In this document: positions 1 through 60,170 of the stretch, in pieces
Layout of the letters: each line of letters starts with the position of its first letter
Position numbering within the stretch: position 1 is the stretch's first letter
Assembly: GCA_018816335.1 (NCBI GenBank)
Contig: JAHIVP010000024.1
Coordinates: 1-60,170, forward strand
Source: Nanobdellota archaeon
Lineage (GTDB): Archaea > Nanobdellota > Nanobdellia > Pacearchaeales > GW2011-AR1
Reading direction: 5' to 3'
DNA: 60,170 bases
The notes under the pieces: model-generated
Told to the model about the DNA's origin: nothing
The model's input: the letters and a program-made list of their open reading frames with translations, nothing else
The model's database searches: none
Program-made: the position numbers and the translations under genes

Positions 1-108
1 AAGATTAGTGTTAGGCCGGGTTATGATGGGGAGTATGGGGTTGCTGTTATTGGGGAAAAACAGGAGAATGATGTTAGTCTTTCTGGGGGACAGAAGACTT
101 TATTTTGA
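1..108 (+). CDS. 3' end of a CDS that starts upstream of the window (product uncertain)
   Basis: Frame 1 is open from the window edge to TGA 106-108: KISVRPGYDGEYGVAVIGEKQENDVSLSGGQKTLF*. The PGYDGxYG-type C-terminus vaguely recalls EndoQ/PHP-family proteins (memory only). Confidence 0.35.
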   Translation, partial: KISVRPGYDGEYGVAVIGEKQENDVSLSGGQKTLF

Positions 109-193
109 GAAAGAGCGAACTAAATTATTTTTTATTTTTAAATGTATGTTATATCACAATAATCTTTTTAAATGAGAGTTATTAGTTGTAGAT

Positions 194-640
194 ATGGCAG
201 ATGAATTAGAAGATTTGAGAGCACAGGTAGAAGAGAGAAAGATAGATGCTCGAGAAAAAAGGTTACTCCACAAAGCTGTTCTTGTTGCTGTAGAATTAGG
301 AATACAACTTTCTATGTCACATGATTATCGTTTTGATAGAGACGGATTGTCTATTGCTGCTAGTAGGGAATTAGACTGGGGCACTGGGGGAAAAGGGGTT
401 AAAATGCAAAAGGCAAATGTTCATTTTGATAATGGGTTAGTATATTCTCATGATTTTGATAGGCGATATGCTAGTAGCCATACTGATAGTATTGGTGCAT
501 ATAAACCTGGAGAGTGGACTGATGTGTTGGATAGATTTTATGATGTTGCTTTTGCGAAGGAAACTGCTAGGGATGAAGCTAAAGCAAGAGAGACTTGTGA
601 AGCTGAGATTGCAAGTCTTAAGGATTATTTTGGATTATAA
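194..640 (+). CDS. Lys-poor orphan protein A (function unknown)
   Basis: 148-aa ATG ORF in a genome where chance ORFs are short, with an AT-rich TATA-like tract upstream. The protein is poor in Lys/Ile/Asn and rich in Arg/Asp/Gly/Ala, unlike neighbouring housekeeping proteins. No family recognised. Confidence 0.6.
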   Translation: MADELEDLRAQVEERKIDAREKRLLHKAVLVAVELGIQLSMSHDYRFDRDGLSIAASRELDWGTGGKGVKMQKANVHFDNGLVYSHDFDRRYASSHTDSIGAYKPGEWTDVLDRFYDVAFAKETARDEAKARETCEAEIASLKDYFGL

Positions 641-665
641 TTTAGGAGTCTGAAATTTAAATTGA

Positions 666-788
666 TTATTGTTTTTTAGAATATGTTTTGAGAAACTTAT
701 AATGAGCATTTATCGTCGGTAAATCACAATGTTTTTCTTTCAAAGTGTATTTTTTGCACTTTTGACATTTTTTTAGTTTTGTTGGCAT
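666..788 (-). CDS. nop10: H/ACA RNP protein Nop10 (40 aa, below the ORF-track cutoff)
   Basis: Hand translation gives MPTKLKKCQKCKKYTLKEKHCDLPTINAHYKFLKTYSKKQ*. The CxxC..YTL...C...AH.(K/R)F pattern fits Nop10. It lies downstream of S27e and aIF2-alpha, a common archaeal gene order. Confidence 0.65.
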   Translation of the reverse strand: MPTKLKKCQKCKKYTLKEKHCDLPTINAHYKFLKTYSKKQ

Positions 789-826
789 TTTTTATTATTA
801 ACTTTTGGAATTTACTTCATATAAAA

Positions 827-894
827 CCTAACCCAACTCCCGACCCCACTCGTTGGTCGTTTTTTATCGCCGAGTGAAATCGCTCGCCCACCCT
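827..894 (-). repeat. GC-rich element GCE-1 (short form)
   Basis: The + strand reads cctaacccaactcccgaccccactcgttggtcgttttttatcgccgagtgaaatcgctcgcccaccct. Related copies lie at 1755-1854, 41611-41674 and 57606-57707. The strand given is the G-rich strand. Confidence 0.8.
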
Positions 895-980
895 GATAGC
901 TCTAGTAAATATTTATTAATAATCCACCAATTCATCCCGCAGATTTTGATTTAATTGATAATTATTTTTATTAATTAATC

Positions 981-1703
981 TTATTTTTTTCCTTCAATTA
1001 GCTTAAAATCTATTTTGTTCTTTTTTGCTTTAGTTTCAATTTCTTCTAGAATTTTATTAATTTGTATTTTTATTTCTTTGAAGTCTTTTCCTTCAATTCT
1101 CATTGTGTATTGGCCTGAGCCAAGATATAGAATTTCAACTTTATCTGTTTTAAGTAAGTCTTTGATTATGTTTATTCCTCCAGATGAATTTGTTGTAAGT
1201 TTGAATTCTTTTTTAATTTCAATTTTCTTTTCTTTTTTAGATTTTAGAATTATGTAAACTTTTTCTGCGTCTGGTTTTGGTATAAATTTTTCAAGAATTT
1301 TAGGATTTTCTTTTGCTTGTTTTAGAAATTCTGAAATTGAAGGAAATTCTGTTTTAATTTTATCTGAAGTTTCTTGTGCATTATCTTTTAATACTGTTTT
1401 TAGAATGCTAAAAGAAGATTTTTCTTGTTTATGTTGAGCCATAACTTCTTTTGTTTCTTTGAGATTTACTCTTCTAAGACTTAGTGTTACATTTCCTTGG
1501 GTTCCTCTGTTTGTTGTTAAAATTTTACAAACTATTTTTTTATTAGGTACAACATAATCTCTTAAATTTCTTATTCTTCCTGGAGATATTTCAGATACAA
1601 CTATTGTTCCTTCTCCATTTCCCTCAATTTCTACAAAAACTGTAGTTCCAACTATTTTTTTAACTGTGCATAAAACTAGATTTCCTTCTTCTAACTTTTC
1701 CAT
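981..1703 (-). CDS. eif2a: translation initiation factor aIF2 alpha subunit
   Basis: S1-domain N-terminus MEKLEEGNLVLCTVKKIVGTTVFVEIEG..EGTIVVSEISPGRIRNLRDYV...LSLRRV. Start moved to the internal ATG at 1703 because the tracked 5' extension (to 1763) runs into repeat GCE-2. Confidence 0.85.
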   Translation of the reverse strand: MEKLEEGNLVLCTVKKIVGTTVFVEIEGNGEGTIVVSEISPGRIRNLRDYVVPNKKIVCKILTTNRGTQGNVTLSLRRVNLKETKEVMAQHKQEKSSFSILKTVLKDNAQETSDKIKTEFPSISEFLKQAKENPKILEKFIPKPDAEKVYIILKSKKEKKIEIKKEFKLTTNSSGGINIIKDLLKTDKVEILYLGSGQYTMRIEGKDFKEIKIQINKILEEIETKAKKNKIDFKLIEGKK

Positions 1704-1741
1704 TTTTATTTTGGTGTTTTGTTTAATTTGTCTAAAATAAT

Positions 1742-1866
1742 TCCCTATAATAAACCCTCCCAACTCCCGACCTCACTTGTTGATCGTTTTTTATCGCTGG
1801 TGACTGCAAGTCTCGCACCTGCTCGACACTGACCTGAAATCACTCGCCCACCCTTTATTAGGGAAT
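1742..1866 (-). repeat. GC-rich element GCE-2 (long form) with flanking AT-rich stem
   Basis: The core 1755-1854 is nearly identical to 57606-57707. Flanks tccctataataaa / tttattaggga are inverted repeats. It sits between S27e and the aIF2-alpha start. Confidence 0.85.
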
Positions 1867-1908
1867 TATTAATTAGATTTTTTTATCTTCTCTGATGTTT
1901 TTAATTCT

Positions 1909-2085
1909 TTAGTTTAGTATTTCTACAACTCTTGCTTTAATCTTTGCTTTTCCTGCTTGTGGTTCTGTAAGTTCTTCTCCGCATTCGTTGCATGTTACTT
2001 TAGATGTTGCTTTTCCAAATATAATTTGTTCTTTTTTACATTTTGGACATCTTACTTTAATGAATTTTGATTTTCCTTTTACCAT
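1909..2085 (-). CDS. rps27e: ribosomal protein S27e (58 aa, below the ORF-track cutoff)
   Basis: Hand translation gives MVKGKSKFIKVRCPKCKKEQIIFGKATSKVTCNECGEELTEPQAGKAKIKARVVEILN*. This is the C4 zinc ribbon typical of eS27. Confidence 0.85.
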   Translation of the reverse strand: MVKGKSKFIKVRCPKCKKEQIIFGKATSKVTCNECGEELTEPQAGKAKIKARVVEILN

Positions 2086-2263
2086 AGAATTAGGTTGAAT
2101 TTAGGGTTTTTAAGGTTAATCCTCCTTAGGTATAGGATTAGATTTATTTTCATAATTTTTATAGTGTCCCTCTAACTTTCAACTTTGTTGATAACCCTCC
2201 CTATTTGTGCTTTGTATTTCCTAAAATTAGTATGAAAATTATAAAATTGGATAGAGAATATCT

Positions 2264-3580
2264 TTAAACTTTTACAGTTTCAATATCTAGAGTTTTTCTA
2301 ATTGCTTCTATGAATTCTGCTCCTTTTTCTTTTTCAATTATTGCTCCTGCTGCCATGCTGTGTCCTCCGCATTCTCCTCCGATTTTATTTGTTACTATAT
2401 TAAGTATTTCTTTTAAGTTTCTTCCTTTTCTTCCTGTTAATCTTGCTGAGACTTTTATTTTGTCTTTTGAGTATGCCATTGCTATTAAAATTGTTCCTTC
2501 ATCATATACAGATGAGTTGGATAGTATTGAAGCTACTGTTCCGATGATTGTGTCTTTTATTTTGTCTTGGGCATTTACAATTAGATATCCTTTTCCTTGG
2601 ATTTTTTGTAGTTTTTCTATACTGTTCAGTCCTGCAATTAAGTGTTGTTTGTAAGAAGCATATATTTCTTCTGCTCTTTTCCTGCAATCTTTATTTCCTA
2701 AACAAAATCCAATTGCTGTTTCAGGAGAATCTAGACGTCCGCATGCATTTATTAAAGCTGATAATTCTCTTGCATCTTCAAGTTTGTTGAAAAATTTTAC
2801 TAAGTATATGTTTCCGATTATATCTTCGTTATCTTTTTTCATTCTTCTTAATAAAATTCCTGTTATTAATTTTGAATTTTCTTCTTGAGTAAGTTCTATT
2901 ATTGATTTGTAGGGTTTGTTTCCTTTTGTTATTCCTGCTTCTTGTAAAATTTCAAAGACTCCGTTTGGGTTTCCTGTGACTCCTGGGATAAACATTGATG
3001 TTGAATATTCTAGTGATTTATTTATTGGACGTGTTGCAGGGTATATTAATAATCCTCTTTTTATTTTTACTTCTGAGTCTTTGATTAATTCGTTTGCATG
3101 TTTGCTAATATTTTGAGATAAGAAATCTCCAACTAATCCTATAACTCCTAAGGATGCTAGGTCTTTGTTGTTGTCATTTAAATTTTTTACAAATAAGTAT
3201 GTTAATCCTGATGCTGAGATTTCTTCTTTGTCTATTAAGTGAGGGTTTATTATGAAAATATTTTCTGGAATTTTTTTGATGTCTACTTCGTGATGGTCTA
3301 TTATGAATGTTTCTGTATTTAATTTTGAAAGAGATTCAATGTGTGATGATCCTAAGTCTAGGAATACTAAAATTTTATCTTCTGGTAATTTATCTATTGT
3401 TGGTTCTTCTAGTTGTTTTAAAATTTTAATTGAAAAAGAAAGGTCTTGTCTTTCTAGAGCTCTTGCAATTATTGCAGCTGAAGTTATTCCATCAGTATCA
3501 TGATGAGATATTATTAGAATTTCTTTATTCTTAGATAGTTCAATGAATTTATCAACAGTTTTTTTTAGAGTTTCTTCCAT
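2264..3580 (-). CDS. RecJ-like DHH/DHHA1 phosphoesterase (archaeal RecJ/GAN-type)
   Basis: DHH motif IISHHDTDGITSAAI and DHHA1 motif GGECGGHSMAAGA. Start set at the internal ATG (MEETLKK..), 20 nt downstream of the S15 stop. Confidence 0.7.
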   Translation of the reverse strand: MEETLKKTVDKFIELSKNKEILIISHHDTDGITSAAIIARALERQDLSFSIKILKQLEEPTIDKLPEDKILVFLDLGSSHIESLSKLNTETFIIDHHEVDIKKIPENIFIINPHLIDKEEISASGLTYLFVKNLNDNNKDLASLGVIGLVGDFLSQNISKHANELIKDSEVKIKRGLLIYPATRPINKSLEYSTSMFIPGVTGNPNGVFEILQEAGITKGNKPYKSIIELTQEENSKLITGILLRRMKKDNEDIIGNIYLVKFFNKLEDARELSALINACGRLDSPETAIGFCLGNKDCRKRAEEIYASYKQHLIAGLNSIEKLQKIQGKGYLIVNAQDKIKDTIIGTVASILSNSSVYDEGTILIAMAYSKDKIKVSARLTGRKGRNLKEILNIVTNKIGGECGGHSMAAGAIIEKEKGAEFIEAIRKTLDIETVKV

Positions 3581-3599
3581 ATTTTGCCTCTTTTGATTC

Positions 3600-3953
3600 T
3601 TATTCTTTTTTCTTATAATAGTTCTTAAGTTTTGTTCTTCTGGCAACTCTAATTATTAGTGATCTTCTAGCTGTTTGGTCTTTATGATTAGTTTCTAGAT
3701 GTTTTTGTATTTTCACAACTTTTTTCTCAACTTTATCTAGGTCTTTTTCAAATTCAACTTTATTTTCTTTTAGGATTTGAGATATTTTCTTTCCATATAG
3801 TTTAGTTGTTGGAATACCATGGTTATCTCTTAGAGTTAATCCTATTTTCTCTGGAGATTTTTCTGTTTTAGCTATGTCTAGGACTAGTTTTTCTAACTGT
3901 TTTTCTGTTGTTTTTAACCATACAGGCTTTTTTAGCTCTGTTTTTGTTGCCAT
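3600..3953 (-). CDS. rps15: ribosomal protein uS15 (S13e-type)
   Basis: MATKTELKKPVWLK...IGLTLRDNHGIP...TNHKDQTARRSLIIRVARRTKLKNYY matches the archaeal S15/S13e layout. Confidence 0.85.
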   Translation of the reverse strand: MATKTELKKPVWLKTTEKQLEKLVLDIAKTEKSPEKIGLTLRDNHGIPTTKLYGKKISQILKENKVEFEKDLDKVEKKVVKIQKHLETNHKDQTARRSLIIRVARRTKLKNYYKKKE

Positions 3954-4070
3954 GTTAATTGTTCGTTAGATTGGTTTAAAAATGTTGTGATTGAGGAGAT
4001 TTTGTCGACGATAAAATGATAATTTATGAATCAATTAACTTTATAAATTACTAATCTTATTGATAATCAT

Positions 4071-4143
4071 AGCCCCTTAGTCTAGTGGTCAAGGATCCTG
4101 CCCTTTGGAGGCAGGGACCCAGGTTCGAATCCTGGAGGGGCTA
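4071..4143 (+). tRNA. tRNA-Gln (anticodon TTG)
   Basis: Hand-folded cloverleaf: acceptor AGCCCCT/AGGGGCT, anticodon stem CTGCC/GGCAG, loop CTTTGGA, T arm CCAGG-TTCGAAT-CCTGG, discriminator A. Confidence 0.85.
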
Positions 4144-4145
4144 TT

Positions 4146-4277
4146 TATGCTATTGAAGATAGCAATTATTTTCATGATTTGAACCTGGAGGTTCGACGAG
4201 CATATTCACGAGTGGTGTGAGTTAGGGTATATCTAAATAAAAAGGCGAGTGAGTATGGGAGCACTGGAGGGGCTATT
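4146..4277 (+). repeat. tRNA-Gln trailer: GCE-related insert ending in a 14-nt copy of the tRNA 3' end
   Basis: ctggaggggctatt occurs at 4132-4145 (the tRNA end) and again at 4264-4277. The interior ggttcgacgagcatattcacgagtggt...aaaaaggcgagtgagtatgggagca aligns with the tRNA-Leu trailer and with the GCE repeats. Confidence 0.75.
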
Positions 4278-4329
4278 ATATATTTTCTGTTATATAAATT
4301 ATTAAAAAGGGGTCATTGTTTTATTTTTT

Positions 4330-5025
4330 ATGGGAAGATGGAAATCTATTAGTCCTTGGTCGCAAGATCATATGTATAAGCAGATTGTTAGAGAGGGTGG
4401 TTTTATTCTAACTAGGGGGGCTATGAATCTTAGTTTTGGAGATCCAGAAAATCATGCTCTTGGAGGGAGAGTAGCGATTCCTTCGTTTCAATTATTAAAG
4501 GTCCATAAAAAACATCCTATGAGGGTTATTGATTCTGGAAAAATTACAATTCGTCCTCAAGGGGATACTCGTTTAATGGGTCGAATTGTTGATGATCCTG
4601 ATCCTACTATTTATGATTCAGCGTCTGTTTTTGTTCTTCCTTTTCCTTATTCGTCTGATTCGGATCGAGATCTTAACCAAACTTTTGGAGGAGTGTGGGA
4701 ACTTTCTTGTGGCATGAAAAGAGAAGATAGAACAGAAACTGGAGTTACTGTTTTGTATCATGGAAAAAGGGGCCTTAGTATTGATGGTACTGAGGCTAGA
4801 ACTTGGAGTGTGGTTACCCCTTCTCAGATTCCAGATCATCTATTTCAATGGTTTTACCAAGGACAGAAGATTAATGCTTTTGATCAAGATAGACAAATTT
4901 ACACTCCCGCAGGTAGATTTGAATTTCCTGCAGAAATGGCTAGAGATTTAACAACTGGAGTATCTAGAAAATTAGAGAAAAGATTTAAGACAAGAATGAT
5001 TAGAGATACTACTTCTGGTTTTTAG
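4330..5025 (+). CDS. Lys-poor orphan protein B (function unknown)
   Basis: 231-aa ATG ORF preceded by a TATA-like tract (ttatataaattattaaaaa). Composition is atypical for the window. The 3' end overlaps the convergent Bud32 stop by 17 nt. Confidence 0.7.
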   Translation: MGRWKSISPWSQDHMYKQIVREGGFILTRGAMNLSFGDPENHALGGRVAIPSFQLLKVHKKHPMRVIDSGKITIRPQGDTRLMGRIVDDPDPTIYDSASVFVLPFPYSSDSDRDLNQTFGGVWELSCGMKREDRTETGVTVLYHGKRGLSIDGTEARTWSVVTPSQIPDHLFQWFYQGQKINAFDQDRQIYTPAGRFEFPAEMARDLTTGVSRKLEKRFKTRMIRDTTSGF

Positions 5026-5839
5026 TAGATCGTTTATATCTTCCTCTTTTTTCAACTGCTTCTAATCTTTCTAGAACTTGTTTAGAATTTTCTGAGTTTT
5101 TATATCCTTTTAGAAACGATTTGAGTAGAGCTTCATAATTTTGAAAGTGTTTTGCTTCTAGAGCTTGTTTTAGTAGATGGATGTCTACTGCTTTGTCTTC
5201 TAATTTATTTGAGATATATCCTAGGCCGAAGTCTATTAAGAATATTTTGAAATTTTCTGTAACCCCATATAAAACCCTCCCTCCCTCCCTTTTAATGGTG
5301 TTACTTTTTTTATTAAGTGAAGAAGGTTTTAATGATAGGTTGTGAGATTTGGTAGATTTAGTATCAATAGGATTATTTACTAGAATCATATTTGATGTTG
5401 TGAGGTCTCCGTGGATTATATCTGAATCGTGGAGTTTAGCAATATCTTGGCCTATTATTTGGGCTATTTTTTCTTGGGTTAATTTTTTTGCAACACTATG
5501 TAAAACCCTCCCGCCCTCCCTTTTAATAGTGTTGCTATTATTTTGAGATAATTTAATTTCTTTTTCAGTTGGATAATCATTGAGATTAGTTGATAGTTTT
5601 TGTCCATCTATAAATTCCATTTTTATTTCTGAAGTATTATTTGTTGAAATTAGGTTTGGAACATTGATTATTTTAGAAGCTTTTTCTAGAATTTTGTATT
5701 CTGATTTTGTTCTTCTTTTTCTTAGTTGGGTGTCTAGTTGAGGGTGTCTATATGATTTTTTTATTCTGTGTTTTAGAATTGTATTATTTGATTTAGAAAT
5801 TATTGCTTCTGCTCCTCTTCCTATTATTTCTTTACTCAT
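5009..5839 (-). CDS. bud32: Bud32/PRPK-type (Kae1-associated) protein kinase carrying two in-frame repeat insertions
   Basis: IGRGAEA N-terminus, catalytic loop HGDLTTSNMIL and LIDFGLG motif. It is 276 aa and encodes the peptide SNTIKREGGRVL twice, each from a PAL-C palindrome. Confidence 0.8.
   Translation of the reverse strand: MSKEIIGRGAEAIISKSNNTILKHRIKKSYRHPQLDTQLRKRRTKSEYKILEKASKIINVPNLISTNNTSEIKMEFIDGQKLSTNLNDYPTEKEIKLSQNNSNTIKREGGRVLHSVAKKLTQEKIAQIIGQDIAKLHDSDIIHGDLTTSNMILVNNPIDTKSTKSHNLSLKPSSLNKKSNTIKREGGRVLYGVTENFKIFLIDFGLGYISNKLEDKAVDIHLLKQALEAKHFQNYEALLKSFLKGYKNSENSKQVLERLEAVEKRGRYKRSTKNQK
5259..5304 (+). repeat. PAL-C palindrome inside Bud32 (copy 1)
   Basis: gtaaccccatataaaa-CCCTCCCTCCCTCCC-ttttaatggtgttac. 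The arms are inverted repeats. The C-tract at 5275-5289 reads GGGAGGGAGGGAGGG on the coding (-) strand. Confidence 0.85.
5490..5535 (+). repeat. PAL-C palindrome inside Bud32 (copy 2)
   Basis: gcaacactatgtaaaa-CCCTCCCGCCCTCCC-ttttaatagtgttgc. The architecture matches copy 1 but the arm sequence differs. Confidence 0.85.
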
Positions 5840-6296
5840 CTTTCATTCTATCAATTATATTTGTAGAAGAGTGATCTGGAATTCTATTGATTATATGAAT
5901 TCGTCCTCCATGCTTTTTGACTGTAGGAGCTTCTATACAATCTTTTCCATATTCTGATCCATTTGCATGAACATGAGGTTTTAATTTTTCTAGAAAGTTT
6001 ATAGGAGTTGTTTCGTTGAATATTAAAACATAATCTACTGGGTCTAGTGATGATAAGATTCTTGCTCTAGTTTCTTGGTCTTTTATTGGACGTGTTGGAC
6101 CTTTGTATTGTTTTATTGATGAATCTGAGTTTAGTCCTACAATTAAAACATCTCCTTGAGCTTTAGCTTGTTCTAAGATGTGTATGTGTCCTTTATGTAA
6201 AATATCAAAACTTCCGTTTATTGTAACAACTGTTTTATTTTCTTTTTTTAGTTTTTCTATAATAGGAATTAATTCTTCTACTGTTTTTATTGGCAT
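5832..6296 (-). CDS. cytidylyltransferase-fold nucleotidyltransferase (RfaE-II / RibL-like)
   Basis: GSFDILHKGHIHIL carries the (H/T)xGH signature. The ~150-aa single-domain size fits. It overlaps the Bud32 start by 8 nt. Confidence 0.65.
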   Translation of the reverse strand: MPIKTVEELIPIIEKLKKENKTVVTINGSFDILHKGHIHILEQAKAQGDVLIVGLNSDSSIKQYKGPTRPIKDQETRARILSSLDPVDYVLIFNETTPINFLEKLKPHVHANGSEYGKDCIEAPTVKKHGGRIHIINRIPDHSSTNIIDRMKDE

Positions 6297-6316
6297 GAGT
6301 ATGATTTGTGATAGAG

Positions 6317-6991
6317 TTATATTTGAATTTTTTCTCCAGGTGCAAATTCTTTTGTTTCTTCTAAACTTATAATTGTTATTGGTTTTAATCCTATTGCTTT
6401 GTAACTATTGTCTTCTTTTAAGAGTGCAGATACTTCTGGAATTGCTATGATGTTCCTATTTGTTTTTTTAATATATTCAATATGCTCTTGGATTTGATCT
6501 TCTTCAAAATGGCATTGGATATCATAATTTTTTATTAGGCTTAATCCTGTTGTGTCTTTTAGTTTTACTTTATTAACATCTGCGTCTTTACAAATTAGAG
6601 CAATGTTTATATCTCTTCCTAAGATTATTGCCCCTGCTGAACCGCCATATATAGTTCCACCAGCATTATAGTAATTGATTAATTTTTTTCCAAAATTACT
6701 GTCTTTGATTAGTTTGAGTAATTTAAAAGTATTTCCTCCGCCAATATAAATTGCATCGTATTTTGTTAATTCAATTTCTTTAGTTAAATCTATAAGCATC
6801 TCAATTTCTATTTCTTTCTTTTTATGCTGGGCCATGAGTTTTGTAAACCATTCTAAACAACTATTGTAATCTCCATTTGGCCATGCAAGAGGGATGTAGA
6901 GGATTGTATTAATATCTTTCATGAATATCTCATCTAGTGAATGAGTTTGTTTTTCATTTCCTCCTCCTGATAGAAATAATCTTCCTTTCAT
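6317..6991 (-). CDS. peptidase S51 (dipeptidase E-like) / class-I glutamine amidotransferase-like
   Basis: LFLSGGGNE..., IYIGGGNTFKLLKLI and GGTIYGGSAGAIILG are typical S51 motifs. Confidence 0.65.
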   Translation of the reverse strand: MKGRLFLSGGGNEKQTHSLDEIFMKDINTILYIPLAWPNGDYNSCLEWFTKLMAQHKKKEIEIEMLIDLTKEIELTKYDAIYIGGGNTFKLLKLIKDSNFGKKLINYYNAGGTIYGGSAGAIILGRDINIALICKDADVNKVKLKDTTGLSLIKNYDIQCHFEEDQIQEHIEYIKKTNRNIIAIPEVSALLKEDNSYKAIGLKPITIISLEETKEFAPGEKIQI

Positions 6992-6992
6992 T

Positions 6993-8366
6993 TTATATCC
7001 TCATCTTTTTTCCAAACTTCTTAGCTAATTTTTGCATTGTTTTTTGATCGAGTTGTCCGCCATTTAAAGCGTCTGCTGACATTCCTGAATTTGCAAATTC
7101 TTTGATTAATTTGTATTGTTTTAATAATGAACGAACATCTGATGATTTACATCCTGAGCCTTTTGCAATTCTTTGTAGTCTTGTTGTTTGTTTTTCTATT
7201 AGTTCTGGTTTTTGTTTTTCTTCTGGAGTCATTGATTGAATACAAAATTTCCATTTTTTCATTTTGTCTTCTTGGGTTCCTAAAAGATTTTCAGGAAGTT
7301 TTGCTTTTCCTAATCCGGGAATTAAACCTGCTATTTTAGATAGAGAGCCCATTGAGTTCATTGATTCTAATTGTTGATAGAAATCATCCATTGTGAATAT
7401 TCCTTTTTCAAGTCTTTTTTGTAGTTTTCCTTGAGTTTGTTTGTCTATTGCTGAGTTAACTTTGTCTAATAGTGTTTCTAGGTCTCCCATTCCTGTTAGT
7501 CTTGAGATAAATGCTGATGGGTTGAATTGTTCAATGTCATTTATTTTTTCACCGTTTGTTATAAATACAACCCCTGCTTCTGCTTCTTTACAAGCTGTTA
7601 GTGCTCCACCACCTTTTGCTGTTGAATCCATTCGTGTTATTATTACTGAATTTACTTTAGATGATTTTTTGAATTCTTCTGCTTGTTGTTTTGCAATTTG
7701 TCCAATGTCTGCTGGCATTACAAGAGTTGAATATGTTGGTTTGATTGTTTTTGTTAAATCTGTTATTTCTTTTACTAATTCTTTGTCTAAGTCATGTCTT
7801 CCTGCTGTGTCTACAATGACTAGATTATATTCTTTTAATTGTTCTTCAAATGATTTGTAGATTTTTATTGGGTCTGTTTCATTGTGATCTATAAAGACTT
7901 TTATTTTGTGTTGTTTTCCGAGTTGTTCTAATTGTTCTCTTGCAGCAGGACGATGAACATCTAAACCTACAATTGCTGTTTTGAATCCTCTTTTTTCATA
8001 GTAGTGTGCTAGTTTTGCTGTTGTTGTTGTTTTTCCTGCTCCGTATAATCCAACTAACACCACAACATTTTGCTTTTTTTTATTAAATTCATATTCTTGT
8101 TTTTCTCCACCTAATAGTTGTGTTAGTTCATCATGCATTATTTTTACTATTTGTTCTTTTTTCTCAACACCTTTTATTTTTTCATCTATAGCTGCTTTTT
8201 TTATTTTTTCTGTTAGTTCAAAAACTAGTTTTACATTTACATCTGCTTCAATTAAAGCTCTTTGTAAATCTTTTATTATAGAATCAATTGTTTTCTTGTC
8301 AACAAACACAGCTCCTGCTATTTTGTCGATTCCTTTCTTTAGTGCGTTTCCTAGACTTTCTAACAT
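6993..8366 (-). CDS. srp54: signal recognition particle protein SRP54
   Basis: N domain, G domain (GLYGAGKTTTTAKLA, DTAGR, TRMDSTAKGG) and a Met-rich M domain. Confidence 0.95.
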   Translation of the reverse strand: MLESLGNALKKGIDKIAGAVFVDKKTIDSIIKDLQRALIEADVNVKLVFELTEKIKKAAIDEKIKGVEKKEQIVKIMHDELTQLLGGEKQEYEFNKKKQNVVVLVGLYGAGKTTTTAKLAHYYEKRGFKTAIVGLDVHRPAAREQLEQLGKQHKIKVFIDHNETDPIKIYKSFEEQLKEYNLVIVDTAGRHDLDKELVKEITDLTKTIKPTYSTLVMPADIGQIAKQQAEEFKKSSKVNSVIITRMDSTAKGGGALTACKEAEAGVVFITNGEKINDIEQFNPSAFISRLTGMGDLETLLDKVNSAIDKQTQGKLQKRLEKGIFTMDDFYQQLESMNSMGSLSKIAGLIPGLGKAKLPENLLGTQEDKMKKWKFCIQSMTPEEKQKPELIEKQTTRLQRIAKGSGCKSSDVRSLLKQYKLIKEFANSGMSADALNGGQLDQKTMQKLAKKFGKKMRI

Positions 8367-8408
8367 GTTTTAACTAGAATTCTGATGGTTATTAAGTTTT
8401 TGGGTTTT

Positions 8409-8459
8409 TTAACAACCCCATAAAAACCTAAAACCCCCCACCCTTTAAATGGGATTGTT
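8409..8459 (+). repeat. PAL-C palindrome (variant loop aaaaccccccaccct)
   Basis: Arms taacaaccccataaa / tttaaatgggattgtta form an inverted repeat around a C-tract. It lies between the SRP54 start and orphan C. Confidence 0.7.
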
Positions 8460-8466
8460 AAAAGAA

Positions 8467-8480
8467 AAATTATATATATT
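8467..8480 (+). promoter_or_regulatory. TATA-box-like element upstream of orphan C (leaderless-type spacing)
   Basis: aaattatatatatt lies 21-34 nt upstream of the ATG at 8501. The same spacing recurs upstream of several other genes. Confidence 0.35.
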
Positions 8481-8500
8481 ATTATATATTAATCTATAAT

Positions 8501-8710
8501 ATGGTTTATGAAGGGTTAACTAAACAACAGAGAAGATTGGCAGAAGTATTTGCTGATTATGTTGCTAAGACTGGTGCTGAAGTTGTTACAAAAACTATTC
8601 CTTTTAGAGAACCTGCCCACACAGAGATTTGGGATTATATAGAAAGAGTTAGAAAGTGGCAAGAAGAATCTAGAAAATCTGATATTAGGGTTACAAATCG
8701 GGTTGCTTAA
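8501..8710 (+). CDS. Lys-poor orphan protein C (69 aa)
   Basis: ATG ORF with an upstream TATA-like box, wedged between SRP54 and FtsY. Its stop overlaps the FtsY stop. It is short, so coding status is less secure. Confidence 0.45.
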   Translation: MVYEGLTKQQRRLAEVFADYVAKTGAEVVTKTIPFREPAHTEIWDYIERVRKWQEESRKSDIRVTNRVA

Positions 8711-9816
8711 AGATCTAATTCTCTTAAAATATCATCTTTTTTAAAGGGTTTGAGGTCTTCGTAGTTTTGTCCTGTTCCCAAGAATAAGATTGGTTTGTTG
8801 ATTGCATTTGATACTGAGATTGCTACTCCACCTTTTTCATCAATATCTGCTTTGCTTAGAATTACTCCATCAATTCCTACTGCTTCATTAAATGTTTTTG
8901 CTTGTTCTATTACATCTGAACCTGTTGTTGATTCTCCTACAAAAACTTTTAGATCTGGTTTTGTGACTCTTACTATTTTTTCCATTTCTCTCATTAAATC
9001 GTTTTTTGTGTGCATTCTTCCTGCTGTATCTATTAAAACAGCGTCGATATTATTGGATTTAGCGTGTTTTATTGCATCAAAGGCTACTGCTGCTGGATCT
9101 GCTCCATAATCATGTTTTACTACTTTTATTCCAAGTTTAGAAGCGTGTTTTGAGATTTGTTCAATTGAAGCTGCTCTAAATGTGTCTGATGCTGCTAAGA
9201 CAGATGTTAGATTATTAGTTTTAAGATAATTAGCTAGTTTTGCAATTGAAGTTGTTTTTCCGCTTCCATTAATTCCAAAAAATAAAATTACAAATGGTTT
9301 TTTTGATTGAATTTTTTTAATTAAGTCTTCTTCTGGTTCTTGTAAAACATTGTATATTGCGTTTTTTAGAGCTAGTGAGATTGTGTGTTCTACATCAGAC
9401 TTGCTTACTTCTTTATTTATTAATTCTTTTTTTAGTTCTTCTTTAATTTTATCTATTGTTATAATTGGAACATTATTTTCTAGTAAAATTAATTCTAGTT
9501 GGTCAAATATTTCATTAAAATATTCATCGGTTATTTTATATTTTCCTACAATTGATTCTTTTATTCTACTAAAGAAGCCTTTTTTTTCAGGAGTTTGTTG
9601 TATTTCTTCTTGAACTTGTTTTGTAGGTATTTGTTCTTCTTTTTCTGTTATTTTTTGAGGTGTTATTGGTGGGGAGGTTGTGGTTTGTTTAGATAGCTTT
9701 TTCTTGGCTTTTTCTTTTATTGGAGCTTCGACTTTGATTTCTTTTGTTTTTTCCTCAACTTTGTCTTTTGAGGATTTTACCCAAGATTTTATTTTTTCTT
9801 TTAAAAATTTGAACAT
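8707..9816 (-). CDS. ftsY: SRP receptor FtsY
   Basis: NG domain with GINGSGKTTSIAKLA, DTAGRMH and LSKADIDEKGG. The N-terminal region is rich in Lys/Glu/Pro/Thr. Confidence 0.9.
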   Translation of the reverse strand: MFKFLKEKIKSWVKSSKDKVEEKTKEIKVEAPIKEKAKKKLSKQTTTSPPITPQKITEKEEQIPTKQVQEEIQQTPEKKGFFSRIKESIVGKYKITDEYFNEIFDQLELILLENNVPIITIDKIKEELKKELINKEVSKSDVEHTISLALKNAIYNVLQEPEEDLIKKIQSKKPFVILFFGINGSGKTTSIAKLANYLKTNNLTSVLAASDTFRAASIEQISKHASKLGIKVVKHDYGADPAAVAFDAIKHAKSNNIDAVLIDTAGRMHTKNDLMREMEKIVRVTKPDLKVFVGESTTGSDVIEQAKTFNEAVGIDGVILSKADIDEKGGVAISVSNAINKPILFLGTGQNYEDLKPFKKDDILRELDL

Positions 9817-9915
9817 TTTCTTATATCTTATATTAGAAATAGGTTGTTTTTAAGGCTTTTTAGAATATATTTTCTAGGATAATAATACTTATAACTATAG
9901 TAATTATTTAATTTT

Positions 9916-10341
9916 ATGGATAGATTTAATTTGTCAGAATTAGGTTTGTTGCTTAGGTCTGTTGAAGGATTTAGTAGGTTGAGTGAGGAATTATTAAGAG
10001 TTACTCATGTTAGGGGTACTGCACAAAAAGATATTCCTGTTATTCGTGGAGTTTCATTGACTTTGCAGGTTGATGAATCTGGGGGGTTTGGTTTGGAGGA
10101 TACAGAAGTGAGGGGTGGAGCAGAATATAGTTTTGCTGGAAATCCAGCATATATGGAAGCTGCTGAGACTGTTGCCAACCATTTTTCTGTCGGATTTGGA
10201 GGACAAAATAATTGCCAGTATTTTTTATTTAAACCTAAAACTCTTAATGATTTAAGATTAGGTATTCCAAGAGTTGCTGATGCTCAACAATATTTTGGAG
10301 AAAGAATGGAAAAAGAAGCAGCTAGGATTTCTGGAGTTTAG
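9916..10341 (+). CDS. Lys-poor orphan protein D (141 aa)
   Basis: ATG ORF between the divergent FtsY start and apgM. Rich in Gly/Arg/Glu/Val. No family recognised. Confidence 0.6.
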   Translation: MDRFNLSELGLLLRSVEGFSRLSEELLRVTHVRGTAQKDIPVIRGVSLTLQVDESGGFGLEDTEVRGGAEYSFAGNPAYMEAAETVANHFSVGFGGQNNCQYFLFKPKTLNDLRLGIPRVADAQQYFGERMEKEAARISGV

Positions 10342-10346
10342 GGAAG

Positions 10347-10357
10347 TTTTTTATATT
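10347..10357 (+). promoter_or_regulatory. TATA-box-like element upstream of apgM
   Basis: ttttttatatt lies 20-30 nt upstream of the ATG at 10377. Confidence 0.4.
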
Positions 10358-10376
10358 GTAAATTAGTATATATTCT

Positions 10377-11609
10377 ATGAAAGGGGTGTTTGTTTTAATT
10401 GATGGGTTGGGAGATATTCCACATAAAAAGTTGGGATGGCAGACTCCGTTGGAAGCTGCGAATACTCCGAATCTTGATGCTTTAGCTAGGCATAGTCGTC
10501 TTGGTGTTATGTTTTCTGTTAAAGAGAAGTTTATTCCTGGTACAAGTGATGCTGTTGTTTCTATTTTTGGAGAAGATTATGAAAAATATCCTCGGGGGTG
10601 GTTGGAGGCTATGGGTGTTGGGTTAAATATTAAAAAAGGAGATTTAGTTTTTCGAACTAATTTTGGAACTGTTGATGATATGAGGCATAGGAGAGTTATT
10701 GATAGGAGAGCAGGAAGAACATTATCAACAAAAGAAGCTACTAAATTAGCAGATGCGATTAATAAGGAAGTTAAACTTGATTGTAATTTTCTTTTTAAGA
10801 ATACATTACAACATAGAGGGGTTTTAGTTTTCAAAGGAAATTTTTCAGATAAATTAACAGGAAGTGATCCTGAATATAATAAAGGAAGTAATAAGTTTTT
10901 ATTTTCTAGACCTTTGGATAAAAATAAATTATCTAAAAAATCTTCAAAAATATCAAATGATTTTTTAGTTCAGAGTTTTGGAGTTTTGGAAGATCATGTA
11001 GTAAATGAAACAAGAAGAAAGAGAGGATTTTTTCCAGCAAATATTATTTTAAGTAGAGCTCCTGGAATTTATATTAAGAAGCTTAAGAAGTTTAATGATT
11101 GGGCTTGTACAACAGAGGTTCCTGTTATGAAAGGAATTTGTAATAGTTTAGGAATTAATCTTTTTGGTTATAAACATCCAACTTTTAAAGGACATGATGC
11201 GTATTCAAATTTTAATAAGAATTTGAAACTTACAATTAAGAAGTCTATAAAGATGATTAAAAAAAATAAGGATAAGTTTGATTATTTTTTTATTTATCTT
11301 AAAGAGACAGATGCTGCTGGACATGATAATAAGCCTGTTGAGAAAATGAAAATGGTTGAGTTGATTGATAAAAAGTTAATGAAGTTTTTGACAAAATTTG
11401 TTAAGGAAGGGGTTAAGATTGTTGTTACTGCTGATCATTCTACTCCGTGTGATTTAAAGGCTCATTCTTCTGCTCCTGTTCCACTTATGGTATTTGATCC
11501 TTTTGGTAAGAAAGTTGATGAGATGAATTTTTCTGAGAGAAATTGTAAAAAAGGAAGTTTGAATAAAGTTTTAGGAAAGAATTTATTGAAGAAAGTTGGG
11601 TTTAGGTAG
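10377..11609 (+). CDS. apgM: cofactor-independent phosphoglycerate mutase, archaeal ApgM type
   Basis: N-terminal VLIDGLGD, TDAAGHD and C-terminal TADHSTP metal-site motifs of the alkaline-phosphatase superfamily. About 410 aa. Confidence 0.8.
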   Translation: MKGVFVLIDGLGDIPHKKLGWQTPLEAANTPNLDALARHSRLGVMFSVKEKFIPGTSDAVVSIFGEDYEKYPRGWLEAMGVGLNIKKGDLVFRTNFGTVDDMRHRRVIDRRAGRTLSTKEATKLADAINKEVKLDCNFLFKNTLQHRGVLVFKGNFSDKLTGSDPEYNKGSNKFLFSRPLDKNKLSKKSSKISNDFLVQSFGVLEDHVVNETRRKRGFFPANIILSRAPGIYIKKLKKFNDWACTTEVPVMKGICNSLGINLFGYKHPTFKGHDAYSNFNKNLKLTIKKSIKMIKKNKDKFDYFFIYLKETDAAGHDNKPVEKMKMVELIDKKLMKFLTKFVKEGVKIVVTADHSTPCDLKAHSSAPVPLMVFDPFGKKVDEMNFSERNCKKGSLNKVLGKNLLKKVGFR

Positions 11610-11611
11610 TT

Positions 11612-11621
11612 ATATATATCT
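11612..11621 (+). promoter_or_regulatory. TATA-box-like element upstream of orphan E
   Basis: ttatatatat lies 19-28 nt upstream of the ATG at 11640. Confidence 0.35.
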
Positions 11622-11639
11622 GTGGAAGTTGTGTTTTTT

Positions 11640-11858
11640 ATGTCTACTGATGGAAGGTATAGAGAAATGTATAGACAAGTAAATGATTCTGGGAGTATGG
11701 GAGAGACTGTTAGAAGATTAAGAGCTAGAAGATTATTGATGGCTGAAGAGAGAACTGTTGAAACAGAAGAGCCCTTTCCATTTGATAATGTTGATACAGG
11801 ACATGCAGGAAATGGACATACTTATGTGAGAGTTAATGGTCACTTTCATCGTGTATAA
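11640..11858 (+). CDS. Lys-poor orphan protein E (72 aa)
   Basis: The tracked ORF starts at a GTG (11622). The first ATG (MSTDGRY..) has the usual TATA spacing. Rich in Arg/Glu/Gly/His. Confidence 0.45.
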   Translation: MSTDGRYREMYRQVNDSGSMGETVRRLRARRLLMAEERTVETEEPFPFDNVDTGHAGNGHTYVRVNGHFHRV

Positions 11859-11980
11859 TTTGATATCTTTCTTGTAGAACAATAATGCCAGACAACTACG
11901 TTTTCTGGCGCACTTTCCTTTTAGAAACTTATTGTGCAGAGCACAATAATCATTAAATACATGAATATGTCTTAGGGATT

Positions 11981-12538
11981 ATGATAACTTATAATGATTT
12001 ATATGAGGCATTGAGAAAAGAGAGATATAGTGAGCAGTTGCAGAATTTGCCTAAGGATTACATTTCTCAGATTGGAGCTTATCTTAATGATAAGAAGAAG
12101 ATGGCTGAGAAAGAGGATGATTTGTTTTCTGATGCAATTATTAAGACGAAGAAGCAGTTAGAGAATGCTGTTTCAATTTTTAAGGAATTGATTTTGAGAA
12201 GAAAGAAAAAGTTGTTGAATTTGGCTTTTATTGCTACTGAAACTGGGATTAGTAAGAGAGATTATGAGAATATGTTGGATTTTGAGAAAAAGATGTTTGA
12301 TAAGATTATGAGTTCTATGGATGAATCAGAGAAGGATCTTTCTGGAATATTAAGTTCTAATGGTGGGAAGAGTGTTAAGAAAAATAAGATGGTTTTGTTT
12401 AAGGAAGAGATGACTGAGCTTATGGGTTCTAATGGGAATAAGGTTGGGCCTTTTGAGAAAGGAGAGGTTGCTAATTTACCTTCTGAAATTGTAGATATTC
12501 TTAAGGAGTCTGGGAAGGTTGAGTTGATTGATGAGTGA
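11981..12538 (+). CDS. GINS subunit (Gins51-like)
   Basis: Helical N-domain (LYEALRKERYSEQLQNLPKDY..R.KK.L) plus a C-terminal small domain. The pattern VLFKEEM..L.G.NGNKVGPFEKGEVANLPSEIVDILKESGKVELI is typical of archaeal Gins51. Confidence 0.5.
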   Translation: MITYNDLYEALRKERYSEQLQNLPKDYISQIGAYLNDKKKMAEKEDDLFSDAIIKTKKQLENAVSIFKELILRRKKKLLNLAFIATETGISKRDYENMLDFEKKMFDKIMSSMDESEKDLSGILSSNGGKSVKKNKMVLFKEEMTELMGSNGNKVGPFEKGEVANLPSEIVDILKESGKVELIDE

Positions 12539-12580
12539 ATAAGCAAAACTTTAAATACAAATTTATATAATTTAAATCAA

Positions 12581-12683
12581 GCCTCCGTAGCTCAGTGGTA
12601 GAGCAATTGCCTTGTATGTGACTAAGGCTGAAATTAGTCAAAAAGAGAGCAATAGGTCGCAGGTTCAAATCCTGCCGGGGGCT
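12581..12683 (+). tRNA. tRNA-Thr (anticodon TGT) with an intron of ~31 nt after position 37
   Basis: Acceptor GCCTCCG/CGGGGGC, D arm GCTC-AGTGGTA-GAGC, anticodon stem ATTGC...GCAAT. The intron contains the helix GACTAA/TTAGTC. T arm GCAGG-TTCAAAT-CCTGC. Confidence 0.8.
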
Positions 12684-12707
12684 TATATTGTTTATTAGAA
12701 TAAGTAA

Positions 12708-13415
12708 TTATTTCTTCTCTTCTTTTTTTGTTGTCTTTTTCTTTACTTCTTTTTTCTCTTCTTTTTCTGGTTTGTCTTCTTTTTCTTTTTTTGGCTTTTT
12801 TTCTTCTTTCTCAGGTTTGTCTTCTTTTGAATCTATTTTCTCTTCTTTTTCTGGCTTGTCTTCTTTTGGTTTTATTTCCTTTCTGATTTGTGTTTTTTCT
12901 TTAACTATTGCTTGTCTAATTTCACAAAATCCTAGAGGATATATTTTTTTTAATTTTAAGCTTAGTGTTTTTTGTAATTTTCCTGTAAGTATATCTCCCA
13001 TAATTTCATCTGTTTTTTTATCTCCACAATATTCTTTAAGATATTTTTGACTGTTATTTCTTAATCCTGTTTTTACTTTTCTTGAAACTCTTTTTCTTGT
13101 TATTAAAAATGGTTTTAGTAATATATTTCCGTCTTGAGTATTTGCTAAAAATGAGTCTTCAATATTATCTGTTGATTTTCTTATAGACCTTCTGATGTAA
13201 TAAGGCATTAATATTAATTTTGTAACTTCTCCTTCTGGTTTTTCTGTATCAATTCTAACTTTAAATGTTCCTTCAAGACTTCTTCCTTTAAGAGCTCTTG
13301 TTAAATCTAGTTTTATTGTTTGGCCTTTTAAATTTTCTTTAGTTGTAGATAATATTTTTAATGTTTTACTAAGTAAAGGTATTTCAATTTCAAAGAATTT
13401 TTTTCTTATGGCCAT
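12708..13415 (-). CDS. rps3ae: ribosomal protein S3Ae (eS1) with a Lys/Glu-rich repetitive C-terminal tail
   Basis: MAIRKKFFEIEIPLL...GRSLEGTFKVRID.. is the S3Ae core. The tail holds three EDKPEKEEK repeats encoded at ~12740-12880. Confidence 0.85.
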   Translation of the reverse strand: MAIRKKFFEIEIPLLSKTLKILSTTKENLKGQTIKLDLTRALKGRSLEGTFKVRIDTEKPEGEVTKLILMPYYIRRSIRKSTDNIEDSFLANTQDGNILLKPFLITRKRVSRKVKTGLRNNSQKYLKEYCGDKKTDEIMGDILTGKLQKTLSLKLKKIYPLGFCEIRQAIVKEKTQIRKEIKPKEDKPEKEEKIDSKEDKPEKEEKKPKKEKEDKPEKEEKKEVKKKTTKKEEKK

Positions 13416-13726
13416 TATTCTATCATTATCTTGCTAACTCTTTTTGAATGTTTAGCTTGTTTAGATTTTTTACATTCTTGACATTTATATATTAGAACAT
13501 TTCTTTTTGTTGATTTTGTTTTTCTTTTCCATTTTGATGCTGCTGGTTTACTTCCACCTTTTGGTTTGTTACCCATTCCAGGATTTACTCCTCTTAATTT
13601 ACCTCTTGCGATTGAACCTCTTGCTAGTGTTCTTCTTTTTCCTCCAGTGGACATTAAAGTAACTTTTTGTTCTGTTCTTTTCTTACAATATGGACAGTAT
13701 CTTGTTTGTTTTTTTGGAACTTTCAT
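13415..13726 (-). CDS. rpl44e: ribosomal protein L44e (eL42)
   Basis: MKVPKKQTRYCPYCKKRTEQKV...YKCQECKKS shows the C4 zinc-ribbon pattern of L44e. Confidence 0.85.
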   Translation of the reverse strand: MKVPKKQTRYCPYCKKRTEQKVTLMSTGGKRRTLARGSIARGKLRGVNPGMGNKPKGGSKPAASKWKRKTKSTKRNVLIYKCQECKKSKQAKHSKRVSKIMIE

Positions 13727-13845
13727 TTTTCTGTAATTAGGTTTAATGTTTTTGGTTTTTAAAGTTTGTGTTTGTATGGACTGGTAGTTATTTTTATAAA
13801 TGCTTTTAATTTATTAGTTACATCCTATATATTATTTTTATGTTT

Positions 13846-13913
13846 GGGTTTTTATCCCACCCTCCACACCCTATTACCAGCAACTTCGTTGCTGGATATA
13901 TTATGAAAAACCC
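13846..13913 (+). repeat. PAL-C variant with an extra inner hairpin
   Basis: Outer arms gggttttt/aaaaaccc, C-tract tcccaccctccacaccct, and an inner hairpin ccagcaa-cttcgt-ttgctgg. It lies upstream of the L44e start. Confidence 0.6.
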
Positions 13914-13955
13914 AAACTGAATTAATTTGAGATATAGTCTAATTTAGTTTAGAAA

Positions 13956-14234
13956 ATGGAACAAAGAGTTAAGTTTAGAAAAGGAGAACAAAGGAAATTT
14001 ATTAAGTTAGTTTTAGATAAAATTTTAGCTCCTTCGTTGAGGTCTTTGAGAAATTTTGGTATTGATGTTAGTTATTCTACTCTTAAAAATTATTATCAAG
14101 AGAAAAATTTAATGTCTTTGGGATTAGTTAGGGATTTGTGTGGTTTGAGTGGGATTAGATTTGATTCTTTAGGTGTGGAGATTTTAGGTGGGGGGTGGGG
14201 GCAGGTTAAAGGTGGGAAAAAGTCTAAGAGGTGA
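13956..14234 (+). CDS. hypothetical small basic protein
   Basis: 92-aa ATG ORF with host-like composition. No family recognised. Confidence 0.4.
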   Translation: MEQRVKFRKGEQRKFIKLVLDKILAPSLRSLRNFGIDVSYSTLKNYYQEKNLMSLGLVRDLCGLSGIRFDSLGVEILGGGWGQVKGGKKSKR

Positions 14235-14371
14235 TTATTGTTTTATTGCTGTTATATGTTTTTTTATAAAATAAAAAACAAGCCAAAACTGCAAGTGGTT
14301 TTTCTAAAAGAAAAATTGGTGTAGAGTTGATTTTTGGACACATTTTTAAAATACTATAACCTTCTAATTTT

Positions 14372-14794
14372 ATGGATAATATATTTATGAAGTTGGCGAT
14401 TGAAGAAGCAAAAAAATCTTCAGAACCTTTAAAATGTGGAGTAGTTATTGTTAAGGGTGAGCAAGTTATTGCTAAGGCTTATAATTCTCAGAGAAATTCA
14501 AATAATGCATCGGCACATGCTGAAATCAATGCAATTAAAATGGCTGGAGAAAATATAGGTAATAAGAACTTGGAGAGATGTTCAATCTATTGTACTTGCG
14601 AACCCTGTATTATGTGTTTATCTGCTATAGCTTTTGCCAAGATTGGTAGATTGGTATACGGTTTATCCTTAAATGATGTTACTCCTCCTGAGAAAATGAT
14701 TAATATAGATATTAATGAGTTTTTGGCAAAAGCGCCTAATAAATTTAAGGTTCTGGGAAACTTTATGAAAGAGGAGTGTAGCCAACTTCTTTAG
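14372..14794 (+). CDS. CMP/dCMP-type zinc deaminase (TadA / nucleoside deaminase-like)
   Basis: HAEINAI and PCIMC zinc-ligand motifs of the cytidine-deaminase fold. Confidence 0.75.
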   Translation: MDNIFMKLAIEEAKKSSEPLKCGVVIVKGEQVIAKAYNSQRNSNNASAHAEINAIKMAGENIGNKNLERCSIYCTCEPCIMCLSAIAFAKIGRLVYGLSLNDVTPPEKMINIDINEFLAKAPNKFKVLGNFMKEECSQLL

Positions 14795-15077
14795 ACCAAA
14801 AATCTATTGCGATGAACATCGGGGATAAGGGAAGTTGGATTTTTGAGAGTGGAGCGGAACCTCACAGGCTCGAGCTGGAAGAAGAATTTGGGTGGAGAAG
14901 TCAGCAGGACTTCGGAACTCTTTATCGCTGTTATGTGTTTTTTCTGCAAGAAAAAATGACGACTGAAAGGAGGCACAGTATGACGCAGGTCAGCCCCGTA
15001 TTATAATAAGGTTTAAAAGATACAACAAATTTCCAAAATATATAAGATTTTAGAATAAATCAATATAAGGAGATATC

Positions 15078-15896
15078 ATGATAAGCGTAATTACACCATG
15101 TTTGAACATCTGTAAGGATGGTCGACTTGAGTACTTCGAGAAGATGATGGAAAGTATTCATAATCAAACTTGGACTGATTTAGAACATCTGGTGATTGAT
15201 GGAGGTTCAACAGATGGAACTATTGAAATATTAAAACAGTATCAAATCAAAGGATGGATAAATCATCTTGTTTCAGAAAAAGATTCTGGACTTTATTCTG
15301 CAATGAATAAAGGAATAAGGGCGTCTCATGGAGAATATATTCATATAATGAATACAGATGATTTTTTTCTTGATTTAGATTATTTTAAAAGAAGCATGGA
15401 AGTTTTAGAAGATGGAGAATATGATTTTACTCATGCTGATAGAGTTATTAAATCAAGAAAAGGAAAACCAGATAAGGTTAAAAAAGGTGACGAAAGAGTT
15501 GCATTTTTTAGAATGCCCTTTCGACATCAAACAATGATTGTTAGTAGGGATGTATTTGATGAAGTGGGAATGTTTGATGAAACTTATCAAATAGCAGCTG
15601 ATTATAAATTTGTTTTACAAATGTTATTAGCTGGAAGAAAGGGATCTCATTTTCCTGAAACAGTTTTATGTTCTTTAGATGGTGGAGCTTCTTCAAATCG
15701 AGAAAAATGCATTCAAGAAGTGAGTCAAGTAATCTTTGAGACATATGGTCATAGAAATGGTTTAACGCATGATGATTGTGGGGCAATCTATCGGAGAATG
15801 ATATCTCCTGAACTTAATTCTAAAATCTTATCAAATGTAAGAGAACAGAGAATAATTGATTCTTTGGAAATTTGTTATCAACAGAGTAATCCTTAA
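15078..15896 (+). CDS. family-2 glycosyltransferase
   Basis: ISVITPCLN..., VIDGGSTDGT and MNTDD (DxD-like) are GT-A fold motifs. Codon style (more C- and A-ending codons) differs from neighbouring + strand genes. Confidence 0.8.
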   Translation: MISVITPCLNICKDGRLEYFEKMMESIHNQTWTDLEHLVIDGGSTDGTIEILKQYQIKGWINHLVSEKDSGLYSAMNKGIRASHGEYIHIMNTDDFFLDLDYFKRSMEVLEDGEYDFTHADRVIKSRKGKPDKVKKGDERVAFFRMPFRHQTMIVSRDVFDEVGMFDETYQIAADYKFVLQMLLAGRKGSHFPETVLCSLDGGASSNREKCIQEVSQVIFETYGHRNGLTHDDCGAIYRRMISPELNSKILSNVREQRIIDSLEICYQQSNP

Positions 15897-15999
15897 GGGG
15901 CTGACCGAGTAATATTGCACATAACATAATCATAACACTAGTTTATTAGTGTTATGATACTACTGAGGGATTTTAATAATAGTTTATCATAACTTTTGA

Positions 16000-16572
16000 T
16001 TATCTTTTTTCAGCAGTTATCCTCATAAAAAAAGGATGAGATGATGTGTTTGTAATTTTAAAACCTTGTTTTTTTAACATTTTTATTATAACTGATTGAG
16101 GTTCTGTTCTTTCATATATGTCTCCTATTAGTTTTGGAATTCTGCTTTTGAAAACCCATGAACGAACATCAACTAAATAAAAAGTCCCTTGTTTTTTTAA
16201 GACTCTATAAACTTCTGAGAAAACTTTTTCATAAGGAGGGATGTGGTGGAGGACATTTATTGAATAAGCTGCATCAAATGAATTATTTTTGAATGGAAGT
16301 TTTGTAGCATCAACTATTTTGAAAGTGGCATTTTTTATATTTTCTTTAGCGTGTTTAATTTGTTTTTTATCTAAATCTATTGCTGTTATTTTTGCTTTAT
16401 CTGCTAATTTTTTTGTCATCTCTCCGCTTCCACATCCGACTTCGAGAATTTTATTTTTCTTTTTTAATTTTGATTTAAGTGCTTGAATAAGTGTATTATA
16501 ATTTGAGTTTGCACTAAATGGGCCTATTATTTTGTTTACAAAAAATCTTTCAACTTTATTCATTTCTGCCAT
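16000..16572 (-). CDS. class I SAM-dependent methyltransferase
   Basis: Motif I ILEVGCGSG and the acidic loop AIDLD. Size and layout fit the Methyltransf_11 type. Confidence 0.8.
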   Translation of the reverse strand: MAEMNKVERFFVNKIIGPFSANSNYNTLIQALKSKLKKKNKILEVGCGSGEMTKKLADKAKITAIDLDKKQIKHAKENIKNATFKIVDATKLPFKNNSFDAAYSINVLHHIPPYEKVFSEVYRVLKKQGTFYLVDVRSWVFKSRIPKLIGDIYERTEPQSVIIKMLKKQGFKITNTSSHPFFMRITAEKR

Positions 16573-16585
16573 TTTTATTATGTTA

Positions 16586-16657
16586 TGGGCCTGCGCAGAA
16601 TTGAACTGCGGATCTTGTCCACGTCAAGGACACGTCATACCACTTGACCACAAGCCC
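16586..16657 (-). tRNA. tRNA-Val (anticodon GAC)
   Basis: Reverse complement gggcttgtggtcaagtggtatgacgtgtccttgacgtggacaagatccgcagttcaattctgcgcaggccca folds as a cloverleaf: anticodon stem TGTCC/GGACA, loop TTGACGT. Confidence 0.85.
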
Positions 16658-16709
16658 TTAAATTATCTAAATTAATAATGTTTATATATTTGGTGATATT
16701 ATTTGTTAT

Positions 16710-16916
16710 ATGAATCTTAAAGGTAAATTAATTAGTTTTAAAGAAGGAGAAGCTAGAGATAGATGGATGAAAGCAGTTTCTCAAATGAGGAGAGCTGTTG
16801 ATGCTGAGGAACAAAGAAGAGATGCAGGTAGGGAAGCTGCACGTTATGATGCTCAAGATGCAAGAAAAAAACATGTTTATGAAGAAGCAAGAAAATTAAG
16901 AAAACAATTAGCTTGA
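16710..16916 (+). CDS. Lys-poor orphan protein F (68 aa, Arg/Glu/Ala-rich, likely helical)
   Basis: ATG ORF with a TATA-like tract upstream. Short, so coding status is uncertain. Confidence 0.4.
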   Translation: MNLKGKLISFKEGEARDRWMKAVSQMRRAVDAEEQRRDAGREAARYDAQDARKKHVYEEARKLRKQLA

Positions 16917-16953
16917 TTATTATTCTAATAATATTTATATATACACTATTCGT

Positions 16954-18819
16954 ATGTTTTTTATGATATCTAAAAGAGGACAGGTCGCTATATTCATAAT
17001 TATAGCAATTATTATAGTTGCAGGAGTAATTGTGTATTTTCTTGTAAAAGATAGGACAAGTTATTCTAATATTCCTAGTGAATTTCAGCCTGTTGAAGAT
17101 TATTTTCTAAGTTGTATTGAAGATATAGTAAGAAATGGGAAAGATGTTATGGGGACGCAAGGAGGATATATTGAGCCTCCAAATTTTGACCCGGGTAGTG
17201 ATTTTATGCCTTTTTCATCTCAATTAAATTTTTATGGTTGGCCTGTTCCGTATTGGTATTATAAATCAGGTGTCAATATAATTAAAGAGCAAGTTCCATC
17301 GAAAGATGATATGGAGGAAGAGTTGAATAAATATATTCAAGATAGAGTTGGTGATTGTGATTTTGGAGATTTTGTTGTAGAGGGTTTTATTGTTGAAAGA
17401 GAGGAAGGTGTTAGAGTTCAGACAGATATTGGTGTTAATCAAATTTTTGTTAATTTGAATGCTCCTATTAATGTTAATAGAGGAGAGGAGAGTGTTAGAA
17501 TAGAGGAACATGAAGTTCAGTTAGATACAAAGTTTGGTAAGTTTTATGATTTGGCTGTTGATATTTATGATTATGAGAAAGAGGAAATGTTTTTAGAAAA
17601 TTATGCTGTTGATGTTTTGAGATTGTATGCTCCTGTTGATGGTTTTGAAATTCAGTGTAGTCCGTTGATTTGGGCTTTTAATGAAGTAGTTGATGAGGTT
17701 AAACAAGGGTTGAGTGGAAATATGCAAGCAATTAGATTGACAGGAGATTATTATGATGATTCTCATGATTATTTTGTTCAGGATTTGAGAAGTGATGAGG
17801 CTGTTAGATTTTTGTATGATCCAAGTTGGCCTACTAGAATTGAAGTTTGGCCTTCTGATAGTGGGATTTTAATTGCAGAACCTGTAGGAACTCAAGAAGG
17901 TTTAGGAATTTTAGGATTTTGTTATGTTCCTTATCATTATGTTTATGATTTGAATTATCCTGTTTTAGTTCAAATTTATGATGAAGCAGAATTGTTTCAG
18001 TTTCCTGTTGCTGTTATAATTGATAAGAACAGACCTAGGGAGGCTTTGCCTGCAACAGAAGTTAGAGATGCTACAACTGAATTGTGTAAATATAGAAATT
18101 CTAGAATGGAAGTTTATACTTATGATACTGGATTGAATCCTGTTGAAGCAGATATTAGTTTTAAATGTATTTCTGATAGTTGTTATATTGGAAAGACACA
18201 GATTAGTGGTAGTGATGCTAAGTTATCTGAGAATTTTCCTCAGTGTGTGAATGGACATGTTGTTGCTAAAGCAGAGGGTTATGTAAATAAAAAGCATCAG
18301 GTTTCAACTAATGTTGATGGACAGGTTGTTGATATTGTTTTAGATAAAATATATGATATTGGTCTTAATTTGAAGTTGGATGGGAGAGATTCAGATAGTA
18401 TGGCTGTTATTTATTTTCAATCTGAAGATTATTCTGCAACTGTATCTTGGCCTCAGCAAAGAAGTATAAGTTTAGCTCAAGGAGATTATAATGTAACTGT
18501 TTATGTTTATCAAAATTCTAGTTTGAAATTAGAAGGTTATACAACTGAAAAATGTACTGATGTTCCTAGAGAGGGTTTGTTGGGAATGTTTGGTTTAACA
18601 ACTGAAAAGTGTTTTGATATTTCTGTTCCTGATCAAATAGTTTCAATGAGTTTGTCAGGAGGGGGAAAAACTCAAGAATATATTGTTGATACAAATCTTA
18701 GAGATTATAGTGTTATAGAAATATCTGTAGAGAGTATGCCAAAACCTACAACCCTTGAAGAGCTACAAGATAATTATAATTTGTTTGAATATAAAAGAGT
18801 TTATGTTGAATATAAATAA
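16954..18819 (+). CDS. large extracellular protein with a type IV pilin-like (class III) signal peptide
   Basis: N-terminus MFFMISKRGQ-VAIFIIIAIIIVAGVIVYFLV has KRG(Q) followed by ~20 hydrophobic residues, as in archaeal prepilin-peptidase substrates. The remaining ~590 aa are Cys-containing and acidic. No family recognised. Confidence 0.6.
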   Translation: MFFMISKRGQVAIFIIIAIIIVAGVIVYFLVKDRTSYSNIPSEFQPVEDYFLSCIEDIVRNGKDVMGTQGGYIEPPNFDPGSDFMPFSSQLNFYGWPVPYWYYKSGVNIIKEQVPSKDDMEEELNKYIQDRVGDCDFGDFVVEGFIVEREEGVRVQTDIGVNQIFVNLNAPINVNRGEESVRIEEHEVQLDTKFGKFYDLAVDIYDYEKEEMFLENYAVDVLRLYAPVDGFEIQCSPLIWAFNEVVDEVKQGLSGNMQAIRLTGDYYDDSHDYFVQDLRSDEAVRFLYDPSWPTRIEVWPSDSGILIAEPVGTQEGLGILGFCYVPYHYVYDLNYPVLVQIYDEAELFQFPVAVIIDKNRPREALPATEVRDATTELCKYRNSRMEVYTYDTGLNPVEADISFKCISDSCYIGKTQISGSDAKLSENFPQCVNGHVVAKAEGYVNKKHQVSTNVDGQVVDIVLDKIYDIGLNLKLDGRDSDSMAVIYFQSEDYSATVSWPQQRSISLAQGDYNVTVYVYQNSSLKLEGYTTEKCTDVPREGLLGMFGLTTEKCFDISVPDQIVSMSLSGGGKTQEYIVDTNLRDYSVIEISVESMPKPTTLEELQDNYNLFEYKRVYVEYK

Positions 18820-18820
18820 A

Positions 18821-21800
18821 ATGAAAGATATAAAAATAAATAAGATTGGAATTTTTTTAGTTGGAGCTATGTTTATTTTAACTTTGTGTATGCCTTTTAT
18901 TTTTGCAATTGATAGTTCTTCTACAACAACTTCTACATTTCCTAATAATCCTTCTTCAAGTTCAAGTGTTTCTGGGTTTTCAGGAACTAGTCCTTCATAT
19001 TCTAATTTTCCTGATAATAGTCAGTTTTGGCCGATTTATGGGAATCAAGATACTTGTTATGCTACTCAAGATTTTATTTTGAATATTCCCCTAGGTGGTT
19101 GTAGTCCTGCAATTGTTAGGAGTGATTTATTAGAAGAACAACCTGTTCCTGTTTTTTGTAAAGTTGATGCTTTGAAAATTAATCCTTTTGCTGATATTTC
19201 TATGATTAAGGGTGTGACTTTTTCTGCGAGAAGTTATCCTCCTGAAGTTTCTGGAATTGGGTTTCATCCAATAAGAAGTGCTTTAAGAGTTCAAGATCAG
19301 GTTTTAGATACTCCGTTTTATGGAAGTATTGGTTATTTGGTTGTTACATTAAAAAGAATTCCTGCTGAGAGAGATATGCCTGAGTGGATACAAGTTAATT
19401 TGACTGGAAAGTTAGGGTATGATGTTAGTAGATATGCTGGGCCAGGACAAAATGAATATTATTTGGAATTGTTGACTGAAGATGAATGGAAGCAGAAGTA
19501 TAAAGATAATAATTTATTGAAAGGAAAAGCTTATATTCGAGCTGAGTGGATTGAAAATGATGAAGCTGAGATTGGATTGTATGATGAGAATTTACAGCAA
19601 GTTCAAAAAGTTAAGTTGAAACAAGGACAGACTTCTGATGATATTTATATGCCTGGATTTTATTGTAAAGTTGGTTTGAGAATTACATTGAGTGCTATGA
19701 CTTATGCTGATAGAGAAGCAAAGTTAGAAATTGATAATAATATTCAGTGGGTAAGAGTTGGAACAAGATTTTTAGATGATAGATGTAGGGTTTTGGGAAT
19801 TGATGTTGCTAATAAAAAAGTTAGAATTGAGTGTGCTCCTCCTAGAAAATCTTTTGAATTGAAATTGAAAGGTTCAAGTGGAACTGAGATTAATAATGGA
19901 ATTAATAATATTAATGTTAATGTAGGTGAGGTTGTTAATCCTAGTGAGCAAGATGTTACTAAGAGATATTGGTCTGTTTATTCAGGAAGTGTTCCTAAAA
20001 ATTTAGATGCAACAGAAGAGAAGTTTTTGATATTAGTTAAAAATGTTTCTTCAAGTCATATTGAAAATTTAAGAGTTAAACAATCTACTTTGAGTGCTAT
20101 AACTACTAAAATTGAGAGAATTAGTGCGAAGACTCAACAAGAATATTTGAATAAACTTTTAGAGATAAAAGATGTTTTTGGAAATAATTTTGATGTTAAT
20201 AATATTAAACTTTTAAAAGTAGGTGAGAAGGATTCTGAGTCTGGATTTATTTATAATAAACCAACTTCTGGTCCTGATAAAGATTTTTCAGGTGGAAGTA
20301 ATCCTAATGCTGGTAGAATTTTGAATGAGTATTATAATGAAGCAAAAGCAACAGCTGAGAATTTAGATCAGATGTATGGTGGAGAGGCTTGTGTTGAAGG
20401 AAAATGTGGGGAAGTTGGTTTGAGAGAGTTAGTTCAGTTGTCAGGAGCTATTGGAAAACAATATACTAGAAATCAGATTAATCAGAGATTAGGTGAAGGA
20501 TATAATGTTGGTTTAGCAAATGATAATGTTGATACTAGTGATGCTTCGATTCAATTTGAACTTGATGGGAGATTTCATACTGTTAGATTGTTAGATGTTA
20601 AAGATAGTGCTCAGTCTGGGAATTATGGGGATTTTACAATTGTTGAAGGTGGAACAAGTAAACCAAAGAGGATTGGAATTGGGCAGTATATTGATAATCA
20701 AGCATTGATTAAATTAATTGATTTGAAAGATGATAGAGCTACTTTTGAATATTTTGAAAAAGATCAGAATAGTAATGATATTAGGAAGACTTCTGTTGTT
20801 CAGTTATATTCAACTGTTAATATTTTAGGAAATGTTATAACTTTTAATGATGTTAAGTTGAAGAAGGTTGCTAAGGTTAGTGTGAATACAAATTCTCCTG
20901 CTGGTTTTACAGATACTAATTTTACTTTTAAGATTGCTATTGAGAAAAGAGCAATTGAGTTGTCTCCTAATAAGACAAGTAAGTTGATTGATAAGATTAA
21001 TAAGACAGTTCAAAAGTTGGAAGATATTAGTGAGAAATTAGGAGAGGTTGTTAAGGTTATGAAGTTAGCTTGTTTTGCAACATCTACGATTCTAACTGTT
21101 AAGACATTTTTTGAAAATTTAGGTGGAAGAGGAATGGCTAGACAAAAAGTTATGGGTTATTGGTATGATAATTGTGAGCAAGAGTCTCAGGGAGATAAGA
21201 ATTTATTTAATGCTTGTTTGAAAAATAATAATGCTCAGATTGAAGGAGATATTAATAATTATGCTGGGAATTTGCAGTCTGTTAATAATAATTTACAAAA
21301 TATTCAGAATAATAATTTGAATCCTGCTAATGGAGCTGTTGATGGGTCTAAGGCTTTGGCTGCGTATAAGATTTATATGAATAAATATGTTGGAACTACA
21401 ACATTTACTACTGAGAGTGGGAAGACAGTTTCTGTTACTGCTGATATGATTAATAGTGCTGGAACATTGCAAGAATTAAGAGATTTAGAATTAGCTGCTT
21501 TGAATTCTAAAGCTGGAGCAAGCACTGGAAAAGCAGGGAATAATGAAGGCTATGGTGTTGCAAATAGATTGCAGCAAAGAGTTGCTATTGATAATTCTAA
21601 TCAAAATGCTCAGTCAATATTTGGAAATGGGATTAGTGTTGATTTAGATTATAGTGCTAATGGAACTGTTATTAGAGGTTATCATGGGCAGAGTTGGAAG
21701 AATTTTAGAGATGCTGGATTTTCTATTTCTGGAAATGATGGAACTGTTAAAGATGAGACTCCTGCTCAAGCATTGACTGTTGGAGGTCTTTCTTATATTG

Positions 21801-24800
21801 CTATTTTAGGAAAAAGAATTTCTGGTGTTGGAAGTTATAATGCTGTTTCTTGGTATGAAGTTGGAAGTGGTAAATCATTAACTGCTCCTCTTAGTAGAGA
21901 AGAGGTAGATAGAAGGGGATTGAGTAGTATTCAGTTTGCTCGAAGAGATCCTAGTGCTTTGGTTAATCCGTGGAGAAATCCAACAGTAAGATTTTATGAT
22001 TCTGGGAATTTTAAGGGATTGCCTGCTGTTGTTCCTTTAGGAAGGAGATTAGGAGAACAAGAAGGTTGGTATGTTGCTACTATGCCTTTTAGTATTGAGA
22101 ATAAAAATACAAAGGCTTATACTGATGCTGGACAGATGAGGAATTTTTATATTTGTAATGTTGGAGCAAATGGTTTAGAGGAATTTGAAAGTTCTTTAAG
22201 AGATGATCAGTGTCAGTTTATTAATTTAGATATTAGAAAACCTGATAATGTTTTGGGATTGCCTGTTCAGAAATCTAATGAGTTGGTTGATAAATCTGAG
22301 AAAGCTTTGCGTCAGGCTGCTGAAGGTTTTGCTAATATAAAACCTGGTGAAGATGCTTATATAACTATTTTAGATGGAAGATATAAAGTTGGGAAGCCTG
22401 GAAGAAAGAAGGGAGGAAGGTGTCAGGATTTTATGTCTCCTCAAGATTGTTATATTTTGTTTAATGTTTGTGATCCTGTTATTTGTCCTCCATCAAGATG
22501 TGATATGGGTGGGGCTTATCCTGTAGATGATGTTATTCAGACAGGAATTGTTGGGAGTATTGCTTTATGTTTACCAAATATTAAAGAGGGAATTATGGTT
22601 CCTGTTTGTATTTCTGGTATTCATGCTGGTATAGAAGGTTTGACAAGTATTTTGAGGGCAACTAGAGATTGTATGGTTGAGAGTTTGAAGACAGGACAGA
22701 ATATTGGGATATGTGATGAGATTCAATCAATTTATCTTTGTGAGTTTTTATGGAGACAGTTAACTCCAATTATGAATATGTTGATTCCTGCGATGATTGA
22801 AAGTACTTATGGGCAGGGGACAAGGGGAGGAGGGGAATATTTGACTGTTCAGAATGCATGGCAAAATGTCGAGGGTTCAATTGATTATATGACTAACCAA
22901 TATGCTGTAAATGCTTTTAATGCTTTCAAAGCTCGAAGTACTGATGATGTTGGTGGAGAAATATGTAAGATGTTTATATCAGCAAGATATCCTTCTAATA
23001 AAGATTTTTTTGATGCTTTGCTTGAGCCAGAGAGTCCTCATCAATTTTCTGCTTGGTTCCATGAGATTCCTTATAGTGAGGCAACAACTCCTGCAACTTC
23101 ACAATATAAAGTTTATTATCATATTTATGCTGGAAAAAATAGAGGTGTTTATTATTCTGTTTATTTAAGAGATCCTCCTGAATCAAGTCAGTATAATGTT
23201 CAGCCTATGATTGTGGTTGATACTGGATTTATTGGAGTTGGACAGTATGCTGATCAGGCTAAAGATTTTACAGCTCCTAAAGGATATAAGCAATTGTGTG
23301 TTAGAATAGATAATAAGGAAGAGTGTGGGTTTAAGCAAGTTTCAAGTGATTTTGCTTTGAATATTATTAAAGATACTTATGCTAGTGAGCAAGCGACTCA
23401 GAGGGCGACTTCAACTCAGACTTGTGTTGGTGGGACAGCAAGTATTTATGCGTTTTCTTCTTTAAATATTCAGGAAGGAGCACAAGAAGCTTTGAATCCT
23501 GAAATGGGGAAGAGAGGAATTGTTAGGGTTTGTGCAACTGATAATCCTGGGAAATCTACTAATGCTGCTAGATGGACTGATGTTGGTGTTTGTGATGAAC
23601 CTGATATGAAGTGTTGGCTTGATACAGATTCTGTTAAAAATGCTATCACAGCTAGGAATATAGAGAACCAGACTTTGCAAGCTGCTGGATTTAATGTAAC
23701 TCAATATTTTGATTCAACCGGAGTTTATACTCCTCAATATACAAATAGTATGTTGGTTAATTTGAAAATTAAACTTGCTGAAATTAATTTTAATTCAGCT
23801 TATGGTGAGAGATTAGTTAATGAAGGTGGGACAAGTGCTGCTGGTTATTCAGAAACTGAGTTTGGAAGATTGATTAGAGATATTAAGGACTTACAAGAAA
23901 GAGCTCATAATAATAATTATAAGGCTCGGGCAATGTTGTTAGAGTTCCAGGCATATGAGAGAGCTGTTAGAGCTGTTTATTTGAAATATTTTGGTAAAGA
24001 GCATGATGTTGAACATGCTCCTGTTACTTCTGGGGATTCTGCAACTGAGGGGGTCTATGGGTTGAGATCAGAAGATTTTAATGCTGGAGAGCAGAGAGTT
24101 ATTGCTGGAATAAAAATATATTCTGGAGAAGTGTATACTGGTATTTTTATTGTTAGACATGTAAATGAGGAGATTATATATATTACTGATGGTAATTTGC
24201 CTAGAAGTATTGGGAGAGTTATAAATGGTGTATTGGACATTAATATTAATCAAATTCCTGAAAGTAAAATTAATATTAAAAAATATGCTGCAGCAGTTGA
24301 TAATGCTAGAGTAGATTTAAATGTATTAAGTATTGTCTTGGCTGCTTCGAGTAGTTCAAGTGGTGGAAGTTCGACATCAAGTACATCAACAAGTGGAACA
24401 GGAACTCAAACTCCTGAGAATATAATTAAAAGTTTTAATAGGTATCCTTATTTTGATAGTTATAAAAGATTTCTTGTTAATTTAGGAAACGATGAAAATG
24501 GAAATGTTGTTGGAGTTTATGCTTTGGATTCAAGTAGAAATTTGGTTTGGAGTTCTGATGGAAGTGATTTTACAAGTGTTGAAGCTGATATTGCTAATGG
24601 TGATGCTTGGAAGACTCAGTTGAAAGGAGAGTTACTTGATTTGTTTAATAGACAGTTGACTTTGATTCCTAGTGAGATTTTAGTTGGAGATGAATTAATA
24701 GATAAGAATGGAGTATTTTATGTTGTTGATGTTGCTAGAGAGATTGAGGGAACTGTGGGAAGAGTTTTTTTTATACATAAGTTTGATGATAGTAGTAAAA

Positions 24801-24874
24801 CAATTACTTTTAGGTGGGAAGAAGAAGTTGGAATTGATGAATTGTCTCAGATATATGCTAAGAAGATGAATTGA
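18821..24874 (+). CDS. giant secreted Cys-rich protein (~2017 aa)
   Basis: The ATG at 18821 follows the upstream stop by one nt. Signal peptide MKDIKINKIGIFLVGAMFILTLCMPFIFA, Ser/Thr-rich linkers (SSSTTTS; SSSSSGGSSTSSTSTSGTGT), and a Cys-dense segment CQDFMSPQDCYILFNVCDPVICPPSRCD. The tracked 18755 start is a TTG extension. Confidence 0.7.
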   Translation: MKDIKINKIGIFLVGAMFILTLCMPFIFAIDSSSTTTSTFPNNPSSSSSVSGFSGTSPSYSNFPDNSQFWPIYGNQDTCYATQDFILNIPLGGCSPAIVRSDLLEEQPVPVFCKVDALKINPFADISMIKGVTFSARSYPPEVSGIGFHPIRSALRVQDQVLDTPFYGSIGYLVVTLKRIPAERDMPEWIQVNLTGKLGYDVSRYAGPGQNEYYLELLTEDEWKQKYKDNNLLKGKAYIRAEWIENDEAEIGLYDENLQQVQKVKLKQGQTSDDIYMPGFYCKVGLRITLSAMTYADREAKLEIDNNIQWVRVGTRFLDDRCRVLGIDVANKKVRIECAPPRKSFELKLKGSSGTEINNGINNINVNVGEVVNPSEQDVTKRYWSVYSGSVPKNLDATEEKFLILVKNVSSSHIENLRVKQSTLSAITTKIERISAKTQQEYLNKLLEIKDVFGNNFDVNNIKLLKVGEKDSESGFIYNKPTSGPDKDFSGGSNPNAGRILNEYYNEAKATAENLDQMYGGEACVEGKCGEVGLRELVQLSGAIGKQYTRNQINQRLGEGYNVGLANDNVDTSDASIQFELDGRFHTVRLLDVKDSAQSGNYGDFTIVEGGTSKPKRIGIGQYIDNQALIKLIDLKDDRATFEYFEKDQNSNDIRKTSVVQLYSTVNILGNVITFNDVKLKKVAKVSVNTNSPAGFTDTNFTFKIAIEKRAIELSPNKTSKLIDKINKTVQKLEDISEKLGEVVKVMKLACFATSTILTVKTFFENLGGRGMARQKVMGYWYDNCEQESQGDKNLFNACLKNNNAQIEGDINNYAGNLQSVNNNLQNIQNNNLNPANGAVDGSKALAAYKIYMNKYVGTTTFTTESGKTVSVTADMINSAGTLQELRDLELAALNSKAGASTGKAGNNEGYGVANRLQQRVAIDNSNQNAQSIFGNGISVDLDYSANGTVIRGYHGQSWKNFRDAGFSISGNDGTVKDETPAQALTVGGLSYIAILGKRISGVGSYNAVSWYEVGSGKSLTAPLSREEVDRRGLSSIQFARRDPSALVNPWRNPTVRFYDSGNFKGLPAVVPLGRRLGEQEGWYVATMPFSIENKNTKAYTDAGQMRNFYICNVGANGLEEFESSLRDDQCQFINLDIRKPDNVLGLPVQKSNELVDKSEKALRQAAEGFANIKPGEDAYITILDGRYKVGKPGRKKGGRCQDFMSPQDCYILFNVCDPVICPPSRCDMGGAYPVDDVIQTGIVGSIALCLPNIKEGIMVPVCISGIHAGIEGLTSILRATRDCMVESLKTGQNIGICDEIQSIYLCEFLWRQLTPIMNMLIPAMIESTYGQGTRGGGEYLTVQNAWQNVEGSIDYMTNQYAVNAFNAFKARSTDDVGGEICKMFISARYPSNKDFFDALLEPESPHQFSAWFHEIPYSEATTPATSQYKVYYHIYAGKNRGVYYSVYLRDPPESSQYNVQPMIVVDTGFIGVGQYADQAKDFTAPKGYKQLCVRIDNKEECGFKQVSSDFALNIIKDTYASEQATQRATSTQTCVGGTASIYAFSSLNIQEGAQEALNPEMGKRGIVRVCATDNPGKSTNAARWTDVGVCDEPDMKCWLDTDSVKNAITARNIENQTLQAAGFNVTQYFDSTGVYTPQYTNSMLVNLKIKLAEINFNSAYGERLVNEGGTSAAGYSETEFGRLIRDIKDLQERAHNNNYKARAMLLEFQAYERAVRAVYLKYFGKEHDVEHAPVTSGDSATEGVYGLRSEDFNAGEQRVIAGIKIYSGEVYTGIFIVRHVNEEIIYITDGNLPRSIGRVINGVLDININQIPESKINIKKYAAAVDNARVDLNVLSIVLAASSSSSGGSSTSSTSTSGTGTQTPENIIKSFNRYPYFDSYKRFLVNLGNDENGNVVGVYALDSSRNLVWSSDGSDFTSVEADIANGDAWKTQLKGELLDLFNRQLTLIPSEILVGDELIDKNGVFYVVDVAREIEGTVGRVFFIHKFDDSSKTITFRWEEEVGIDELSQIYAKKMN

Positions 24875-24885
24875 TTTTTGAAGAA

Positions 24886-25020
24886 TGCGGGGAGAAAGAT
24901 GCTCGAGACCCCGCTCGCCTTTTCGTGCTTTGTTATCCCACCAAGAATACCACTCGCGAAATCTCTCGTCGAACCCTTGGTTCTTATCCAAATATAAAAT
25001 CCTATCTTTGATAGGAGGTA
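24886..25020 (-). repeat. tRNA-Leu trailer: GCE-related insert ending in a 15-nt copy of the tRNA 3' end
   Basis: tgcggggagaaagat occurs at 25021-25035 (the tRNA 3' end on the - strand) and again at 24886-24900. The interior (- strand) gggttcgacgagagatttcgcgagtggt...aaaaggcgagcggggtctcgagca aligns with the tRNA-Gln trailer. Confidence 0.75.
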
Positions 25021-25104
25021 TGCGGGGAGAAAGATTTGAACTCTCGTAGGCACTAAGCCACTAGGTCCTAAGCCTAGCCCGTTTGACCGCTCCGGCATCC
25101 CCGC
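25021..25104 (-). tRNA. tRNA-Leu (anticodon TAG), long variable arm
   Basis: Reverse complement gcggggatgccggagcggtcaaacgggctaggcttaggacctagtggcttagtgcctacgagagttcaaatctttctccccgca. Anticodon stem CTAGG/CCTAG, loop CTTAGGA. Confidence 0.85.
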
Positions 25105-25150
25105 TTAAGAATAGTAGATATATTTGTTTTATAAGGGTTTTGATTTAGAA

Positions 25151-26086
25151 TTATTTAGATTTCTTTTTAGATTTTTCTTCAGCTTCCTTTATCTTAATTT
25201 TGTCTGTTAGGTGTAGTCTTTCAATTAATTCTTTGTATCTATTTCTAATTGTAACCTCTGTTATTCCTGCTACATCTGCAACTTCTCTTTGAGTTTTTTT
25301 CTCGTCGTTAATTAAAGCTGCAACATATAAAGCAGCTGCTGCAATTCCTGCTGGACCACGACCTGAAGTTAATTCAGAGATATCTGCTTTTTTTAGGATT
25401 TTAATTGCTTCGTTTTGTGTTTTTGGAGAGAGATGTAATATTGAAGCAAATCTAGAGATATAATCTTTAGGAGATGAAGGAGTTACTTTAATTTGTAGTT
25501 TTCTCATTATGAATCTGTATGTTCTTCCGATTTCTTTTCTTTCTACATCTGAAGCATTTGCAATTTCATCTAGTGTTCTTGGGATGTCATATGATCTGCA
25601 AGCTGCATAAATACAAGCTGCGATTACTGATTCCATACTTCTTCCTCTAACTAAACCTCTTTGTAATACAAAGTTGTATATTCTTGAAGCTTCATCACGA
25701 ACAACTGAGGGTAGGCTTAGGAATGCTGCAACTCTTCTTAGTTCTGCCATTGCTAATCTTAAATTTCTTTCAATAGATGTTGATACTCTTTCTTGCCATT
25801 TTTTTAATCTTAAGAATTTTCTTGTTTGTCCTGCATCTAATTTATAGATATCTGAAATTTCTCCAACATTTGTTGTTAATCCTTTGTCGAATTTTTGCAT
25901 GCTCATTGGAGCTCCGCCTCTACCTTTTTTTTCTTTAGAATCTGATTGAGAATGAAGCTCTTGGCCTGTGTCTACCATTTTTTCTTCAATAACTAGACCA
26001 CATTCACCACAAATTACTTCTCCTCTTTGTTCATCATAAACTAGATGTGTAGAACCACATTCTGGACATGATTTTTTATTTGCCAT
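25151..26086 (-). CDS. tfb: transcription initiation factor TFB (TFIIB homologue)
   Basis: N-terminal zinc ribbon CPECGS...CGECG, B-linker, and two cyclin-fold repeats (..RGRSMESVIAACIYAACR.., ..GRGPAGIAAAALYVAA..). Confidence 0.95.
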   Translation of the reverse strand: MANKKSCPECGSTHLVYDEQRGEVICGECGLVIEEKMVDTGQELHSQSDSKEKKGRGGAPMSMQKFDKGLTTNVGEISDIYKLDAGQTRKFLRLKKWQERVSTSIERNLRLAMAELRRVAAFLSLPSVVRDEASRIYNFVLQRGLVRGRSMESVIAACIYAACRSYDIPRTLDEIANASDVERKEIGRTYRFIMRKLQIKVTPSSPKDYISRFASILHLSPKTQNEAIKILKKADISELTSGRGPAGIAAAALYVAALINDEKKTQREVADVAGITEVTIRNRYKELIERLHLTDKIKIKEAEEKSKKKSK

Positions 26087-26207
26087 TTTAGAATTTACGA
26101 TTTAAATTTAAGACCATCGTAAGGTTTTTAAAGTTTTTGGTTATATAAAGGTTTCTATTATCTTAGACTATAATAATCTTTTTATACTTTATGTTTGTTT
26201 GTGAATT

Positions 26208-26810
26208 ATGAATAATCAATATGTTGATGATTTGTTGCGAGGTGTTGAAGGGCATCAAGGGGGAATAACTGTTAGTCCTGATGAAATGGGTAGAATTGGA
26301 AAAGCATTATTAGGTTTTCAGTTTCCACGTAATTATGGTTTTAGTGTTTCTTTACCTCCTTCTCGTGATTTTCGTGTTGGTCCAAAAGGTTCTGGACAGA
26401 TAGAACATGGGACATTATATTTCCGAAGAATTTTATTTAATAGAAATTCTGGATTGTGGAGAAAGGAATGTGCTTTTATGAGGGGGTTGAGGGGAATTAC
26501 AGAAGCTGCTGGTTTTTATGATTCTGATTATATGGTTAATAGGATGATGGTTAATCCTGGGGTGAGACAAGCTATTGAGGATTCATCTTCTGATGTTTCT
26601 ATGCTAGGGGTTTTTAGGCTTGTTGATTGGAGAGATCAGAAAAGTGAGGGAGTTGAACTAGAACCGTTTTTAGCGATTCCTGGAGCTGATCCAACAGTTG
26701 TAAGAGAATGGGAAAAGAAGTATTATAGATTTTGGGGTAAAGGAAGAGGTTTAGGAGTGTTGTCTTCAATAAAAGCTGTGAAAGCAGAAAGAATGTTTGC
26801 TACTGTTTAA
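26208..26810 (+). CDS. Lys-poor orphan protein G (200 aa)
   Basis: ATG ORF between TFB and S8e, both on the - strand. TATA-like ggttatataaagg lies upstream. The 3' end overlaps the S8e stop by 11 nt. Confidence 0.65.
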   Translation: MNNQYVDDLLRGVEGHQGGITVSPDEMGRIGKALLGFQFPRNYGFSVSLPPSRDFRVGPKGSGQIEHGTLYFRRILFNRNSGLWRKECAFMRGLRGITEAAGFYDSDYMVNRMMVNPGVRQAIEDSSSDVSMLGVFRLVDWRDQKSEGVELEPFLAIPGADPTVVREWEKKYYRFWGKGRGLGVLSSIKAVKAERMFATV

Positions 26811-27183
26811 TTTCTTTTTCTATAACTAAAATAGCATTAATTGAGCCTTCTTGAGATGGACGGTTTGTAATTTTAGCTTTTCCTGCTTCTGTTTCAATTA
26901 TTGCTCCTTTTTGTAGGATGTTTTGTCTTGCTAAGAAACGATTTTGAGGAGTTTCTAAAACGTTTTTTATTTTTGTCTTTGTTGTTTTTTTAGTTGTTTG
27001 ATTTGTTATGTTCACAATATTTGTAGTTAGTAGAATTGTTCTTTTTTTTCCACCTCTTGCTCTGAGTTTCTTATTTTTTGTTGCACTAAGTTTGACTGTT
27101 CTTTTTTGTCTTATTCTTTCATGTTTTCTTGTTTTTCTAATCTTGTGGTATTTCCCACCTGAGATTTTTCTTCCTTTATTCAT
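26800..27183 (-). CDS. rps8e: ribosomal protein S8e
   Basis: MNKGRKISGGKYHKIRKTRKHE...RARGG..K matches the eS8 pattern. Confidence 0.85.
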   Translation of the reverse strand: MNKGRKISGGKYHKIRKTRKHERIRQKRTVKLSATKNKKLRARGGKKRTILLTTNIVNITNQTTKKTTKTKIKNVLETPQNRFLARQNILQKGAIIETEAGKAKITNRPSQEGSINAILVIEKEIKQ

Positions 27184-27261
27184 AATTTGATTAGATAATT
27201 TTGGTTTTTAAATCTTGGGGTTTATAGTAAGTTTTATAAACTAAACTGAAGGAGATAGATT

Positions 27262-27513
27262 ATGGTTAATGGAATTGAAAGACCTCTGGACCTTTTGAAT
27301 CAATCGAAGGGTAAAGAGATTTTGGTGCAGTTGAAAAGTGGAAATCAACTTGTTGGAACTTTGTTAGCATTTGACATACACATCAATGTTGTGTTAGATA
27401 ATGCAAAGGAAATGCAAGACGGAGAAATGAAAAGAAGTATTGGTTTGTCTTTTTTGAGAGGAGATACGATAATTTTTATTTCGCCTGCATCTGTGTCTAC
27501 TGATAAGAAATAA
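27262..27513 (+). CDS. archaeal Sm-like (LSm) protein
   Basis: Sm1/Sm2 motifs: PLDLLNQSKGKEILVQLKSGNQLVGTLLAFDIHINVVLDNA....IGLSFLRGDTIIFI. Confidence 0.85.
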   Translation: MVNGIERPLDLLNQSKGKEILVQLKSGNQLVGTLLAFDIHINVVLDNAKEMQDGEMKRSIGLSFLRGDTIIFISPASVSTDKK

Positions 27514-27596
27514 TAACAAGCGTTTCTGTGTTGATTTTCGCTGCAGAGTGTTCTTGTTTTTTAGGGTTAGTGGGAACTTCGGAAGATTTACAATAA

Positions 27597-27644
27597 TTTT
27601 TCCTACACAATAAACCCTCCCTCCCACCCTTTATTGTAGGAAAA
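27597..27644 (+). repeat. PAL-C palindrome
   Basis: ttttcctacacaataaa-CCCTCCCTCCCACCCT-ttattgtaggaaaa, between the convergent Sm and RNase Z genes. Confidence 0.8.
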
Positions 27645-27693
27645 AATTAACTCTAAAATTATTTTTTAATAGAAAATTTTTATGTACTTAGAA

Positions 27694-28602
27694 CTAAATC
27701 TCAACAACCATCAAATCCTTAGCTAACTTTGTATTCTTGAAAACAGATTGAGCTTCTTTGAGAATTAATTTATCTTTGTGTTCGTATCTTTGGGAAATGT
27801 GAGTTAGGATTAATTCTTTTGCTTTGCTTGATTTTGCAATTTGAGCTGCTTGTTTTGCTGTCATGTGTTTGTATTCTTCTGCTAATTGTTTTCCATTATC
27901 TGAATTATCTAGGAATGTTGATTCACAAATCAATAAGTCTGAATTTTCTGCTAGTGTTTTAATTGAAGGATTTGTTTTTGTATCCATAATTATTGTTAGT
28001 TTTTTCCCTGGTTCTTTATATGTTAAATCTGAAGCTTTGATTGTTTTTCCATTTAGATTAATATTTTTTCCTTGAGCTAGTTGGCCTATTAGTTTTGAGT
28101 TTGGTATTTTTAGTTTTGCTAATTTCTTTTTATCTATTCTTATTTTTTCTTTTTCTTCTATTGAGTAAGCTAAGCTTGGAGCTCCGTGGTTCATTGGGCG
28201 AGAATTAATTAAAAGATCTTTTGTTTCTGCTACTTTTCCTGAAGTGATTTCTTTTATTTTCATTTTGAGTTTGTTTTTAAATTTGAAGATATTAAGTATC
28301 TCTTTGATGTATTTTGATGTTCCTTTAGGTCCGTAGATTTCTAATTCTTTTTTATAGCCGTTTAATGCTAATGTTTGAAATAATCCTGGGAGTCCTAGGA
28401 TGTGATCTCCGTGCCAGTGAGTTATTAGGATTTTTGTTATTTTTCCTGGGTTGATTTTTGCTTTACGAAATTGTCTTTGAGTTCCTTCTCCACAATCTAT
28501 TAGAATGTTTTCTTCATTGTACTGAACTAGAATTGCTGTGTGGTTTCGACTAGCTGTTGGGATTTGTCCGCTTGTTCCTAAAAAGGTTATGTTTATTTTC
28601 AT
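27694..28602 (-). CDS. rnz: ribonuclease Z (tRNA 3' endonuclease)
   Basis: MKINITFLGTSG.., metallo-beta-lactamase motif ITHWHGDHILGLPGL, C-terminal LTHIS. The tracked 5' extension to 28638 runs into a PAL-C repeat. Confidence 0.85.
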   Translation of the reverse strand: MKINITFLGTSGQIPTASRNHTAILVQYNEENILIDCGEGTQRQFRKAKINPGKITKILITHWHGDHILGLPGLFQTLALNGYKKELEIYGPKGTSKYIKEILNIFKFKNKLKMKIKEITSGKVAETKDLLINSRPMNHGAPSLAYSIEEKEKIRIDKKKLAKLKIPNSKLIGQLAQGKNINLNGKTIKASDLTYKEPGKKLTIIMDTKTNPSIKTLAENSDLLICESTFLDNSDNGKQLAEEYKHMTAKQAAQIAKSSKAKELILTHISQRYEHKDKLILKEAQSVFKNTKLAKDLMVVEI

Positions 28603-28611
28603 TTTGTTATT

Positions 28612-28660
28612 TTTACACCATACAAATAACCCTCCCACCCACCCTTATTTATGGTGTAAA
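28612..28660 (+). repeat. PAL-C palindrome
   Basis: tttacaccatacaaataa-CCCTCCCACCCACCCT-tatttatggtgtaaa, immediately upstream of the RNase Z start. The gene-sense strand reads GGGTGGGTGGGAGGG. Confidence 0.8.
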
Positions 28661-28726
28661 ATTTATTTATTATAGTAGTGAAAGTTTGTTTATATAATTT
28701 TGTTTTAGAATTAATTTAAACTAAAT

Positions 28727-28844
28727 GGCCCCGACAGGTCCTAAAAATATTTCATATTTTTGGTCCTCTAAACTCTGCTGTGCCTTTGCACAGATTAGAT
28801 TTATCGTTTAGAGTATTTGAACCTGCTTCTTGGTTCAAACTAAA
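28727..28844 (-). repeat. tRNA-Arg trailer: interrupted second copy of the T arm plus acceptor 3' half
   Basis: On the - strand: GCAGGTTCAAAT, then a ~75-nt insert with helices CTCTAAAC/GTTTAGAG and CTGTGC/GCACAG, then CCTGTCGGGGCC. The 12-nt ggccccgacagg is duplicated at 28727-28738 and 28846-28857. Confidence 0.7.
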
Positions 28845-28919
28845 CGGCCCCGACAGGATTTGAACCTGCGACCTCTTACTTAGAAGGCAAGCGCTCTATC
28901 CAGGCTGAGCTACAGGGCC
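28845..28919 (-). tRNA. tRNA-Arg (anticodon TCT)
   Basis: Reverse complement ggccctgtagctcagcctggatagagcgcttgccttctaagtaagaggtcgcaggttcaaatcctgtcggggccg. Anticodon loop CTTCTAA. Confidence 0.85.
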
Positions 28920-28976
28920 TTAAATTTTATAAGAAATAAAGGTTTTTTAAACTTTAGTTTATTGATGTTTTAGAAA

Positions 28977-29381
28977 ATGAAGGTGATGTTTATTTGTAAG
29001 CATAATAGATTTAGAAGTAAGGTAGCTGAGTCTATTTTTGCAAACTATGCAAATGGAAGGCATCAGGTTCGGAGTAGGGGGTTGATTATTGATATGGATG
29101 TTCATCCTAATGTTAAGAAGGCTTTGAAATCTATTGGAGTTAAGTTGAAGGTTGATGGTTCTCGGTCTCTTTCTGTTGAAGATTTTAATTGGGCTGATAT
29201 TGAAGTTATTGTTGCTGATGATGTTCCGAAGAAATTGTTTTTGCAATATGATACAAAGATTATTGTTTGGAAAATTAGAGATACTCACCAGACTAATTAT
29301 AAAGGTATTTTAGCTAGAGTTAAAGATATAGAGAAGAGGGTTAAGAAGTTGGTTGAAGAGCTGGATAATAAGAAATACTAA
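28977..29381 (+). CDS. low-molecular-weight phosphotyrosine phosphatase / ArsC-like
   Basis: N-terminal P-loop VMFICKHNRFRS (CX5R-S) and ~130-aa size. Confidence 0.75.
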   Translation: MKVMFICKHNRFRSKVAESIFANYANGRHQVRSRGLIIDMDVHPNVKKALKSIGVKLKVDGSRSLSVEDFNWADIEVIVADDVPKKLFLQYDTKIIVWKIRDTHQTNYKGILARVKDIEKRVKKLVEELDNKKY

Positions 29382-29414
29382 AGTTTTTAAGTTGTAAAAT
29401 TCTAGTTGCAATAT

Positions 29415-29456
29415 GCGCGGATGGAGAGATTAAAAATCTCAGTATCCTCGCGAGAC
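29415..29456 (+). repeat. 5' flank of tRNA-Cys starting with a 10-nt copy of the tRNA 5' end
   Basis: gcgcggatgg occurs at 29415-29424 and again at 29457-29466 (the tRNA 5' end). The spacer contains the hairpin gagat-taaaa-atctc. Confidence 0.6.
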
Positions 29457-29530
29457 GCGCGGATGGCGAAGTGGTTAACGCGTTCGGCTGCAACCCGGAT
29501 ATTCCAAGGGTTCGAATCCCTTTCCGCGCT
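29457..29530 (+). tRNA. tRNA-Cys (anticodon GCA)
   Basis: Acceptor GCGCGGA/TCCGCGC, anticodon stem TTCGG/CCGGA, loop CTGCAAC, T arm AAGGG-TTCGAAT-CCCTT, discriminator T. Confidence 0.85.
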
Positions 29531-29632
29531 TATGGATTCGAAACGAGGAGTGAATTGCGAAGCAAGAGAACCTAGGTTCTGGATGCTGGAGTAACTAGAA
29601 CCCGCAGGAGGTTCTAGGTTTGAATCCCTTTC
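29531..29632 (+). repeat. tRNA-Cys trailer ending in a second copy of the T arm plus acceptor 3' half
   Basis: gaatccctttccgcgctta recurs at the end of the trailer (tRNA copy at ~29514-29532, trailer copy ending ~29632). The interior starts ggattcgaaacgaggagtgaat (T-loop-like) and contains the palindrome agaacctaggttct and the hairpin ctagaacc/ggttctag. Confidence 0.7.
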
Positions 29633-29661
29633 CGCGCTTAAACTTGTGAGAAGATTTTAAA

Positions 29662-30213
29662 ATGACAAAAAAAGTAATTTTGGTTCATGGATGGGGTGGA
29701 AGCCCAAAAGAAGATTGGTATAACTGGCTTAAAAAGGAGCTAATCAAAAAAGGTTATGAAGTTGAAGCCCCGGAGATGCCTGATACATTAAATCCTAAAA
29801 TTGATGCTTGGGTGGGTAAACTTGAAGAAGTATTTAAAGAATCTGAGGAAGTTTATTTGGTGGGGCATAGTATTGGTTGCCAAACTATAATGAGATTTCT
29901 TGAGAAAAATAATATTAAACTAAAAAAAGTTATACTTGTTGCTCCTTGGCTTTCTTTAACAGATGAAACTTGGGATGAAGATTATACTGAGGAAAAAGCT
30001 AAACCTTGGATTGAAACCCCTATTGATTTTGATAATGTAAAAACCAAAGCAGAGAAATTTGTGGTTGTTTATTCTGAAACAGACCCATATGTTCCTAAAG
30101 ATGACCCCTTTGTTTTGAAAGATAAATTAGGGGGGGAATTAATTAATATGGGGGATGGAGGACATTTAGATAGGGAAGAGTTTCCTGAGATTGTTGAGGA
30201 GATCGAGAAATGA
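29662..30213 (+). CDS. alpha/beta hydrolase, YdeN/RBBP9-like serine hydrolase (paralogue 1)
   Basis: ILVHGWGG.., nucleophile elbow GHSIGC, later D and H residues. About 180 aa. Confidence 0.7.
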   Translation: MTKKVILVHGWGGSPKEDWYNWLKKELIKKGYEVEAPEMPDTLNPKIDAWVGKLEEVFKESEEVYLVGHSIGCQTIMRFLEKNNIKLKKVILVAPWLSLTDETWDEDYTEEKAKPWIETPIDFDNVKTKAEKFVVVYSETDPYVPKDDPFVLKDKLGGELINMGDGGHLDREEFPEIVEEIEK

Positions 30214-30797
30214 CAAAAAAAGTAATTTTGGTTCATGGATGGGGTGGAAATCCTGAGAATAATTGGTTTCCGTGGCTGAAAAAGAATTTAGAAGAAAAAG
30301 ATTTTGAGGTTATAGTTCCTAAGATGCCGAATGCTGAAGAACCTGAAATTAATTCTTGGGTTGAGAAACTAAGAGAAGTTTCTGGAGATGTTAATGAAAA
30401 TGTTTATTTTATTGGACATAGTATTGGTTGTCAGACTATTATGAGGTATTTAGAACAATTGCCTGCTGGATCTAAAGTTGGGGGAGTTATTTTTGTTGCT
30501 GGATTTTTTAATTTGCCTAATTTGGAAACTGATGAAGAAAAGGAAATTGCTAAGCCTTGGCTTGAAACCCCTATTGATACTGATAAAATTAAGAGGATTA
30601 CAAATGATATTGTTGCTGTTTTTTCTGATGATGATCCGGATGTTCCTTTAGATGATTCTAAGTTGTTTCAGGAGAGATTAGGAGCTAAGATTGTTATTGA
30701 GCATGAGAAGGAGCATTTTTCTGATGATGCTGGGATTAAGGAGTTACCAATTGTTCTAAATGAGTTTTTTGTTATGGCTGGGATGGATGGCAATTAG
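30210..30797 (+). CDS. alpha/beta hydrolase, YdeN/RBBP9-like serine hydrolase (paralogue 2)
   Basis: Same motifs as paralogue 1. ATGA start/stop overlap with it. The first 40 nt are identical to those of paralogue 1. Confidence 0.7.
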   Translation: MTKKVILVHGWGGNPENNWFPWLKKNLEEKDFEVIVPKMPNAEEPEINSWVEKLREVSGDVNENVYFIGHSIGCQTIMRYLEQLPAGSKVGGVIFVAGFFNLPNLETDEEKEIAKPWLETPIDTDKIKRITNDIVAVFSDDDPDVPLDDSKLFQERLGAKIVIEHEKEHFSDDAGIKELPIVLNEFFVMAGMDGN

Positions 30798-30850
30798 GTA
30801 CCACAAAGAAAGATTTAAATAGTTATTTGTAGTGGGTAAGGTATAGATGG

Positions 30851-30960
30851 GATTTTTATCCTAGTAATAACCTAAAAAATTTTATTCCACACAATAAACT
30901 CTCCCACCCACCCTTTATTGTGGAATAAAATAATCCTTGTGTTATTTAGGATAAAAATTA
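30851..30960 (+). repeat. nested PAL-C palindrome upstream of glyS
   Basis: Inner element ttattccacacaataaa-CTCTCCCACCCACCCT-ttattgtggaataaaa. Outer arms gatttttatccta / taggataaaaat. Confidence 0.8.
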
Positions 30961-30973
30961 ATTTGAAAATAAG

Positions 30974-32632
30974 ATGGCATTTATTGTAAAAAAGAAAATT
31001 AATGGAAAGGATTATTATTATCTTAGGAAGAGTGTTAGAGAGGGGAATAAGGTTAGGGCTGTGAATATTGCTTATCTTGGAAAGACAAAGAAGGATGCTG
31101 AGGAAAAGTTTAAGAAGATGGAAAAGAAGAAGAATAGTATGGAAAATAAAAATGTGAAGAAGGCTGATTATGAGAGTACTGATATTTCAATAGAGGATAT
31201 GACAAATTTTTGTAAGAGAAAGGGGTTTGTTTATCCTAGTGGAGATATTTATGGAGGGTTGGCAGGTTTTTGGGATTTTGGGCATCTTGGTGTTGAGATG
31301 AAAAAGAATTTGAAAAATGATTGGTGGAAATTTCATGTTCAGGAAAGAGAAGATATTGTTGGGATTGATGGGAGTATAATTACTAATCCAGAAGTTTGGA
31401 AAGCTTCAGGACATGTTGATAGTTTTTCAGATATTTTTGTTGTTTGTAAAAAGTGTAAGAAACCAAATAAGATTGATAAGAATGAGTTAGGGAAAGTGAA
31501 GTGTGATGATTGTGGAGGAGAGTATGATGAAGAGACTGCTAAAGAGTTTAAGTTGATGTTTAAGACAAATGTTGGGGAAGATGGGTTTGCTTATCTTAGG
31601 CCTGAAACTGCTCAATTGATTTTTACTAATTTTAAGTATGTTCAGGAAAATGCTAGAATGAAGTTGCCTTTTGGAATTGCTCAGATTGGAAAAGCTTTTA
31701 GAAATGAGATTGCTCCTAGAGATTTTATGTTTCGAAGTAGAGAGTTTGAGCAGATGGAGATTGAGTATTTTGTTGATCCTAAAGAAAAATGTCCTTATGA
31801 GATTGGAGATTCAGAGATTTTAGTTTATTCTGATGAAAATCAAGAGAAAGAAGAAGAACCAAAGAAGATGAAGTTTAAGGATGCGTTGAAGAAGGGAGTT
31901 ATTAAGACAGATTGGCATGCTTATTGGTTAGAGCAAGAGCTTTTGTGGTTTGTTAATTTAGGAGCTAATTCTGATAAGTTTAGAATTAGGCAGCATACTA
32001 AAGATGAGAAGAGTCATTATGCTTTAGATACTTGGGACTTGGAATATAAGTTTCCTTTTGGTTGGAAAGAGTTGCAAGGAATGGCTAATCGAAGTGATTT
32101 TGATTTATCTCAACATCAAAAATTTTCTAAGACAAGTATGGAGATTTTAGATAAAGATGAGAAAAAGATTCTTCCACATGTTGTTTGTGAACCTTCTCAA
32201 GGAGTTGAGAGAGGGTTTTTAGTTTTTCTTTTTGATGCTTATGAATATGATAAGGAAAGAGATAATGTTGTTTTGCATTTACATCCTAAATTAGCTCCTG
32301 TTAAGGTTGGTATTTTTCCAATTGTTAAGAAAGAAGAGATGTTGAAAGTTGCTGAGGATGTTAGAGATGATTTGAAGAAAGAGTTTAATGTTTTTTATGA
32401 TACAGGGGGTTCGGTGGGGAGGAGGTATGCTAGGCAAGATGAAGCTGGAACTCCTTATTGTGTTACAATTGATGGAGATTCTATTAAAGGGAAAGATGTT
32501 ACAATTAGAGATAGAGATACAGAGAAGCAGATAAGAGTTAAGATTGAAGATTTGAAAGATGTTATAACACAAGGATTAAGGGGAGAAGATATTATGAAGA
32601 TGGGAAAGATGGTTGATACTAGGAAGAAGTGA
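30974..32632 (+). CDS. glyS: glycyl-tRNA synthetase (alpha2, archaeal/eukaryotic type) with a ~55-aa N-terminal extension
   Basis: Core begins ..KRKGFVYPSGDIYGGLAGFWDFGHLG.. Class II motifs (FRNEIAPR, ..GVERG..) and an anticodon-binding C-terminus. The extension MAFIVKKKINGKDYYYLRKSVREGNKVRAVNIAYLGK is not part of canonical GlyRS. Confidence 0.9.
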   Translation: MAFIVKKKINGKDYYYLRKSVREGNKVRAVNIAYLGKTKKDAEEKFKKMEKKKNSMENKNVKKADYESTDISIEDMTNFCKRKGFVYPSGDIYGGLAGFWDFGHLGVEMKKNLKNDWWKFHVQEREDIVGIDGSIITNPEVWKASGHVDSFSDIFVVCKKCKKPNKIDKNELGKVKCDDCGGEYDEETAKEFKLMFKTNVGEDGFAYLRPETAQLIFTNFKYVQENARMKLPFGIAQIGKAFRNEIAPRDFMFRSREFEQMEIEYFVDPKEKCPYEIGDSEILVYSDENQEKEEEPKKMKFKDALKKGVIKTDWHAYWLEQELLWFVNLGANSDKFRIRQHTKDEKSHYALDTWDLEYKFPFGWKELQGMANRSDFDLSQHQKFSKTSMEILDKDEKKILPHVVCEPSQGVERGFLVFLFDAYEYDKERDNVVLHLHPKLAPVKVGIFPIVKKEEMLKVAEDVRDDLKKEFNVFYDTGGSVGRRYARQDEAGTPYCVTIDGDSIKGKDVTIRDRDTEKQIRVKIEDLKDVITQGLRGEDIMKMGKMVDTRKK

Positions 32633-32699
32633 GATGGGTATTAATTCTCAAATAGTAACATTATAGAAACTTTTAAAAACTATAAAATTATGAAAAGAT

Positions 32700-33518
32700 A
32701 TGGAAGATTTGTTAGGTAGGTTATTGGAAACAGCAGAAGATATTGTTTTAATGAGAGATGTTCCTGCTTTAAATTCAGACCAAGTTAGTTTTGCTGTTCC
32801 TTTGAGAGGTAAATTAGCAAGGGAAGTTTTTGATGAATCTTTAACACATGATAGAGGATTACCTGAGTTTCAGAGATATTGGAGTTTTGATAAATCTAGC
32901 GGACATATTAAAGGTTTGAGTGTTTATTTAGGAACAAGATTAGATAGTAGAGTTTTGAGACCTGAAGGATTAAGAATGTTGGGTGTTAGAGAATTACAAA
33001 GTTTAGGGGGTAAAGGAAAATTAGCTGATGGGTTTTGGAGAGATGCAGGAATTGTTGTTTATTCTGCTGGAACTCCAAATCTTAATACTGCGAGAGCATT
33101 GTGTCAAAAGGGAGTTGAGGGAGAATTGGATTTGCCTTTGATATGGGGTTTTTCTGATTTGGATTATGTTCCAAAAGATGGTGGGGTTGGAATAGTTTCT
33201 ATTGAAAATCCTCAGAGGGTTATTTTAGGAGAAGAAGCTGTTAAAGTTCTTGAGGATATTGAAGCTTATCAAGGAAATAAAAAAGGTGCTTGTAGGTTGA
33301 GTCGGGGCGGGGGTGGTGATTGGGGTGCCGACTGGGTTGTTTTTGCTGATTCGGACGCTGGCTGTCTGGTGGATTGGGTTTGTGGAGAAGCCACGCGCGA
33401 AAAATTACTCCAGGCTTATAATGGATTGAGTGAGAGAGTTTATGGAGATCAAATTGAAGAGTTGCAAACAAAAAGGGATTCCTCAAGACATGAGTTTTTA
33501 GCTGAATTAGATAGATAA
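32700..33518 (+). CDS. DGR-type variable (target) protein; Lys-poor orphan H
   Basis: 272-aa ATG ORF. Residues ..GACRLSRGGGGDWGADWVVFADSDAGCLVDW.. are encoded by the variable repeat 33285-33372. The matching template encodes GACRLNRNRDGDWNANWDDFANSNANCLMA. Confidence 0.8.
   Translation: MEDLLGRLLETAEDIVLMRDVPALNSDQVSFAVPLRGKLAREVFDESLTHDRGLPEFQRYWSFDKSSGHIKGLSVYLGTRLDSRVLRPEGLRMLGVRELQSLGGKGKLADGFWRDAGIVVYSAGTPNLNTARALCQKGVEGELDLPLIWGFSDLDYVPKDGGVGIVSIENPQRVILGEEAVKVLEDIEAYQGNKKGACRLSRGGGGDWGADWVVFADSDAGCLVDWVCGEATREKLLQAYNGLSERVYGDQIEELQTKRDSSRHEFLAELDR
33285..33380 (+). repeat. variable repeat (VR) of a DGR-like cassette
   Basis: Aligned by hand to 33741-33836 (offset 456). Over 33285-33372 all 72 positions that are not A in the partner copy are identical. 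The 16 mismatches are all partner-A to G (14) or T (2). Confidence 0.8.
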
Positions 33519-33740
33519 TTATAAAAACTTATTTTTCTTTTTATGATTCCTAGCCATATGGTTAGGCCACACGTTGACTAATTAGTCCATCATTAAGGTT
33601 TATTTTAAGGCATGAAATTCAACTGCGACAATTAGTAGTGATGATCTTTTGAGGGATTGTGAATATTGAAGCAGTGGTGCTCTGTCATATTGACACTAGG
33701 AGGCTCCTTTTTAGGAGAGATTAGTTGGCTACAAAGTTGG

Positions 33741-33836
33741 GGTGCTTGTAGGTTGAATCGGAACAGGGATGGTGATTGGAATGCCAACTGGGATGATTTT
33801 GCTAATTCGAACGCTAACTGTCTAATGGCTTAAATA
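33741..33836 (+). repeat. template repeat (TR) of a DGR-like cassette (non-coding)
   Basis: This is the A-rich copy of the VR. In the VR reading frame it carries six AAY (Asn) codons and ends in TAA. It lies in an ORF-free region 223 nt downstream of the target-gene stop. Confidence 0.8.
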
Positions 33837-34090
33837 TGGTTAGGATTTTTTTAATAATCTTTTGTCTTTATTTAGTTGTCATATAAGTTTAAATTCTAAA
33901 GTGTAATATGAATATGTCAAATTTTGATTATACAATTTGATAAAAAATATAGAAATGTAAAGGGGTGATTCAAATGGCAAAGAAAAAAGGTGCTAAGAAG
34001 AAGAAATAGTGTTTAGGTATTAATTAATATTATATTTTTTATTTTTATTTTTCGTTATGTTTTTATATTCTTGTTATTTATTTTAAAATT

Positions 34091-34300
34091 ATGGAATTAT
34101 TTGAGATGCCTGATGATCCGAAAGATAGAAAGAGAAGATTTGTTCTTGGAGCTTATGCTTTGGCTGGGTTGGGAGTCAGTGATTCATCTGCAAGGAGATT
34201 ATTAAGTTGTAAATTTAGCGGTGCTTTGAGAGTTGATATTGGAGTGTTTAGGAGAAAATTAAGTACTTTATATGGTGTTGAATTGGGAGATAGATTTTAA
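34091..34300 (+). CDS. Lys-poor orphan protein I (69 aa)
   Basis: ATG ORF ~255 nt downstream of the TR, rich in Arg/Leu/Gly. Short, so uncertain. Confidence 0.4.
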   Translation: MELFEMPDDPKDRKRRFVLGAYALAGLGVSDSSARRLLSCKFSGALRVDIGVFRRKLSTLYGVELGDRF

Positions 34301-34461
34301 TAAAGCTGGGAAGTTGATATAGAAATATTTATAAATAGTTGTTTTTTAGATGAGGAATGGTAATTGATACAAGTCAAGGATTAGGAGTTTATTTACAATA
34401 AGAATTAGGAGGAGAGTTAGTTGGTAATTCTAAAGATTCTGTTGCAGATGGATCAAGTAAT

Positions 34462-34677
34462 ATGGTTAGAGATGTTAGAGGATCAACTCTTCCAAAAGTT
34501 ACAAGATTAGTTAGGGGTTTCTATGGGGTCCTAGGATTTTCGGATCATCCAGTTGTGGATCCAGTAGATCAAGGACATTTGCCTTTACAAGATTCTGAAG
34601 AAAGAGGGAGAAGTATAACTGTAAGTTATGATTTAGAGATAGTTCGTGTTACTTGTTCTGCTATTGGTGTGAGATAA
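34462..34677 (+). CDS. Lys-poor orphan protein J (71 aa)
   Basis: ATG ORF, rich in Val/Arg/Gly/Asp. No clear TATA at the usual spacing. Uncertain. Confidence 0.35.
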   Translation: MVRDVRGSTLPKVTRLVRGFYGVLGFSDHPVVDPVDQGHLPLQDSEERGRSITVSYDLEIVRVTCSAIGVR

Positions 34678-34707
34678 ATTTAAAACTTCTTTTATATTAA
34701 TCTATTC

Positions 34708-34770
34708 ATGTCGTGGTATGAAGTTGAAACAAAAGTAAGAAAAGGATTTGAAATTTGTTTTGTTATATAA
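34708..34770 (+). pseudogene. 5' fragment resembling the start of a CYTH-domain gene
   Basis: atgtcgtggtatgaagttgaaacaaaagta.. encodes MSWYEVETKVRKG.. then stops after 20 codons. The intact CYTH gene at 35922 starts MSWYEVESKLKVK. A TATA-like cttttatattaa lies just upstream. Confidence 0.4.
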
Positions 34771-34869
34771 TATAACAAATAGTAGTATTATTCTTATTTT
34801 TGTTGTATATTATTATAAATCCTTTATTATAACAGAAAAGCTTAAAAAGTTGTTTTTTGTTATATAATA

Positions 34870-35217
34870 ATGAATGAAGAGATTAAGAAAGATTTAGAGG
34901 AAAATGCTAAGGAGTATTATAAGAATGCTTTGGAAGCTGAGGTTAGAGGAGAATATAATACTTCTGTAACTTTATTTTTTAAAACTATTTCATCTTTGTG
35001 TGATTTATTCATTGTTGTTAAAAAAGGGATTATGCCTTCAAATCATTCAGAGAGATTTAGAATACTTGAAACTAATTTTTATGAGATTTATGTTTTGATG
35101 GATAAAGCTTTTCCTGTTTATCAGGAAAGTTATAAAATAAAATTAGAGAAATCTTCATCTGAAAAATTAAAAAATGATGCAAAAAAATTATTTGAATTAC
35201 TTGATATCAAAGTCTAG
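34870..35217 (+). CDS. HEPN-like helical protein (putative partner of the downstream nucleotidyltransferase)
   Basis: 115-aa all-helical pattern (..YYKNALEAEVRGEYNTSVTLFFKTISSLCDLF....SNHSERFRIL..). It overlaps a minimal-nucleotidyltransferase gene, as in HEPN/MNT pairs. Confidence 0.45.
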   Translation: MNEEIKKDLEENAKEYYKNALEAEVRGEYNTSVTLFFKTISSLCDLFIVVKKGIMPSNHSERFRILETNFYEIYVLMDKAFPVYQESYKIKLEKSSSEKLKNDAKKLFELLDIKV

Positions 35218-35749
35218 AAAGTTTGCTAAGAAGTATAAGATTTTTGATATTATTTTGTATGGGTCTGCTGTAAAAGGCAAATTAGAACCCAGAGACATAG
35301 ATATTCTTATAATCTTAGAAAATGAAGATTTGGATAAGAGAGATTTATCTTATGAATTCAAGAATATTTTAAAAGAGAAAATTAAAGAGGTGGATATTAA
35401 AACAATAAAGTTATCAGAATTTTTTGACTCTAAATTTCTTGCTAGACAGGGTGTTTTAATTGAGGGTTATAGTTTAGTAGATAAAGTTTCTTTATCTGGG
35501 AAATTTGGTTTTGATGGTTTTACTCTTTTTACATATGATTTAAAAAATTTAGATCATAATAAAAAAACTCAGTTTGTATATGCGCTTTTGGGAAGAAAGG
35601 GTCAAGGGTTAATAAAAAAATTGAATGCTGTTAAGTTAAGTAGGGGTGCTTTTTTGATTCCTATTGAAAATAGTAATATTTTTGAAGATTTTCTTGATAA
35701 TTGGAAGATAAATTATGTAAAAAAGAAAACGTTGGTATCAAAATTATAA
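35174..35749 (+). CDS. minimal nucleotidyltransferase (MNT) domain protein
   Basis: LYGSAVKGKLEPRDIDILI matches the GSx10-11(D/E)xD pol-beta-fold signature. Confidence 0.7.
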   Translation: MMQKNYLNYLISKSRKFAKKYKIFDIILYGSAVKGKLEPRDIDILIILENEDLDKRDLSYEFKNILKEKIKEVDIKTIKLSEFFDSKFLARQGVLIEGYSLVDKVSLSGKFGFDGFTLFTYDLKNLDHNKKTQFVYALLGRKGQGLIKKLNAVKLSRGAFLIPIENSNIFEDFLDNWKINYVKKKTLVSKL

Positions 35750-35925
35750 TGAACAAGAAATCAATTAAATATTTTGTTGAAAAAGAAAAAAAGAAAATTG
35801 GAGTAGAAGCTATAAAGAAGATTAATGTTTTAGTAGAGGATTATGTTGAGAAAATTGTAAAGAAAGCTTGTAGGAATGCTGATTTTGCAGGAAGGAAGAT
35901 TTTAAAAGAGGAAGATATAAAATGA
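35749..35925 (+). CDS. histone-fold protein (archaeal histone-like, 58 aa)
   Basis: MNKKSIKYFVEKEKKKIGVEAIKKINVLVEDYVEKIVKKACRNADFAGRKILKEEDIK. The C-terminal A..AGRK.I..EDI matches the HMf-type histone pattern. The start shares one nt with the MNT stop. Confidence 0.55.
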   Translation: MNKKSIKYFVEKEKKKIGVEAIKKINVLVEDYVEKIVKKACRNADFAGRKILKEEDIK

Positions 35926-36557
35926 GCTGGTATGAAGTTGAATCAAAATTAAAAGTCAAAGATGAAAAAGAGATGAGGAAGAAGATTAAGAGCATAGCTA
36001 GGTTTGTGAAGAAAGAGGTTAAGAGAGATACTTATTATGCAATTGTTAAGAATGGTTATCCTAAAAAGGCGTTTAGGATTAGGAAGGTTAAGGATGATTG
36101 GGTGATGAATTTTAAAGTTTGGAATAAAAAGTATTGGGATAAACATATTGTTGTTAAGGAAGAGTATGAAATTGAGTTAGGAGATAAGGAGTCTTTTTTG
36201 AAGTTTCTTGAAGATTTGAATTTTAGAAAATGGGTTGAGAAAGTTAAGCATTCAGAATCATATATTGTTAAATATGATTCTTCTCCTGCAAAATCAAAGA
36301 CTGCACCTTCGCGCAGATCAGGTAAAAATTTTGCAGGTTGTGAAAATTATAAGACTAAGAATGGAGTTAATATTGAATTGTCGAGGGTGGAGGGGTTGGG
36401 GTGGTTTATGGAGATTGAAGTTTTAGCTAAGGAGAAGGATATTTTGAATGCTAAGAAAAAGATTAGAAAAGTGTTTTTGGATTTAGAAATTAAGGGTTAT
36501 GATATGATTGATAATACTGGTTATACTAAGATGTTGTGGAAGAAAAGGAGAAAATGA
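35922..36557 (+). CDS. CYTH-domain protein (CyaB/thiamine-triphosphatase-like) with an in-frame PAL-K insertion
   Basis: N-terminal EVESKLK (ExExK) and C-terminal VEGLGWFMEIEV, also seen in the paralogue at 57033. An extra ~28 aa (..SSPAKSKTAPSRRSGKNFAGC..) is encoded by the palindrome 36286-36337. Confidence 0.7.
   Translation: MSWYEVESKLKVKDEKEMRKKIKSIARFVKKEVKRDTYYAIVKNGYPKKAFRIRKVKDDWVMNFKVWNKKYWDKHIVVKEEYEIELGDKESFLKFLEDLNFRKWVEKVKHSESYIVKYDSSPAKSKTAPSRRSGKNFAGCENYKTKNGVNIELSRVEGLGWFMEIEVLAKEKDILNAKKKIRKVFLDLEIKGYDMIDNTGYTKMLWKKRRK
36286..36337 (+). repeat. PAL-K palindrome inside the CYTH gene
   Basis: cctgcaaaat-caaaga-CTGCACCTTCGCGCAG-atcaggtaaaa-attttgcagg, with perfect 10-bp outer arms. 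Confidence 0.8.
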
Positions 36558-37603
36558 AAATACTTTACGGATTAGCAGGAGAGGGTTTTGGCCATAGTTC
36601 TAGGGCTAAGGCAATTATTCCTTATTTAGAGAAAAGAGGACATAAAGTTAAAGTTGTAACTTATGGGCAAGCAGTTGATGTTTTGAAAAAAGAAAAATAT
36701 GATGTGTTTGAGATCAAGGGATGTGAGTTTGTTTTTGAAAAAGGGAGATTGAAGAAGTCTAAGACTTTGTATAAGAGTTGGAATAATTTCTTTGATAATA
36801 TTAAGAAGAGTAAAGAAATTTATGATTTGATGTTAGAGGATTTTGATTTATTGATTTCAGATATGGAGCCTTTAGTTTCTATTTTGTCTAATTGGTATAG
36901 GTTGCCTTTGTTAAGTTTAGATAATCAGCATAGGTTGACTAATTTGGATTTGAATGTTCCTGAAGAATATAAAATAGATTTTGAGATGGCTAGATTTGTT
37001 GTTAATTTATTTTGTAGGTCTGCTGATTGGTATATAATTGTTAATTTTGCTAATTCTAAAGTTAATAAGAAATGGAAAGAGATAACTTTTCAGGTTCCTC
37101 CAATTATTAGGCCAGATGTTAGAAAGTTGAAACCTAAAAAGAAGGATTATGTTCTTGTTTATTTAAGTAAGAAAGATAGGAAGATTGTTAATTTGTTGAA
37201 GAAGATTGATGATAATTTTGTTGTTTATGGGATGGATAAAGAAGGGAAGGAAGGGAATATTGTTTATCATAAAAAAGGGTTTGGATTTGTTAATGATTTG
37301 AAAGATTGTAAGGCGATTGTTGCTTCTGCTGGATTTAGTTTGATTGCAGAGGCGTTGTATTTGAATAAGCCGTATTTTGCTTTGCCATTGAAAGGACAGT
37401 TTGAGCAGATGTTGAATGCTATTGAGTTAAGGGGGGCGGGGTTTGGAGATTATAGTGTTGGTTTGAAAAACAGAGAAGTTGAAGATTTTTTATCTGATTT
37501 AAAGAAATATGAAATTAAGTTGAAGAAGTATAAACCTGATTATGATTTGTTATTTAAGAAACTTGATGTTGTTATTAGGAAGGTTAAGAATAATAAAAGT
37601 TAA
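36554..37603 (+). CDS. GT-B fold glycosyltransferase (MurG/UDP-glycosyltransferase-like)
   Basis: MKILYGLAGEGFGHSSRAKAI.. is a N-terminal Gly-rich loop. C-terminal motifs ..ASAGFSLIAEALYLNKP...P...QFEQ..NA. ATGA overlap with the CYTH gene. Confidence 0.65.
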   Translation: MKILYGLAGEGFGHSSRAKAIIPYLEKRGHKVKVVTYGQAVDVLKKEKYDVFEIKGCEFVFEKGRLKKSKTLYKSWNNFFDNIKKSKEIYDLMLEDFDLLISDMEPLVSILSNWYRLPLLSLDNQHRLTNLDLNVPEEYKIDFEMARFVVNLFCRSADWYIIVNFANSKVNKKWKEITFQVPPIIRPDVRKLKPKKKDYVLVYLSKKDRKIVNLLKKIDDNFVVYGMDKEGKEGNIVYHKKGFGFVNDLKDCKAIVASAGFSLIAEALYLNKPYFALPLKGQFEQMLNAIELRGAGFGDYSVGLKNREVEDFLSDLKKYEIKLKKYKPDYDLLFKKLDVVIRKVKNNKS

Positions 37604-37609
37604 ATAGTT

Positions 37610-37939
37610 ATGTTATATGGTTATATCATGATTGATAGAACAGAAGGGATTAATTGTGAAGATACTATGTCTACTGGGGGTTTTGGTGGTGGAGGGGTGT
37701 TTTGGGAGGCACTTAATGATTTAGGGAGACAGGGAAGGGTGGTGGTTTGCGGTAGGAATGTTTCTAGGGTTGCTTATGAGCAGGATAAAGGGGTTTATGA
37801 TGGGATGCAAAGAAAATATGAAGAAGCAGTGAGAAAGATGGTAGAAGCAAGCAAAGCAGCAGCAGGTGCGAGGGTGATACCTACTTCTTTATGTAGGAGG
37901 AGTGGGACAGAATATGCAAGACAAGTGGCAAGATGCTAG
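37610..37939 (+). CDS. Lys-poor orphan protein K (up to 109 aa; start uncertain)
   Basis: ORF with a very G-rich, C-poor coding strand (e.g. 27 G and 3 C in 37681-37740, counted by hand). Alternative ATGs at 37628 and 37667. Confidence 0.5.
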   Translation: MLYGYIMIDRTEGINCEDTMSTGGFGGGGVFWEALNDLGRQGRVVVCGRNVSRVAYEQDKGVYDGMQRKYEEAVRKMVEASKAAAGARVIPTSLCRRSGTEYARQVARC

Positions 37940-38054
37940 AAGATTGGCAGGATTGAATCATAGTGATGAGATGTATGAGAGAAATAGAGCTGGTTCTGTT
38001 TAATCTTATTTATAGTAGATAAAAATTTATATAGTTTGATAATTATTGATTATT

Positions 38055-38336
38055 ATGGGAAAATTATCTACACTGGGATTTGTTCCAGCTATTTTGAAAG
38101 GAGTTGGGAGATTTAATACTCTTGAAATTTCTGGTGACAGAAGAGGTGTGGCTCCTTTAAGTCGTGGTAATTTTTGTCAAAGTACATCTGTTCCTGCTCT
38201 TGGAAGGAGATTGTTTGCTAGGGTTGAGGCTGCACGAAGAGCAGTAATAGTTTATGATGTTTCTATTATTGGGATTGTTGAGAGAGTTTTTAGTGAAGGT
38301 GGAGAATATTCTAGGAAGTTTTTTGATTATAATTAA
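38055..38336 (+). CDS. Lys-poor orphan protein L (93 aa)
   Basis: The first ATG is at 38055 (the tracked start 38046 is TTG). TATA-like aaaaatttatatagtt lies ~20-33 nt upstream. Confidence 0.5.
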   Translation: MGKLSTLGFVPAILKGVGRFNTLEISGDRRGVAPLSRGNFCQSTSVPALGRRLFARVEAARRAVIVYDVSIIGIVERVFSEGGEYSRKFFDYN

Positions 38337-38348
38337 ATTTATATATTT
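38335..38348 (+). promoter_or_regulatory. TATA-box-like element upstream of the HIT gene
   Basis: aaatttatatattt lies 19-32 nt upstream of the ATG at 38367. Confidence 0.4.
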
Positions 38349-38366
38349 CTTTTATTCTGGAGTTAT

Positions 38367-38774
38367 ATGAAAGACTGCTTATTTTGTAAGATAATTAAGA
38401 AGGAAATTCCTAGTGAGATTATTTATGAAGATGAAGCAGTTGTGGTTTTTTTAGATATTAATCCTGTGAATAAAGGACATGCTCTTGTTGTGCCTAAGAA
38501 ACATTTTGAAACTTCACTTGATTTGCCTGATTCTATTTTATGTGATGTTATTCAGATTGCGAAGAGGGTTGCGATGAAACAAATGAAAGAGTTGAAGTGT
38601 GGAGGAGTGAATTATATTATGAATAATTTTAAAGCTGCTGGGCAGGAAGTTCCTCATGCTCACCTACATGTTATTCCTAGATTTGATGAAGATGATTTGG
38701 TTTTTTTGCAGGGGAATAAATCTGGATATGAAGATGATATTGGTGAGTTTAGAGAGAAGTTGAATATAGTTTAA
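38367..38774 (+). CDS. HIT-family (histidine triad) nucleotide hydrolase
   Basis: CLFCKII.., [12 protein letters not shown] and the histidine triad HAHLHVIPR. Confidence 0.85.
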
Positions 38775-38971
38775 ATCTTATTTTCTTTAACTAATTCAGC
38801 AAATTTTTTAAAACTTCTGTCATAGGTTTTTTCTATGTCATTTGAGAAGCAACATGCTGGGAGTTCTTTTCTAGAAAGATGATATGATAAACATCCACAA
38901 CATTTTCCTTTTTTATCACAAGGATATGTACAATTGCAGTTTGAGCTGTTTTCTTGTTTTTTGCATTCCAT
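38771..38971 (-). CDS. small cysteine-rich protein (66 aa)
   Basis: [42 protein letters not shown].. contains 9 Cys. The tracked ORF (to 39049) is an artefactual extension into tRNA-Met. Confidence 0.5.
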
Positions 38972-38991
38972 TTTATTTTTGTGAATAGAAG

Positions 38992-39063
38992 TGGCTGCGG
39001 TGGGAGTTGAACCCACGACCTCTTGCTCATGAGACAAGCGTTCTGCCACTGAACTACGCAGCC
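38992..39063 (-). tRNA. tRNA with anticodon CAT (elongator Met, or Ile2 after modification)
   Basis: Reverse complement ggctgcgtagttcagtggcagaacgcttgtctcatgagcaagaggtcgtgggttcaactcccaccgcagcca. Anticodon loop CTCATGA. The acceptor stem is not of the archaeal initiator type. Confidence 0.8.
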
Positions 39064-39140
39064 ATGAAATTAGGTAGATTATTGTGTTTAAAAGTTTAAT
39101 GATTCATAAGATATAAAAACAAAGAATTCTATAGGAAGTT

Positions 39141-39374
39141 ATGGTAGGTGTAGAAGAGTTGCCAGCAAATATAACTAATTATATTCCTGAATCTGTTTTG
39201 CATAATATTGATTTTTTGATAACTATGCTCCAGGCTTTAGGAATTATTATTCTTGCTTATTTAGTTTTTAATGTTATTAGTTTGATTATGCAGAGAAAGA
39301 GATTGAAGGAATTGAAAGAGATAAACCAACGGCTAATTAGAATTGAGAAAAAATTAAAAATCTCAAAAAATTAA
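39141..39374 (+). CDS. small single-pass membrane protein
   Basis: One hydrophobic helix (LITMLQALGIIILAYLVFNVISLIM) followed by a basic coiled tail. Confidence 0.45.
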   Translation: MVGVEELPANITNYIPESVLHNIDFLITMLQALGIIILAYLVFNVISLIMQRKRLKELKEINQRLIRIEKKLKISKN

Positions 39375-39382
39375 ATAATAAA

Positions 39383-39547
39383 TTATCCTGTGCGTATTGT
39401 TGAAGGCCTATAGTTTCCTGGAAGTGCTTCTCTTATCATTCTTGCTCCTTCATCTGCTAATATATATTTACGCACATGGTTCTTCCAAGCATCTGTAGCA
39501 CTAACATATCTTCCGTTTCCTTCTTCTTGTCTTTGTTCTTCTGCCAT
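39383..39547 (-). CDS. small Lys-poor orphan protein (54 aa, below the ORF-track cutoff)
   Basis: Hand translation gives MAEEQRQEEGNGRYVSATDAWKNHVRKYILADEGARMIREALPGNYRPSTIRTG*. This is the only member of the Lys-poor class seen on the - strand. Confidence 0.35.
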   Translation of the reverse strand: MAEEQRQEEGNGRYVSATDAWKNHVRKYILADEGARMIREALPGNYRPSTIRTG

Positions 39548-39773
39548 TTTGTTTTATCTCCTATGATTTAATTAAGATTTCACAGAATTGTCAATAGACC
39601 TTTAGATTTTTGTGAATTAAGTTAAATTGTTAGAATCAAAAGGTCATCAGCAGATTACTGTGAGACCTTTGAATTCGCAACTACGTATTTTGCATTAGAT
39701 GCATTAATAATAGTTGCTATTTTCATGTTTTATCTAAGAGTATGTTTTATTTAAGTCTTTCTAAAAATAAAAT

Positions 39774-40091
39774 TTATTTTTTCTGAAGTGCTATTGCTAT
39801 TGTTGAGACATTTATTCTTTTTCCTTCTTTGTTTTCAAAATCTTCAGAATCGATTTTGATATCTCTTACTGAAACATTGTGTTCTTTTAGGAATCTTTTT
39901 GTTGCTACTTCTGATACGTCAACAGCTCTAGAAATAAATTTTCCTCTTGCTTTTATGAAAACTTCTTTGTATCCTTTTGTTGTAAATTGCATCACAACTC
40001 CTGTAACATAGTTCATGAAAGGTTTGTTTCCAATAAACACAGAGTTTTCATTTTTGTCAATCTCTTTTGTATTTTCTGTCATCTTTGTCAC
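39774..40091 (-). CDS. albA: Alba (Sac10b) DNA/RNA-binding protein
   Basis: ..NSVFIGNKPFMNYVTGVVMQF...EVFIKARGKFISRAVDVSEV...V....I shows the Alba fold pattern. Confidence 0.85.
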   Translation of the reverse strand: MTKMTENTKEIDKNENSVFIGNKPFMNYVTGVVMQFTTKGYKEVFIKARGKFISRAVDVSEVATKRFLKEHNVSVRDIKIDSEDFENKEGKRINVSTIAIALQKK

Positions 40092-40116
40092 CGTTTGTTT
40101 AACTTGTTGTTAATAA

Positions 40117-40311
40117 CTATTTATCTTTTTCCTTTTCTTCTACTAATTTTAGCCTTGCTAAATATCCTGCAATTTTGTTTCTTATTTTCTTAGAAGGCAT
40201 GCTATTACCTAAGAGTTTCTTATTGTGATCAAATGTCCCATCAAATTTGTTTTCTAATTTGAGTAAGTTTTTTGATGTTCTTTTAACTAGTGTTGGTTTT
40301 ATTCTTCCCAT
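40117..40311 (-). CDS. rps17e: ribosomal protein S17e
   Basis: MGRIKPTLVKRTSKNLL...F..NKK.L......SKKIRNKIAGY matches eS17. Confidence 0.85.
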   Translation of the reverse strand: MGRIKPTLVKRTSKNLLKLENKFDGTFDHNKKLLGNSMPSKKIRNKIAGYLARLKLVEEKEKDK

Positions 40312-40351
40312 GTTATTAATGTTGTTTTAGGGTATTTAAGGTTTATTGTGT

Positions 40352-40410
40352 TAATTTTTTAATCCTATATAAAACCCTCCCTCCCTCCCTTTTTTAGGAT
40401 TAAAAAATTA
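40352..40410 (+). repeat. PAL-C palindrome
   Basis: taattttttaatcctatataaaa-CCCTCCCTCCCTCCC-ttttttaggattaaaaaatta, with 15-bp arms, upstream of the S17e start. Confidence 0.85.
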
Positions 40411-40427
40411 TTTTATCTTCTTGTTAC

Positions 40428-41459
40428 CTATATCTTCTTGAATTTTAATAAATTTTTCCATTCACTTAAAAACAACCCTGCTTTTTTAACAACTTCTCCA
40501 GGAGAGATAAATAAAACTGGAAGTTTTTCTGATGTTGATTTTTGCATTGCTACAGCAAAATCGTTTTCTGTTATTTTCTTTTTATCCTTTGCTATTATGA
40601 GGTATTCAATTTTTCCAATATCTGAGTTTATTCTTATTTTACCTTGATATTCTCTTTTTTTTGAAATTGTTTCTTCTAATAATTCTAAATCTTCTTTTTG
40701 TAATAGTTCAATTATGTCTTTAACAAAATTCTTTTCTTGTATTTTTGGAGTTGGTGGTTTTTCTGGTTCTTTTTCTTCTGTAACTTTTTCTTCTGGAGTA
40801 GATTCAATTTTTGGTTTTTCAGGAATTATTTGTTGTAGAGGTTTTTCAAATTGAGGTTTTTGTCTTGGAATTTCTTGTATTATACTTTGTTTTTCTTCTG
40901 GTTTTTTTTCTTGTATTATTTCTTTTTGTGGTTCAGTAGGAGATTCTGAAGGTGTTTGGGATGGTGTTAGTATGGTTGTTGAGGAGGGAGTAGGTTTCTT
41001 TTCTTCTGTGTTGATTCTTTCTTTAGCTTTTTCTATTATTTCTTTAGCTTTGTTTTCATCAATTGAATATATTCTCCAGTATAATTTTCCCTTGTGTTCT
41101 AATGAATAAGCAAAATCTTTTATGTTTCTTAGAGCAACTCTTATTGGAGGAATTTGAGATTCATCATTTAAAACTTGTTTTTCTTTGAGTTTTTGAAAAG
41201 CTTCTTGTTCTTTTTCTTCTAAATGTTTTGTAAAATTTTCTAATTGTGATTTATGATGGGGAATATAGTATAAAGGTGAACCTCCAACTTTTAGATTTGA
41301 TATTGTAATTTGTTTATCTCCTAAAAGTTCTGATAAAAAAGCTGATGAGAATAACATTGATAGTCCTGTCTCATTTGCAACATGAACTGGAAGGCATGGA
41401 CCTCTAGTTTTGAGAATTTCTAGAATTTTTCCTTTTTTGTCTTGGAATTTGTTTTCCAT
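40428..41459 (-). CDS. hypothetical protein with an N-terminal winged-helix-like domain and a Pro/Glu/Lys-rich linker
   Basis: The N-terminus ..ILEILKTRGPCLPVHVANETGLSMLFSSAFLSELLGDK.. looks wHTH-like. The central region is low-complexity PTPSSTT..EKKPEEK. No confident family. Confidence 0.4.
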   Translation of the reverse strand: MENKFQDKKGKILEILKTRGPCLPVHVANETGLSMLFSSAFLSELLGDKQITISNLKVGGSPLYYIPHHKSQLENFTKHLEEKEQEAFQKLKEKQVLNDESQIPPIRVALRNIKDFAYSLEHKGKLYWRIYSIDENKAKEIIEKAKERINTEEKKPTPSSTTILTPSQTPSESPTEPQKEIIQEKKPEEKQSIIQEIPRQKPQFEKPLQQIIPEKPKIESTPEEKVTEEKEPEKPPTPKIQEKNFVKDIIELLQKEDLELLEETISKKREYQGKIRINSDIGKIEYLIIAKDKKKITENDFAVAMQKSTSEKLPVLFISPGEVVKKAGLFLSEWKNLLKFKKI

Positions 41460-41470
41460 TTTTTATTTTG

Positions 41471-41524
41471 AATTTTTATCTCATATAAAACCCTCCCACC
41501 CTCCCTTTTAATGAGATAAAAATT
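41471..41524 (+). repeat. PAL-C palindrome
   Basis: aatttttatctcatataaaa-CCCTCCCACCCTCCC-ttttaatgagataaaaatt. Confidence 0.85.
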
Positions 41525-41610
41525 AATTCAATTTATTATTAACAGATAAATGGTGGTGGAGGTTATAAAGATTATTGGGGTGGAGTACTTCTTAATTTAT
41601 ACCAGGTAAT

Positions 41611-41674
41611 AACCCAACTCCCAACCACGCTCGTTGGTCGATTTTCATCGCCTCGCGTAATTGCTCGCCCTCCC
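41611..41674 (-). repeat. GC-rich element GCE-3 (short form)
   Basis: The + strand reads aacccaactcccaaccacgctcgttggtcgattttcatcgcctcgcgtaattgctcgccctccc, which aligns with GCE-1. Confidence 0.75.
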
Positions 41675-41732
41675 ATTCTTATTATGGGATAAATTAAGTA
41701 AACTTTTTAAATCTGAGATGATAGTTTATATT

Positions 41733-41936
41733 ATGATAATACCAGAATATGTTAGGGCTGATGAAATATTAGATAGTCCTCAGAGAACTGATATAGCTTC
41801 GAGAGTTAAAGAACAAATGAGAAGAGACGGGACAATGAAGAGACTTGATGAGTATATACATCGAGAGATGAAAGATTTCTGTGATTTAATGCATCAACCT
41901 GTTTGTGGATGTGATAGTTGCAGTAGGATGAGTTAA
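41733..41936 (+). CDS. Lys-poor orphan protein Q (67 aa)
   Basis: The first ATG is at 41733 (the tracked start 41661 is a TTG inside GCE-3): MIIPEYVRADEILDSPQRTDIASRVKEQMRRDG...CGCDSCSRMS. The stop overlaps the endA stop. Confidence 0.4.
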   Translation: MIIPEYVRADEILDSPQRTDIASRVKEQMRRDGTMKRLDEYIHREMKDFCDLMHQPVCGCDSCSRMS

Positions 41937-42493
41937 GGTTTAGTCCACTTAACTTCATAATAAGTAACATCTCCTTCGTCGTCAACAATAGCGATTAATA
42001 GGTTCTTTTTTGTTGAGTGTGCAACTCTGTTTTTTCCTGAGAATTCGTGCCATGTTAGAGGATCTGATTCGTGAACTGGATAAAGAATCCACTTTGCGTG
42101 ATCTTGTCCTGGTTTAACACCTTTTTCATAAACTCTAAACTCTGCTCCAAATTTTAAAGCTGTTTTTACTAAATATCCTCTTTGTCTCATATCTTTGAAT
42201 ACAATATAATTTGTATTAATTTTTTTATCTATATCTTCTATTTTTTCTTTGAATTTTCTTGCTGAGATTTTCTTTGATTTTTCTTTTATTTCCATTTTCT
42301 TTTTCTCTATTAAATATAGTGCTTCAACTAAAGAGTATTGTATTTTTTCATCTACTGGTTCTCCGAATCTTGATTTTGCATAGAGATTTTTTGCTTCTGT
42401 TGAATTTGAAGTTGCGTTTTTGCCAGAGAAAACTGCGTTTATAATTTTTGATTCTGTTTTTGATTTCTTAGTTGTTTTCTTTTTCATTACCAT
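41933..42493 (-). CDS. endA: tRNA-splicing endonuclease
   Basis: The C-terminal catalytic domain ..ALKFGAEFRVYEKG......HAKWILYPV......VAHSTKK.LLIAIVD carries the Y/H/K triad pattern. Confidence 0.85.
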   Translation of the reverse strand: MVMKKKTTKKSKTESKIINAVFSGKNATSNSTEAKNLYAKSRFGEPVDEKIQYSLVEALYLIEKKKMEIKEKSKKISARKFKEKIEDIDKKINTNYIVFKDMRQRGYLVKTALKFGAEFRVYEKGVKPGQDHAKWILYPVHESDPLTWHEFSGKNRVAHSTKKNLLIAIVDDEGDVTYYEVKWTKP

Positions 42494-42545
42494 AAGTATC
42501 TATAGGAAAATATATATTTAAATATAATGATTTTTTTGTTTAGGC

Positions 42546-43364
42546 ATGAAAAAGAAAGAGAGTTTGTTTAGTTTGTTTGTAGGTGTTGATAAGAGATTTT
42601 TTCTTAGTTTGATTATTGGATTGATTAGTTTTGTTTTTTCTTTGTATGTTATTTATGTTTTTGTTATGAAAGTTTTATCTAAGACTTTGATTTATATTTC
42701 TGATTTAGGAGGGTTGTCTCATATTGTTTTAAATGAAGAAGTAAGTAAGATGTTGCTTTATTTTATTACAATAACTACTTCGAATGCTTTTCTATTAGGA
42801 GGTTTGTTAGTTTTTGTTGTTGGAAAGTTTTTTACTTCTTTAATCTGGAAAAAAGTTGCTAAAAAAGAATTTTCAATAAGTTATTATATTAAGTTTTCAG
42901 TTTTCAGCTTTATATTTATGTTGATATTTTCTGTTTTTATTTATTTAGGGTTGTATATTTTTCTTTCTGGGATTTATTTATTATTATTTTTAATTCTAAT
43001 AATAATCTTAGTTTTATTGAACTGTTATTATGTTGGATTATATTTTTTAGTTGAGAAGGATAATTTTGCTATAGCTATCAAAGAAGGATTTAGAAATGGA
43101 ATTAAATTAAATAAATATTGGAAATTGTTTGTTGTTTTTGTTTTTTTTGGAATTGTTTATTTTTTAATTGGAACTTTATTATATAAACATTATATTGGAT
43201 CTGGATTTGGAGGATTAGGTCAAGCTGATTTAAGGGCATTGTTAGTTTTAATTGTTAAAGGATTTATTCCTTTTTTAATTTGGATGTTAGGAATTTTGGT
43301 TGTTATTTTTTCTTATACTAGGGTGTTGTACTACGAAGCTCTTTCTAAAATGAGATTTTTGTAA
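42546..43364 (+). CDS. multi-pass membrane protein (unknown function)
   Basis: About six long hydrophobic segments. No family recognised. Confidence 0.5.
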   Translation: MKKKESLFSLFVGVDKRFFLSLIIGLISFVFSLYVIYVFVMKVLSKTLIYISDLGGLSHIVLNEEVSKMLLYFITITTSNAFLLGGLLVFVVGKFFTSLIWKKVAKKEFSISYYIKFSVFSFIFMLIFSVFIYLGLYIFLSGIYLLLFLILIIILVLLNCYYVGLYFLVEKDNFAIAIKEGFRNGIKLNKYWKLFVVFVFFGIVYFLIGTLLYKHYIGSGFGGLGQADLRALLVLIVKGFIPFLIWMLGILVVIFSYTRVLYYEALSKMRFL

Positions 43365-43401
43365 TCGGTGATTTTAAAAATATCTCTTATTTAATATAAA
43401 G

Positions 43402-45942
43402 ATGGTTTATAACTTTAAAAAAATAGAAAAGAAATGGCAGAAAGAGTGGGAGAAGTCGAAGATTTTTGAAGTGAAAGAAGATTCAAAGAAAAAAAAATAT
43501 TATGTTCTTGATATGTTTCCGTATCCTTCAGGAGAGGGGTTGCATATTGGGCATGCTTTTACTTTTTCTTTAGGAGATATTTATGCTCGGTTTAAGAGAA
43601 TGCAAGGATATAATGTTCTTTATCCTGTAGGTTATGATTCTCTTGGACTTCCAGCTGAGAATGCTGCAATAAAAGCAAAAGAGCATCCTTTAGATTATAC
43701 TAAGAGATCTATGAAAAATTTTATGAAGCAAGAGAAAGCAATGGGATGGAGTTATGATTGGAGTAGAGTTGTTGCTAGTCATGATCCTGAATTTTATAAA
43801 TGGGATCAGTGGATTTTTTTGAAGATGTTTGAGAAAGGAATTGCTTATAGGAAAAAAGCTCCTGTTAATTGGTGTAGGAAGTGTGATACTGTTTTAGCTA
43901 ATGAGCAGGTTACAGATGGAAAGTGTTGGAGGCATGAGGATACAGATGTTGAAATTAAACATTTAGAGCAGTGGTTTTTTAAGATTACAGATTATGCTGA
44001 TGAATTGCTTGAAGGACTTGATAAAATTGATTGGCCAGATAATGCTAAGAAGAGACAGAGAAATTGGATTGGGAAGAGTCATGGGGTTGAGATTGATTTT
44101 GAAATAAATAATGAGAAATGGGGAATTTTTACAACAAGGCCAGATACAATTTATGGTGTTACATTTATGGTTGTTTCTGCTCAACATGCTAGATTAGATG
44201 AACTTGTGACTGATGAAAAGAAAAAAGATGTTGATAAATTTTTGAAGAAGTTGAAGAGTGTTTCTGAAAAAGAGTTGGGAGATATGGAGAAGGAAGGAGT
44301 TTTTACTGGAAGTTATGCTATTAATCCTGTTAATGGGGAGAAGATTCCTGTTTATGCTGGGAATTTTGTTTTAGCTGATTATGGTAGTGGTATGGTGATG
44401 GCTGTTCCTGCTCATGATCAAAGAGATTTTGAATTTGCTAAGAAGTATTCTATTCCAATTAAAGTTGTGATTAATCCTGCTGAATATGATTTAGATGCTG
44501 ATAAAATATCAAGAGCTTATACTGCTGATGGAAGATTGATTAATTCTTCAGACCCTCGGAAATCAAAAATTTCCGGGGCCACAAAATCTAAGACTGCGCC
44601 TACGCGCAGGGATGGCGAGGATTTTGATGGTTTTGATAATTGGAATTCTAGAGAAGCTATTGAAGGTATTTCTGATTTTTTAGAGAAAAAGAAATTTGGA
44701 AAGAGAGTTGTTCAGTTTAAGTTGAGGGATTGGTTGATTTCTAGACAGAGATATTGGGGAACTCCTATTCCGATTATTTATTGTGATGATTGTGGGATTG
44801 TTCCTGTTTCTGAAAAAGATTTACCTATTGAACTTCCTAAAAATGTTAAGTTTGGAAAAGGAAATCCTTTGGAAACTAATAAAAAATTTGTTGAAGTGAA
44901 ATGTCCAAAGTGTGGGGGAAAGGGGAGGAGAGAGACAGATACAATGGATACTTTTGCAAATTCTTCTTGGTATTATTTGAGATATGCTGATCCTAAAAAT
45001 TCTAAAAAGATTTTTGATGAGAAAAAGGCAAATTATTGGGCTCCGATTGATCAGTATATTGGTGGGCCAGAGCATATTACTATGCATTTGATTTATGTTA
45101 GATTTTATACAAAGTTTTTGAGGGATTTAGGATTGTTGAAATTTGATGAGCCTGCTTTGAAATATTTTACTCAAGGAATTGTTCATGCAGCTGATGGAAG
45201 TAGGATGAGTAAGTCAAAAGGAAATATTATTGAGCCTTTGGATATGATTAAAAAATATGGAGCTGACACTTTGAGATTGGCTCTTGTTTCATTTGCTTCT
45301 CCTGATAAAGATACTAATTGGGATGAAAAAATAGTTTTAGGAAATCATAAGTTTTTGAATAAAGTTTGGGATTATTTTTCTGATTTAAAGAATATTAATG
45401 GAAAAGTTGATTTGAAAGTCGAGAGTAAGTTGAATAAGACTATTAAGGAAGTTACTGGTTATGTTGATAAGTTTAAACACAATCTTGCTATAATTAGACT
45501 TAGAGAGTTGTTTGATTGTTTTGATAAGATTGATAAGAAGACAGCTGAGAAATTTTTGATTATGTTGCATGTTTATTGCCCGTTTATAACAGAAGAATTA
45601 TGGAACAAGATTGGAAATAAAGGATTTATTTCACAAGCTAAGTGGCCAAAATTTGATGAGAAGAAGATTGATGAAAAGTTTGAGAAAGCTGAGAAAGAGA
45701 GTGATGGATTAGTTGGAGATATAAATAATTTGTTGAGGATTATGGAAGAGAAAAAGCAGAAAGTCGAGAAGGTTTATGTTTATGTTCTTCCGAATGAAGT
45801 TGATAATTATTTTGCTGAAGAGTTGAGTAAGCGTTCTCATACAGAGGTTGTGGTTTATTCTGTTGCTGATAAAGATAAGTATGATCCTGAAGGTAAGAGT
45901 AAGAAGGCGAAGCCTGGGAAGCCGGGGATTTATTTGGAGTAA
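43402..45942 (+). CDS. leuS: leucyl-tRNA synthetase, bacterial-like type, with an in-frame PAL-K insertion
   Basis: PYPSGEGLHIGHAF (HIGH), NWCRKCDTVLANEQV..GKCWRH, QRNWIGKS and SRMSKSKGN (KMSKS). An extra ..SDPRKSKISGATKSKTAPTRRDGED.. precedes FDGFDNW. Confidence 0.9.
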   Translation: MVYNFKKIEKKWQKEWEKSKIFEVKEDSKKKKYYVLDMFPYPSGEGLHIGHAFTFSLGDIYARFKRMQGYNVLYPVGYDSLGLPAENAAIKAKEHPLDYTKRSMKNFMKQEKAMGWSYDWSRVVASHDPEFYKWDQWIFLKMFEKGIAYRKKAPVNWCRKCDTVLANEQVTDGKCWRHEDTDVEIKHLEQWFFKITDYADELLEGLDKIDWPDNAKKRQRNWIGKSHGVEIDFEINNEKWGIFTTRPDTIYGVTFMVVSAQHARLDELVTDEKKKDVDKFLKKLKSVSEKELGDMEKEGVFTGSYAINPVNGEKIPVYAGNFVLADYGSGMVMAVPAHDQRDFEFAKKYSIPIKVVINPAEYDLDADKISRAYTADGRLINSSDPRKSKISGATKSKTAPTRRDGEDFDGFDNWNSREAIEGISDFLEKKKFGKRVVQFKLRDWLISRQRYWGTPIPIIYCDDCGIVPVSEKDLPIELPKNVKFGKGNPLETNKKFVEVKCPKCGGKGRRETDTMDTFANSSWYYLRYADPKNSKKIFDEKKANYWAPIDQYIGGPEHITMHLIYVRFYTKFLRDLGLLKFDEPALKYFTQGIVHAADGSRMSKSKGNIIEPLDMIKKYGADTLRLALVSFASPDKDTNWDEKIVLGNHKFLNKVWDYFSDLKNINGKVDLKVESKLNKTIKEVTGYVDKFKHNLAIIRLRELFDCFDKIDKKTAEKFLIMLHVYCPFITEELWNKIGNKGFISQAKWPKFDEKKIDEKFEKAEKESDGLVGDINNLLRIMEEKKQKVEKVYVYVLPNEVDNYFAEELSKRSHTEVVVYSVADKDKYDPEGKSKKAKPGKPGIYLE
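44555..44626 (+). repeat. PAL-K palindrome (double hairpin) inside leuS
   Basis: Hairpin cggaaat-caaaa-atttccg, then caaaatc-taaga-CTGCGCCTACGCGCAG-ggatggcgag-gattttg. Confidence 0.8.
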
Positions 45943-45989
45943 GTTTTATAAAGATATTATTCTGTGTATTTATATAAAAGAGGAATAAA

Positions 45990-46538
45990 ATGGGTTTATT
46001 AGATGTTGTGCAGTTTTCACCTGATGATTTGATTGGAAATGATAGTTTGATTGGTGGTAATGAGATTATATCTTCTTTTGATCCTGCTTTTGTTATCTTT
46101 TTATTTATGTTTATCTTTTTGATAATTGTTGGAGTTTATGTTTATTTTTCTTTAGCTTTTATGAATATTGCTAAAAGAGTTAATAAAACAAAGCCTACTG
46201 GTATTGCATGGATTCCTTTTTTAGGTCCTGAAATTATAAAATGGCATGCTTCTGGAATGCATTGGTGGCCTTGGTTATTATTTATTGGTATGTTAATTCC
46301 TATTTTGAATTTGGGTTTTATAATTACTATTGTAGTTTTTTCTTATATTTGGGCGTGGAAGACTTATAAGGTGATGGGGAGGCCGGGGTGGTGGGTTTTG
46401 ATTCCTTTGATAGGAGGGGTTATTTATATTCCTGGATTTGCTTTAGTTGGATTTTCAATTGCTGGAATTTCTTATATTGTTAGTTTTATACTTCTAGGAA
46501 TTGTTGCTTGGGGAGAACCTTCAAAAAAGAAAAAGTAA
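45990..46538 (+). CDS. multi-pass membrane protein (unknown function)
   Basis: Four to five hydrophobic helices, Trp-rich loops and a KKKK tail. Confidence 0.5.
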   Translation: MGLLDVVQFSPDDLIGNDSLIGGNEIISSFDPAFVIFLFMFIFLIIVGVYVYFSLAFMNIAKRVNKTKPTGIAWIPFLGPEIIKWHASGMHWWPWLLFIGMLIPILNLGFIITIVVFSYIWAWKTYKVMGRPGWWVLIPLIGGVIYIPGFALVGFSIAGISYIVSFILLGIVAWGEPSKKKK

Positions 46539-46545
46539 TTTAGTA

Positions 46546-46558
46546 AATTTTATATATA
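46546..46558 (+). promoter_or_regulatory. TATA-box-like element upstream of 46578
   Basis: aaattttatatat lies 20-32 nt upstream of the ATG. Confidence 0.4.
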
Positions 46559-46577
46559 ACTTATACGTCTATAAAAT

Positions 46578-46892
46578 ATGGTTAAAAAGAAAGTTGTAAA
46601 GAAAAAAGCTGAAGAAAAAGAAGATTCTAAATCTGAAGACTTGGGAAAGGAAGTTGGTCGAGTTGTAAACTATTTTGATAAGATTGGTGTAGCTGTGATA
46701 GATTTGTCAAAAGTGTTGAAAGTTGGAGCTAAGATCAAGATGCATGGGATGAATACAGGAACTGATTTTGAGATGGAAGTTAAGAGCATGCAAGTTGAGC
46801 ATAAGGAAGTTGAGAAAGCTAAGAAAGGTGATTCAATTGGAATGAAGACTGACAAGCCTGTTAAGAGAAATGATAAAGTTTATTTGATTTAG
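46578..46892 (+). CDS. small beta-barrel protein resembling EF-Tu domain 2 (translation-factor-like)
   Basis: VGRVVNYFDKIGVAVIDLSKVLKVGAKIKMHG....E.EVKSMQVEHKEVEKAKKGDSIGMK shows a translation-protein beta-barrel pattern (recognised from memory). Confidence 0.4.
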   Translation: MVKKKVVKKKAEEKEDSKSEDLGKEVGRVVNYFDKIGVAVIDLSKVLKVGAKIKMHGMNTGTDFEMEVKSMQVEHKEVEKAKKGDSIGMKTDKPVKRNDKVYLI

Positions 46893-46927
46893 TTAGATTT
46901 ATTAAGTTGTTCTTTGTGAGATTATTT

Positions 46928-47302
46928 ATGAGTACTGATGTTTGTGATGAGAGGGGTGTAAGGGTTTCTGATACTGTTGATATTCCGTGGAGTGATTTAG
47001 CTACTGCAATTGTGGCAATTCAAGGAGAGATTCTTAGGACTCCTAGGAGGACGAGGAAAGAGGTTGAAGCTTATCATGCTGGGATTGTTGTGAGATTAGA
47101 TTCTGGAGAAAGAGTTCCTGTTCAAAGTACTGCTCATAGAAACTTACATGAGATGATGTGGTTAATGGCGCATCAGATTTATGGTGGTTTTGAAACTCCT
47201 GAAGATGCTATGCCTCATTTTTTTAATCCTGATAATGGAGATTGTTCTCAGAGAGATAGATTTAATGATTGGTATACTGAAACTTATGGTGTTGTGAATT
47301 AG
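46928..47302 (+). CDS. Lys-poor orphan protein M (124 aa)
   Basis: The first ATG is at 46928 (the tracked start is TTG), with a TATA-like tract ~22-32 nt upstream. Rich in Arg/Asp/Val/His. Confidence 0.55.
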   Translation: MSTDVCDERGVRVSDTVDIPWSDLATAIVAIQGEILRTPRRTRKEVEAYHAGIVVRLDSGERVPVQSTAHRNLHEMMWLMAHQIYGGFETPEDAMPHFFNPDNGDCSQRDRFNDWYTETYGVVN

Positions 47303-47370
47303 AAATTCTAATTTTAAAATATATTTTCTAGTATACAAGTTGTTTTTAAGGTTCTTTTTATGTTTGAATT

Positions 47371-48417
47371 ATGAAACGAGGGTATAAACATAAAACAGGG
47401 GTTTTTGGTGCTGATTCTGAGGCTTATGCTTCTAGATTATTTTGGATGTTGAGAAATCCTCAAGGAAGTAATAGGCCTGATTTGTTGAGTGTTGATGGGA
47501 GGTTTGATCCAAAGAAACTTTCGATTGAGTTGAAATCTGGAAGAAATAAAAAAGGAGTTTTAGTTGATTATCAATTACATTATGCTGTTACAACTGCAGA
47601 TGACTATGTTGAGCTTTTTGGAGAGGACCCAAAAGTGCTTGGAGGAATGTTGCCTGGAATGAGTAATGGAGATAAGCATCTGCTTTCTAGCAAGGTTGCT
47701 TATTATTATAATGTTATTAATCGTGCTGATGAGTTAAAAGCAGGAGATGTTAATAAACCGTTTTCTTCTGTACAGATTGTTTGGGGAGATCAGTTTATGG
47801 TTCCTCATCAATTTGCTTTTTATAATTTTGCTGTTAATGTTGCTAGAAGAACAGGAAATGAGATTGGGGGTGTTGTGCATGATCTTTGGGATATGATAAG
47901 AGAGGATGTAGAGCATCATAGGAATGGTAGTTTTTTAAATTATAGTGATAGAAAAGGTTCAAAGCAATCTTGGCAAGATATTCATGGTAGAGATATTGAA
48001 GCAATTTTCAAGCAAGATATGGGAATTGCTACTAAATTTGGAGTGGAGAGAATGGAAATTATGCGGGAGATTTGGCCTGCTATGGATGATTTAGTTAGGG
48101 TTGAAATTCCTGCTCCTAATGGGACAACTATTTATGTTTTAGCAAATTGTGATGATGTTGATCTTTTTGAAGGGCCTTTTAGAGGGGTTGTTGAAGAGAG
48201 GAATCCTGTTATTGAGAAAATTCATCGGCAGAGAAGAAGAGCTGTTTCTTTGTTAGATAAGATCACATTTGAATCACATCCAAGTTTTTTTGATATGAAT
48301 GATACAAGATTGGTTAATAGTTTGAGTGTAGAAGAAATTAGAAAATTGAGTCGATTAGTTAATTGGATGGATGAGGGAGAGGAAGATATAACTGTTGGAG
48401 ATTATGTTCCTTTTTAG
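47371..48417 (+). CDS. Lys-poor orphan protein N with a possible N-terminal PD-(D/E)xK nuclease motif
   Basis: 348-aa ORF. ..GADSEAYASRLF...RPDLLSVDG.......SIELKSGRNKK has the spacing of a PD...(D/E)xK / Hjc-like core. The C-terminal ~230 aa are unrecognised. Confidence 0.65.
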   Translation: MKRGYKHKTGVFGADSEAYASRLFWMLRNPQGSNRPDLLSVDGRFDPKKLSIELKSGRNKKGVLVDYQLHYAVTTADDYVELFGEDPKVLGGMLPGMSNGDKHLLSSKVAYYYNVINRADELKAGDVNKPFSSVQIVWGDQFMVPHQFAFYNFAVNVARRTGNEIGGVVHDLWDMIREDVEHHRNGSFLNYSDRKGSKQSWQDIHGRDIEAIFKQDMGIATKFGVERMEIMREIWPAMDDLVRVEIPAPNGTTIYVLANCDDVDLFEGPFRGVVEERNPVIEKIHRQRRRAVSLLDKITFESHPSFFDMNDTRLVNSLSVEEIRKLSRLVNWMDEGEEDITVGDYVPF

Positions 48418-48453
48418 AAAATAATAAAAAAATAAAAATTTTTGCTTCATTTA

Positions 48454-48603
48454 TTATCTATCTCTATCTTCTCTTTTCTGAATTGTATGCCCGCATTCTG
48501 AGCATTTCCATTTTTCAAATACATCTTCTTTAAATGAAAAAGGTAGTAAAACTCCTTTGTCACATTTTGTGCATTTTGGAAATATTCCGTTTTCGTCTGC
48601 CAT
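48454..48603 (-). CDS. small zinc-ribbon protein (49 aa, below the ORF-track cutoff)
   Basis: Hand translation gives MADENGIFPKCTKCDKGVLLPFSFKEDVFEKWKCSECGHTIQKREDRDR*, with two CxxC pairs. Confidence 0.45.
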   Translation of the reverse strand: MADENGIFPKCTKCDKGVLLPFSFKEDVFEKWKCSECGHTIQKREDRDR

Positions 48604-48707
48604 GTTTATTTATCTCCTTTGATTTAATCCACCCTATTTCTCCCGCCATTTTTGGGTGAGAATGAGTTATTTACTATTAAGAAGTTGAGTATATAAATTT
48701 TTGTTTG

Positions 48708-49379
48708 CTAAAATTTTGCATTAGATAAGACTACTAGAAATCCTAAAGGAATTAATGTGATTAAAAAAGTAATTATTGTTAATATGATGATTGCTATTTT
48801 CCTTTTTTTAGAATATTCTTGTGCTAATAATATTGTTAAAGCATTAATTATCCCCAAAATTAGAGAAGGAGTTAATAACAATAAAAATATTAAATTATAA
48901 AATAAAAATTTTACATTAGGTATTAAAAGAATAACTGGAAGTGATAGTGTTAGGATTACTAATAATGCTCTATCTAACTTTCTTGAGTCCTCTTTAAGAA
49001 TTGCTATTAGAGAAAGAATGATTGTCAATGGGAAAATAATCAGCACTAAAATAATAGATATCCATTTTGATACTAGATTCGATGGTGAACTTACTATCAT
49101 TGAAAGAAATAATCCTAAGATAAAAACTATAATTAATACTCTAGATACAATATATACTTTTTTAGTATGATACATATGTCTTAGAAATTCTATTAGCCAT
49201 CCTATAATAACCCCAATTAATGTAAAACATATTGTAAAGATGATGATACCAATTATGATTTCATTTGATGAAGGGTTTGGTCCAAATATCTCACTTGTAG
49301 CATCTCTTGGATCAATCATAGTTCCGATAAATCCAATAATTCCTGTTACTATTCCTAAAATTAATGGCCAATATTTCAT
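48708..49379 (-). CDS. multi-pass membrane protein (unknown function)
   Basis: Six to seven hydrophobic helices, rich in Ile/Leu. Confidence 0.5.
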   Translation of the reverse strand: MKYWPLILGIVTGIIGFIGTMIDPRDATSEIFGPNPSSNEIIIGIIIFTICFTLIGVIIGWLIEFLRHMYHTKKVYIVSRVLIIVFILGLFLSMIVSSPSNLVSKWISIILVLIIFPLTIILSLIAILKEDSRKLDRALLVILTLSLPVILLIPNVKFLFYNLIFLLLLTPSLILGIINALTILLAQEYSKKRKIAIIILTIITFLITLIPLGFLVVLSNAKF

Positions 49380-49409
49380 ATGAAGTCTAAGATTATTTAT
49401 TTTATAAAT

Positions 49410-51167
49410 TTATTCCAGAACAGCTTTAATTCTCCTAACCCCTTGAGAACTTGATTCTTCTTTTTTAATTTTGAAATGCCCAATCTCTCTTGTATTGCTG
49501 ACATGCGGACCTGTGCAGATTTCTTTGCTGATAATATTGTTGGGTTCTTCTCCGATTGTGAAGACTGAAACTTTGTTCCCGTATTTGTCATCAAACAATC
49601 CCATTGCTCCTGATTCTTTTGCTTCTTTCGGAGTCATTTCTGCTTTTTTTACTTCATGGCTTTCTTGTATCCATTGGTTTACTAAATCTTCTGTTTCTTT
49701 TTTTTGTTCATCAGTCATTTTTTCTGAATGTGTGAAATCAAATCTTAATCTTTCAGAAGTTATGTTTGAACCTTTTTGTTGAATATGATATCCTAAAACT
49801 TTTTTTAGAGCTGCTTGAAGTAAGTGAGTTGCTGTATGTAATTTTGCTGTTTGTTTTGAGTTGTCTGCTAGTCCTGATTTGAATTTTCCTGCTGAAGATG
49901 TTCTTGATAGTTCCTGGTGTTTTTCTTGTTCTTTGTTGTAACTTTCTAAATCAATTTTTAATTTGTGTTCTTGTGCTAAATCTTCTGTCATTTCAATTGG
50001 GAATCCATAACTTTGGTAGAGTAAGAAAGCTTGTTCTCCTGAGATGGTTTTATTTTTTGATTGTTTTGCTATTTGTTCAAATTTGCTTAATCCTTGTTGT
50101 AAGGTTTTTTTGAAGTTTTCTTCTTCATCAACTAGAATTTTTAAAATTTCTTTTTTATTTTTTAGTTCTGGATAATCTTCTTCATAAATTGGAAAAACTG
50201 ATTCTGCTATTGATTTTAAGGTTTTAATATCTAGACTCTGAGCATATCTAAAAGCTCTTCTAATTAATCTTCTTAAAACATATCCATGCTCTGTATTTGA
50301 AGGTTTTATTCCTGCTGCAATTATCATGACTGATGCTTTTACATGATCAGCAATGATTCTCATTGTTCTTTGATTTTGAGGATAGAGTTGTTTTGATAGT
50401 TTTTCTATTTTTTTTATTATTGGAAGGAAGGTGTCTGTTAGATAATGATCACTTACTCCATTTAGAATAGCAACTGTTCTTTCAACTCCCATTCCAGTGT
50501 CTACATTCATTTGTTTTAGAGGTTCATATTTTCCTTGTGCAGTTTTGTTGTATTGCATGAATACATCATTCCAAATTTCTCTCCATTCATCTGGGTTTGA
50601 TTCTACATTTCCTTTTGGAGTGTTTTTTCCGATCCAGTAAAACATTTCAGTATCAGGACCACAAGGTCCTTTGTTTCCTGCTATCCACCAATTATCTTTT
50701 TTTCCTAAGAAAGCTATTCTTTGTTTTGGAATTCCTAAAGATTCCCATGTTCCTGCAGCTTCATTATCTTTTGGAGCATCTTTGTCTCCTTTGAAACATG
50801 TTACTGCTAATTTTTCTATTGGGATTTCCAAAACGTTTGTTAGAAATTCAAATGAGTATTCTATTGCCTCTTTTTTGAAGTAATCTCCTAAACTCCAGTT
50901 TCCTAACATTTCAAAGAATGTGTGATGAGATTCATCTCCAACTTCATCTATATCTCCTGTTCTAATACACTTTTGAACATTGGTGATACGGGGACCTTCT
51001 GGGTGGGATTCTCCTAATAAAAAAGGTACAAGCGGATGCATTCCTGCTGTTGTAAATAAAACTGTGGGATCATTTTCAGGAACTAAAGAAGCTGAGGGAA
51101 TTACTTTATGATTTTTACTTCTAAAGAAATCTAGATATTTTTTGATTAGTTGTTTTCTGTTTATCAT
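49410..51167 (-). CDS. alaS: alanyl-tRNA synthetase, bacterial-like and short (585 aa; no C-terminal C-Ala domain)
   Basis: The N-terminus FFRSKNHKVIPSASLVPENDPTVLFTTAGM....HHTFFEMLGNWSLGDYFK is collinear with bacterial AlaRS. Editing-domain motifs HTATHLL and CTGPHV are present. The ORF ends soon after. Confidence 0.85.
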   Translation of the reverse strand: MINRKQLIKKYLDFFRSKNHKVIPSASLVPENDPTVLFTTAGMHPLVPFLLGESHPEGPRITNVQKCIRTGDIDEVGDESHHTFFEMLGNWSLGDYFKKEAIEYSFEFLTNVLEIPIEKLAVTCFKGDKDAPKDNEAAGTWESLGIPKQRIAFLGKKDNWWIAGNKGPCGPDTEMFYWIGKNTPKGNVESNPDEWREIWNDVFMQYNKTAQGKYEPLKQMNVDTGMGVERTVAILNGVSDHYLTDTFLPIIKKIEKLSKQLYPQNQRTMRIIADHVKASVMIIAAGIKPSNTEHGYVLRRLIRRAFRYAQSLDIKTLKSIAESVFPIYEEDYPELKNKKEILKILVDEEENFKKTLQQGLSKFEQIAKQSKNKTISGEQAFLLYQSYGFPIEMTEDLAQEHKLKIDLESYNKEQEKHQELSRTSSAGKFKSGLADNSKQTAKLHTATHLLQAALKKVLGYHIQQKGSNITSERLRFDFTHSEKMTDEQKKETEDLVNQWIQESHEVKKAEMTPKEAKESGAMGLFDDKYGNKVSVFTIGEEPNNIISKEICTGPHVSNTREIGHFKIKKEESSSQGVRRIKAVLE

Positions 51168-51204
51168 TTTTCTTATTTTTTAACAACACTATAATAAAAC
51201 CCAA

Positions 51205-51290
51205 AATTTTACTCCACACAATATCCCCCCACCCACCCGTTATTGTGGAATAAAATAAACTCCTCCACCATTTTAATGAGGTAAAAATTA
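51205..51290 (+). repeat. composite PAL-C palindromes upstream of alaS
   Basis: ctccacacaata-TCCCCCCACCCACCCG-ttattgtggaataaaataa has the same right arm as the copy at 30917-30935. A second C-tract ctcctccacca with an ttttaatgagg arm follows. Confidence 0.75.
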
Positions 51291-51324
51291 ATTCTTTGAT
51301 ATTTATGTTTAGAATAAGGGATAT

Positions 51325-51669
51325 TTAAAGTTTATTTTCATATGTTAATCTTTCAAGTTTCATTCTTATTTCTTGAATTTCGTTTTCGAGTATGTCTTCT
51401 TTTGTTTCTTTTTGTTTTTCTTCTTTTCCTTTTACTGGTTGTTCTGTTGGAAGAGGAGGAAGAAATTCTTCAAATTTTTTAACTCGTTCTTTCATATCTT
51501 TTAGAACTTTTTTATATGTTTGTTTTTGAAGGAGTTCTAGTTTTCTTAGCTTCTTATAAGTTTGAATGTGTTTTTGAATTCTTATAACTGATTGTTCATT
51601 TAGTAATAGATCTCTTTTTCCTCCAAGTAAACTTCCATAATCTCTCATTACATGTAAAGAATTTGCCAT
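51325..51669 (-). CDS. coiled-coil protein (unknown function)
   Basis: 114 aa with Lys/Glu/Leu heptad-like composition. It shares one nt with the upstream gene. Confidence 0.45.
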   Translation of the reverse strand: MANSLHVMRDYGSLLGGKRDLLLNEQSVIRIQKHIQTYKKLRKLELLQKQTYKKVLKDMKERVKKFEEFLPPLPTEQPVKGKEEKQKETKEDILENEIQEIRMKLERLTYENKL

Positions 51670-52274
51670 TATCCTACTTTGTTGAAAACATTTTCTTCAA
51701 TTGATTCTAATCTTGATTTAATGTTTTCTACTTCAGATTCCCATTCTCTTATTTCATTGTCTTCTTTTTCTTTTATTTCTTTCATATCAATCATTAATTC
51801 TTCTAGCATAGAAATTGTTTTTTTGATTTCTTTAACGTCGTTAATTCCTGATTTGAATTTATCTATTCTTACAAAAACTGGTTTTGAGGTATTAATTGTA
51901 GAAGAGTCTGATGATTCATTTAATAAAGTTCTTGATTCATTTGGTATTTCATCAAAATGAATGTGGTGTTTTTCAATATGATGTTCTATTTTGGGGAATT
52001 CATGATTCATTTCTTCTGGGAAATCAGAATCTAATTCCATTGTTCTTGGTTTTGATATACCCTCGATTCTTTCTGGAGAAATATTATCTTTTACAGCTTG
52101 TTGAGTTATTTTATCTCCTAACTCATTATTTGGAAAGCTTGGAAGTGATTGAGGAGGCATGTCATTTTCAATTTCTTTGCTTCTAGGAGGAATTGGAACT
52201 AGAGGTTTATGTTCATAATTTAATTCAGGTAATTTTGGTGGTTCCTCTTTTTTCTTTTTGCTAAATAGTCCCAT
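51669..52274 (-). CDS. hypothetical protein with an MGLFSKKKK N-terminus and a coiled-coil C-terminus
   Basis: Start set at the internal ATG (MGLFSKKKKEEPPK..). Pro-rich middle and an acidic coiled-coil end. No family recognised. Confidence 0.45.
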   Translation of the reverse strand: MGLFSKKKKEEPPKLPELNYEHKPLVPIPPRSKEIENDMPPQSLPSFPNNELGDKITQQAVKDNISPERIEGISKPRTMELDSDFPEEMNHEFPKIEHHIEKHHIHFDEIPNESRTLLNESSDSSTINTSKPVFVRIDKFKSGINDVKEIKKTISMLEELMIDMKEIKEKEDNEIREWESEVENIKSRLESIEENVFNKVG

Positions 52275-52413
52275 GATATAATTAAAATAAGAAAAATATT
52301 TATAAAGACTTGCTTTCATTATTAAATGATAACAGAACAAACCGAAAGATTTTTAATAATGCTGTTCTGCAATCTATAATGGTACAATAAAAATTGTATC
52401 AAATTATACTAAA

Positions 52414-53178
52414 ATGCTTAATAAATTTTTAATTCAAGTTGTTGATAATGTTGTTGGTAGACTAGGAAGTGAGATTGTTGGTTTATTATACAAAAAGAAA
52501 GATGTAAATGAGTTTAACATCGCTAAGAAACTTAAATTAACAATTAATCAGACTAGGAATATTTTATATAAACTAAGTGATGCAGGATTGATATCTTTTA
52601 ATAGAAAGAAAGATAAAAAGAAAGGATGGTATACTTATTTTTGGACATTGGATGTGAAGACTTCTTTGAAATATTTGAAAAAGATATTATTAAAGAATTT
52701 GGAGAGTACTAGAAATCAATTGAAGAGTAGAGATACAAAGAGATTTTATGTTTGTGATTATTGTAATATTGAGATAAGTGAAGAAAATGCTTTGCTTAAT
52801 AATTTTACTTGTACTGAATGTGGGGAGATATATGAATTGCAAGATAATACTAAACTTGTAAAAGATTTGAAAAATATTATTGATAAAACAGAGAAGGAAA
52901 TTGAATTTATTGATTTAGAGATTGTAAAGATAGATGTTGTTGATGTTAGGAAATTAGAAAGAGATATGAAAAAGGAAAAAGCTGAAAAGAAATTAGCTCG
53001 TGCTATAGCAAGAAAGAAATCTGCAAAATTGAAAGCTAAATTAAATGGCACTGTTGTTAAGAAACCAACTAAGAAGAAAGTTAAGAAAAAAGTTAAAAAG
53101 AAAGTTGTTAAGAAAAAAGTTAAAAAAAAGGTAGTTAAGAAAAAGAGTTTGTTGAAAAGATTGATTGGAAAGAAGTAG
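52414..53178 (+). CDS. tfe: transcription factor TFE (TFIIE-alpha homologue) with a Lys/Val-rich repetitive tail
   Basis: Winged helix (..FNIAKKLKLTINQTRNILYKLSDAGLISF.R.....GWYTYFW) plus a zinc ribbon CDYC...CTEC. The tail is KKKVKKKVKKKVVKKKVKKKVVKKK. Confidence 0.85.
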   Translation: MLNKFLIQVVDNVVGRLGSEIVGLLYKKKDVNEFNIAKKLKLTINQTRNILYKLSDAGLISFNRKKDKKKGWYTYFWTLDVKTSLKYLKKILLKNLESTRNQLKSRDTKRFYVCDYCNIEISEENALLNNFTCTECGEIYELQDNTKLVKDLKNIIDKTEKEIEFIDLEIVKIDVVDVRKLERDMKKEKAEKKLARAIARKKSAKLKAKLNGTVVKKPTKKKVKKKVKKKVVKKKVKKKVVKKKSLLKRLIGKK

Positions 53179-53208
53179 TTATTTAAACATTAGGTATTTA
53201 ATTATTCT

Positions 53209-53913
53209 ATGAATTATCGAATTATTAAAACAAAACAAAAGAAGAAAAGTTCTGCTTTTAGATTTTTTAAAAATCTTTCAGCGACAAATTGGATTATTTT
53301 AGTTAATGTTTTAGTTTATATTTCAATTCTTATTTTGATTGTTAATGAAGTTAATTTTGTGGATTATTTTGCTTTAAAACCAGCTGATATTTTGCAAGGA
53401 AAATATTTATGGACTTTGATAAGTCATATGTTTACACATGTTATGTTTCTTCATTTGTTTGTTAATATGTTGTCATTGTTTTTTATTGGAAATTTTATTG
53501 AAAAGATAATTGGGAAGAAAAGATTTATTCCGTTTTATTTAATTGCTGGGCTTATTGCTGGTTTGGCTTCTGTTTTTTTATCAGCTTTGATTGGTGATTC
53601 TTCTTTTTTTGGAACTAGTTTAAGTATGCCTTCTGTTGGTGCTTCAGGAGCTTTGTTTGCTGTTGCTGGTTTAATGATGTTATTGATCCCTGATTTGCCA
53701 CTTTATGTTATGTTTATTCCTATTCCTATTAAGGCTAAGTTTGCTATTCCTGGAATTTTAATTTTCTTTGCTGTGTTATCTGCTTTTTCAGGATTGCCAG
53801 TTGGAAATACTGCTCATTTCGGAGGGTTGATTGTTGGATTAATATACGGAATATATTTAAGGAAGAAATATAGTAATAAAGTAAGGATGTTAAATAAGAT
53901 ATTTATACATTAG
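53209..53913 (+). CDS. rhomboid-family intramembrane serine protease
   Basis: HMFTHVMFLHLFVNM, catalytic GASGALFAV and a later HFGGL, with six TM segments. Confidence 0.85.
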   Translation: MNYRIIKTKQKKKSSAFRFFKNLSATNWIILVNVLVYISILILIVNEVNFVDYFALKPADILQGKYLWTLISHMFTHVMFLHLFVNMLSLFFIGNFIEKIIGKKRFIPFYLIAGLIAGLASVFLSALIGDSSFFGTSLSMPSVGASGALFAVAGLMMLLIPDLPLYVMFIPIPIKAKFAIPGILIFFAVLSAFSGLPVGNTAHFGGLIVGLIYGIYLRKKYSNKVRMLNKIFIH

Positions 53914-53924
53914 GTTAATAAAAG

Positions 53925-54494
53925 ATGGGGATAAAAGAAGAGTATAGGCAGACATGGAAATTTATGAAAGAGTCTAAGATTTATTTTTTAGTTATAGTTT
54001 TGTTGTTTTTTGGGACTGCTATTATTGGGTTTTTGTTTCCTGTTTTTTTTGTTGATACAATTATGGATTTATTGAGAGATATATTTAGTCAGATAGAAGG
54101 AATGAGTGGAGTTGGGTTGACATTGTTTATTATATTAAATAATATTATGACTTCTTTGATGGGAATGGTGTTGGGAATTTTATTAGGAATTATCCCAATT
54201 GCTCTTACTATTTTGAATGGTTATGTTTTAGGGTTTGTTTCAAATATGGCTGTTAATGAAAGCGGGTTTGGAGCATTGTTAAATTTAGTTCCTCATGGAA
54301 TATTTGAGTTGCCTGCTTTGTTTATTGCTTTGGGTGTTGGGTTGAAAATTGGGTTGAGTTTGTTTTATAAAAATCCTGGAGATACTTTGAAATATAATAT
54401 TATAAATTCTTTTAAGGTGTTTGTTTTAATTGTTATTCCTTTGTTGGTGGTGGCTGGGGTTATTGAGGGGTTGTTGATTGTTTTTTTTAGTTAG
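53925..54494 (+). CDS. SpoIIM-like (DUF95-type) membrane protein
   Basis: Topology and the motifs ..NN....L.....G......NG...G..... and PHGIFELPA are typical of the stage II sporulation protein M family. Confidence 0.6.
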   Translation: MGIKEEYRQTWKFMKESKIYFLVIVLLFFGTAIIGFLFPVFFVDTIMDLLRDIFSQIEGMSGVGLTLFIILNNIMTSLMGMVLGILLGIIPIALTILNGYVLGFVSNMAVNESGFGALLNLVPHGIFELPALFIALGVGLKIGLSLFYKNPGDTLKYNIINSFKVFVLIVIPLLVVAGVIEGLLIVFFS

Positions 54495-54550
54495 GTGGGA
54501 TGGGGGTTGGAGTTTTACTATTTAATCTTGATGAAAATTTATGGGGAAAG

Positions 54551-54560
54551 TTTTTATATT
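54551..54560 (+). promoter_or_regulatory. TATA-box-like element upstream of orphan O
   Basis: tttttatatt lies 20-29 nt upstream of the ATG at 54580. Confidence 0.4.
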
Positions 54561-54579
54561 TTATATTCTTTAGTTAAGA

Positions 54580-55584
54580 ATGGATGCTTTGGAAGAGTTA
54601 AGAAAACAAGAAGAGGAGAGTGCTACTGGCGCGAGAAACCAATTTTTTTATAGAGCTGTTGGAGAAGCTAGAAATCCTGAATTAGCTATGGCTCTGTTAG
54701 GTGCTATTTGTCGTAGTGGAGATGGGGGGATGATGCAGTCTTTAGCAGAAGGGCTTGGTGTTGAGAGAGCAGAAGTTGAAAGAACTGCGGCACATTTAGC
54801 AGAAAGGGGGTTGGTTTATGTAAGTAGACATGAGTCTAAATCAATATCTTTGAGAGATCTTGGATTTATTAGTTCTGTTGCACGTCGTGAGGGAGTTAGA
54901 CATCCTGAATGGGATTCAATTTTTATTCCTCGAGAAATAAGCGAAGATTTGGATAATTTTTTAGTTTCTGATTTAGGCTATGGGCCTATTCATGTTTTTG
55001 ATCTTAAGGAATTACCAATGGAAAAGGCAAGGACTTTAATGAAAGGGGTTGAAGATTTGGTTAGGTTTTATTATACAAAAAGCTTTCAGTTTCCTTTGGA
55101 ACCTTTGGAAGCTCTGAGAGAAAGAACTAAGGAAGAGATAGAAGCAATCAGAAGAGTTGAAAGAGATTTTATCCATAGAAATTTAGGGGTTCCAGCTAAT
55201 TATGATTCTGGAGAATTAACTTTTGTTTATAATCATGATGCAACTAATGTAGAAGGCTATTCTAGAAGTCATTTTGATTTTTCAGGAAAATTTCCTAGCG
55301 TTGATGATGCATTTAAGGTCGGATTTGATTCTGCTAATGGCTATCCTGTATCTGGAGTTAAATGGGTTCCTCGTTTTTTTAAAGAAGAAGTAGATACCTA
55401 TTGTCCTGGAGTTGAAGTTAGGAAAATAACAACTGACGGAAGTGAGACTTATGGATTTAGGTTAGAAATTAATCGATGGCAATATGCTCATCAGATTCAG
55501 CCACTAATTGTTCAGAGAGATGTTAAAAAAACAATGGACACTTTAGTTGAAAGAGTTGGAAAGATAGTTGAAGTTTTAGATTAA
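54580..55584 (+). CDS. Lys-poor orphan protein O with a probable N-terminal winged-helix domain
   Basis: 334-aa ORF. ..MQSLAEGLGVERAEVERTAAHLAERGLVYVS.. looks MarR/wHTH-like. The rest is unrecognised. The stop overlaps the stop of the convergent gene. Confidence 0.7.
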   Translation: MDALEELRKQEEESATGARNQFFYRAVGEARNPELAMALLGAICRSGDGGMMQSLAEGLGVERAEVERTAAHLAERGLVYVSRHESKSISLRDLGFISSVARREGVRHPEWDSIFIPREISEDLDNFLVSDLGYGPIHVFDLKELPMEKARTLMKGVEDLVRFYYTKSFQFPLEPLEALRERTKEEIEAIRRVERDFIHRNLGVPANYDSGELTFVYNHDATNVEGYSRSHFDFSGKFPSVDDAFKVGFDSANGYPVSGVKWVPRFFKEEVDTYCPGVEVRKITTDGSETYGFRLEINRWQYAHQIQPLIVQRDVKKTMDTLVERVGKIVEVLD

Positions 55585-56828
55585 AAAAACTGAGTTAACC
55601 TAGATTGTTTACCAAATTCTTTTAATAAACTACTTTGAGATGTGAATAAATTTATAGGAAGTTTTAATTTTTTTTGTGCGGTTTGTAATGTTTCATTTAG
55701 TGTTGAAAATTTTTCTGGTTTTTTTGTGAAAGCATGGCGAGTTGCTTCTCTTAAGATTCCTATTCCGCAAGGAGCATAGTATTCTGGACGACATTCACGG
55801 AGAACTAAACATGATGCTTGTCTTTTTATCTTGATTAGAAATTCTGTGAGTGCTAATCTGTTGGCATAGTAAGCTCCTGTTACATTATCTGCGTATTTTT
55901 TTCTTCCTCTAAATGATTCATAATCTTTTGAAATATATATTTTTGAATTTGTATCTGGGTTCCATAAAGTTCCTGGAATTTCAGCTTCCATAACTTCAAA
56001 TGAGAATTTATCTGGGAGTAGAATTATTTCATAATGGTTCCCGAGATAGTAAGAAGTGAATAAATAGAATTCTGATATTTCTGAGAAGTATTTAATCTTG
56101 CTTAGTAGCTGTTTTGATAGTGTGTCATCTGTTGCTGTGATTGCCCATCTTGTTGGAACTAATTTTCTGTTTTTTGCTATTCCTAAAAGGCCTGCTGATA
56201 GAATTTTTATTATGTTTGAGGTTGGTATTTTTGATTTGTATAATTCTTTCATTGCTGTTACTGATTTTACATCGTAATCATTTGTTAAGTAGTCAACTTT
56301 TTTATGGACTTTTGGATTTTCTTGAAGGCGGGCTTTTAGGAGGGGGGCAGGGTTTCCTATGATTGGCATTTCGCTTGTTAGGTATATATTTTGATTTGGA
56401 AGTTTTTTTAGAAATATTTCTGTGTCTACTGGTTTGTATGCCATTGAAATTTCTTGCATTATTTGAAGTGGTCTTGGTATTTTTGAATTTAGTTTTGGTA
56501 AATTATTTCTTACTGATTTGATTGAGCTTTTGAATCTTCCATAAATTAATTTTCCTCTTGAGTTTAATATTTGTTCAATTGAAAATTTGTTTGAATGCCA
56601 TTGTTCTGGCATGCTTAGGGTTTCAGCTTCATCTGTGTGTTCTTGAGGAGCTAAGATTCCTGTGTTTACTTGAGGATAGTTGAATCTTCCTACAAATATT
56701 TCTGGAGGAGAGTTTCCTGAGAAATGAAGTTTTGGTTTTGGCATTGATGCTTTAAACTTGTTTATTATTGGACATGGTTTTCCACATAATCCTTTTCCTT
56801 TACACTTGATGCAGAGGTCTATGTTCAT
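55581..56828 (-). CDS. Nre-family (archaeal DNA-repair-associated) protein
   Basis: The N-terminal Cys cluster MNIDLCIKCKGKGLCGKPCP and ~415-aa length match my memory of archaeal NreA/NreB-type proteins. Confidence 0.55.
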   Translation of the reverse strand: MNIDLCIKCKGKGLCGKPCPIINKFKASMPKPKLHFSGNSPPEIFVGRFNYPQVNTGILAPQEHTDEAETLSMPEQWHSNKFSIEQILNSRGKLIYGRFKSSIKSVRNNLPKLNSKIPRPLQIMQEISMAYKPVDTEIFLKKLPNQNIYLTSEMPIIGNPAPLLKARLQENPKVHKKVDYLTNDYDVKSVTAMKELYKSKIPTSNIIKILSAGLLGIAKNRKLVPTRWAITATDDTLSKQLLSKIKYFSEISEFYLFTSYYLGNHYEIILLPDKFSFEVMEAEIPGTLWNPDTNSKIYISKDYESFRGRKKYADNVTGAYYANRLALTEFLIKIKRQASCLVLRECRPEYYAPCGIGILREATRHAFTKKPEKFSTLNETLQTAQKKLKLPINLFTSQSSLLKEFGKQSRLTQFF

Positions 56829-56871
56829 TTTTCTTTTTTTGAAATTTGTGCTTTATTATTAACTCTCTCCC

Positions 56872-56933
56872 AAAATTTTAATACCTTACACAATACCCCT
56901 CCCTCCCTCCCTATTAAATAAAGTATTAAAATT
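56872..56933 (+). repeat. PAL-C palindrome
   Basis: aaattttaatac...-CCCCTCCCTCCCTCCCT-...gtattaaaattt with 12-bp outer arms, upstream of the Nre-like gene start. Confidence 0.8.
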
Positions 56934-57032
56934 TAAATCTCCTATAATTTATGGTATAAAAATTAAATTATTAAGATAAATCTTTAGAAGTATATATTGA
57001 TTTGTATAATATTATATAAACTTTGAAAGTTT

Positions 57033-57551
57033 ATGTTAGTTGTGGGACATGTGAATATTGAGATTAAGGCAAAGTGTGAGAATCATGAGAAGATAAGGGT
57101 GATTTTGAAAGGGAGGGGGGCAGAGTTTAAAGGAGAGGATCATCAGATAGATACTTATTTTAAAGTTGGAAATGGGAGACTGAAACTTCGGGAGGGGAAT
57201 ATAGAGAATTATTTAATTTTTTATGAGAGAGAGGATAAAGAAGGACCAAAGCAGTCTGATGTTATTTTGTTTAAAACTTCGCCTAATTCTGAGATAAAAG
57301 AAATTTTGAAAAAGAGTGTTGGTGTTTTGGTTGTAGTTGATAAGAAGAGGGAAATTTATTTTATTGATAATGTGAAGTTTCATATTGATATTGTTGAGGG
57401 GTTGGGGAGTTTTATTGAGATAGAGGCTATTGACAAAGAAGGAAATATCGGGAAAGATAAGTTGTTGGAACAATGTAATAGTTATCTTGAGATGTTTAAT
57501 ATTCCTAAAGAGAATTTAATTACTAATTCTTATAGTGATTTGATTATATAG
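57033..57551 (+). CDS. CYTH-domain protein (class IV adenylyl cyclase / CyaB-like)
   Basis: NIEIKAK (ExK), ..DTYF......LKLRE.., and FHIDIVEGLGSFIEIEA. Confidence 0.75.
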   Translation: MLVVGHVNIEIKAKCENHEKIRVILKGRGAEFKGEDHQIDTYFKVGNGRLKLREGNIENYLIFYEREDKEGPKQSDVILFKTSPNSEIKEILKKSVGVLVVVDKKREIYFIDNVKFHIDIVEGLGSFIEIEAIDKEGNIGKDKLLEQCNSYLEMFNIPKENLITNSYSDLII

Positions 57552-57605
57552 AATACTGTCAACTTAAAGTATTATGCTTCTAAAAAATTAATAATATCTT
57601 ATGAT

Positions 57606-57707
57606 AAACCCTCCCAACTCCCGACCCCACTCGTTGATCGTTTTTTATCGCTGGTGACTGCAAGTCTCGTACCTGCTCGACACTGACCTGAAATCGCTCG
57701 CCCTCCC
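57606..57707 (-). repeat. GC-rich element GCE-4 (long form)
   Basis: Nearly identical to 1755-1854, with only a few substitutions by eye. Flanked by AT-rich partial inverted repeats. Confidence 0.85.
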
Positions 57708-57810
57708 TTTTCTAGGGTTGTTAATAAGAAGATATTTTCTAAAATATATAATAAATCAATATACTAAATTCAAAATAAGAAAATCTAATTTTTGTTAAGA
57801 TTAGGTAGGT

Positions 57811-57996
57811 TTATCCTTTTAGATCAGAGATTCCAAGTAATAAGAATAGTAATCCTATCATGATTACAAACCACACAATTCCACCTTTAAGGAATTCTAG
57901 TGCTGCTTCTCCAAATCCGTAGTAGTTAAGTCCCCAGACCCAAACTGCTCCGAGTATTAGGATTAAACCTATTAAAATTTCAGCCCATTTATTCAT
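57811..57996 (-). CDS. small two-helix membrane protein
   Basis: 61 aa with two hydrophobic helices (ILIGLILILGAVWVW; VWFVIMIGLLFLLLGI). Confidence 0.45.
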   Translation of the reverse strand: MNKWAEILIGLILILGAVWVWGLNYYGFGEAALEFLKGGIVWFVIMIGLLFLLLGISDLKG

Positions 57997-58047
57997 CTTA
58001 TTATTTTGACAATTTTAGGATATATAAACATTATTGTTGTTGATTTT

Positions 58048-58993
58048 TTGTGCACGCAGGTGACATATGTCACCCCCTAAAATAATTTAGCAAAATCAAA
58101 GTAAACCTGAGCAGGAGTTTTATTACTAAGGCTCTTATGTCCTCTGAAATGATTATATCTCATCCTAAATTCATTAATATCTTTACAGAAAGATAATTCT
58201 CTTTTAATTGTCTGAAATAATCTCTCTACCTTTCCACAAGTGGTTGGACTATGAACAGCACTACGAATATGCTTTATCCCTCTACGCCTGCACCATCTAT
58301 CGAACTTTGAATGTTTACTCTTTGATCCATAAGCAGATCCATTATCTGATAATATTTGTTTAGGTTTACCATGAATTTTTATTAGATCATCTAAGATTTT
58401 AGTCACAACTCTTGTTGTGACTCTATTAACTGCTAATAATCCAATACTATAACGAGAACAATCATCAACCACAGATATTAACCATTTATCTTTAACCTTT
58501 TGATCGCTGTGGTCTATTTGCCATAATGAGTTAGGATGTTTTCTTTCAAATCTGATATAATTATTTCTCTTCTTCTTTCTTTTAGATGGACTTGTAAGAT
58601 TATGTTTATTTAGAATTTTGTTTACAGACCAATGACTTACATTAACATAATCTTGAATTCTCTCTTGTCCCCATCCTGTTTTTTGTCTAATTTTAACGAT
58701 TTTGTTTTCTATTTCAGAAGTTATTTTTGAGTATGTTGTCTTCGGTGCTCTAGATTTATCACTTAAATCCCAATTGTCTTCATTTAACTTTTTGCTCCAA
58801 CGATATAACGTTCTTAATGTTACTTCGTAATCAAACTTTGCTTTGAGTATCCTCTTACATTGATTGTAAGAATGATGTTTTATTCTTAGTTTAAAGAACT
58901 CTTTTCTTATTTCTTCTTTTTTCATTAGATTCGCAAGTTATCACTTGCGAACTAATTTTCGGTTAGCTACTGACATATGTCAGTTGCTTCTAC
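58048..58993 (-). mobile_element. insertion sequence (~0.95 kb) encoding an rve-type DDE transposase
   Basis: Bounded by the 16-bp direct repeat attgttgttgattttt (58032-58047 and 58994-59009). Both ends carry the palindromic core TGACATATGTCA (58060-58071 and 58971-58982). Confidence 0.75.
58077..58925 (-). CDS. DDE transposase, integrase-core (rve) type, IS481/IS3-superfamily-like
   Basis: N-terminal HTH region, then LWQIDHSD (D), ILSDNGSAY (D) and GKVERLFQT (E) with typical spacing. Confidence 0.8.
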   Translation of the reverse strand: MKKEEIRKEFFKLRIKHHSYNQCKRILKAKFDYEVTLRTLYRWSKKLNEDNWDLSDKSRAPKTTYSKITSEIENKIVKIRQKTGWGQERIQDYVNVSHWSVNKILNKHNLTSPSKRKKKRNNYIRFERKHPNSLWQIDHSDQKVKDKWLISVVDDCSRYSIGLLAVNRVTTRVVTKILDDLIKIHGKPKQILSDNGSAYGSKSKHSKFDRWCRRRGIKHIRSAVHSPTTCGKVERLFQTIKRELSFCKDINEFRMRYNHFRGHKSLSNKTPAQVYFDFAKLF

Positions 58994-59083
58994 ATTGTTG
59001 TTGATTTTTATGTTCTTTTGATAATATAATAATAGTTATTATAATATAATAATGTTTATAAATTGTAGATATTTGGTTTATTT

Positions 59084-59308
59084 ATGAAATGTAATGAAAG
59101 ATCCGATTTAAGAGATTCTTTGCCGGTAAGAAATGTTTTGCAGAGAGGCGAGTTAAAGAGAGTAGCAAGTTATTTTGTTGGTTATGTGCGTGCATTCAAA
59201 CGTGCTGTATCAGAGGAATTAAATTATTTGAGACATAAATGGGATCAGCCTATGAGATTTCCTTTACAACCTGGATTTTTTGATGATTATGATTTTAGTG
59301 TGGATTAA
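59084..59308 (+). CDS. Lys-poor orphan protein P (74 aa)
   Basis: ATG ORF right next to the IS, rich in Arg/Val/Phe/Asp. Short, so uncertain. Confidence 0.4.
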   Translation: MKCNERSDLRDSLPVRNVLQRGELKRVASYFVGYVRAFKRAVSEELNYLRHKWDQPMRFPLQPGFFDDYDFSVD

Positions 59309-59527
59309 TGTTATGTTCTGTTTTTATGTTGAGGAAGGAGAATAATTAAGTAATCTACTGAAATAATTAAACAGGTTAGGAAAAGAATCTGTTTTGTTAT
59401 TAAATCAAATTTTCTGTTAAAATAGATAATAGAGTTGCTATTACAATCACAGCTATAAAATTTATTAAGGGATTTTTAGTTAGATAACTCCTATTAGTCT
59501 TAGAAGAATAAATTTTTTTGATAATTT

Positions 59528-59656
59528 GGTTCTGTTGAAAAAGTTCTAGAATTTTAATTTTTTTGGATTAGCCCCCCACTCAACCCTGAAACTCCTTTGG
59601 AGTTTTAATATTAATTAATTTCAAAAACCTTTCAAAAAAATATTTTCAACAGAGCC
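59528..59656 (+). repeat. large palindrome enclosing a PAL-C-like C-tract
   Basis: Arms ggttctgttgaaaa / ttttcaacagagcc match 13 of 14. The interior holds gccccccactcaaccct and the hairpin aaactcc-tttg-gagtttt. Confidence 0.65.
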
Positions 59657-59685
59657 TGATAACTTCAATCCTTTTTGAAATTGCA

Positions 59686-59752
59686 CTTCAAAATCTCCCC
59701 CTCCTAGCTACAAACTTCCCATAGGTTCAAAGGATTTTGAAGTCTTCACTGG
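59686..59752 (+). repeat. palindrome with a C-tract loop
   Basis: Perfect 10-bp arms cttcaaaatc / gattttgaag around tccccctcctagctacaaacttccc... Confidence 0.65.
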
Positions 59753-59789
59753 CTTTAAATAGTATTTATTTTTAGTTAGTTTAAGATAA

Positions 59790-59841
59790 CTCAAACTCTT
59801 AAGACTGCACCTACGCGCAGAATTAATTGAGCGAGTTTGAG
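59790..59841 (+). repeat. PAL-K palindrome (intergenic copy)
   Basis: ctcaaactc-ttaaga-CTGCACCTACGCGCAG-aattaattgagc-gagtttgag, with 9-bp outer arms. Confidence 0.8.
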
Positions 59842-59898
59842 ACAACGAAAATTTCAAAGAAATTTTCGAGCATTTAAACTCTTACGAGTTCAAATAAA

Positions 59899-60170
59899 AT
59901 GAAAAACGATAAATACATAATGATAGGAATGGATGATGAGAGATCTGAACATGTAGCTGAAGTTATGAAAAATAAGACATGTAAAAAGATAATTGATTAT
60001 TTAGCTGATTATGGTGATTCTAGTGAGAATGATATTTCAAAAGGTTTAAGTGTTCCTATTAATACTATAGAGTATAATCTTCAGAAGTTAATTAAGGCTG
60101 GATTGGTTGAGAAAGCTAAGAAACATTTTTGGAGTGTAAAAGGGAGGAAGATTGATATATATAAATTGGC
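59899..60170 (+). CDS. ArsR-type winged-helix transcription regulator (5' part; runs off the window)
   Basis: ATG at 59899, open to the window end: MKNDKYIMIGMDDERSEHVAEVMKNKTCKKIIDYLADYGDSSENDISKGLSVPINTIEYNLQKLIKAGLVEK.. The pattern fits an ArsR/SmtB HTH. Confidence 0.6.
   Translation, partial: MKNDKYIMIGMDDERSEHVAEVMKNKTCKKIIDYLADYGDSSENDISKGLSVPINTIEYNLQKLIKAGLVEKAKKHFWSVKGRKIDIYKL

Follow-up and report, generated by a model that had tools for sequence, protein, structure and literature searches.

Eighteen Lys-poor ORFs in the window, the 60,170-nucleotide stretch of Nanobdellota archaeon DNA analysed here (JAHIVP010000024.1), are real protein-coding genes that are expressed, and they form part of a set of about 200 Lys-poor accessory genes that close relatives lack. 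In the genome, that of a DPANN archaeon (Pacearchaeota-like) of 0.9 Mb and 31% GC, strand-specific mutation bias is exceptionally strong and one strand is enriched in G and T; the silent sites and promoters of the Lys-poor genes are fully host-like. The orientation bias of these genes is real. We give roughly even odds to the explanation that they are later-arriving accessory genes whose silent sites have equilibrated to the strand-specific mutation bias while their amino-acid make-up has not.

All 18 of the ORFs reported in an earlier note on this DNA are present, 17 of them on the + strand. Four have an alternative upstream GTG or TTG start, given in brackets below; the ATG starts used before are equally possible. 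The ORFs, together with one associated repeat, are as follows, with Lys and Arg as fractions of residues and p values for codon periodicity.

194..640, +, Lys-poor ORF, 148 aa, upstream of eIF2-alpha (981-1763, -); Lys 0.07, Arg 0.08, GC at codon positions 1 and 2 0.47
4330..5025, +, Lys-poor ORF, 231 aa, convergent with Bud32; uncharacterised family, so far in DPANN archaea
8501..8710, +, Lys-poor ORF, 69 aa, between SRP54 and FtsY; Lys 0.07, Arg 0.12
9916..10341, +, Lys-poor ORF, 141 aa, by synteny an extra gene in the FtsY/apgM spacer
11640..11858, +, Lys-poor ORF, 72 aa (78 aa from GTG 11622), in the apgM/Gins51 spacer; Lys 0, Arg 0.14
16710..16916, +, Arg-rich ORF, 68 aa; Lys 0.12, Arg 0.16; p < 0.004
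26208..26810, +, Lys-poor ORF, 200 aa, by synteny an extra gene between TFB and S8e
32700..33518, +, Lys-poor ORF, 272 aa, with a DGR-type variable repeat at 33285-33375
33741..33831, +, non-coding copy resembling a DGR template repeat
34091..34300, +, Lys-poor ORF, 69 aa; Lys 0.06, Arg 0.13
34462..34677, +, Lys-poor ORF, 71 aa; Lys 0.01, Arg 0.11, GC at codon positions 1 and 2 0.50; p < 0.004
37610..37939, +, Lys-poor ORF, 109 aa, the most GC-rich (0.44)
38055..38336, +, Lys-poor ORF, 93 aa (96 aa from TTG 38046); p < 0.005
39383..39547, -, Lys-poor ORF, 54 aa, the only one on the - strand; Lys 0.04, Arg 0.13
41733..41936, +, Lys-poor ORF, 67 aa (91 aa from TTG 41661); p = 0.003
46928..47302, +, Lys-poor ORF, 124 aa (131 aa from TTG 46907); Lys 0.01, Arg 0.09
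47371..48417, +, Lys-poor ORF, 348 aa, DPANN family with a predicted N-terminal PD-(D/E)XK nuclease domain
54580..55584, +, Lys-poor ORF, 334 aa, adjoining the Nre-like gene; weak N-terminal winged-helix signal
59084..59308, +, Lys-poor ORF, 74 aa, beside an rve-integrase gene (58077-58925, -); p = 0.013

The amino-acid fractions and GC content bear out the description of these ORFs as poor in Lys, Ile and Asn, rich in Arg and less AT-rich. Lys accounts for 0-0.07 of the residues (0.12 in 16710) compared with 10-25% in neighbouring genes, Arg for 0.07-0.16 and more than Lys, and Lys, Ile and Asn together for 0.05-0.16, as against mostly 0.21-0.45 in the remaining genes of the window (one at 0.18). 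Whole-gene GC is 0.34-0.44 in the 18 and 0.23-0.35 in other genes. At codon positions 1 and 2 it is 0.38-0.51 versus 0.26-0.43 (0.26-0.40 for most neighbours), and at position 3 it is 0.10-0.33 in the 18, the mean for the class being 0.19 versus 0.20. On a given strand, Lys-poor and ordinary genes have the same synonymous codon fractions, among them those for Arg (AGA 0.70), Ser (AGT/TCT) and Leu, and TATA-like hexamers peak at -30 to -26 both in Lys-poor genes (61%) and in conserved ones (60%), in agreement with the host codon style and TATA spacing previously ascribed to them. As the silent sites and promoters of these real genes are host-like, the ORFs are not recent imports, as the earlier note had also suggested.

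The ORFs reach 348 aa in a genome of 31% GC. Codon periodicity exceeded that of stop-free shuffles in nine of the ten small ORFs, among them 8501..8710 and 11640..11858 (both p < 0.004) and 39383..39547, for which the model of the C-rich strand was used (p < 0.004); 34091..34300 has the weakest coding signature of the set (p = 0.09). For 37610..37939 the observed periodicity was reached by none of 47 null shuffles. Base use by codon position in the Lys-poor class is coding-like (G1 0.37, C3 0.03, T3 0.48). Metatranscriptomes, which had been proposed as a check on expression, contain identical RNA-library contigs over two of the ORFs, covering 32558-32774 and 32943-33660 for the ORF at 32700 and 37535-37915, at a depth of 22, for that at 37610. 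RNA-contig depth is also high in the bin of 34091..34300. Two members are predicted by AF2 with pLDDT of 90 (4330) and 85 (47371).

As previously described, ORFs are wedged between conserved neighbours, with FtsY/apgM, apgM/Gins51 and TFB/S8e only 50-100 bp apart in relatives. The FtsY/apgM spacer is ~50-160 bp in relatives whose FtsY alignment reaches its start. Between apgM and Gins51, 18 of 23 relatives have 19-100 bp and five have a longer spacer, four of these with unrelated inserted ORFs co-oriented with apgM. Neither 9916 nor 11640 has a homologue in 24 syntenic loci of relatives; the Atlas single-sequence model of 9916 has a pTM of 0.74 and a TATA-like box lies upstream of it. In the relative G002 the TFB/S8e gap is 99 bp. 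No Pfam, PHROG, PADLOC or NCBIfam family was found for 26208..26810, nor a match in three other DPANN genomes or viral contigs, and its Atlas model is poor (pLDDT 0.39). At the junction of 41733..41936 the gap in G002 is 59 bp; if it began at TTG 41661 this ORF would overlap a GC-rich repeat at 41610-41674.

One of the ORFs had been called a DGR target, and that at 32700-33518 does carry a DGR-type variable repeat. The repeat and its downstream copy are 91 nt long and 81% identical, with nearly all mismatches at adenines of the downstream copy. There is no reverse transcriptase next to that copy, and the genome's only RVT_1 match lies on contig C45. The ORF at 38055 forms the end of a 5.7-kb block (32633-38366) that is missing from G002 and is flanked by a class II aaRS gene (30974-32632; Pfam) and a HIT gene.

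None of the 18 has a Pfam family above cut-off, and for the ten largest PADLOC gave nothing while PHROGs and NCBIfam gave only one sub-threshold match each. The orphan status claimed for the ORFs nevertheless fails for two of the three examined in depth, 4330-5025 and 47371-48417, and of the 20 longest Lys-poor genes in the genome, 11 carry Pfam domains of ordinary kinds. The first of the two has 54 homologue clusters, the named ones being Pacearchaeota or other archaeal MAGs, and an AF2 model with pLDDT 90 and pTM 0.87 for which no PDB fold match was found. An HMM detected no member of this family in G002 or a second relative, G023. Its position between S15 and Bud32 is kept at the loci L048 and L049, and as these are distant Pacearchaeota the family is old there. 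It is also Lys-poor beside Lys-rich neighbours in other Pacearchaeota; being old yet Lys-poor, it suggests a family-intrinsic constraint rather than late arrival. The gene at 47371-48417 has ~25 DPANN homologues at 38-50% identity, and D37, E53 and K55 are invariant in 24 sequences. Its best PDB matches are all Hjc resolvases or EcoRV/HincII, though weak (E 0.07, probability 0.8-0.9), so that an N-terminal PD-(D/E)XK nuclease domain is probable. The preceding ORF, 46928..47302, has no Pfam, PHROG, PADLOC or NCBIfam match and is not a conserved partner of this gene at L003, L004 or L006. The ORF at 54580..55584 has MarR_2 and IclR matches below cut-off, a single distant homologue among 5.8 billion proteins (31% identical across 63% of the query) and no viral relative. 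No Pfam, PHROG or PADLOC family was found for 194..640, the Atlas model of which is poor (pLDDT 0.48) with no usable look-alike.

Across the genome Arg exceeds Lys in 198 of 1095 genes (18%). The distribution is continuous, and these genes make up its shoulder without forming a clearly distinct mode. Only 5 of the 198 have matches in G002 and G023 taken together versus 440 of the 897 ordinary genes, and 7 versus 405 in another relative, G041. In relatives Arg > Lys genes make up 4-7% (two genomes checked) and the skew is weak (three genomes examined). The non-conserved genes of G002 itself show no Arg shift, and being accessory is therefore no predictor of composition on its own. Members of the class are single-copy ORFs of short length (165 aa on average) and lie scattered, with 118 of 146 runs being singletons and only weak clustering (p = 0.03). 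Functionally they are mixed. Enzymes of the cytoplasm occur alongside membrane transporters, a nuclease-like protein and one with a wHTH, and the presence of MIPS, Fe-ADH, a PurF-like enzyme, a kinase, a radical-SAM enzyme and ParB-CE is of the kind that acquisition would bring. The best matches of the MIPS are ~60% identical, the named ones including Planctomycetota and Methanofastidiosum, and the Fe-ADH is 61% identical to a Woesearchaeote protein. In three families tested the homologues have about as much Lys as Arg, with the copies from this genome within their range, in line with a composition set by the family and not by drift. The speculation that the genes form an effector or host-interaction set found no support, as the 18 sequences, read by eye, have no obvious signal peptides, there were no matches to defence or phage families, and no paralogous family or shared domain was found in the class.

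In the window the Lys-poor ORFs are oriented 17:1 compared with 27:27 for the other called genes. Over the 45 contigs of the genome, with the G-rich strand assumed to be leading, 157 of the 198 Arg > Lys genes are on the G-rich strand of their contig versus 559 of the 897 ordinary genes (Fisher p = 3e-6). In the statistical test that had been called for, Lys-poor genes are therefore not equally split between the strands, and a length-only gene caller gave 79% versus 55% (p = 9e-7). Of the near-exclusive + orientation seen originally, the excess holds genome-wide (78-79% vs 55-57%) but the exclusivity is a local extreme of a 78% tendency, at which rate 17 of 18 is at the high end and not exceptional (~7%, binomial sum). 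At third positions one strand has C 0.025, G 0.18 and T 0.47 and the other C 0.12, G 0.06 and A 0.54. Because the A↔G axis on which this bias acts (Lys/Arg, Ile/Val, Asn/Asp) also defines ‘Lys-poor’, the orientation tendency is partly compositional. When the Arg/Lys threshold for the C-rich strand was shifted by 0.31-0.5 log2 units, the odds ratio fell from 2.6 to 1.6-1.2, while with GC at positions 1 and 2, which is strand-neutral in conserved genes, the excess was still 70-73% vs 58%. Accessory genes of any composition lie on the G-rich strand in ~66% of cases versus ~53% for core genes. The ‘plus strand only’ appearance results largely, though not wholly, from the strong mutational asymmetry between the strands.

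If the genes arrived late, they would be of mixed origins: uncharacterised families patchy in DPANN archaea, enzymes and transporters that small-genome relatives lack, and some true orphans. They would have entered the lineage or its ancestors after the old core, which may have had its Lys-rich, AT-adapted make-up for very long, and would still carry the Gly/Val/Asp/Ala-rich make-up, with Arg about equal to Lys, of their families elsewhere. Since amino-acid composition is probably far slower to change than silent sites, the old make-up would be retained; in core orthologues at ~45% identity, K/(K+R) differs by only 0.09 between 39%-GC and 31%-GC genomes. The Lys-poor signature would then be kept or sharpened on the G-rich strand and eroded on the C-rich strand. 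Counting against late arrival, a donor was found for none of the window genes, and the class mostly does not adjoin mobility genes, scattered singletons being unusual for transfer.

Drift alone would require no foreign ancestry, with fast-evolving native genes of the G-rich strand converting Lys to Arg or Glu, Ile to Val, Asn to Asp and Thr to Ala under strand-specific A>G and C>T pressure. It fits with the defining contrasts all being A↔G at codon positions 1-2, with 90% of Arg codons being AGA/AGG, with a like shift of conserved genes between strands (Val 7.5 vs 5.0, Gly 7.0 vs 5.6, Lys 10.5 vs 12.0) and with an Arg-shifted mixture component that is more extreme on the G-rich strand (+0.21 vs -0.39 on the C-rich). 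Copies from this genome also have Ile/Val, Asn/Asp or Glu/Gly ratios at the bottom of the range of their families, and relatives without the skew are also without the class. We nevertheless regard it as unlikely. At positions 1-2 the class has more G, more C, less A and less T than the core and so is further from the third-position equilibrium for all four bases; its Arg/Lys is ~1.7 where the computed neutral expectation is ~0.55-0.6, Arg/Lys among core genes is independent of divergence on either strand, homologues in unskewed genomes already have Lys about equal to Arg, and an Arg-shifted tail exists on the C-rich strand too. That Arg is so far above neutral expectation would be explained by selection against lysine, for example in proteins acting on or delivered to a host cell and escaping Lys-directed modification or degradation. 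In other AT-rich DPANN genomes two families stay poor in Lys next to genes rich in it, and one member is the target of a DGR; such targets often take part in binding to other cells. With functions so heterogeneous, no shared domain or paralogy, and neither evident signal peptides nor defence or phage matches, this seems quite unlikely.

The spacer orphans (9916, 11640, 26208 and the small ORFs) might have arisen in this lineage de novo or very rapidly, preferentially on the G-rich strand, and have been kept when co-oriented with replication. The lack of homologues of 9916 and 11640 at the syntenic loci and the near lack for 54580, the short, single-copy, scattered ORFs, the poor single-sequence models of 26208 and 194 and the enrichment of non-conserved genes of any composition on the G-rich strand are in keeping with this. 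The relatives' spacers of 50-100 bp, however, provide no non-coding source of 400-700 bp, and repeats by which the spacers might have expanded are absent from the ORFs. By calculation, neutral sequence of this strand would encode Phe/Leu/Ile/Lys-rich rather than Arg/Gly/Asp/Val/Ala-rich peptides. With old families for two of the three deeply tested members and a confident predicted fold for 9916, strand-biased birth of true orphans is improbable and not favoured. Chance ORFs in locally GC-richer spacer DNA could account for many of the set, chiefly those below 80 aa, as an estimated six or so stop-free runs of at least 65 codons are expected in the intergenic DNA of the window, 34091-34300 fails the periodicity test, and the small ORFs are without available homologues or folds. 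The host-type periodicity of nine of the ten small ORFs and a TATA box at -30 as frequent as in conserved genes make this very unlikely, and a stop frequency of ~8% per codon excludes it for the long members.

The late-arrival explanation has a parallel in Lawsonia intracellularis, where the first trend is strand bias and the second is GC-richer putative alien genes, the authors arguing that imports into very AT-rich genomes will be GC-richer (Guo and Yuan 2009, PMC2671203). Both genomes are small and AT-rich (33% GC in Lawsonia, 31% here), and in both composition varies first by replication strand and second by a GC-richer minority read as acquired. The alien genes of Lawsonia, however, stand out by GC3s and codon usage, and are therefore recent, whereas the Lys-poor genes here differ only at positions 1-2, are scattered singletons in an archaeon and are themselves strand-biased. 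The amelioration model of Lawrence and Ochman reportedly has silent sites reaching host composition first and replacement sites lagging; it predicts host-like GC3 with foreign-looking positions 1-2, as seen here, although in this genome there are two strand-specific equilibria and at least one family has long been present in Pacearchaeota, where its position is conserved. In Borrelia burgdorferi leading- and lagging-strand proteins differ through strand asymmetry. Strand asymmetry also shapes protein composition in animal mitochondria (Min and Hickey 2007, PMC2779903). In these systems the G+T-rich strand favours Val, Gly, Asp and others and the opposite strand Lys, Ile, Thr, Gln and others, a pattern matched by the conserved genes here; there, however, the whole proteome shifts, whereas here a subset goes far beyond the strand effect and away from mutational equilibrium. 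Like taxonomically restricted genes the Lys-poor ORFs are short, single-copy, without a Pfam family and absent from same-family relatives, but two of the three tested have tens of homologues, and neutral sequence of this genome would encode proteins of the opposite composition.

The lysine-poor genes picked out in the earlier note are confirmed, and the observation extends to the whole genome. All 18 ORFs are present in the window, Arg exceeds Lys in every one of them, and Lys makes up 0-7% of residues (12% in one); Lys, Ile and Asn together account for 5-16%, against mostly 21-45% elsewhere in the window (18% in one neighbour). The housekeeping genes around them are archaeal (eIF2-alpha, a DHH/GAN-type protein, S15, Bud32, SRP54, FtsY, apgM, Gins51, TFB, S8e, AlaRS and an Nre-like gene), and the named homologues of the lineage-specific proteins in the window come from Pacearchaeota and Woesearchaeota MAGs. 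The features discussed individually are:

4330-5025 (+), Lys-poor ORF between S15 and Bud32
32700-33518 (+), Lys-poor ORF containing the repeat 33285-33375
33741-33831, template-like copy of that repeat
34091-34300 (+), small Lys-poor ORF
47371-48417 (+), Lys-poor ORF
54580-55584 (+), Lys-poor ORF
58077-58925 (-), integrase/transposase gene
59084-59308 (+), Lys-poor ORF

Whole-gene GC of the 18 ORFs is 0.34-0.44, with the surplus at the first and second codon positions (GC12 0.38-0.51), while GC at third positions (GC3) is that of the host (0.19 for the class against 0.20). For each amino acid, Arg (AGA 0.70), Leu and both Ser boxes among them, the synonymous fractions are equal to those of same-strand ordinary genes, so that the view of these ORFs as resident genes with host-like silent sites and codon style holds. 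By base and codon usage, the usual signs of alien genes, the class does not stand out; the differences are confined to amino-acid composition and GC12. In the genome as a whole (0.9 Mb in 45 contigs, 31% GC; 1095 genes from our own ORF caller, with a second, purely length-based caller as a check) Arg exceeds Lys in 198 genes (18%). When Gaussian mixtures were fitted genome-wide to Arg/Lys, Lys+Ile+Asn and GC12, support for two modes was marginal or absent, and the class forms a shoulder on a continuous distribution with no clean second mode. Such genes make up 4-7% of the two relatives for which genes were called, where the distribution is unimodal.

A stop frequency of about 8% per codon rules out chance for the long ORFs, and the class has coding periodicity (G 0.37 at first and 0.15 at third positions, T 0.48 at third positions). 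Nine of ten small ORFs, all but 34091-34300 (p = 0.09), rise above stop-free shuffles of their bases. Controls taken from ORFs inside real genes told nothing, as such ORFs share the periodicity of the gene around them, and the shuffles were used instead. The claim of host-like TATA spacing was borne out: hexamers peak at -30 to -26 from the start codon in 61% of Lys-poor genes (those with at least 60 bp upstream) and 60% of conserved genes. A groundwater metatranscriptome, judged on contigs so that uncovered bins carry no information, contains identical contigs at 32558-32774, 32943-33660 and 37535-37915, the other bins being empty; as DNA is possible in RNA libraries, the two covered ORFs are modest evidence of transcription. 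AlphaFold2 with alignments gave a pLDDT of 90 for 4330-5025 and 85 for 47371-48417, and no usable look-alikes of three ORFs turned up in the Protein Atlas.

The composition has to be seen against an extreme strand asymmetry. Third positions of genes on the G-rich strand are 0.32 A, 0.025 C, 0.18 G (17.8%) and 0.47 T, and those of genes on the other strand 0.54 A, 0.12 C (11.6%), 0.06 G (5.7%) and 0.29 T, giving GC3 skews of +0.75 and -0.34 and AT3 skews of -0.19 and +0.30. Since both sets have more G than C and more T than A on one DNA strand, the effect belongs to the chromosome strand and not to transcription. GC skew is contig-wide at 0.2-0.45 with a sign that is constant along each contig, and on the window's contig the third-position likelihood follows strand without exception. 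The genome, in 45 contigs without a mapped origin or terminus, thus splits its third positions by DNA strand in the manner of Borrelia and Lawsonia, and the G-rich strand is presumably the leading strand of replication. Conserved proteins are shifted as well: between genes on the G-rich and the other strand Val is 7.5 and 5.0%, Gly 7.0 and 5.6%, Lys 10.5 and 12.0% and Ile 8.4 and 10.1%, a shift like that described for mitochondria (PMC2779903). The skew is weak in the stretches examined from three relatives (contigs of 511 kb and 760 kb, and a 280-kb part), which makes it seem that the present lineage has shifted to another mutational regime. With third-position C at 2.5% on one strand and 11.6% on the other, the archaeon is unusual.

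The near-exclusive + orientation reported for the window, 17 of the 18 Lys-poor ORFs beside 27:27 for other genes, stands as a genome-wide excess, and the window is a strong local case of a 78% tendency. Genes with Arg above Lys lie on the G-rich strand in 79% of cases against 62% of the rest (p = 3e-6), or 79% against 55% with the length-based caller (p = 9e-7). This mostly-one-strand pattern has two components, one compositional and one real. The compositional component arises because strand bias acts along the very axis that defines the class: strand-specific mixtures place 33% of G-rich-strand genes (mean +0.21) and 25% of C-rich-strand genes (mean -0.39) in the Arg-shifted component, and with the threshold on the C-rich strand moved by 0.31-0.5, the odds ratio falls from 2.6 to 1.6-1.2. 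The real component is seen in non-conserved genes of any composition: the G-rich strand carries 66-67% of these and 52-53% of the conserved genes (in the window 30/35 against 14/36 by our count). High-GC12 genes are also enriched there (70-73% against 58%), with GC12 equal between strands in conserved genes. The remaining excess could come from a quicker erosion of coding sequence rich in G when it lies on the C-rich strand, from oriented integration or from selection against head-on new genes. It is conceivable, though we consider it rather unlikely, that in this lineage new genes from any source are more readily fixed when they lie on the G-rich (presumably leading) strand, one at a time and in the narrow gaps that separate core genes, alongside a mutational asymmetry far stronger than that of the relatives. 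If so, gene gain would be oriented by replication, through the mechanism of integration or through selection acting on new genes only, the core being unoriented (53%). That non-core genes are oriented with the skew and core genes are not bears on how tiny symbiont genomes acquire genes.

The class shows the patchy distribution of acquired genes, being nearly absent from close relatives. Searches with tblastn (E < 1e-5) of two relatives (G002 and G023) matched 5 of the 198 Lys-poor genes against 440 of 897 ordinary genes, and in a third (G041) the figures were 7/198 and 405/897. Synteny with G002 is excellent apart from extra genes. Its spacers measure 77 bp between FtsY and apgM, 56 bp between apgM and Gins51 and 99 bp between TFB and S8e, where the present genome has ORFs 9916, 11640 and 26208, and a 5.7-kb block (32633-38366) corresponds to 166 bp at the G002 junction. 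Of 24 relatives examined, 23 have Gins51; their apgM/Gins51 spacer is 19-100 bp in 18 cases and longer in five. No homologues of 9916 or 11640 were found at the corresponding loci of the 24. The apgM/Gins51 site is a recurrent place of gene gain. No non-coding precursor was found at the same place in relatives, whose spacers of 19-160 bp are too short for inserts of 370-710 bp.

The five longer spacers (L113, L114, L120, L127 and L128) belong to five other genera. Four contain unrelated small ORFs that run in the same direction as apgM: an exonuclease-like ORF, a nucleotidyltransferase/HEPN-like pair, a zinc-ribbon ORF and an 83-aa ORF. The fifth, at L113, is 239 bp long, AT-rich and free of ORFs.

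What made these genes Lys-poor? Drift under the strand bias is insufficient. The class is further from the third-position equilibrium than the core, because G and C are higher and A and T lower at its first and second positions; its Arg/Lys ratio of about 1.7 far exceeds the neutral expectation of about 0.55-0.6 by our calculation; Arg/Lys in core genes is independent of divergence on either strand; and in three families the homologues in other genomes already have about as much Lys as Arg, the present copies lying within their range with a modest shift to Val, Asp and Gly. DGR-like A>G hypermutation of ordinary genes was ruled out, there being no excess of G at third positions (0.154 against 0.178). 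An origin from a multigene family or from repeats was also ruled out: the window candidates have no paralogue and, apart from the DGR pair, they share DNA with no other part of the genome; genome-wide 11 of the 198 Lys-poor genes have paralogues. The core is Lys-rich across the clade, with K/(K+R) at 0.63-0.66 even in a genome of 39% GC and at 0.72-0.75 in the present one (identity about 45%); amino-acid make-up is therefore very slow to change beside silent sites.

The simplest reading is one of two tiers, an old AT-adapted core and genes that joined later, whose silent sites would have equilibrated fully while their replacement sites lag. The process would be classical amelioration, under two strand-specific equilibria. 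Lawsonia is the nearest described case (PMC2671203), though its alien genes still deviate at GC3 (PMC2671203), whereas the Lys-poor genes here are host-like at those positions. Against later arrival, the genes are scattered singly, those in the window have no known donor, and the 4330 family is old in Pacearchaeota and still Lys-poor beside Lys-rich neighbours, which hints at a constraint intrinsic to that family. Of 146 runs, 118 consist of one gene; adjacent pairs number 42, where 31.8 would be expected (p = 0.03), and neither islands nor clustering with mobility genes was found, 59084 alone in the window lying beside an integrase. The kind of explanation is known; new are the degree of strand asymmetry and an oriented accessory set in a DPANN archaeon. 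In an extremely AT-rich genome with strand skew, amino-acid make-up can still mark different ancestry when codon usage has long ceased to be informative, and it offers a simple way to split old core from later gain in DPANN genomes, where accessory genes are mostly unannotated.

The integrase/transposase at 58077-58925 is of the rve type with an HTH_32 domain and is itself an ordinary Lys-rich protein. A 128-nt repeat is common to 1736-1863 and the vicinity of this gene.

The ORFs had been taken for orphans. Of three searched in large collections, this fails for 4330-5025 and 47371-48417, which have families so far known only from DPANN, and very nearly holds for 54580-55584, with one weak homologue. 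Pfam gave nothing above cut-off for any of the 18; for the ten largest, PADLOC gave no match and PHROGs and NCBIfam one sub-threshold match each. A single-protein search of 40 relatives matched neither of two candidates, a negative that we treat as weak because one of the two does have DPANN homologues. In three further DPANN genomes 26208 had no match and 32700 one weak match, and two scans of viral contigs found no relatives. The 4330 family (alignment A1, about 220 aa) comprises 54 homologue clusters of equal length, the named ones from Pacearchaeota or other archaeal MAGs, and lies between S15 and Bud32, convergent with Bud32, in this genome and at two other Pacearchaeota loci. Its model is confident (pLDDT 90, pTM 0.87) and found no match in Foldseek (E <= 0.001) or VIA-align (Z >= 5). 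ORF 47371-48417 has about 25 DPANN homologues at 38-50% identity, and 24 family members are without variation at P36, D37, E53 and K55, which form a PD-(D/E)XK motif. In Foldseek, Hjc resolvases and EcoRV/HincII account for every one of the top 40 or so rows, at weak scores (E 0.07, TM by target 0.40-0.47, probability no higher than 0.9). Motif and model make a PD-(D/E)XK nuclease, helical in its C-terminal part, the probable identity of the protein. Two unannotated DPANN families are thereby flagged, one confidently modelled with no solved-structure match among those searched and one nuclease-like.

Ordinary domains occur in 11 of the 20 longest Lys-poor genes of the genome (PurF-like, myo-inositol-1-phosphate synthase (MIPS), Fe-ADH, Ser/Thr kinase, radical-SAM, ABC-2 transporter, Na/Ca exchanger, ParB-CE and PQQ propeller). 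Planctomycetota and Methanofastidiosum are among the named matches of the Lys-poor MIPS, which are about 60% identical to it, and the Fe-ADH is 61% identical to a Woesearchaeote protein. The speculation that the class is an effector set found no support.

One Lys-poor ORF had been named as a DGR target, and 32700-33518 does carry the variable repeat of such a pair: 33285-33375 and 33741-33831 are 81% identical and nearly all differences fall at A of the downstream copy, as in DGR repeat pairs. There is no reverse transcriptase at the locus, the genes past the template copy encoding a nucleotidyltransferase, a histone and a glycosyltransferase. The sole RVT_1 match found in the genome is on another contig (L137; C45 23376-24038, - strand), adjoining two Lys-poor ORFs (C45 24605-25450 and 25457-26242). 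One metatranscriptome contig, at depth 25, passes from 34220 backwards to 33674; this backward joint of 547 nt lies around the template-like repeat and may reflect an RNA or cDNA in circular or tandem form, or else an artefact of assembly.

Elsewhere in the window, 29662-30213 and 30210-30797 are tandem paralogues with overlapping stop and start, about 72-77% identical in DNA; the first is a serine hydrolase by Pfam, and neither has a match in G002 or G023. A 621-aa ORF without a Pfam family (16954-18819) is followed by a 2039-aa ORF (18755-24874) with moderately low Lys (0.06) and a 34%-identical match in G002. Ten copies of a dispersed palindromic element with the core CCCTCCCNCCC lie between 5269 and 56935, two of them inside the Bud32 gene, and their C-tract is always on the + strand, although that strand is G-rich overall.

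Follow-up and report, generated by a model that had tools for sequence, protein, structure and literature searches.

Small DNA inserts that duplicate tRNA gene ends in Pacearchaeota are probably non-autonomous cassettes

Introduction

Integrases that enter tRNA genes produce a recognizable geometry, in which an intact tRNA is followed by an insert and a displaced 3' fragment, with the crossover lying in the T loop. The same arrangement is found here in a tiny groundwater Nanobdellota archaeon (Pacearchaeota), where the inserts measure 89-119 bp (~60-190 bp in the lineage). The window, i.e. the whole stretch of DNA that was analyzed, comprises 60,170 nt of contig JAHIVP010000024.1 (GCA_018816335.1). 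For comparison, a census of 151 tRNAs from the window and 86 related loci was carried out, in which a tRNA was scored when its 3'-terminal 12-mer recurred on the same strand within 300 nt downstream with at most one mismatch.

Results

Four intact tRNA genes carry displaced copies of their own ends

Seven tRNA genes were found in the window, six by ARAGORN and one by Rfam, and not eight as counted in the first-pass annotation. The gene added to the ARAGORN set from Rfam only is:
12581-12683: intron-containing tRNA-Thr

Four of the seven, those for Gln, Leu, Arg and Cys, are intact and have a copy of their own 3' end downstream, which is 13-21 nt long and lies 89-119 nt beyond the tRNA; exact repeats confirmed this arrangement at all four. 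tRNA-Cys additionally has a copy of its 5' end upstream. The inserts are built from a few families of strand-asymmetric hairpin modules (A, E2, B and C), of which family A has the form CGAG-stem...stem-(C/G)GAG and E2 is a double hairpin. In addition, they repeat a short part of the host T arm (or 5' strand) in inverted form, which is able to pair with a direct copy.

tRNA-Gln locus:
4071-4143, + strand: intact tRNA-Gln(TTG) (ARAGORN, Rfam)
4132-4145, + strand: proximal 3'-end copy CTGGAGGGGCTATT, exact repeat
4146-4263, + strand: insert, family A cassette
4264-4277, + strand: displaced (distal) 3'-end copy CTGGAGGGGCTATT, exact repeat

tRNA-Leu locus:
25021-25104, - strand: intact tRNA-Leu(TAG) (ARAGORN, Rfam)
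25020-25035, - strand: proximal copy ATCTTTCTCCCCGCAT, exact repeat
24901-25019, - strand: insert, family A cassette
24885-24900, - strand: displaced copy ATCTTTCTCCCCGCAT, exact repeat

CTGGAGGGGCTATT consists of the T-stem 3' strand, the acceptor 3' strand, the discriminator and two trailer nucleotides. The Gln insert contains a hairpin GCTAT-TGAAG-ATAGC (4149-4163) followed by an AT-rich spacer, a T-arm-like hairpin TTTGAACC-TGGA-GGTTCGA (4178-4196) and the module CGAG-stem...stem-GGAGCA (4197-4263). The Leu insert, whose similarity to the Gln insert had been noticed before and proved to be homology along the whole length, holds a hairpin CCTATC-AAA-GATAGG, a hairpin GAACC-AAG-GGTTC (24969-24983) and a module CGAG...CGAGC (24901-24968). 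The T-arm-like part CCAAGGGTTCGA of the Leu-insert hairpin matches tRNA-Cys, not tRNA-Leu.

tRNA-Arg locus:
28845-28919, - strand: intact tRNA-Arg(TCT) (ARAGORN, Rfam)
28837-28857, - strand: proximal copy, g at the discriminator
28739-28836, - strand: insert (z = -4.65; model R1 25.8 bits, E = 0.0018)
28718-28738, - strand: displaced copy CCTGTCGGGGCC-a-TTTAGTTT

At tRNA-Arg, the exact repeat CCTGTCGGGGCC is present at 28846-28857 and 28727-28738 (- strand), and the duplicate amounts to 21 nt because the trailer TTTAGTTT is repeated beyond one mismatch (28837-28844 and 28718-28725). An inverted T-loop copy TTTGAACC (28832-28839) overlaps the repeated trailer, and a direct T-arm copy GCAGGTTCAAAT lies at 28815-28826. 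Module E2, AC-hp1-G-GACC-hp2-AGGA, occupies 28739-28814 and lies precisely at the boundary of T-loop position 60 and T-stem position 61 in the partial copy. No repeat flanks E2, which always adjoins ...GAA(T)C|AC. Both orientations of E2 occur, at points that mirror each other within the palindromic T arm: in the related loci L168 and L139 the best R1 score is obtained antisense to the tRNA (37 and 32 bits vs 17-22), at 52|53, which mirrors 60|61. Both E2 hairpins covary, with 92.7% of cells paired and double changes in 16 of 17 pairs, a level reached in 0 of 500 shuffles; such strong covariation could reflect transcript function rather than recent transfer. The T-loop-like motif, said previously to start the inserts, sits 4-50 nt inside those of Gln, Leu and Arg, where it forms the 3' arm of a hairpin GAACC...GGTTC.

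tRNA-Cys locus:
29415-29424, + strand: displaced 5' copy GCGCGGATGG
29425-29456, + strand: 5' insert with hairpin GAGAT-TAAAA-ATCTC
29457-29530, + strand: intact tRNA-Cys(GCA) (ARAGORN, Rfam)
29533-29621, + strand: 3' insert, family C
29622-29640, + strand: displaced 3' copy GAATCCCTTTCCGCGCT+TA

The 3' repeat of tRNA-Cys, GAATCCCTTTCCGCGCTTA, is exact (29514-29532 and 29622-29640), and its displaced copy reaches back to G53 with one T/C mismatch (GGTTTGAATCC...); the tRNA-equivalent end is at 29638 rather than at about 29632 as first given. The 10-nt 5' copy was recovered as described, as the exact repeat GCGCGGATGG (29415-29424 and 29457-29466), with a TATA-like tract ~30 nt upstream of the displaced copy. 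Within the 5' insert, ATCCTCGCG (29444-29452) is a near-complement of the acceptor 5' strand. The design of this 5' insert recurs in the relatives L137 and L162 with tRNA-specific changes. The 3' insert contains an inverted T-loop copy GGATTCGAA (29534-29542) and a hairpin CTAGAACC-CGCAGGA-GGTTCTAG (29595-29617).

The modules also occur away from tRNA genes

829-893 (core 837-886), - strand: GCE / family A free copy, downstream of the eIF2-alpha gene and in the same orientation
1736-1863 (core 1764-1846), - strand: GCE free copy with extra internal hairpin
41610-41674 (core 41618-41667), - strand: GCE free copy downstream of the tRNA splicing endonuclease gene (z = -3.4)
57590-57717 (core 57618-57700), - strand: GCE free copy downstream of the rve/DDE transposase gene
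59779-59895, + strand: free-standing E2/B-like double-hairpin element, no tRNA nearby

The copies at 1736-1863 and 57590-57717 are 91% identical. The element at 59779-59895 has an outer stem CTCAAACTC/GAGTTTGAG, an inner hairpin CTGCACCTACGCGCAG, a hairpin GAAAATTTC-AAA-GAAATTTTC and GAGCA, and is followed by a T-loop-like hairpin TTTAAACTC-TTAC-GAGTTCAAA. The motif CGAG-N8-CGAGKGG gave 3 matches (0.07 expected) and CGAGYGNGGTYKSGAG gave 5 (0 expected), while the pattern CGAG-[stem >=8 bp]...[stem]-(C/G)GAG was matched 13 times in 0.9 Mb, compared to 0-1 times in shuffles. This CGAG-stem-(C/G)GAG architecture unites the inserts at Gln and Leu with the four free GCE copies and with one relative's anticodon-loop intron; the proposal that the two inserts are GCE homologues is borne out as far as common architecture and motifs go. 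More generally, module architectures are common to cassettes, anticodon-loop introns and free intergenic GCE copies.

Displaced tRNA ends are lineage-wide and polymorphic

In the census of the window and the 86 related loci, the 3' 12-mer was repeated downstream in 29 of the 151 tRNAs and the 5' 12-mer upstream in 9, and none of six control arrangements (3' end upstream, 5' end downstream, any reverse complement) occurred in any of the 151. Among non-redundant tRNAs of Pacearchaeota relatives, 25 of 122 had a displaced 3' copy. The pattern is lineage-wide in Pacearchaeota and affects about one tRNA gene in 4 or 5. An assembly artefact is excluded, since the same structures are present in independent JGI, ENA and NCBI assemblies.

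Empty sites, for which a search in relatives had been suggested, are common and known for all four tRNAs: the 3' copy is absent from 31 of 47 tRNA-Leu(TAG) loci (present in 16), 17 of 20 tRNA-Arg(TCT) loci and 14 of 16 tRNA-Cys loci. One exact empty/filled pair is available, for Gln. L334 holds the window's Gln insert with 4 differences, whereas L336 is an exact empty site, in which the sequence right behind the tRNA is a homologue of that behind the displaced copy in L334; the filled site equals the empty site plus a 119-nt insert and a 15-nt duplicate. Between the window and L334, the tRNA differs at 4 positions in nt 1-48 and at none in nt 49-76, the 119-nt insert at 4 and the displaced copy at none; the neighboring S15 proteins share only 75% identity, and the outer flanks fail to align. 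That the Gln insert is 96% identical in the two genomes could reflect transcript function rather than recent transfer.

In the closest relative (TFB 96% identical), the insert at tRNA-Cys is a different one, 75 nt long and with a perfect repeat of 21 nt; at Leu the unit belongs to another family and is inverted; and the Arg locus, likewise inverted, has an intron and a 5' copy and lacks a 3' insert. Within a single genome, one cassette family can also occupy different tRNAs, as do the Gln and Leu inserts of the window, the Met and Arg 5' cassettes of L121, which are identical at 47 of 50 nt, and a family present at both Leu and Val tRNAs of L175. Tandem arrays were found in L168 (three identical units of 86 nt), L200 (two of 93 nt), L203 (two of 129 nt) and L135 (three different units). 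Mismatches in displaced copies break acceptor pairing, whereas pairing in proximal copies is perfect. Inverted T-arm copies within 80 nt downstream had a mean longest match of 8.5 nt with a repeat and 5.1 nt without (upstream controls, 4.6-4.9 nt). Such a copy is also found behind ~10% of repeat-free tRNAs, notably tRNA-Arg, and may be a native trailer feature rather than an insertion footprint.

LAGLIDADG genes are linked to tRNAs of relatives

The ~50 ORFs of the window include none for a recombinase, integrase, Y1 transposase or homing endonuclease, and the sole mobile-type gene is the rve/DDE transposase; tRNase Z and splicing endonuclease genes are present. No kilobase-sized insert separates a tRNA from its 3' copy in ~133 tRNA loci. 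In relatives, a LAGLIDADG ORF precedes a tRNA of the same orientation by 20-70 nt in 4 of 4 cases; all those found are on the tRNA 5' side and none is inside a 3' insert. In L334, one is located between a displaced 26-nt 5' fragment and a rebuilt tRNA-Gln that carries the window's trailer.

Discussion

The inserts are DNA insertions and not conserved trailers. With a probability of about 0.58, we interpret the four loci as miniature non-coding, non-autonomous DNA cassettes inserted into tRNA gene ends. The first-pass annotation had offered a miniature non-autonomous integrative element and a conserved co-transcribed trailer RNA as readings; the frequent empty sites, together with the differing inserts of the closest relative, support an insertional or mobile origin, and a trailer conserved in all relatives is not supported. 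Insertion polymorphism with an exact empty site, spread among tRNAs, tandem arrays, decay of displaced copies and the two mirror-placed orientations of E2 are all observed. Insertion would leave part of the tRNA in two copies. On the 3' side the break falls at positions 53-63, within the T loop or where the 3' strand of the T stem begins; of the two copies, the one nearer the promoter would complete the intact tRNA and the one past the insert would decay. On the 5' side, the old promoter would stay with the displaced 5' copy, and in L121 and L201 the 5' insert supplies a TATA box ~30 nt before the rebuilt tRNA.

That the inserts are co-transcribed with the tRNA and work as RNA (terminator or stabilizer hairpin, substrate of tRNase Z or splicing endonuclease, or small RNA), the repeated tRNA end and the inverted T-arm copy being pairing partners, appears doubtful. 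The hairpins are strand-asymmetric, contain G-U pairs and covary, each of the four free GCE copies follows a gene in the same orientation, the Gln insert is conserved although the S15 proteins have diverged, both candidate enzymes are encoded in the window, and some repeat-free tRNAs have the inverted copy in their trailers. However, most orthologous tRNAs lack an insert, inserts at one and the same tRNA are unrelated between close relatives, E2 is antisense to the tRNA in L168 and L139, displaced copies decay, and Rfam gives no family match even at permissive thresholds. Moreover, the inverted copy of 5' cassettes is located between TATA box and +1 and would therefore fall outside the tRNA's own transcript. 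It is unlikely that the modules are bulge-helix-bulge introns of the T or D arm, the displaced copy being the true exon now or until recently and the apparently intact tRNA having arisen later by insertion of an intron-free tRNA-end copy. Such an origin would agree with the anticodon-loop intron of the L177 tRNA-Leu, a family-A-like CGAG...GGAG element that can be drawn as bulge-helix-bulge with splice sites 37/38 (the predicted minimum-energy fold is a 3x3 internal loop instead) and that the L152 tRNA-Leu resembles at its beginning. A module GGTTCCTT..AWCAACCTCC is common to two anticodon introns and one 5' insert, E2 and A break into the partial T-arm copy at precise points (60|61, 61|62, 58|59), and the 3'-terminal CGAG, as read from the sequence, is able to pair with the T-loop TTCG. 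A splicing endonuclease is encoded in the window, and the old 5' fragment of L334, which has the only promoter, could be exon 1 of a 1.1-kb endonuclease-bearing intron. Yet the proximal tRNA is complete, displaced copies contain disabling mismatches, the bulges at the T-loop positions measure 5 and 2-3 nt and the cleavage register departs from the canonical motif, no sole-copy tRNA was found to have such a T-arm intron, all R1 matches being behind an intact tRNA or free, and antisense E2 copies cannot be introns.

Quite improbable are scars of large integrative elements, i.e. of a virus or plasmid that entered the tRNA 3' half by a tyrosine or SSV-type integrase and by internal deletion left attL and attR ~100 bp apart. 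The geometry is that of integrases, of the two copies the displaced one is older, and arrays are known, but no integrase was found in the window, no insert between tRNA and 3' copy exceeds 420 nt in ~133 loci (3 mismatches in 20 allowed), the small inserts are conserved structured families of constant size common to several tRNAs, and pattern scans of viral contigs retrieved no related element. The integrase/att mechanism raised in the first-pass annotation is not supported in that form; the duplicated length is variable (12-26 nt), and E2 has no flanking repeat at all. Very improbable, finally, are errors of local replication or repair without any mobile element, by which template switching or snap-back synthesis at the palindromic T arm would provide highly transcribed tRNA genes with direct and inverted partial duplications. 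Direct and inverted copies of the same 8-12 nt adjoin the junction, TTCGAA is a palindrome and slippage between 21-nt repeats could yield perfect tandem units, and such errors may contribute to array expansion; but homologous 55-119-nt non-tRNA sequences at different tRNAs and genomes, free-standing copies and the TATA boxes in some relatives' 5' inserts are left unexplained, and because non-tRNA modules are shared this alternative is largely refuted.

As to how miniature cassettes would insert, we infer a site-directed process at the DNA level, aimed at the palindromic T arm, which probably acts on folded single strands and employs an enzyme provided in trans. A LAGLIDADG homing endonuclease, the only candidate physically linked in the data, might introduce a double-strand break, upon which the cassette and the adjoining tRNA end would be copied from a donor allele; a hairpin-recognizing HUH or tyrosine recombinase is possible as well. 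Against insertion of cassettes, no circular or excised form was seen. Duplicates of 12-26 nt are too variable in length for a target-site duplication of fixed size or for one att core. The cassettes look like a new miniature kind of mobile DNA that is related to the tRNA introns of the lineage.

Four tRNA genes of the window are followed by an insert and a displaced copy of their 3' end

The window, which has a G+C content of 31%, derives from a 124-kb groundwater metagenome contig and carries archaeal housekeeping genes, among them those for TFB, ribosomal proteins, SRP54, aminoacyl-tRNA synthetases, tRNase Z and tRNA splicing endonuclease; its nearest TFB relatives are annotated as Pacearchaeota or Nanoarchaeota. 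ARAGORN detects six tRNAs and Rfam adds an intron-bearing tRNA-Thr (12581-12683), giving seven tRNA genes where the first-pass annotation had counted eight. The four loci for which it had described an intact tRNA followed by a displaced copy of the tRNA 3' end (Gln, Leu, Arg and Cys) were all recovered by exact coordinates, except that the displaced Cys copy, previously thought to end at about 29632, extends slightly farther, to 29638/29640. Each insert is preceded by an intact tRNA.

Repeated tRNA ends in the window
4132-4145 and 4264-4277: tRNA-Gln, 3' repeat CTGGAGGGGCTATT
25020-25035 and 24885-24900: tRNA-Leu, 3' repeat ATCTTTCTCCCCGCAT
28846-57 and 28727-38: tRNA-Arg, 3' repeat CCTGTCGGGGCC; the next eight bases, trailer TTTAGTTT, are duplicated too (21 nt in total with one mismatch)
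29514-32 and 29622-40: tRNA-Cys, 3' repeat GAATCCCTTTCCGCGCTTA
29415-24: copy of the tRNA-Cys 5' end, GCGCGGATGG

As to the neighborhood, the tRNA-Cys locus is directly followed by two adjacent paralogous Ser_hydrolase genes (29662-30213 and 30210-30797), which share a 194-nt repeat with 72% identity; in the closest relative this place is taken by a single such gene and an ASCH-domain gene. A 2039-aa ORF (18755-24874, + strand) and the preceding 621-aa ORF (16954-18819, + strand), both without Pfam match, form a pair whose synteny extends to relatives and which converges on the tRNA-Leu locus.

The inserts share a common architecture and belong to four module families

In the 3' units, the tRNA is followed by a short hairpin and by two copies of T-arm sequence, the first an inverted part-copy of the host arm and the second direct; next come a structured module and a copy of the remaining T-stem and acceptor sequence. 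Inverted T-arm copies are specifically enriched: their longest match averages 8.5 nt at tRNAs with a repeat versus 5.1 nt at those without (upstream controls: 4.6-4.9 nt), and the copy is often host-specific. Since about 10% of the repeat-free tRNAs, mainly tRNA-Arg, also possess an inverted copy, it may in part be a native trailer feature.

Four module families were distinguished (A, E2, B and C). Modules of family A, with the layout CGAG-stem...stem-(C/G)GAG, are present in the Gln and Leu inserts as well as in the four free-standing GCE repeats of the window, which bears out, in architecture and motifs, the kinship between both inserts and the GCEs that had been proposed. The family A pattern matches 13 times in 0.9 Mb, compared to 0-1 times in shuffles. 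Family E2, a double hairpin of the form AC-hp1-G-TTACC-hp2-GAGKA, is present in the Arg insert and recurs in at least eight relatives. Both E2 hairpins covary strongly: in an alignment fitted to the model, 92.7% of the cells are paired and double-sided changes affect 16 of 17 pairs, while none of 500 shuffles scored as high. No Rfam family matches any insert or GCE, either at gathering or at permissive thresholds. When compared with genome contigs, the pattern GGTTCGACGAG-N6-10-CGAGTGG gave 118 matches, all by chance, in high-G+C bacteria and haloarchaea. In viral contigs the E2 hairpin pattern hit a single, unrelated phage coding sequence, and the matches of a 15-nt family C pattern were apparently due to chance. 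Interpretation of CGAG/GGAG as a K-turn was rejected because a complementary C-stem is absent. Transcript evidence was drawn from one small metatranscriptome, which covers 5% of the region's words; its contigs represent tRNAs of other organisms and were uninformative as to the trailers.

The family C motif GGTTGCTGGA-N-AAACCCGCWGGAGGTTTT is located at 29560-29617 in the window, at 6175 and 20480 in related locus L201 and at 1690 in L202. The settings of these sites also include a position between two tRNAs, one directly upstream of the 5' end of a tRNA-Leu, and one upstream of an ORF, where GGAGG is positioned 8 nt before the ATG in a Shine-Dalgarno-like manner; its stem GCTGG/CCCGC exhibits compensatory changes. 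A separate family of intergenic hairpins, ~45-60 nt each, is found in the window at 5269, 5500, 27609, 28624, 30893, 40369, 41485, 51218 and 56891. Their loop reads CCCTCCCTCCCACCC on the + strand, i.e. GGGTGGGAGGGAGGG, a G-quadruplex-type tract, on the other strand. AT-rich inverted repeats enclose the loop, and the majority of copies reside at gene ends.

Displaced tRNA ends are frequent among related loci

For comparison, the window and 86 related loci (~0.9 Mb; contigs fetched around TFB homologues) were scanned, comprising 151 tRNAs. A same-strand copy of the 3'-terminal 12-mer follows downstream in 29/151 cases and a copy of the 5' 12-mer lies upstream in 9/151, while six control arrangements of tRNA-end 12-mers produced zero matches among the same 151 tRNAs. 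After removal of redundancy, 25 of 122 tRNAs have a 3' copy. The repeat starts at tRNA positions 53-63, that is between the last base of the T-stem 5' strand and the start of the T-stem 3' strand, and ends 0-10 nt beyond the tRNA. It spans 14-16 nt in family A and 18-26 nt in the other families (12-26 nt overall). A target-site duplication of fixed length, as expected for MITEs or casposons, is absent. Throughout the lineage the inserts measure 60-190 bp and contain no ORF. Exact and mismatch-tolerant searches of the data set retrieved no insert larger than 420 nt between a tRNA and its 3' copy, and the search for far copies returned a sole exception, two neighboring Leu isoacceptors in L202.

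Empty sites, turnover and decay favor insertion

The tRNA-Gln of locus L336 represents an exact empty site: the flank directly after ...GGGGCTATTT aligns with the flank beyond the displaced copy in L334, a locus from another Pacearchaeota population of the sample that yielded the window. The filled allele of L334 corresponds to the empty allele of L336 plus the 119-nt insert and a 15-nt duplicate. No 3' copy is present in 31/47 Leu(TAG), 17/20 Arg(TCT) and 14/16 Cys loci (non-redundant). Flanks of filled and empty alleles could be matched for L168/L191 and the Gln trio, those of the remaining TFB data set being too diverged.

The closest relative (L121/L122; TFB 96% identical) differs at all three nearby tRNAs. 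The insert behind its tRNA-Cys is a different one, 75 nt long, whose repeat is perfect over 21 nt. At tRNA-Leu the whole unit including the promoter is inverted, the insert is of another family and the copy is degenerate; tRNA-Arg, likewise inverted, contains an intron, comes with a displaced 5' copy and is devoid of a 3' insert. Tandem arrays also exist: L168 has three identical 86-nt units, L200 and L203 have two each, and L135 has three that differ from one another. Acceptor pairing is perfect in the proximal copies, which form part of the intact tRNAs, and is broken by mismatches in the displaced copies. In the 5' cases, a TATA box is located 25-30 nt upstream of the displaced copy, and several 5' inserts of relatives (L121, L201) carry their own TATA ~30 nt before the rebuilt tRNA.

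The first-pass annotation had named two explanations, a miniature integrative element and a co-transcribed trailer RNA, and had stated that relatives sharing the same trailers at all four tRNAs, with no empty sites, would favor the latter. Comparison with relatives uncovered empty sites, and inserts that differ in the closest relative; by this measure empty sites, turnover, arrays and decay of the copies favor insertion over conserved trailers for the four inserts.

Entire tRNA units, from the promoter through tRNA and insert to the displaced copy, were observed to be inverted at L122 8010-8250 and L121 7680-7900, compared to 24885-25150 and 28718-28960 in the window, the order of the flanking genes being preserved. 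Among 50 listed TFB-linked tRNA-Leu(TAG) loci, the tRNA is oriented opposite to TFB in five, and tRNA-Arg is flipped between the genes for tRNase Z and an LMW phosphatase.

Modules recur at different tRNAs and in free-standing form

The Gln and Leu inserts are homologous along the full 119 nt, including the first hairpin. The T-arm-like piece of the Leu insert, CCAAGGGTTCGA, matches tRNA-Cys and not tRNA-Leu, which suggests an origin from another tRNA. On the 5' side, the inserts of tRNA-Met and tRNA-Arg in L121 are identical in 47 of 50 nt and differ only beside the tRNA, where each has an inverted copy of the 5' strand of its own host.

Several observations point to a process at the DNA level. 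E2 has no flanking repeat and always abuts ...GAA(T)C|AC; it interrupts a partial tRNA copy after T-loop position 60 or 61, ahead of the T-stem 3' strand. The covariance model of E2, R1, scores best antisense to the tRNA in L168 and L139, with 37 and 32 bits versus 17-22, and these antisense elements sit at 52|53, which mirrors the other site across the palindrome of the T arm. In the window, modules also stand free: besides the GCEs there is an E2/B-like element (59779-59895), behind which lies a T-loop-like hairpin. A 128-nt GCE-containing repeat (57590-57717), situated ~360 nt downstream of the rve/DDE transposase gene, recurs at 1736-1863 with 91% identity.

Related modules occur as tRNA introns

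The lineage is rich in introns: anticodon-loop introns are present in 25 of 133 non-redundant tRNAs of the related loci and reach 84-135 nt. A tRNA splicing endonuclease with tRNA_int_endo N and C domains is encoded at 41933-42493 (- strand) of the window. The anticodon-loop intron of tRNA-Leu in L177 is a family-A-like element, and the tRNA-Leu of L152 has a similar start. Moreover, a module GGTTCCTT..AWCAACCTCC is common to two anticodon introns and one 5' insert. The L177 intron can be drawn as a bulge-helix-bulge with sites at 37/38, but its predicted minimum-energy fold has a 3x3 internal loop instead. At the T-loop positions, hand analysis of predicted folds indicated that TTCG:CGAG can form a central helix with bulges of 5 and 2-3 nt, where the canonical motif has two 3-nt bulges around a 4-bp helix; the cleavage register is off, and a canonical bulge-helix-bulge was set aside for these positions.

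Several intron-bearing tRNAs are mislabeled by ARAGORN, which for example reports tRNA-Arg(TCT) as Ser, Gly or Glu and tRNA-Leu as Pro, and the tRNA-Gln of L334 is missed altogether. The latter has a 31-nt D-loop insert, ATTCAATAAGCAGAAGTTTATTGAAGACTAT (~1150-1185, - strand), at a non-canonical position after GGTCAA, in which AGACTA is complementary to TAGTCT of the D-stem.

Candidate drivers and a homing-endonuclease gene at tRNA-Gln

The integrases that the first-pass annotation had proposed to look for were not recovered: the inserts lack ORFs, and a Pfam scan of the ~50 ORFs of the window returned no integrase, tyrosine or serine recombinase, Y1 transposase/RAYT or Cas1. The only mobile-type gene of the window encodes an rve/DDE transposase with an HTH_32 domain (58077-58925, - strand). 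There is also an apparent diversity-generating retroelement at 33285-33831. It consists of a 91-nt repeat at 33285-33375, within the 3' end of a 272-aa ORF (32700-33518), whose second copy at 33741-33831 is 81% identical; the differences are nearly all G in the first copy versus A in the second, as expected for variable and template repeats. An Rfam RT-16 RNA (33549-33737) lies between the two, and no reverse transcriptase ORF was found within ~1.5 kb.

At L334, the promoter is followed by a displaced 26-nt tRNA-Gln 5' fragment, ~1 kb containing a 298-aa LAGLIDADG ORF, a second tRNA-Gln with the D-loop insert and, finally, the trailer insert known from the window. Homologous ORFs are present in three further loci, and in all four cases the ORF terminates 20-70 nt before a tRNA gene of the same orientation (Gln, Glu-like, Val, Cys).

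LAGLIDADG ORFs in related loci
L334: 1187-2083
L189: 6656-7549
L161: 10236-11207
L159: 703-1380

The window contains no LAGLIDADG ORF, and no endonuclease gene was found in any 3' insert; an insert enclosing one was seen only in L334, on the 5' side of its tRNA-Gln. Comparison of the Gln loci of the window and L334 revealed differences at 4/48 positions of the first part of the tRNA, 0 at positions 49-76, 4/119 in the insert and 0 in the displaced copy. The adjacent S15 gene, employed as synteny anchor because the ORF at 4330-5025 downstream of tRNA-Gln has almost no relatives, reaches only 75% identity, and alignment of the outer flanks fails. Near-identity of the block from the T arm to the displaced copy in such surroundings fits recent transfer or co-conversion, the alternative being constraint.

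Mini-cassettes at tRNA gene ends as the preferred reading

Taken together, we consider it probable (about 0.6) that the inserts are miniature non-autonomous cassettes that enter tRNA gene ends, the tRNA remaining intact and the displaced copy of its end decaying. A functional trailer RNA would suit the covarying E2 hairpins and the inverted copies at repeat-free tRNAs, and is disfavored in its conserved form by empty sites and turnover. T-arm introns with duplicated exons would agree with the modules shared with anticodon introns; on the other hand, no tRNA with a T-arm module as its sole copy was found, all R1 matches being located behind an intact tRNA or free-standing. Were the inserts scars of large integrative elements, as the att-like geometry might imply, kilobase-sized elements between such sites could be sought, but the 3' copies all lie within ~400 nt of the tRNA and none was found. 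Replication error alone might account for the arrays of identical units in L168, but not for the homology between inserts at different tRNAs.

For cassettes entering tRNA gene ends, candidate routes would be repair induced by a homing endonuclease, HUH-type single-strand transposition, which would best fit E2, or a tyrosine recombinase that recognizes hairpins. Possible, though on the whole unlikely, is a broader proposition: that Pacearchaeota, perhaps DPANN more widely, harbor an undescribed class of structure-defined mini-cassettes, which home as folded ssDNA to the palindromic T arm or to the D/acceptor region, rebuild the tRNA from a cassette-borne end and provide a DNA-level source of the lineage's tRNA introns, the modules being tolerated where the splicing endonuclease can excise them. 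If true, this would offer a testable mechanism by which archaeal tRNA genes gain non-canonical introns, split and flip orientation.

The origin of odd-position introns and of split or permuted archaeal tRNA genes, and the role of mobile elements therein, is a long-standing question. In this lineage tRNA gene ends are rewritten at high frequency by ~100-bp elements, and since empty and filled alleles, arrays, inversions, shared intron modules and neighboring homing-endonuclease genes are all available in public metagenomes, the question is directly testable. Such loci will be missed or misreported by tRNA finders and annotators, ARAGORN being one example.

Comparison with known systems

A literature search yielded no earlier description of such tRNA-end cassettes. 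Casposons, transposons that depend on Cas1, enter at tRNA 3' ends and duplicate 14-15 bp of the target; family A similarly duplicates 14-16 bp over the tRNA 3' end. However, the inserts lack terminal inverted repeats, Cas1 and polymerase, and the other families have duplicates of 18-26 bp; the Gln, Leu and Arg inserts match at their ends in inverted orientation over 4 nt at most, and a casposon-like or other terminal-inverted-repeat element was rejected.

Replacement of gene ends driven by homing endonucleases is exemplified by mitochondrial atp6 of Allomyces, and intronless homing by the free-standing endonuclease genes beside tRNA genes of phage T4. Here, too, the insert supplies a gene end, the resident end is displaced and decays, and the flank appears to be co-converted; in L334 a LAGLIDADG gene separates the displaced 5' fragment from the rebuilt tRNA-Gln. 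In contrast, the window's inserts have no endonuclease gene, and cleavage of tRNA genes by these LAGLIDADG proteins is putative.

Allomyces mtDNA also carries double-hairpin elements. GC clusters of yeast mitochondria are likewise small, GC-rich hairpin elements that move within compact, AT-rich genomes (PMC4478555). The likeness extends to short G+C-rich (double-)hairpin modules, here in a 31% G+C genome, which are placed both between genes and within RNA genes and retain structure while sequence varies; an archaeal chromosome as host, targeting of the tRNA T arm and duplication of tRNA ends set the present elements apart.

With REP/BIME elements plus RAYT and IS200/IS605-derived elements, E2 shares a hairpin at each end, the lack of a flanking repeat or target duplication, insertion on either strand just 3' of a short, fixed motif, and strand-asymmetric pairing with G-T pairs. 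The combination of hairpins, fixed motif and lack of target duplication that marks palindrome-associated elements was found for E2 only. A RAYT-type gene has been reported in Pacearchaeales (bioRxiv 10.64898/2026.05.13.725050). Unlike these elements, complete units carry tRNA-end repeats, and the window has no Y1 transposase.

Archaeal bulge-helix-bulge introns, including the transposed non-canonical introns of Thermoproteales, are alike in that architecture and motif recur as anticodon-loop introns, modules occupy precise positions of the T-arm copy, and the lineage is intron-rich; they differ in that the modules of the window lie outside the functional tRNA, with non-canonical T-loop geometry and possible antisense orientation.

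Like tRNA-targeting integrative elements with tyrosine or SSV-type integrases, the loci combine an intact tRNA, an insert, a displaced 3' copy and a breakpoint in or next to the T loop, along with tandem accumulation and empty sites in relatives. They deviate by small inserts (60-190 bp) free of ORFs, no integrase found, variable repeat length, additional 5'-side events, some of which bring a promoter in relatives, and modules shared with tRNA introns. The nearest model is the disruption of a tRNA gene by a 1.8-kb recombinase-bearing mobile element in Caldiarchaeum, the sole population-level case that our literature search retrieved (PMC3293823).

Follow-up and report, generated by a model that had tools for sequence, protein, structure and literature searches.

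Hairpin repeats with a G-run loop are probably translated within the Bud32 kinase of a Pacearchaeota-type archaeon

The bud32 locus

The window analysed here, a stretch of 60,170 nucleotides, carries on its minus strand an ORF of 276 amino acids (5009..5839) that the first-pass annotation had read as an uninterrupted Bud32, the KEOPS kinase/ATPase. This reading holds: the ORF is open throughout, it matches TIGR03724 with 171.2 bits against a cutoff of 125, and the top Foldseek matches of its predicted model are PRPK (6wqx) and MJ1130 (2vwb/3en9). The HGD motif, N150 and the DFG motif are conserved, and the catalytic residues H143, D145, N150, D203, F204 and G205 are invariant across 115 sequences. 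A curated model above its cutoff, a Bud32 fold and intact catalytic motifs together identify the protein as Bud32.

The peptide SNTIKREGGRVL occurs twice in this protein, at residues 102-113 and 179-190. As first annotated, one occurrence lies between HGDLTTSNMIL (143-153) and LIDFGLG (201-207) and the other upstream of IGQDIAKLH (129-137), and each is encoded by the G-rich (minus) strand of a hairpin. The first of these hairpins, copy 1 (5490..5535, minus strand), has a 10-bp stem and a 5-bp inner stem, with a 1-nt bulge; its loop is GGGAGGGCGGGAGGG (5506-5520), and it encodes SNTIKREGGRVLHSVA. The second, copy 2 (5259..5304, minus strand), closes around the loop GGGAGGGAGGGAGGG (5275-5289) and encodes SNTIKREGGRVLYGVT. 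Both are recovered by a covariance model at E values of about 1e-11 to 1e-12, copy 1 as a match at 5488-5538 (55.7 bits) and copy 2 at 5258-5307 (61.3 bits). Thermodynamic folding of the mRNA around both copies gave the hairpins only, with Z-scores of about 0 and no extended structure.

Modelling of the kinase, which the annotation had proposed as a check, places both inserts in loops. The AlphaFold model has a mean pLDDT of 84, with 190 residues above 90, and dips at residues 101-120 (mean about 60) and 165-194 (below 50). These low-confidence stretches coincide exactly with the two inserts, and the kinase core is predicted with confidence.

A family of hairpin repeats

The two genic copies belong to a dispersed repeat family in which an AT-rich stem, variable yet complementary and interrupted by a small bulge, surrounds a conserved (GGGN)3GGG loop. 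The short form measures about 50 nt, and a long form of 100-135 nt also exists. The window contains 11 short copies identified with the covariance model and four long ones, all on the minus strand, and the core pattern is observed 10 times where 0.03 occurrences are expected. Nucleotide similarity between genic and intergenic copies extends over about 62 nt; the two sets have one stem-loop architecture and are linked through the repeat families D2, D3 and D7. Related contigs contain 14 further copies, so that the hairpin is a dispersed, multi-copy element; the relatives carrying these additional copies come from one metagenome.

The intergenic copies are regularly placed, either 7-47 nt ahead of a start codon or 21-75 nt past a stop codon. 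Upstream of start codons lie a degenerate short copy 44 nt from that of SRP54 (8410..8461, minus strand), a copy 7 nt from the ATG of tRNase Z (28610..28663, minus), the top-scoring member of the family 12 nt from the ATG of ORF 40428..41459 (41473..41523, minus) and a copy 37 nt from the ATG of AlaRS (51206..51257, minus). Two of these genes are also followed by a short copy, at a distance of 47 nt from the stop codon of tRNase Z (27595..27648, minus) and of 21 nt from that of ORF 40428..41459 (40357..40406, minus). A further copy occupies the divergent intergenic region upstream of Nre (56878..56930, minus), and another lies between two plus-strand genes, antisense to local transcription (30879..30932, minus). 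The long form at 810..910 (minus) shares with the short form the AT-rich stem and the outer G-runs (GGGTGGG ... GGGAGTTGGG), which here enclose a structured interior of about 50 nt; in that at 41584..41704 (minus) the interior helix differs from its counterpart at 810-910 by compensatory changes. Extra internal hairpins are present in the long forms at 1736..1870 (minus), 36 nt upstream of the aIF2-alpha ATG, and at 57594..57735 (minus).

Pairing in the stem has been maintained despite sequence change. In the alignment of copies 87% of cells are paired and 12 of the 15 pairs show double changes, a level reached by none of 500 shuffles and compared with 38-60% in slid controls. The 3' arm of the G-rich strand has one or two extra nucleotides in nearly all copies. 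The term palindrome used in the first-pass annotation ("PAL-C") is imprecise; the inverted repeats are confined to the stems, and the 15-nt loop, of G-quadruplex type, lacks symmetry and is rich in G on one strand, so that the element is no true palindrome.

By its sequence, the loop is a canonical three-tetrad G-quadruplex motif, with four runs of at least three G and 1-nt linkers. Folding with ViennaRNA predicts a 3-tier quadruplex there, at -48 to -53 kcal/mol with G4 terms and -9 to -14 kcal/mol without them. The GC content of the genome is 31%. A stable, G-quadruplex-prone hairpin on the sense strand should impede transcription or translation, and neutrality of the element is an assumption.

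The family is apparently undescribed. Rfam returned no family at the gathering threshold, and at E values up to 10 gave only chance-level matches, over the long elements and over the Bud32 region; a literature search likewise found no earlier description. The exact core pattern had no match in species-representative genomes, and 80 other Pacearchaeota loci searched with the covariance model were also free of copies, which makes the short form lineage-restricted as far as the available data go.

Insertion of the two copies into bud32

Alignment with orthologues, which the annotation had also proposed as a check, identifies both segments as insertions. Copy 1 is contained in insert 1 (5477..5560, minus strand), a segment of 28 codons encoding residues 94-121, EIKLSQNNSNTIKREGGRVLHSVAKKLT, which is present in P0001 and P0002 only and missing from every other aligned orthologue. 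Copy 2 is missing from the closest relative (P0002/L001). It sits within a hypervariable loop between the catalytic loop and DFG (5240..5380, minus strand; residues 154-200), whose length ranges from 10 to 164 aa among 120 Pacearchaeota Bud32 homologues and from 10 to 91 aa among 80 genome loci, 41 of which have the minimal 10 aa. In many Pacearchaeota this loop is long and N/K/S-rich, often with Gly-rich end motifs. Copy 2 entered an already long, hypervariable loop of the Pacearchaeota clade, not a compact kinase.

The frequency of such long loops with Gly-rich ends could suggest that the two segments are ancestral or locally evolved low-complexity sequence whose likeness to the intergenic hairpins is convergent. 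This is very improbable: the genic and intergenic copies have nucleotide similarity and stem-loop architecture in common, insert 1 is found in one other orthologue only, and copy 2 is missing from the closest relative.

The surroundings of copy 1 are well conserved. Over residues 83-122 the window and L001 have just 3 differences in 120 nt, compared with 19% divergence elsewhere, and the segment is nearly invariant at synonymous sites. We infer that copy 1 spread recently between lineages by recombination, although the near-invariance could instead reflect a function at the nucleotide level. Under such an explanation the genic copies would be kept for use as nucleic acid, for example as a G-quadruplex or hairpin brake that slows bud32 transcription or translation, or as an internal signal, and the peptide would be a by-product. 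The near-invariance at synonymous sites is joined here by the stem covariation, which implies either selection or a hairpin-preserving mechanism, by the very stable predicted quadruplex of the loop and by the regular distances of intergenic copies from start and stop codons. Set against these are the absence of copy 2 from L001 and the presence of unrelated inserts, or none, in other relatives, which make a conserved regulatory role in bud32 unlikely. Moreover, copy orientation tracks the chromosome strand rather than gene direction, and genic copies are rarer than intergenic ones, at 2 of the 15 in a window that is about 85% coding. On balance we consider retention for nucleic-acid use unlikely. 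The rarity of genic copies is readily accommodated if most genic insertions have been purged and only those in loops have survived, as we suppose.

Probable translation of the inserts

The reading frame across the insertion sites is consistently open. None of the 78 orthologous loci scored, out of 80, has a stop codon or frame change at the copy 2 site, the remaining two having variant motifs and being unscored. Long inserts at this site occur in 24 orthologues, and the host frame is open in all of them; the corresponding figures are 1 of 48 for alternative sense frames and 3.3% for shuffles. In relatives, short copies also lie in frame in PolB and XPF, within segments of about 90 aa and about 32 aa that are insertions when compared with Pfu PolB and Aeropyrum XPF, respectively, and a long copy lies in frame at the N-terminus of the L001 Bud32. 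All six genic copies seen are in frame. The repeat thus occurs in frame in unrelated genes (twice in the Bud32 of the window, and in L001 Bud32, PolB and XPF) without disrupting them, at sites compatible with the fold, namely low-pLDDT loops or insertions relative to solved homologues.

The first-pass annotation had left two outcomes side by side, tolerance of the elements as surface loops and their removal from the RNA. Several observations could be read in favour of the second. The window encodes, as annotated, a tRNA splicing endonuclease of 186 aa (41933..42493, minus strand; PF01974 and PF02778) and an intron-containing tRNA of 103 nt (12581..12683, plus strand), and bulge-helix-bulge (BHB) introns are known in a protein-coding gene, cbf5 of Crenarchaeota (PMC2738675). 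Insert 1 is exactly 28 codons long, so its clean excision would restore the orthologue length. The bud32 transcript could then lose the elements at a strict or relaxed BHB, or by another RNA-level process, and the protein would lack them.

The structures at the locus speak against this. The hairpins fold as continuous stems and not as BHB motifs, and the Bud32 segments resemble the cbf5 intron in being extra structured segments of an archaeal protein gene beside a splicing endonuclease, but differ in having an open frame and no usable BHB and in being part of a dispersed repeat. The BHB geometry that the annotation had suggested looking for, two 3-nt bulges with a 4-bp helix between them, was absent from the segment boundaries in scans whose power is limited by the motif of the tRNA used as control, which is relaxed and not of the strict hBHBh' type, so that strict scans can overlook real sites. 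The sole strict in-frame candidate would remove 231 nt, including the catalytic loop, and relaxed candidates are in frame in at most one third of cases, which is the chance level. The 24 insert-bearing orthologues show no enrichment of motifs whose use would bring the loop back to 10 aa, with no strict case and 12 relaxed ones against 6-8 ± 5-6. Finally, removal from the RNA would leave the inserts free to acquire stops, yet 24 of 24 are open. Removal of the elements from the transcript is accordingly improbable.

A further possibility is that ribosomes bypass the elements by translational hopping, of which T4 gene 60 is a case. The bud32 inserts carry no stops and keep the frame, whereas bypassed inserts break the frame or contain stops. 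No stop follows any potential take-off codon, and matching flanking codons are confined to the ubiquitous AAA. A parallel does exist in the Magnusiomyces mitochondrial "byp" elements, whose setting, as outlined in PMC8211752, is one of GC-rich hairpin inserts in AT-rich coding sequence. We consider hopping extremely improbable, the least likely of the explanations weighed here.

We therefore propose that the Bud32 copies are probably translated dispersed repeats forming surface loops of a normal kinase, which is the tolerance outcome of the first-pass annotation. In this scheme, copies of the roughly 50-nt dispersed repeat would occupy two structurally permissive loops of Bud32 and would be transcribed and translated together with bud32, yielding disordered, Gly/Arg-containing surface loops on an otherwise normal kinase. 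The element peptides presumably have no role in kinase function.

Comparison with Rickettsia palindromic elements

Selfish or structural repeats that colonise essential genes in frame have been documented mainly for Rickettsia. By analogy, the Bud32 case is most likely an archaeal phenomenon of the kind represented by the Rickettsia palindromic elements (RPEs). In both systems a dispersed palindromic repeat is found in intergenic regions and in frame within unrelated housekeeping genes, at sites tolerated by the fold and with the ORF left intact, and in both the organism is host-dependent and has a small, AT-rich genome. The two systems differ in several respects: the host here is an archaeon, the element measures about 50 nt (100-135 nt in the long form) compared with roughly 100-150 bp for RPEs, and the G-run loop is conserved while the stems vary and covary, in a strict strand orientation. 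The relation is one of analogy and not of membership; homology would be unexpected given the differences in length, architecture and domain of life. The description of RPEs used here is that of Ogata et al. (2000) as summarised in PMC10969869.

The loop also conforms to the (G3N1)3G3 pattern, a canonical G-quadruplex-forming sequence. A survey of G-quadruplex motifs in archaeal genomes (PMC7565180) gives frequencies only and describes no such repeat family, and the motif here differs in being the loop of a conserved hairpin repeat that is fixed to one strand and partly translated.

A broader reading, which we put forward tentatively and consider somewhat doubtful as a whole, is that DPANN archaea of the Pacearchaeota type harbour undescribed structured repeats, short and long, with a covarying stem and a G-quadruplex-type loop, oriented by replication strand, located at gene boundaries and repeatedly translated within Bud32, PolB and XPF, all of them essential proteins of information processing. 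This might represent the first RPE-like phenomenon in archaea, with single-strand or replication-coupled copying and a function of the quadruplex both possible. If true for a reduced archaeal genome, in-frame colonisation would be a general outcome wherever genome reduction and dispersed hairpin repeats come together, and such repeats would account for part of the length variation and low-complexity inserts in DPANN proteins, a point that matters when these lineages are annotated, aligned or placed in phylogenies. With its strict strand placement and covarying stems, a very stable G-quadruplex motif closed by a stem, in a genome of such low GC content, would also be a tractable candidate for the study of G-quadruplex biology or of a new mode of archaeal repeat propagation.

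Orientation and propagation

All 7 of the 7 contigs carry the G-rich arm on the strand that is C-rich overall, irrespective of gene direction, the direction of replication being read from the skew only. Such a fixed orientation relative to strand skew would suggest a replication-coupled or single-strand mechanism, or selection on the placement of the G-quadruplex. REP/BIME elements with their RAYT proteins and the ends of IS200/IS605-type elements offer a parallel in this respect. They too are short, imperfect hairpins that have a conserved bulge, lie mostly between genes close to gene ends and are strongly biased in orientation with respect to a replication-like strand skew, and the present elements are likewise imperfect palindromes with conserved extrahelical base(s). 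They differ from the present elements, for which the window showed no Y1/HUH transposase and the flanks no conserved tetranucleotide, and in which it is the loop rather than the stem that is conserved; REPs, moreover, are normally extragenic. A Pfam scan of about 58 ORFs in the window, which is a fraction of the genome, gave neither a Y1/HUH transposase nor another mobilising enzyme.

Neither the comparison with L001 nor those of intergenic regions define exact insertion boundaries or a target-site duplication; when filled and empty sites in L007 and L012 are set against the window, the intergenic regions are too diverged for boundaries to be placed. The only insertion sequence in the window encodes an rve transposase (58077..58925) between inverted repeats at 58049-58072 and 58971-58994. 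These repeats are unrelated to the ends of the elements, and an origin of the elements as MITEs of this IS was rejected. The idea that the several genes with copies on both sides are mobile cassettes was also rejected, the genes concerned being housekeeping genes (tRNase Z and aIF2-alpha) and one ORF without Pfam matches.

Two hairpin elements lie in frame within bud32

The gene bud32 occupies an uninterrupted open reading frame of 276 aa (5009..5839, minus strand). Its product scores 171 bits against the curated model TIGR03724 (cutoff 125), and about 7,300 homologues agree with this identity, the nearest named ones being from Pacearchaeota and Nanoarchaeota. The first-pass annotation described a peptide that occurs twice in the protein, and SNTIKREGGRVL is indeed found at residues 102-113 and 179-190. 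Both occurrences are encoded by the minus strand of short hairpin repeats of ~50 nt with a G-run loop: copy 1 at 5490-5535 (loop GGGAGGGCGGGAGGG) and copy 2 at 5259-5304 (loop GGGAGGGAGGGAGGG). Their positions relative to the motifs HGDLTTSNMIL, LIDFGLG, and IGQDIAKLH are also as annotated, and the window has 10 matches to the core pattern of the repeat where 0.03 are expected. The presence of two in-frame elements in bud32 is confirmed.

Alignment with Bud32 orthologues identifies both segments as insertions. Insert 1, which contains copy 1, spans residues 94-121 (28 codons, 5477-5560) and is missing from all aligned homologues except the closest, P0002 (70% identity), encoded at the relative's locus L001, which has NSNTIKRVGGRVLHSVAKKL. 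Copy 2 sits in the segment that joins the catalytic loop to DFG, where the number of residues separating ..SN from IDFG is 10 in the shortest homologues and up to 164 in others. Among 80 genome loci, this spacing is 10 residues in 41, 11-14 in 15, and 17-91 in 22; the last group, together with the window and L001, forms a long-insert set of 24. Copy 2 itself is not present in L001, which has a different element at the site, its G-rich loop enclosed by a perfect inverted repeat of 14 bp, while another locus, L018, has a G-run core there between the arms of an 8-bp inverted repeat. The L001 protein also has, at its N-terminus, a translated element of the long form, a related repeat of 100-135 nt, and in Bud32 of other Pacearchaeota peptides derived from the long form (GGRAISR..., GGRELASEVAS...) turn up repeatedly at the two sites. 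We infer that insertions have struck Bud32 repeatedly at two or three permissive sites, and that copy 2 entered a loop already expanded beforehand.

A second recurrent peptide, S.LTKSGAEQSI.SDSEP, occurs in several Bud32 proteins of Pacearchaeota, within the catalytic-loop/DFG insert, and at the N-terminus of one (P0065). Its carriers (P0025, P0034, P0037, P0054, P0065, P0080, P0095, and locus L039) hint at another translated repeat family.

The bud32 sequences of the window and L001 differ at 19% of aligned positions. Across residues 83-122 (insert 1 plus 11 upstream codons; window 5474-5590), only 3 of 120 nt differ, all of them in or beside the loop. The conservation of residues 82-132 has P ~3e-6, for a block picked after viewing the data. 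The simplest reading is recent recombination between co-occurring lineages, transferring the insert with a short stretch of its flank; the alternative is that function or constraint at the nucleotide level accounts for the near-identity. Lineage-specific genes interrupt the synteny with L001 (1187-2083). In the window, an ORF of 231 aa that has no Pfam matches (4330-5025, plus strand) overlaps the bud32 stop, and the two genes upstream of bud32 are missing from L001. L001 has a free-standing LAGLIDADG gene between tRNA-Gln and rpS15.

Architecture and distribution of the element family

Genic and intergenic copies were joined by repeat detection (families D2, D3, and D7). On the G-rich strand, aligned copies share the layout T-run, variable stem, AAA, GGGNGGGNGGGAGGG, TTT, complementary stem, and A-run, with 1-2 additional bases in the 3' arm. 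The stems vary among copies yet stay complementary: 87% of cells are paired, with changes on both sides in 12 of 15 pairs, a pairing level reached by none of 500 shuffles and compared with 38-60% in slid controls. With quadruplex terms, ViennaRNA predicts a three-tier, stem-closed G-quadruplex of -48 to -53 kcal/mol (-9 to -14 without the terms), these parameters being approximate.

A covariance model built from 19 copies recovers 11 short copies within the window, every one on the minus strand, and none in 80 loci of other Pacearchaeota genomes. An exact-pattern scan of species-representative genomes likewise gave no matches, and in a metagenome scan the true family members all came from contigs of a single sample, Ga0180007. 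The long form, with four copies in the window, is also recognised by this covariance model; it shares the stem and outer G-runs of the short form, which here enclose a structured interior of 50-85 nt. Distant Pacearchaeota have variants of this long form too (loci L026 and L030). Rfam contains no family matching either form.

At window 13800-13900, the spot where locus L007 has a short element (555-605), there is another small hairpin (CCAGCAAC GAA GTTGCTGG) followed by a G-run, which suggests that hairpin elements turn over at this intergenic spot. G-run islands without flanking inverted repeats, outside the hairpin family, lie on the sense strand of plus-strand genes (37673-37756 and ORFs at 22806, 32398, 36377, 44905, 46365, and 54446), and some fit G-quadruplex patterns. 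Several sense-strand G-run islands occur in a plus-strand ORF of 2039 aa (18755-24874) that has no Pfam match.

In all seven family-carrying contigs (28 elements when counted), the G-rich arm lies on the globally C-rich chromosome strand, independently of the direction of neighbouring genes; the copy at 30879-30932, for example, sits between plus-strand genes. The G arm is on the minus strand in the window (GC skew +0.26) and L012 (+0.47), and on the plus strand in L004 (-0.34) and L006 (-0.23). Intergenic copies flank housekeeping genes, namely those for tRNase Z, aIF2-alpha, AlaRS, Nre, and SRP54; they precede the start codon by 7-47 nt and/or follow the stop codon at a distance of 21-75 nt. 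Only 2 of the 15 window copies are genic, though ~85% of the window is coding. The compositional skew of the strands in the window, L004, L006, and L012 is strong beyond the effect of gene direction: GC skew on the window's plus strand is +0.42 in plus-strand ORFs and still +0.03 in minus-strand ORFs, with all repeat copies oriented opposite.

The bud32 elements are probably translated

The first-pass annotation proposed that the elements are either tolerated as surface loops or removed at the RNA level. In the 78 of 80 orthologous loci that could be scored in one frame, the loop contains no stops or frame shifts, and the host frame stays open through each of the 24 long inserts. The open fraction is 1 of 48 for the other sense frames, 5 of 72 for antisense frames, and 3.3% for shuffles. 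This speaks against removal, since sequence removed before translation would not be so constrained. Because the inserts are free of stops and keep the frame, translational bypassing is likewise unnecessary. Three proteins of this lineage (Bud32, PolB, and XPF) contain the short element in frame, and two reading frames are used. In the family B DNA polymerase it lies ahead of the Exo I motif, in a ~90-aa insertion compared with Pfu PolB, and in the short XPF nuclease in a ~32-aa insertion compared with Aeropyrum XPF.

An AlphaFold2 model of Bud32 (115-sequence alignment; pLDDT 84, pTM 0.81, 190 residues >90) resembles PRPK and archaeal Bud32 structures. Confidence in this otherwise confident model drops to ~60 at residues 101-120 and to <50 at 165-194, stretches that coincide with the two inserts.

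Splicing of the segments would call for bulge-helix-bulge (BHB) geometry, the archaeal intron motif, at the element boundaries. The hairpins fold as continuous stems, and the bud32 segments are not of the type of the BHB intron of cbf5 (PMC2738675). Around copy 1, the sole strict in-frame candidate would remove 77 codons including the catalytic loop; around copy 2 none exists that is both strict and in frame. Of the relaxed candidates, 18 of 48 and 17 of 62 keep the frame, in line with chance. The 24 orthologues show no enrichment of motifs able to bring back a 10-residue loop: strict ones number 0 and relaxed ones 12, compared with 6-8 ± 5-6 for other offsets. No usable motif was found, a negative result of limited power because the motif is no more than relaxed even in the intron-containing tRNA that served as control. 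Taken with frame maintenance, the other host proteins, and the low-pLDDT loops, this gives the tolerated-loop reading good, if indirect, support and leaves RNA-level removal unsupported.

A 103-nt tRNA at 12581-12683 (plus strand; anticodon region UGU), matched by Rfam and missed by ARAGORN, contains a ~31-nt intron with a relaxed BHB (three of four central pairs, inner helix offset).

Relation to known repeats and mobile elements

Rickettsia palindromic elements (RPEs) are summarised in PMC10969869 as dispersed hairpin repeats read in frame through unrelated housekeeping genes, and functionally the window's repeat resembles them in this. By host domain, size, and architecture, all of which differ, it falls outside the RPE family. 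A bulged hairpin and apparently a strand bias are shared with REP/RAYT and IS200/IS605 ends; no transposase of either type was found among about 58 window ORFs scanned with Pfam. The window's only insertion sequence (58049-58994), which encodes a DDE transposase of the rve type (58077..58925) and carries imperfect ~24-nt inverted repeats, was rejected as the source of the elements, its ends being unrelated to the hairpin repeats. In full-text literature searches, no account of elements of this kind from DPANN archaea came up. The most fitting name for the family is RPE-like intragenic repeats, here archaeal, with a G-quadruplex-type loop.

Other features of the window

A pair that resembles a diversity-generating retroelement is found at 33285-33380, 33549-33737, and 33741-33836. 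A downstream copy differs from the 3' end of ORF 32700..33518 almost only at positions where the copy has A (A to G or T), and an RT-16 RNA (Rfam RF03019, 91 bits) lies between the two copies. No reverse transcriptase ORF was found near the pair (33285-33836). Finally, tandem paralogous serine-hydrolase genes that are ~72-77% identical (29662-30797, plus strand) correspond to repeat families D4, D15, and D16.
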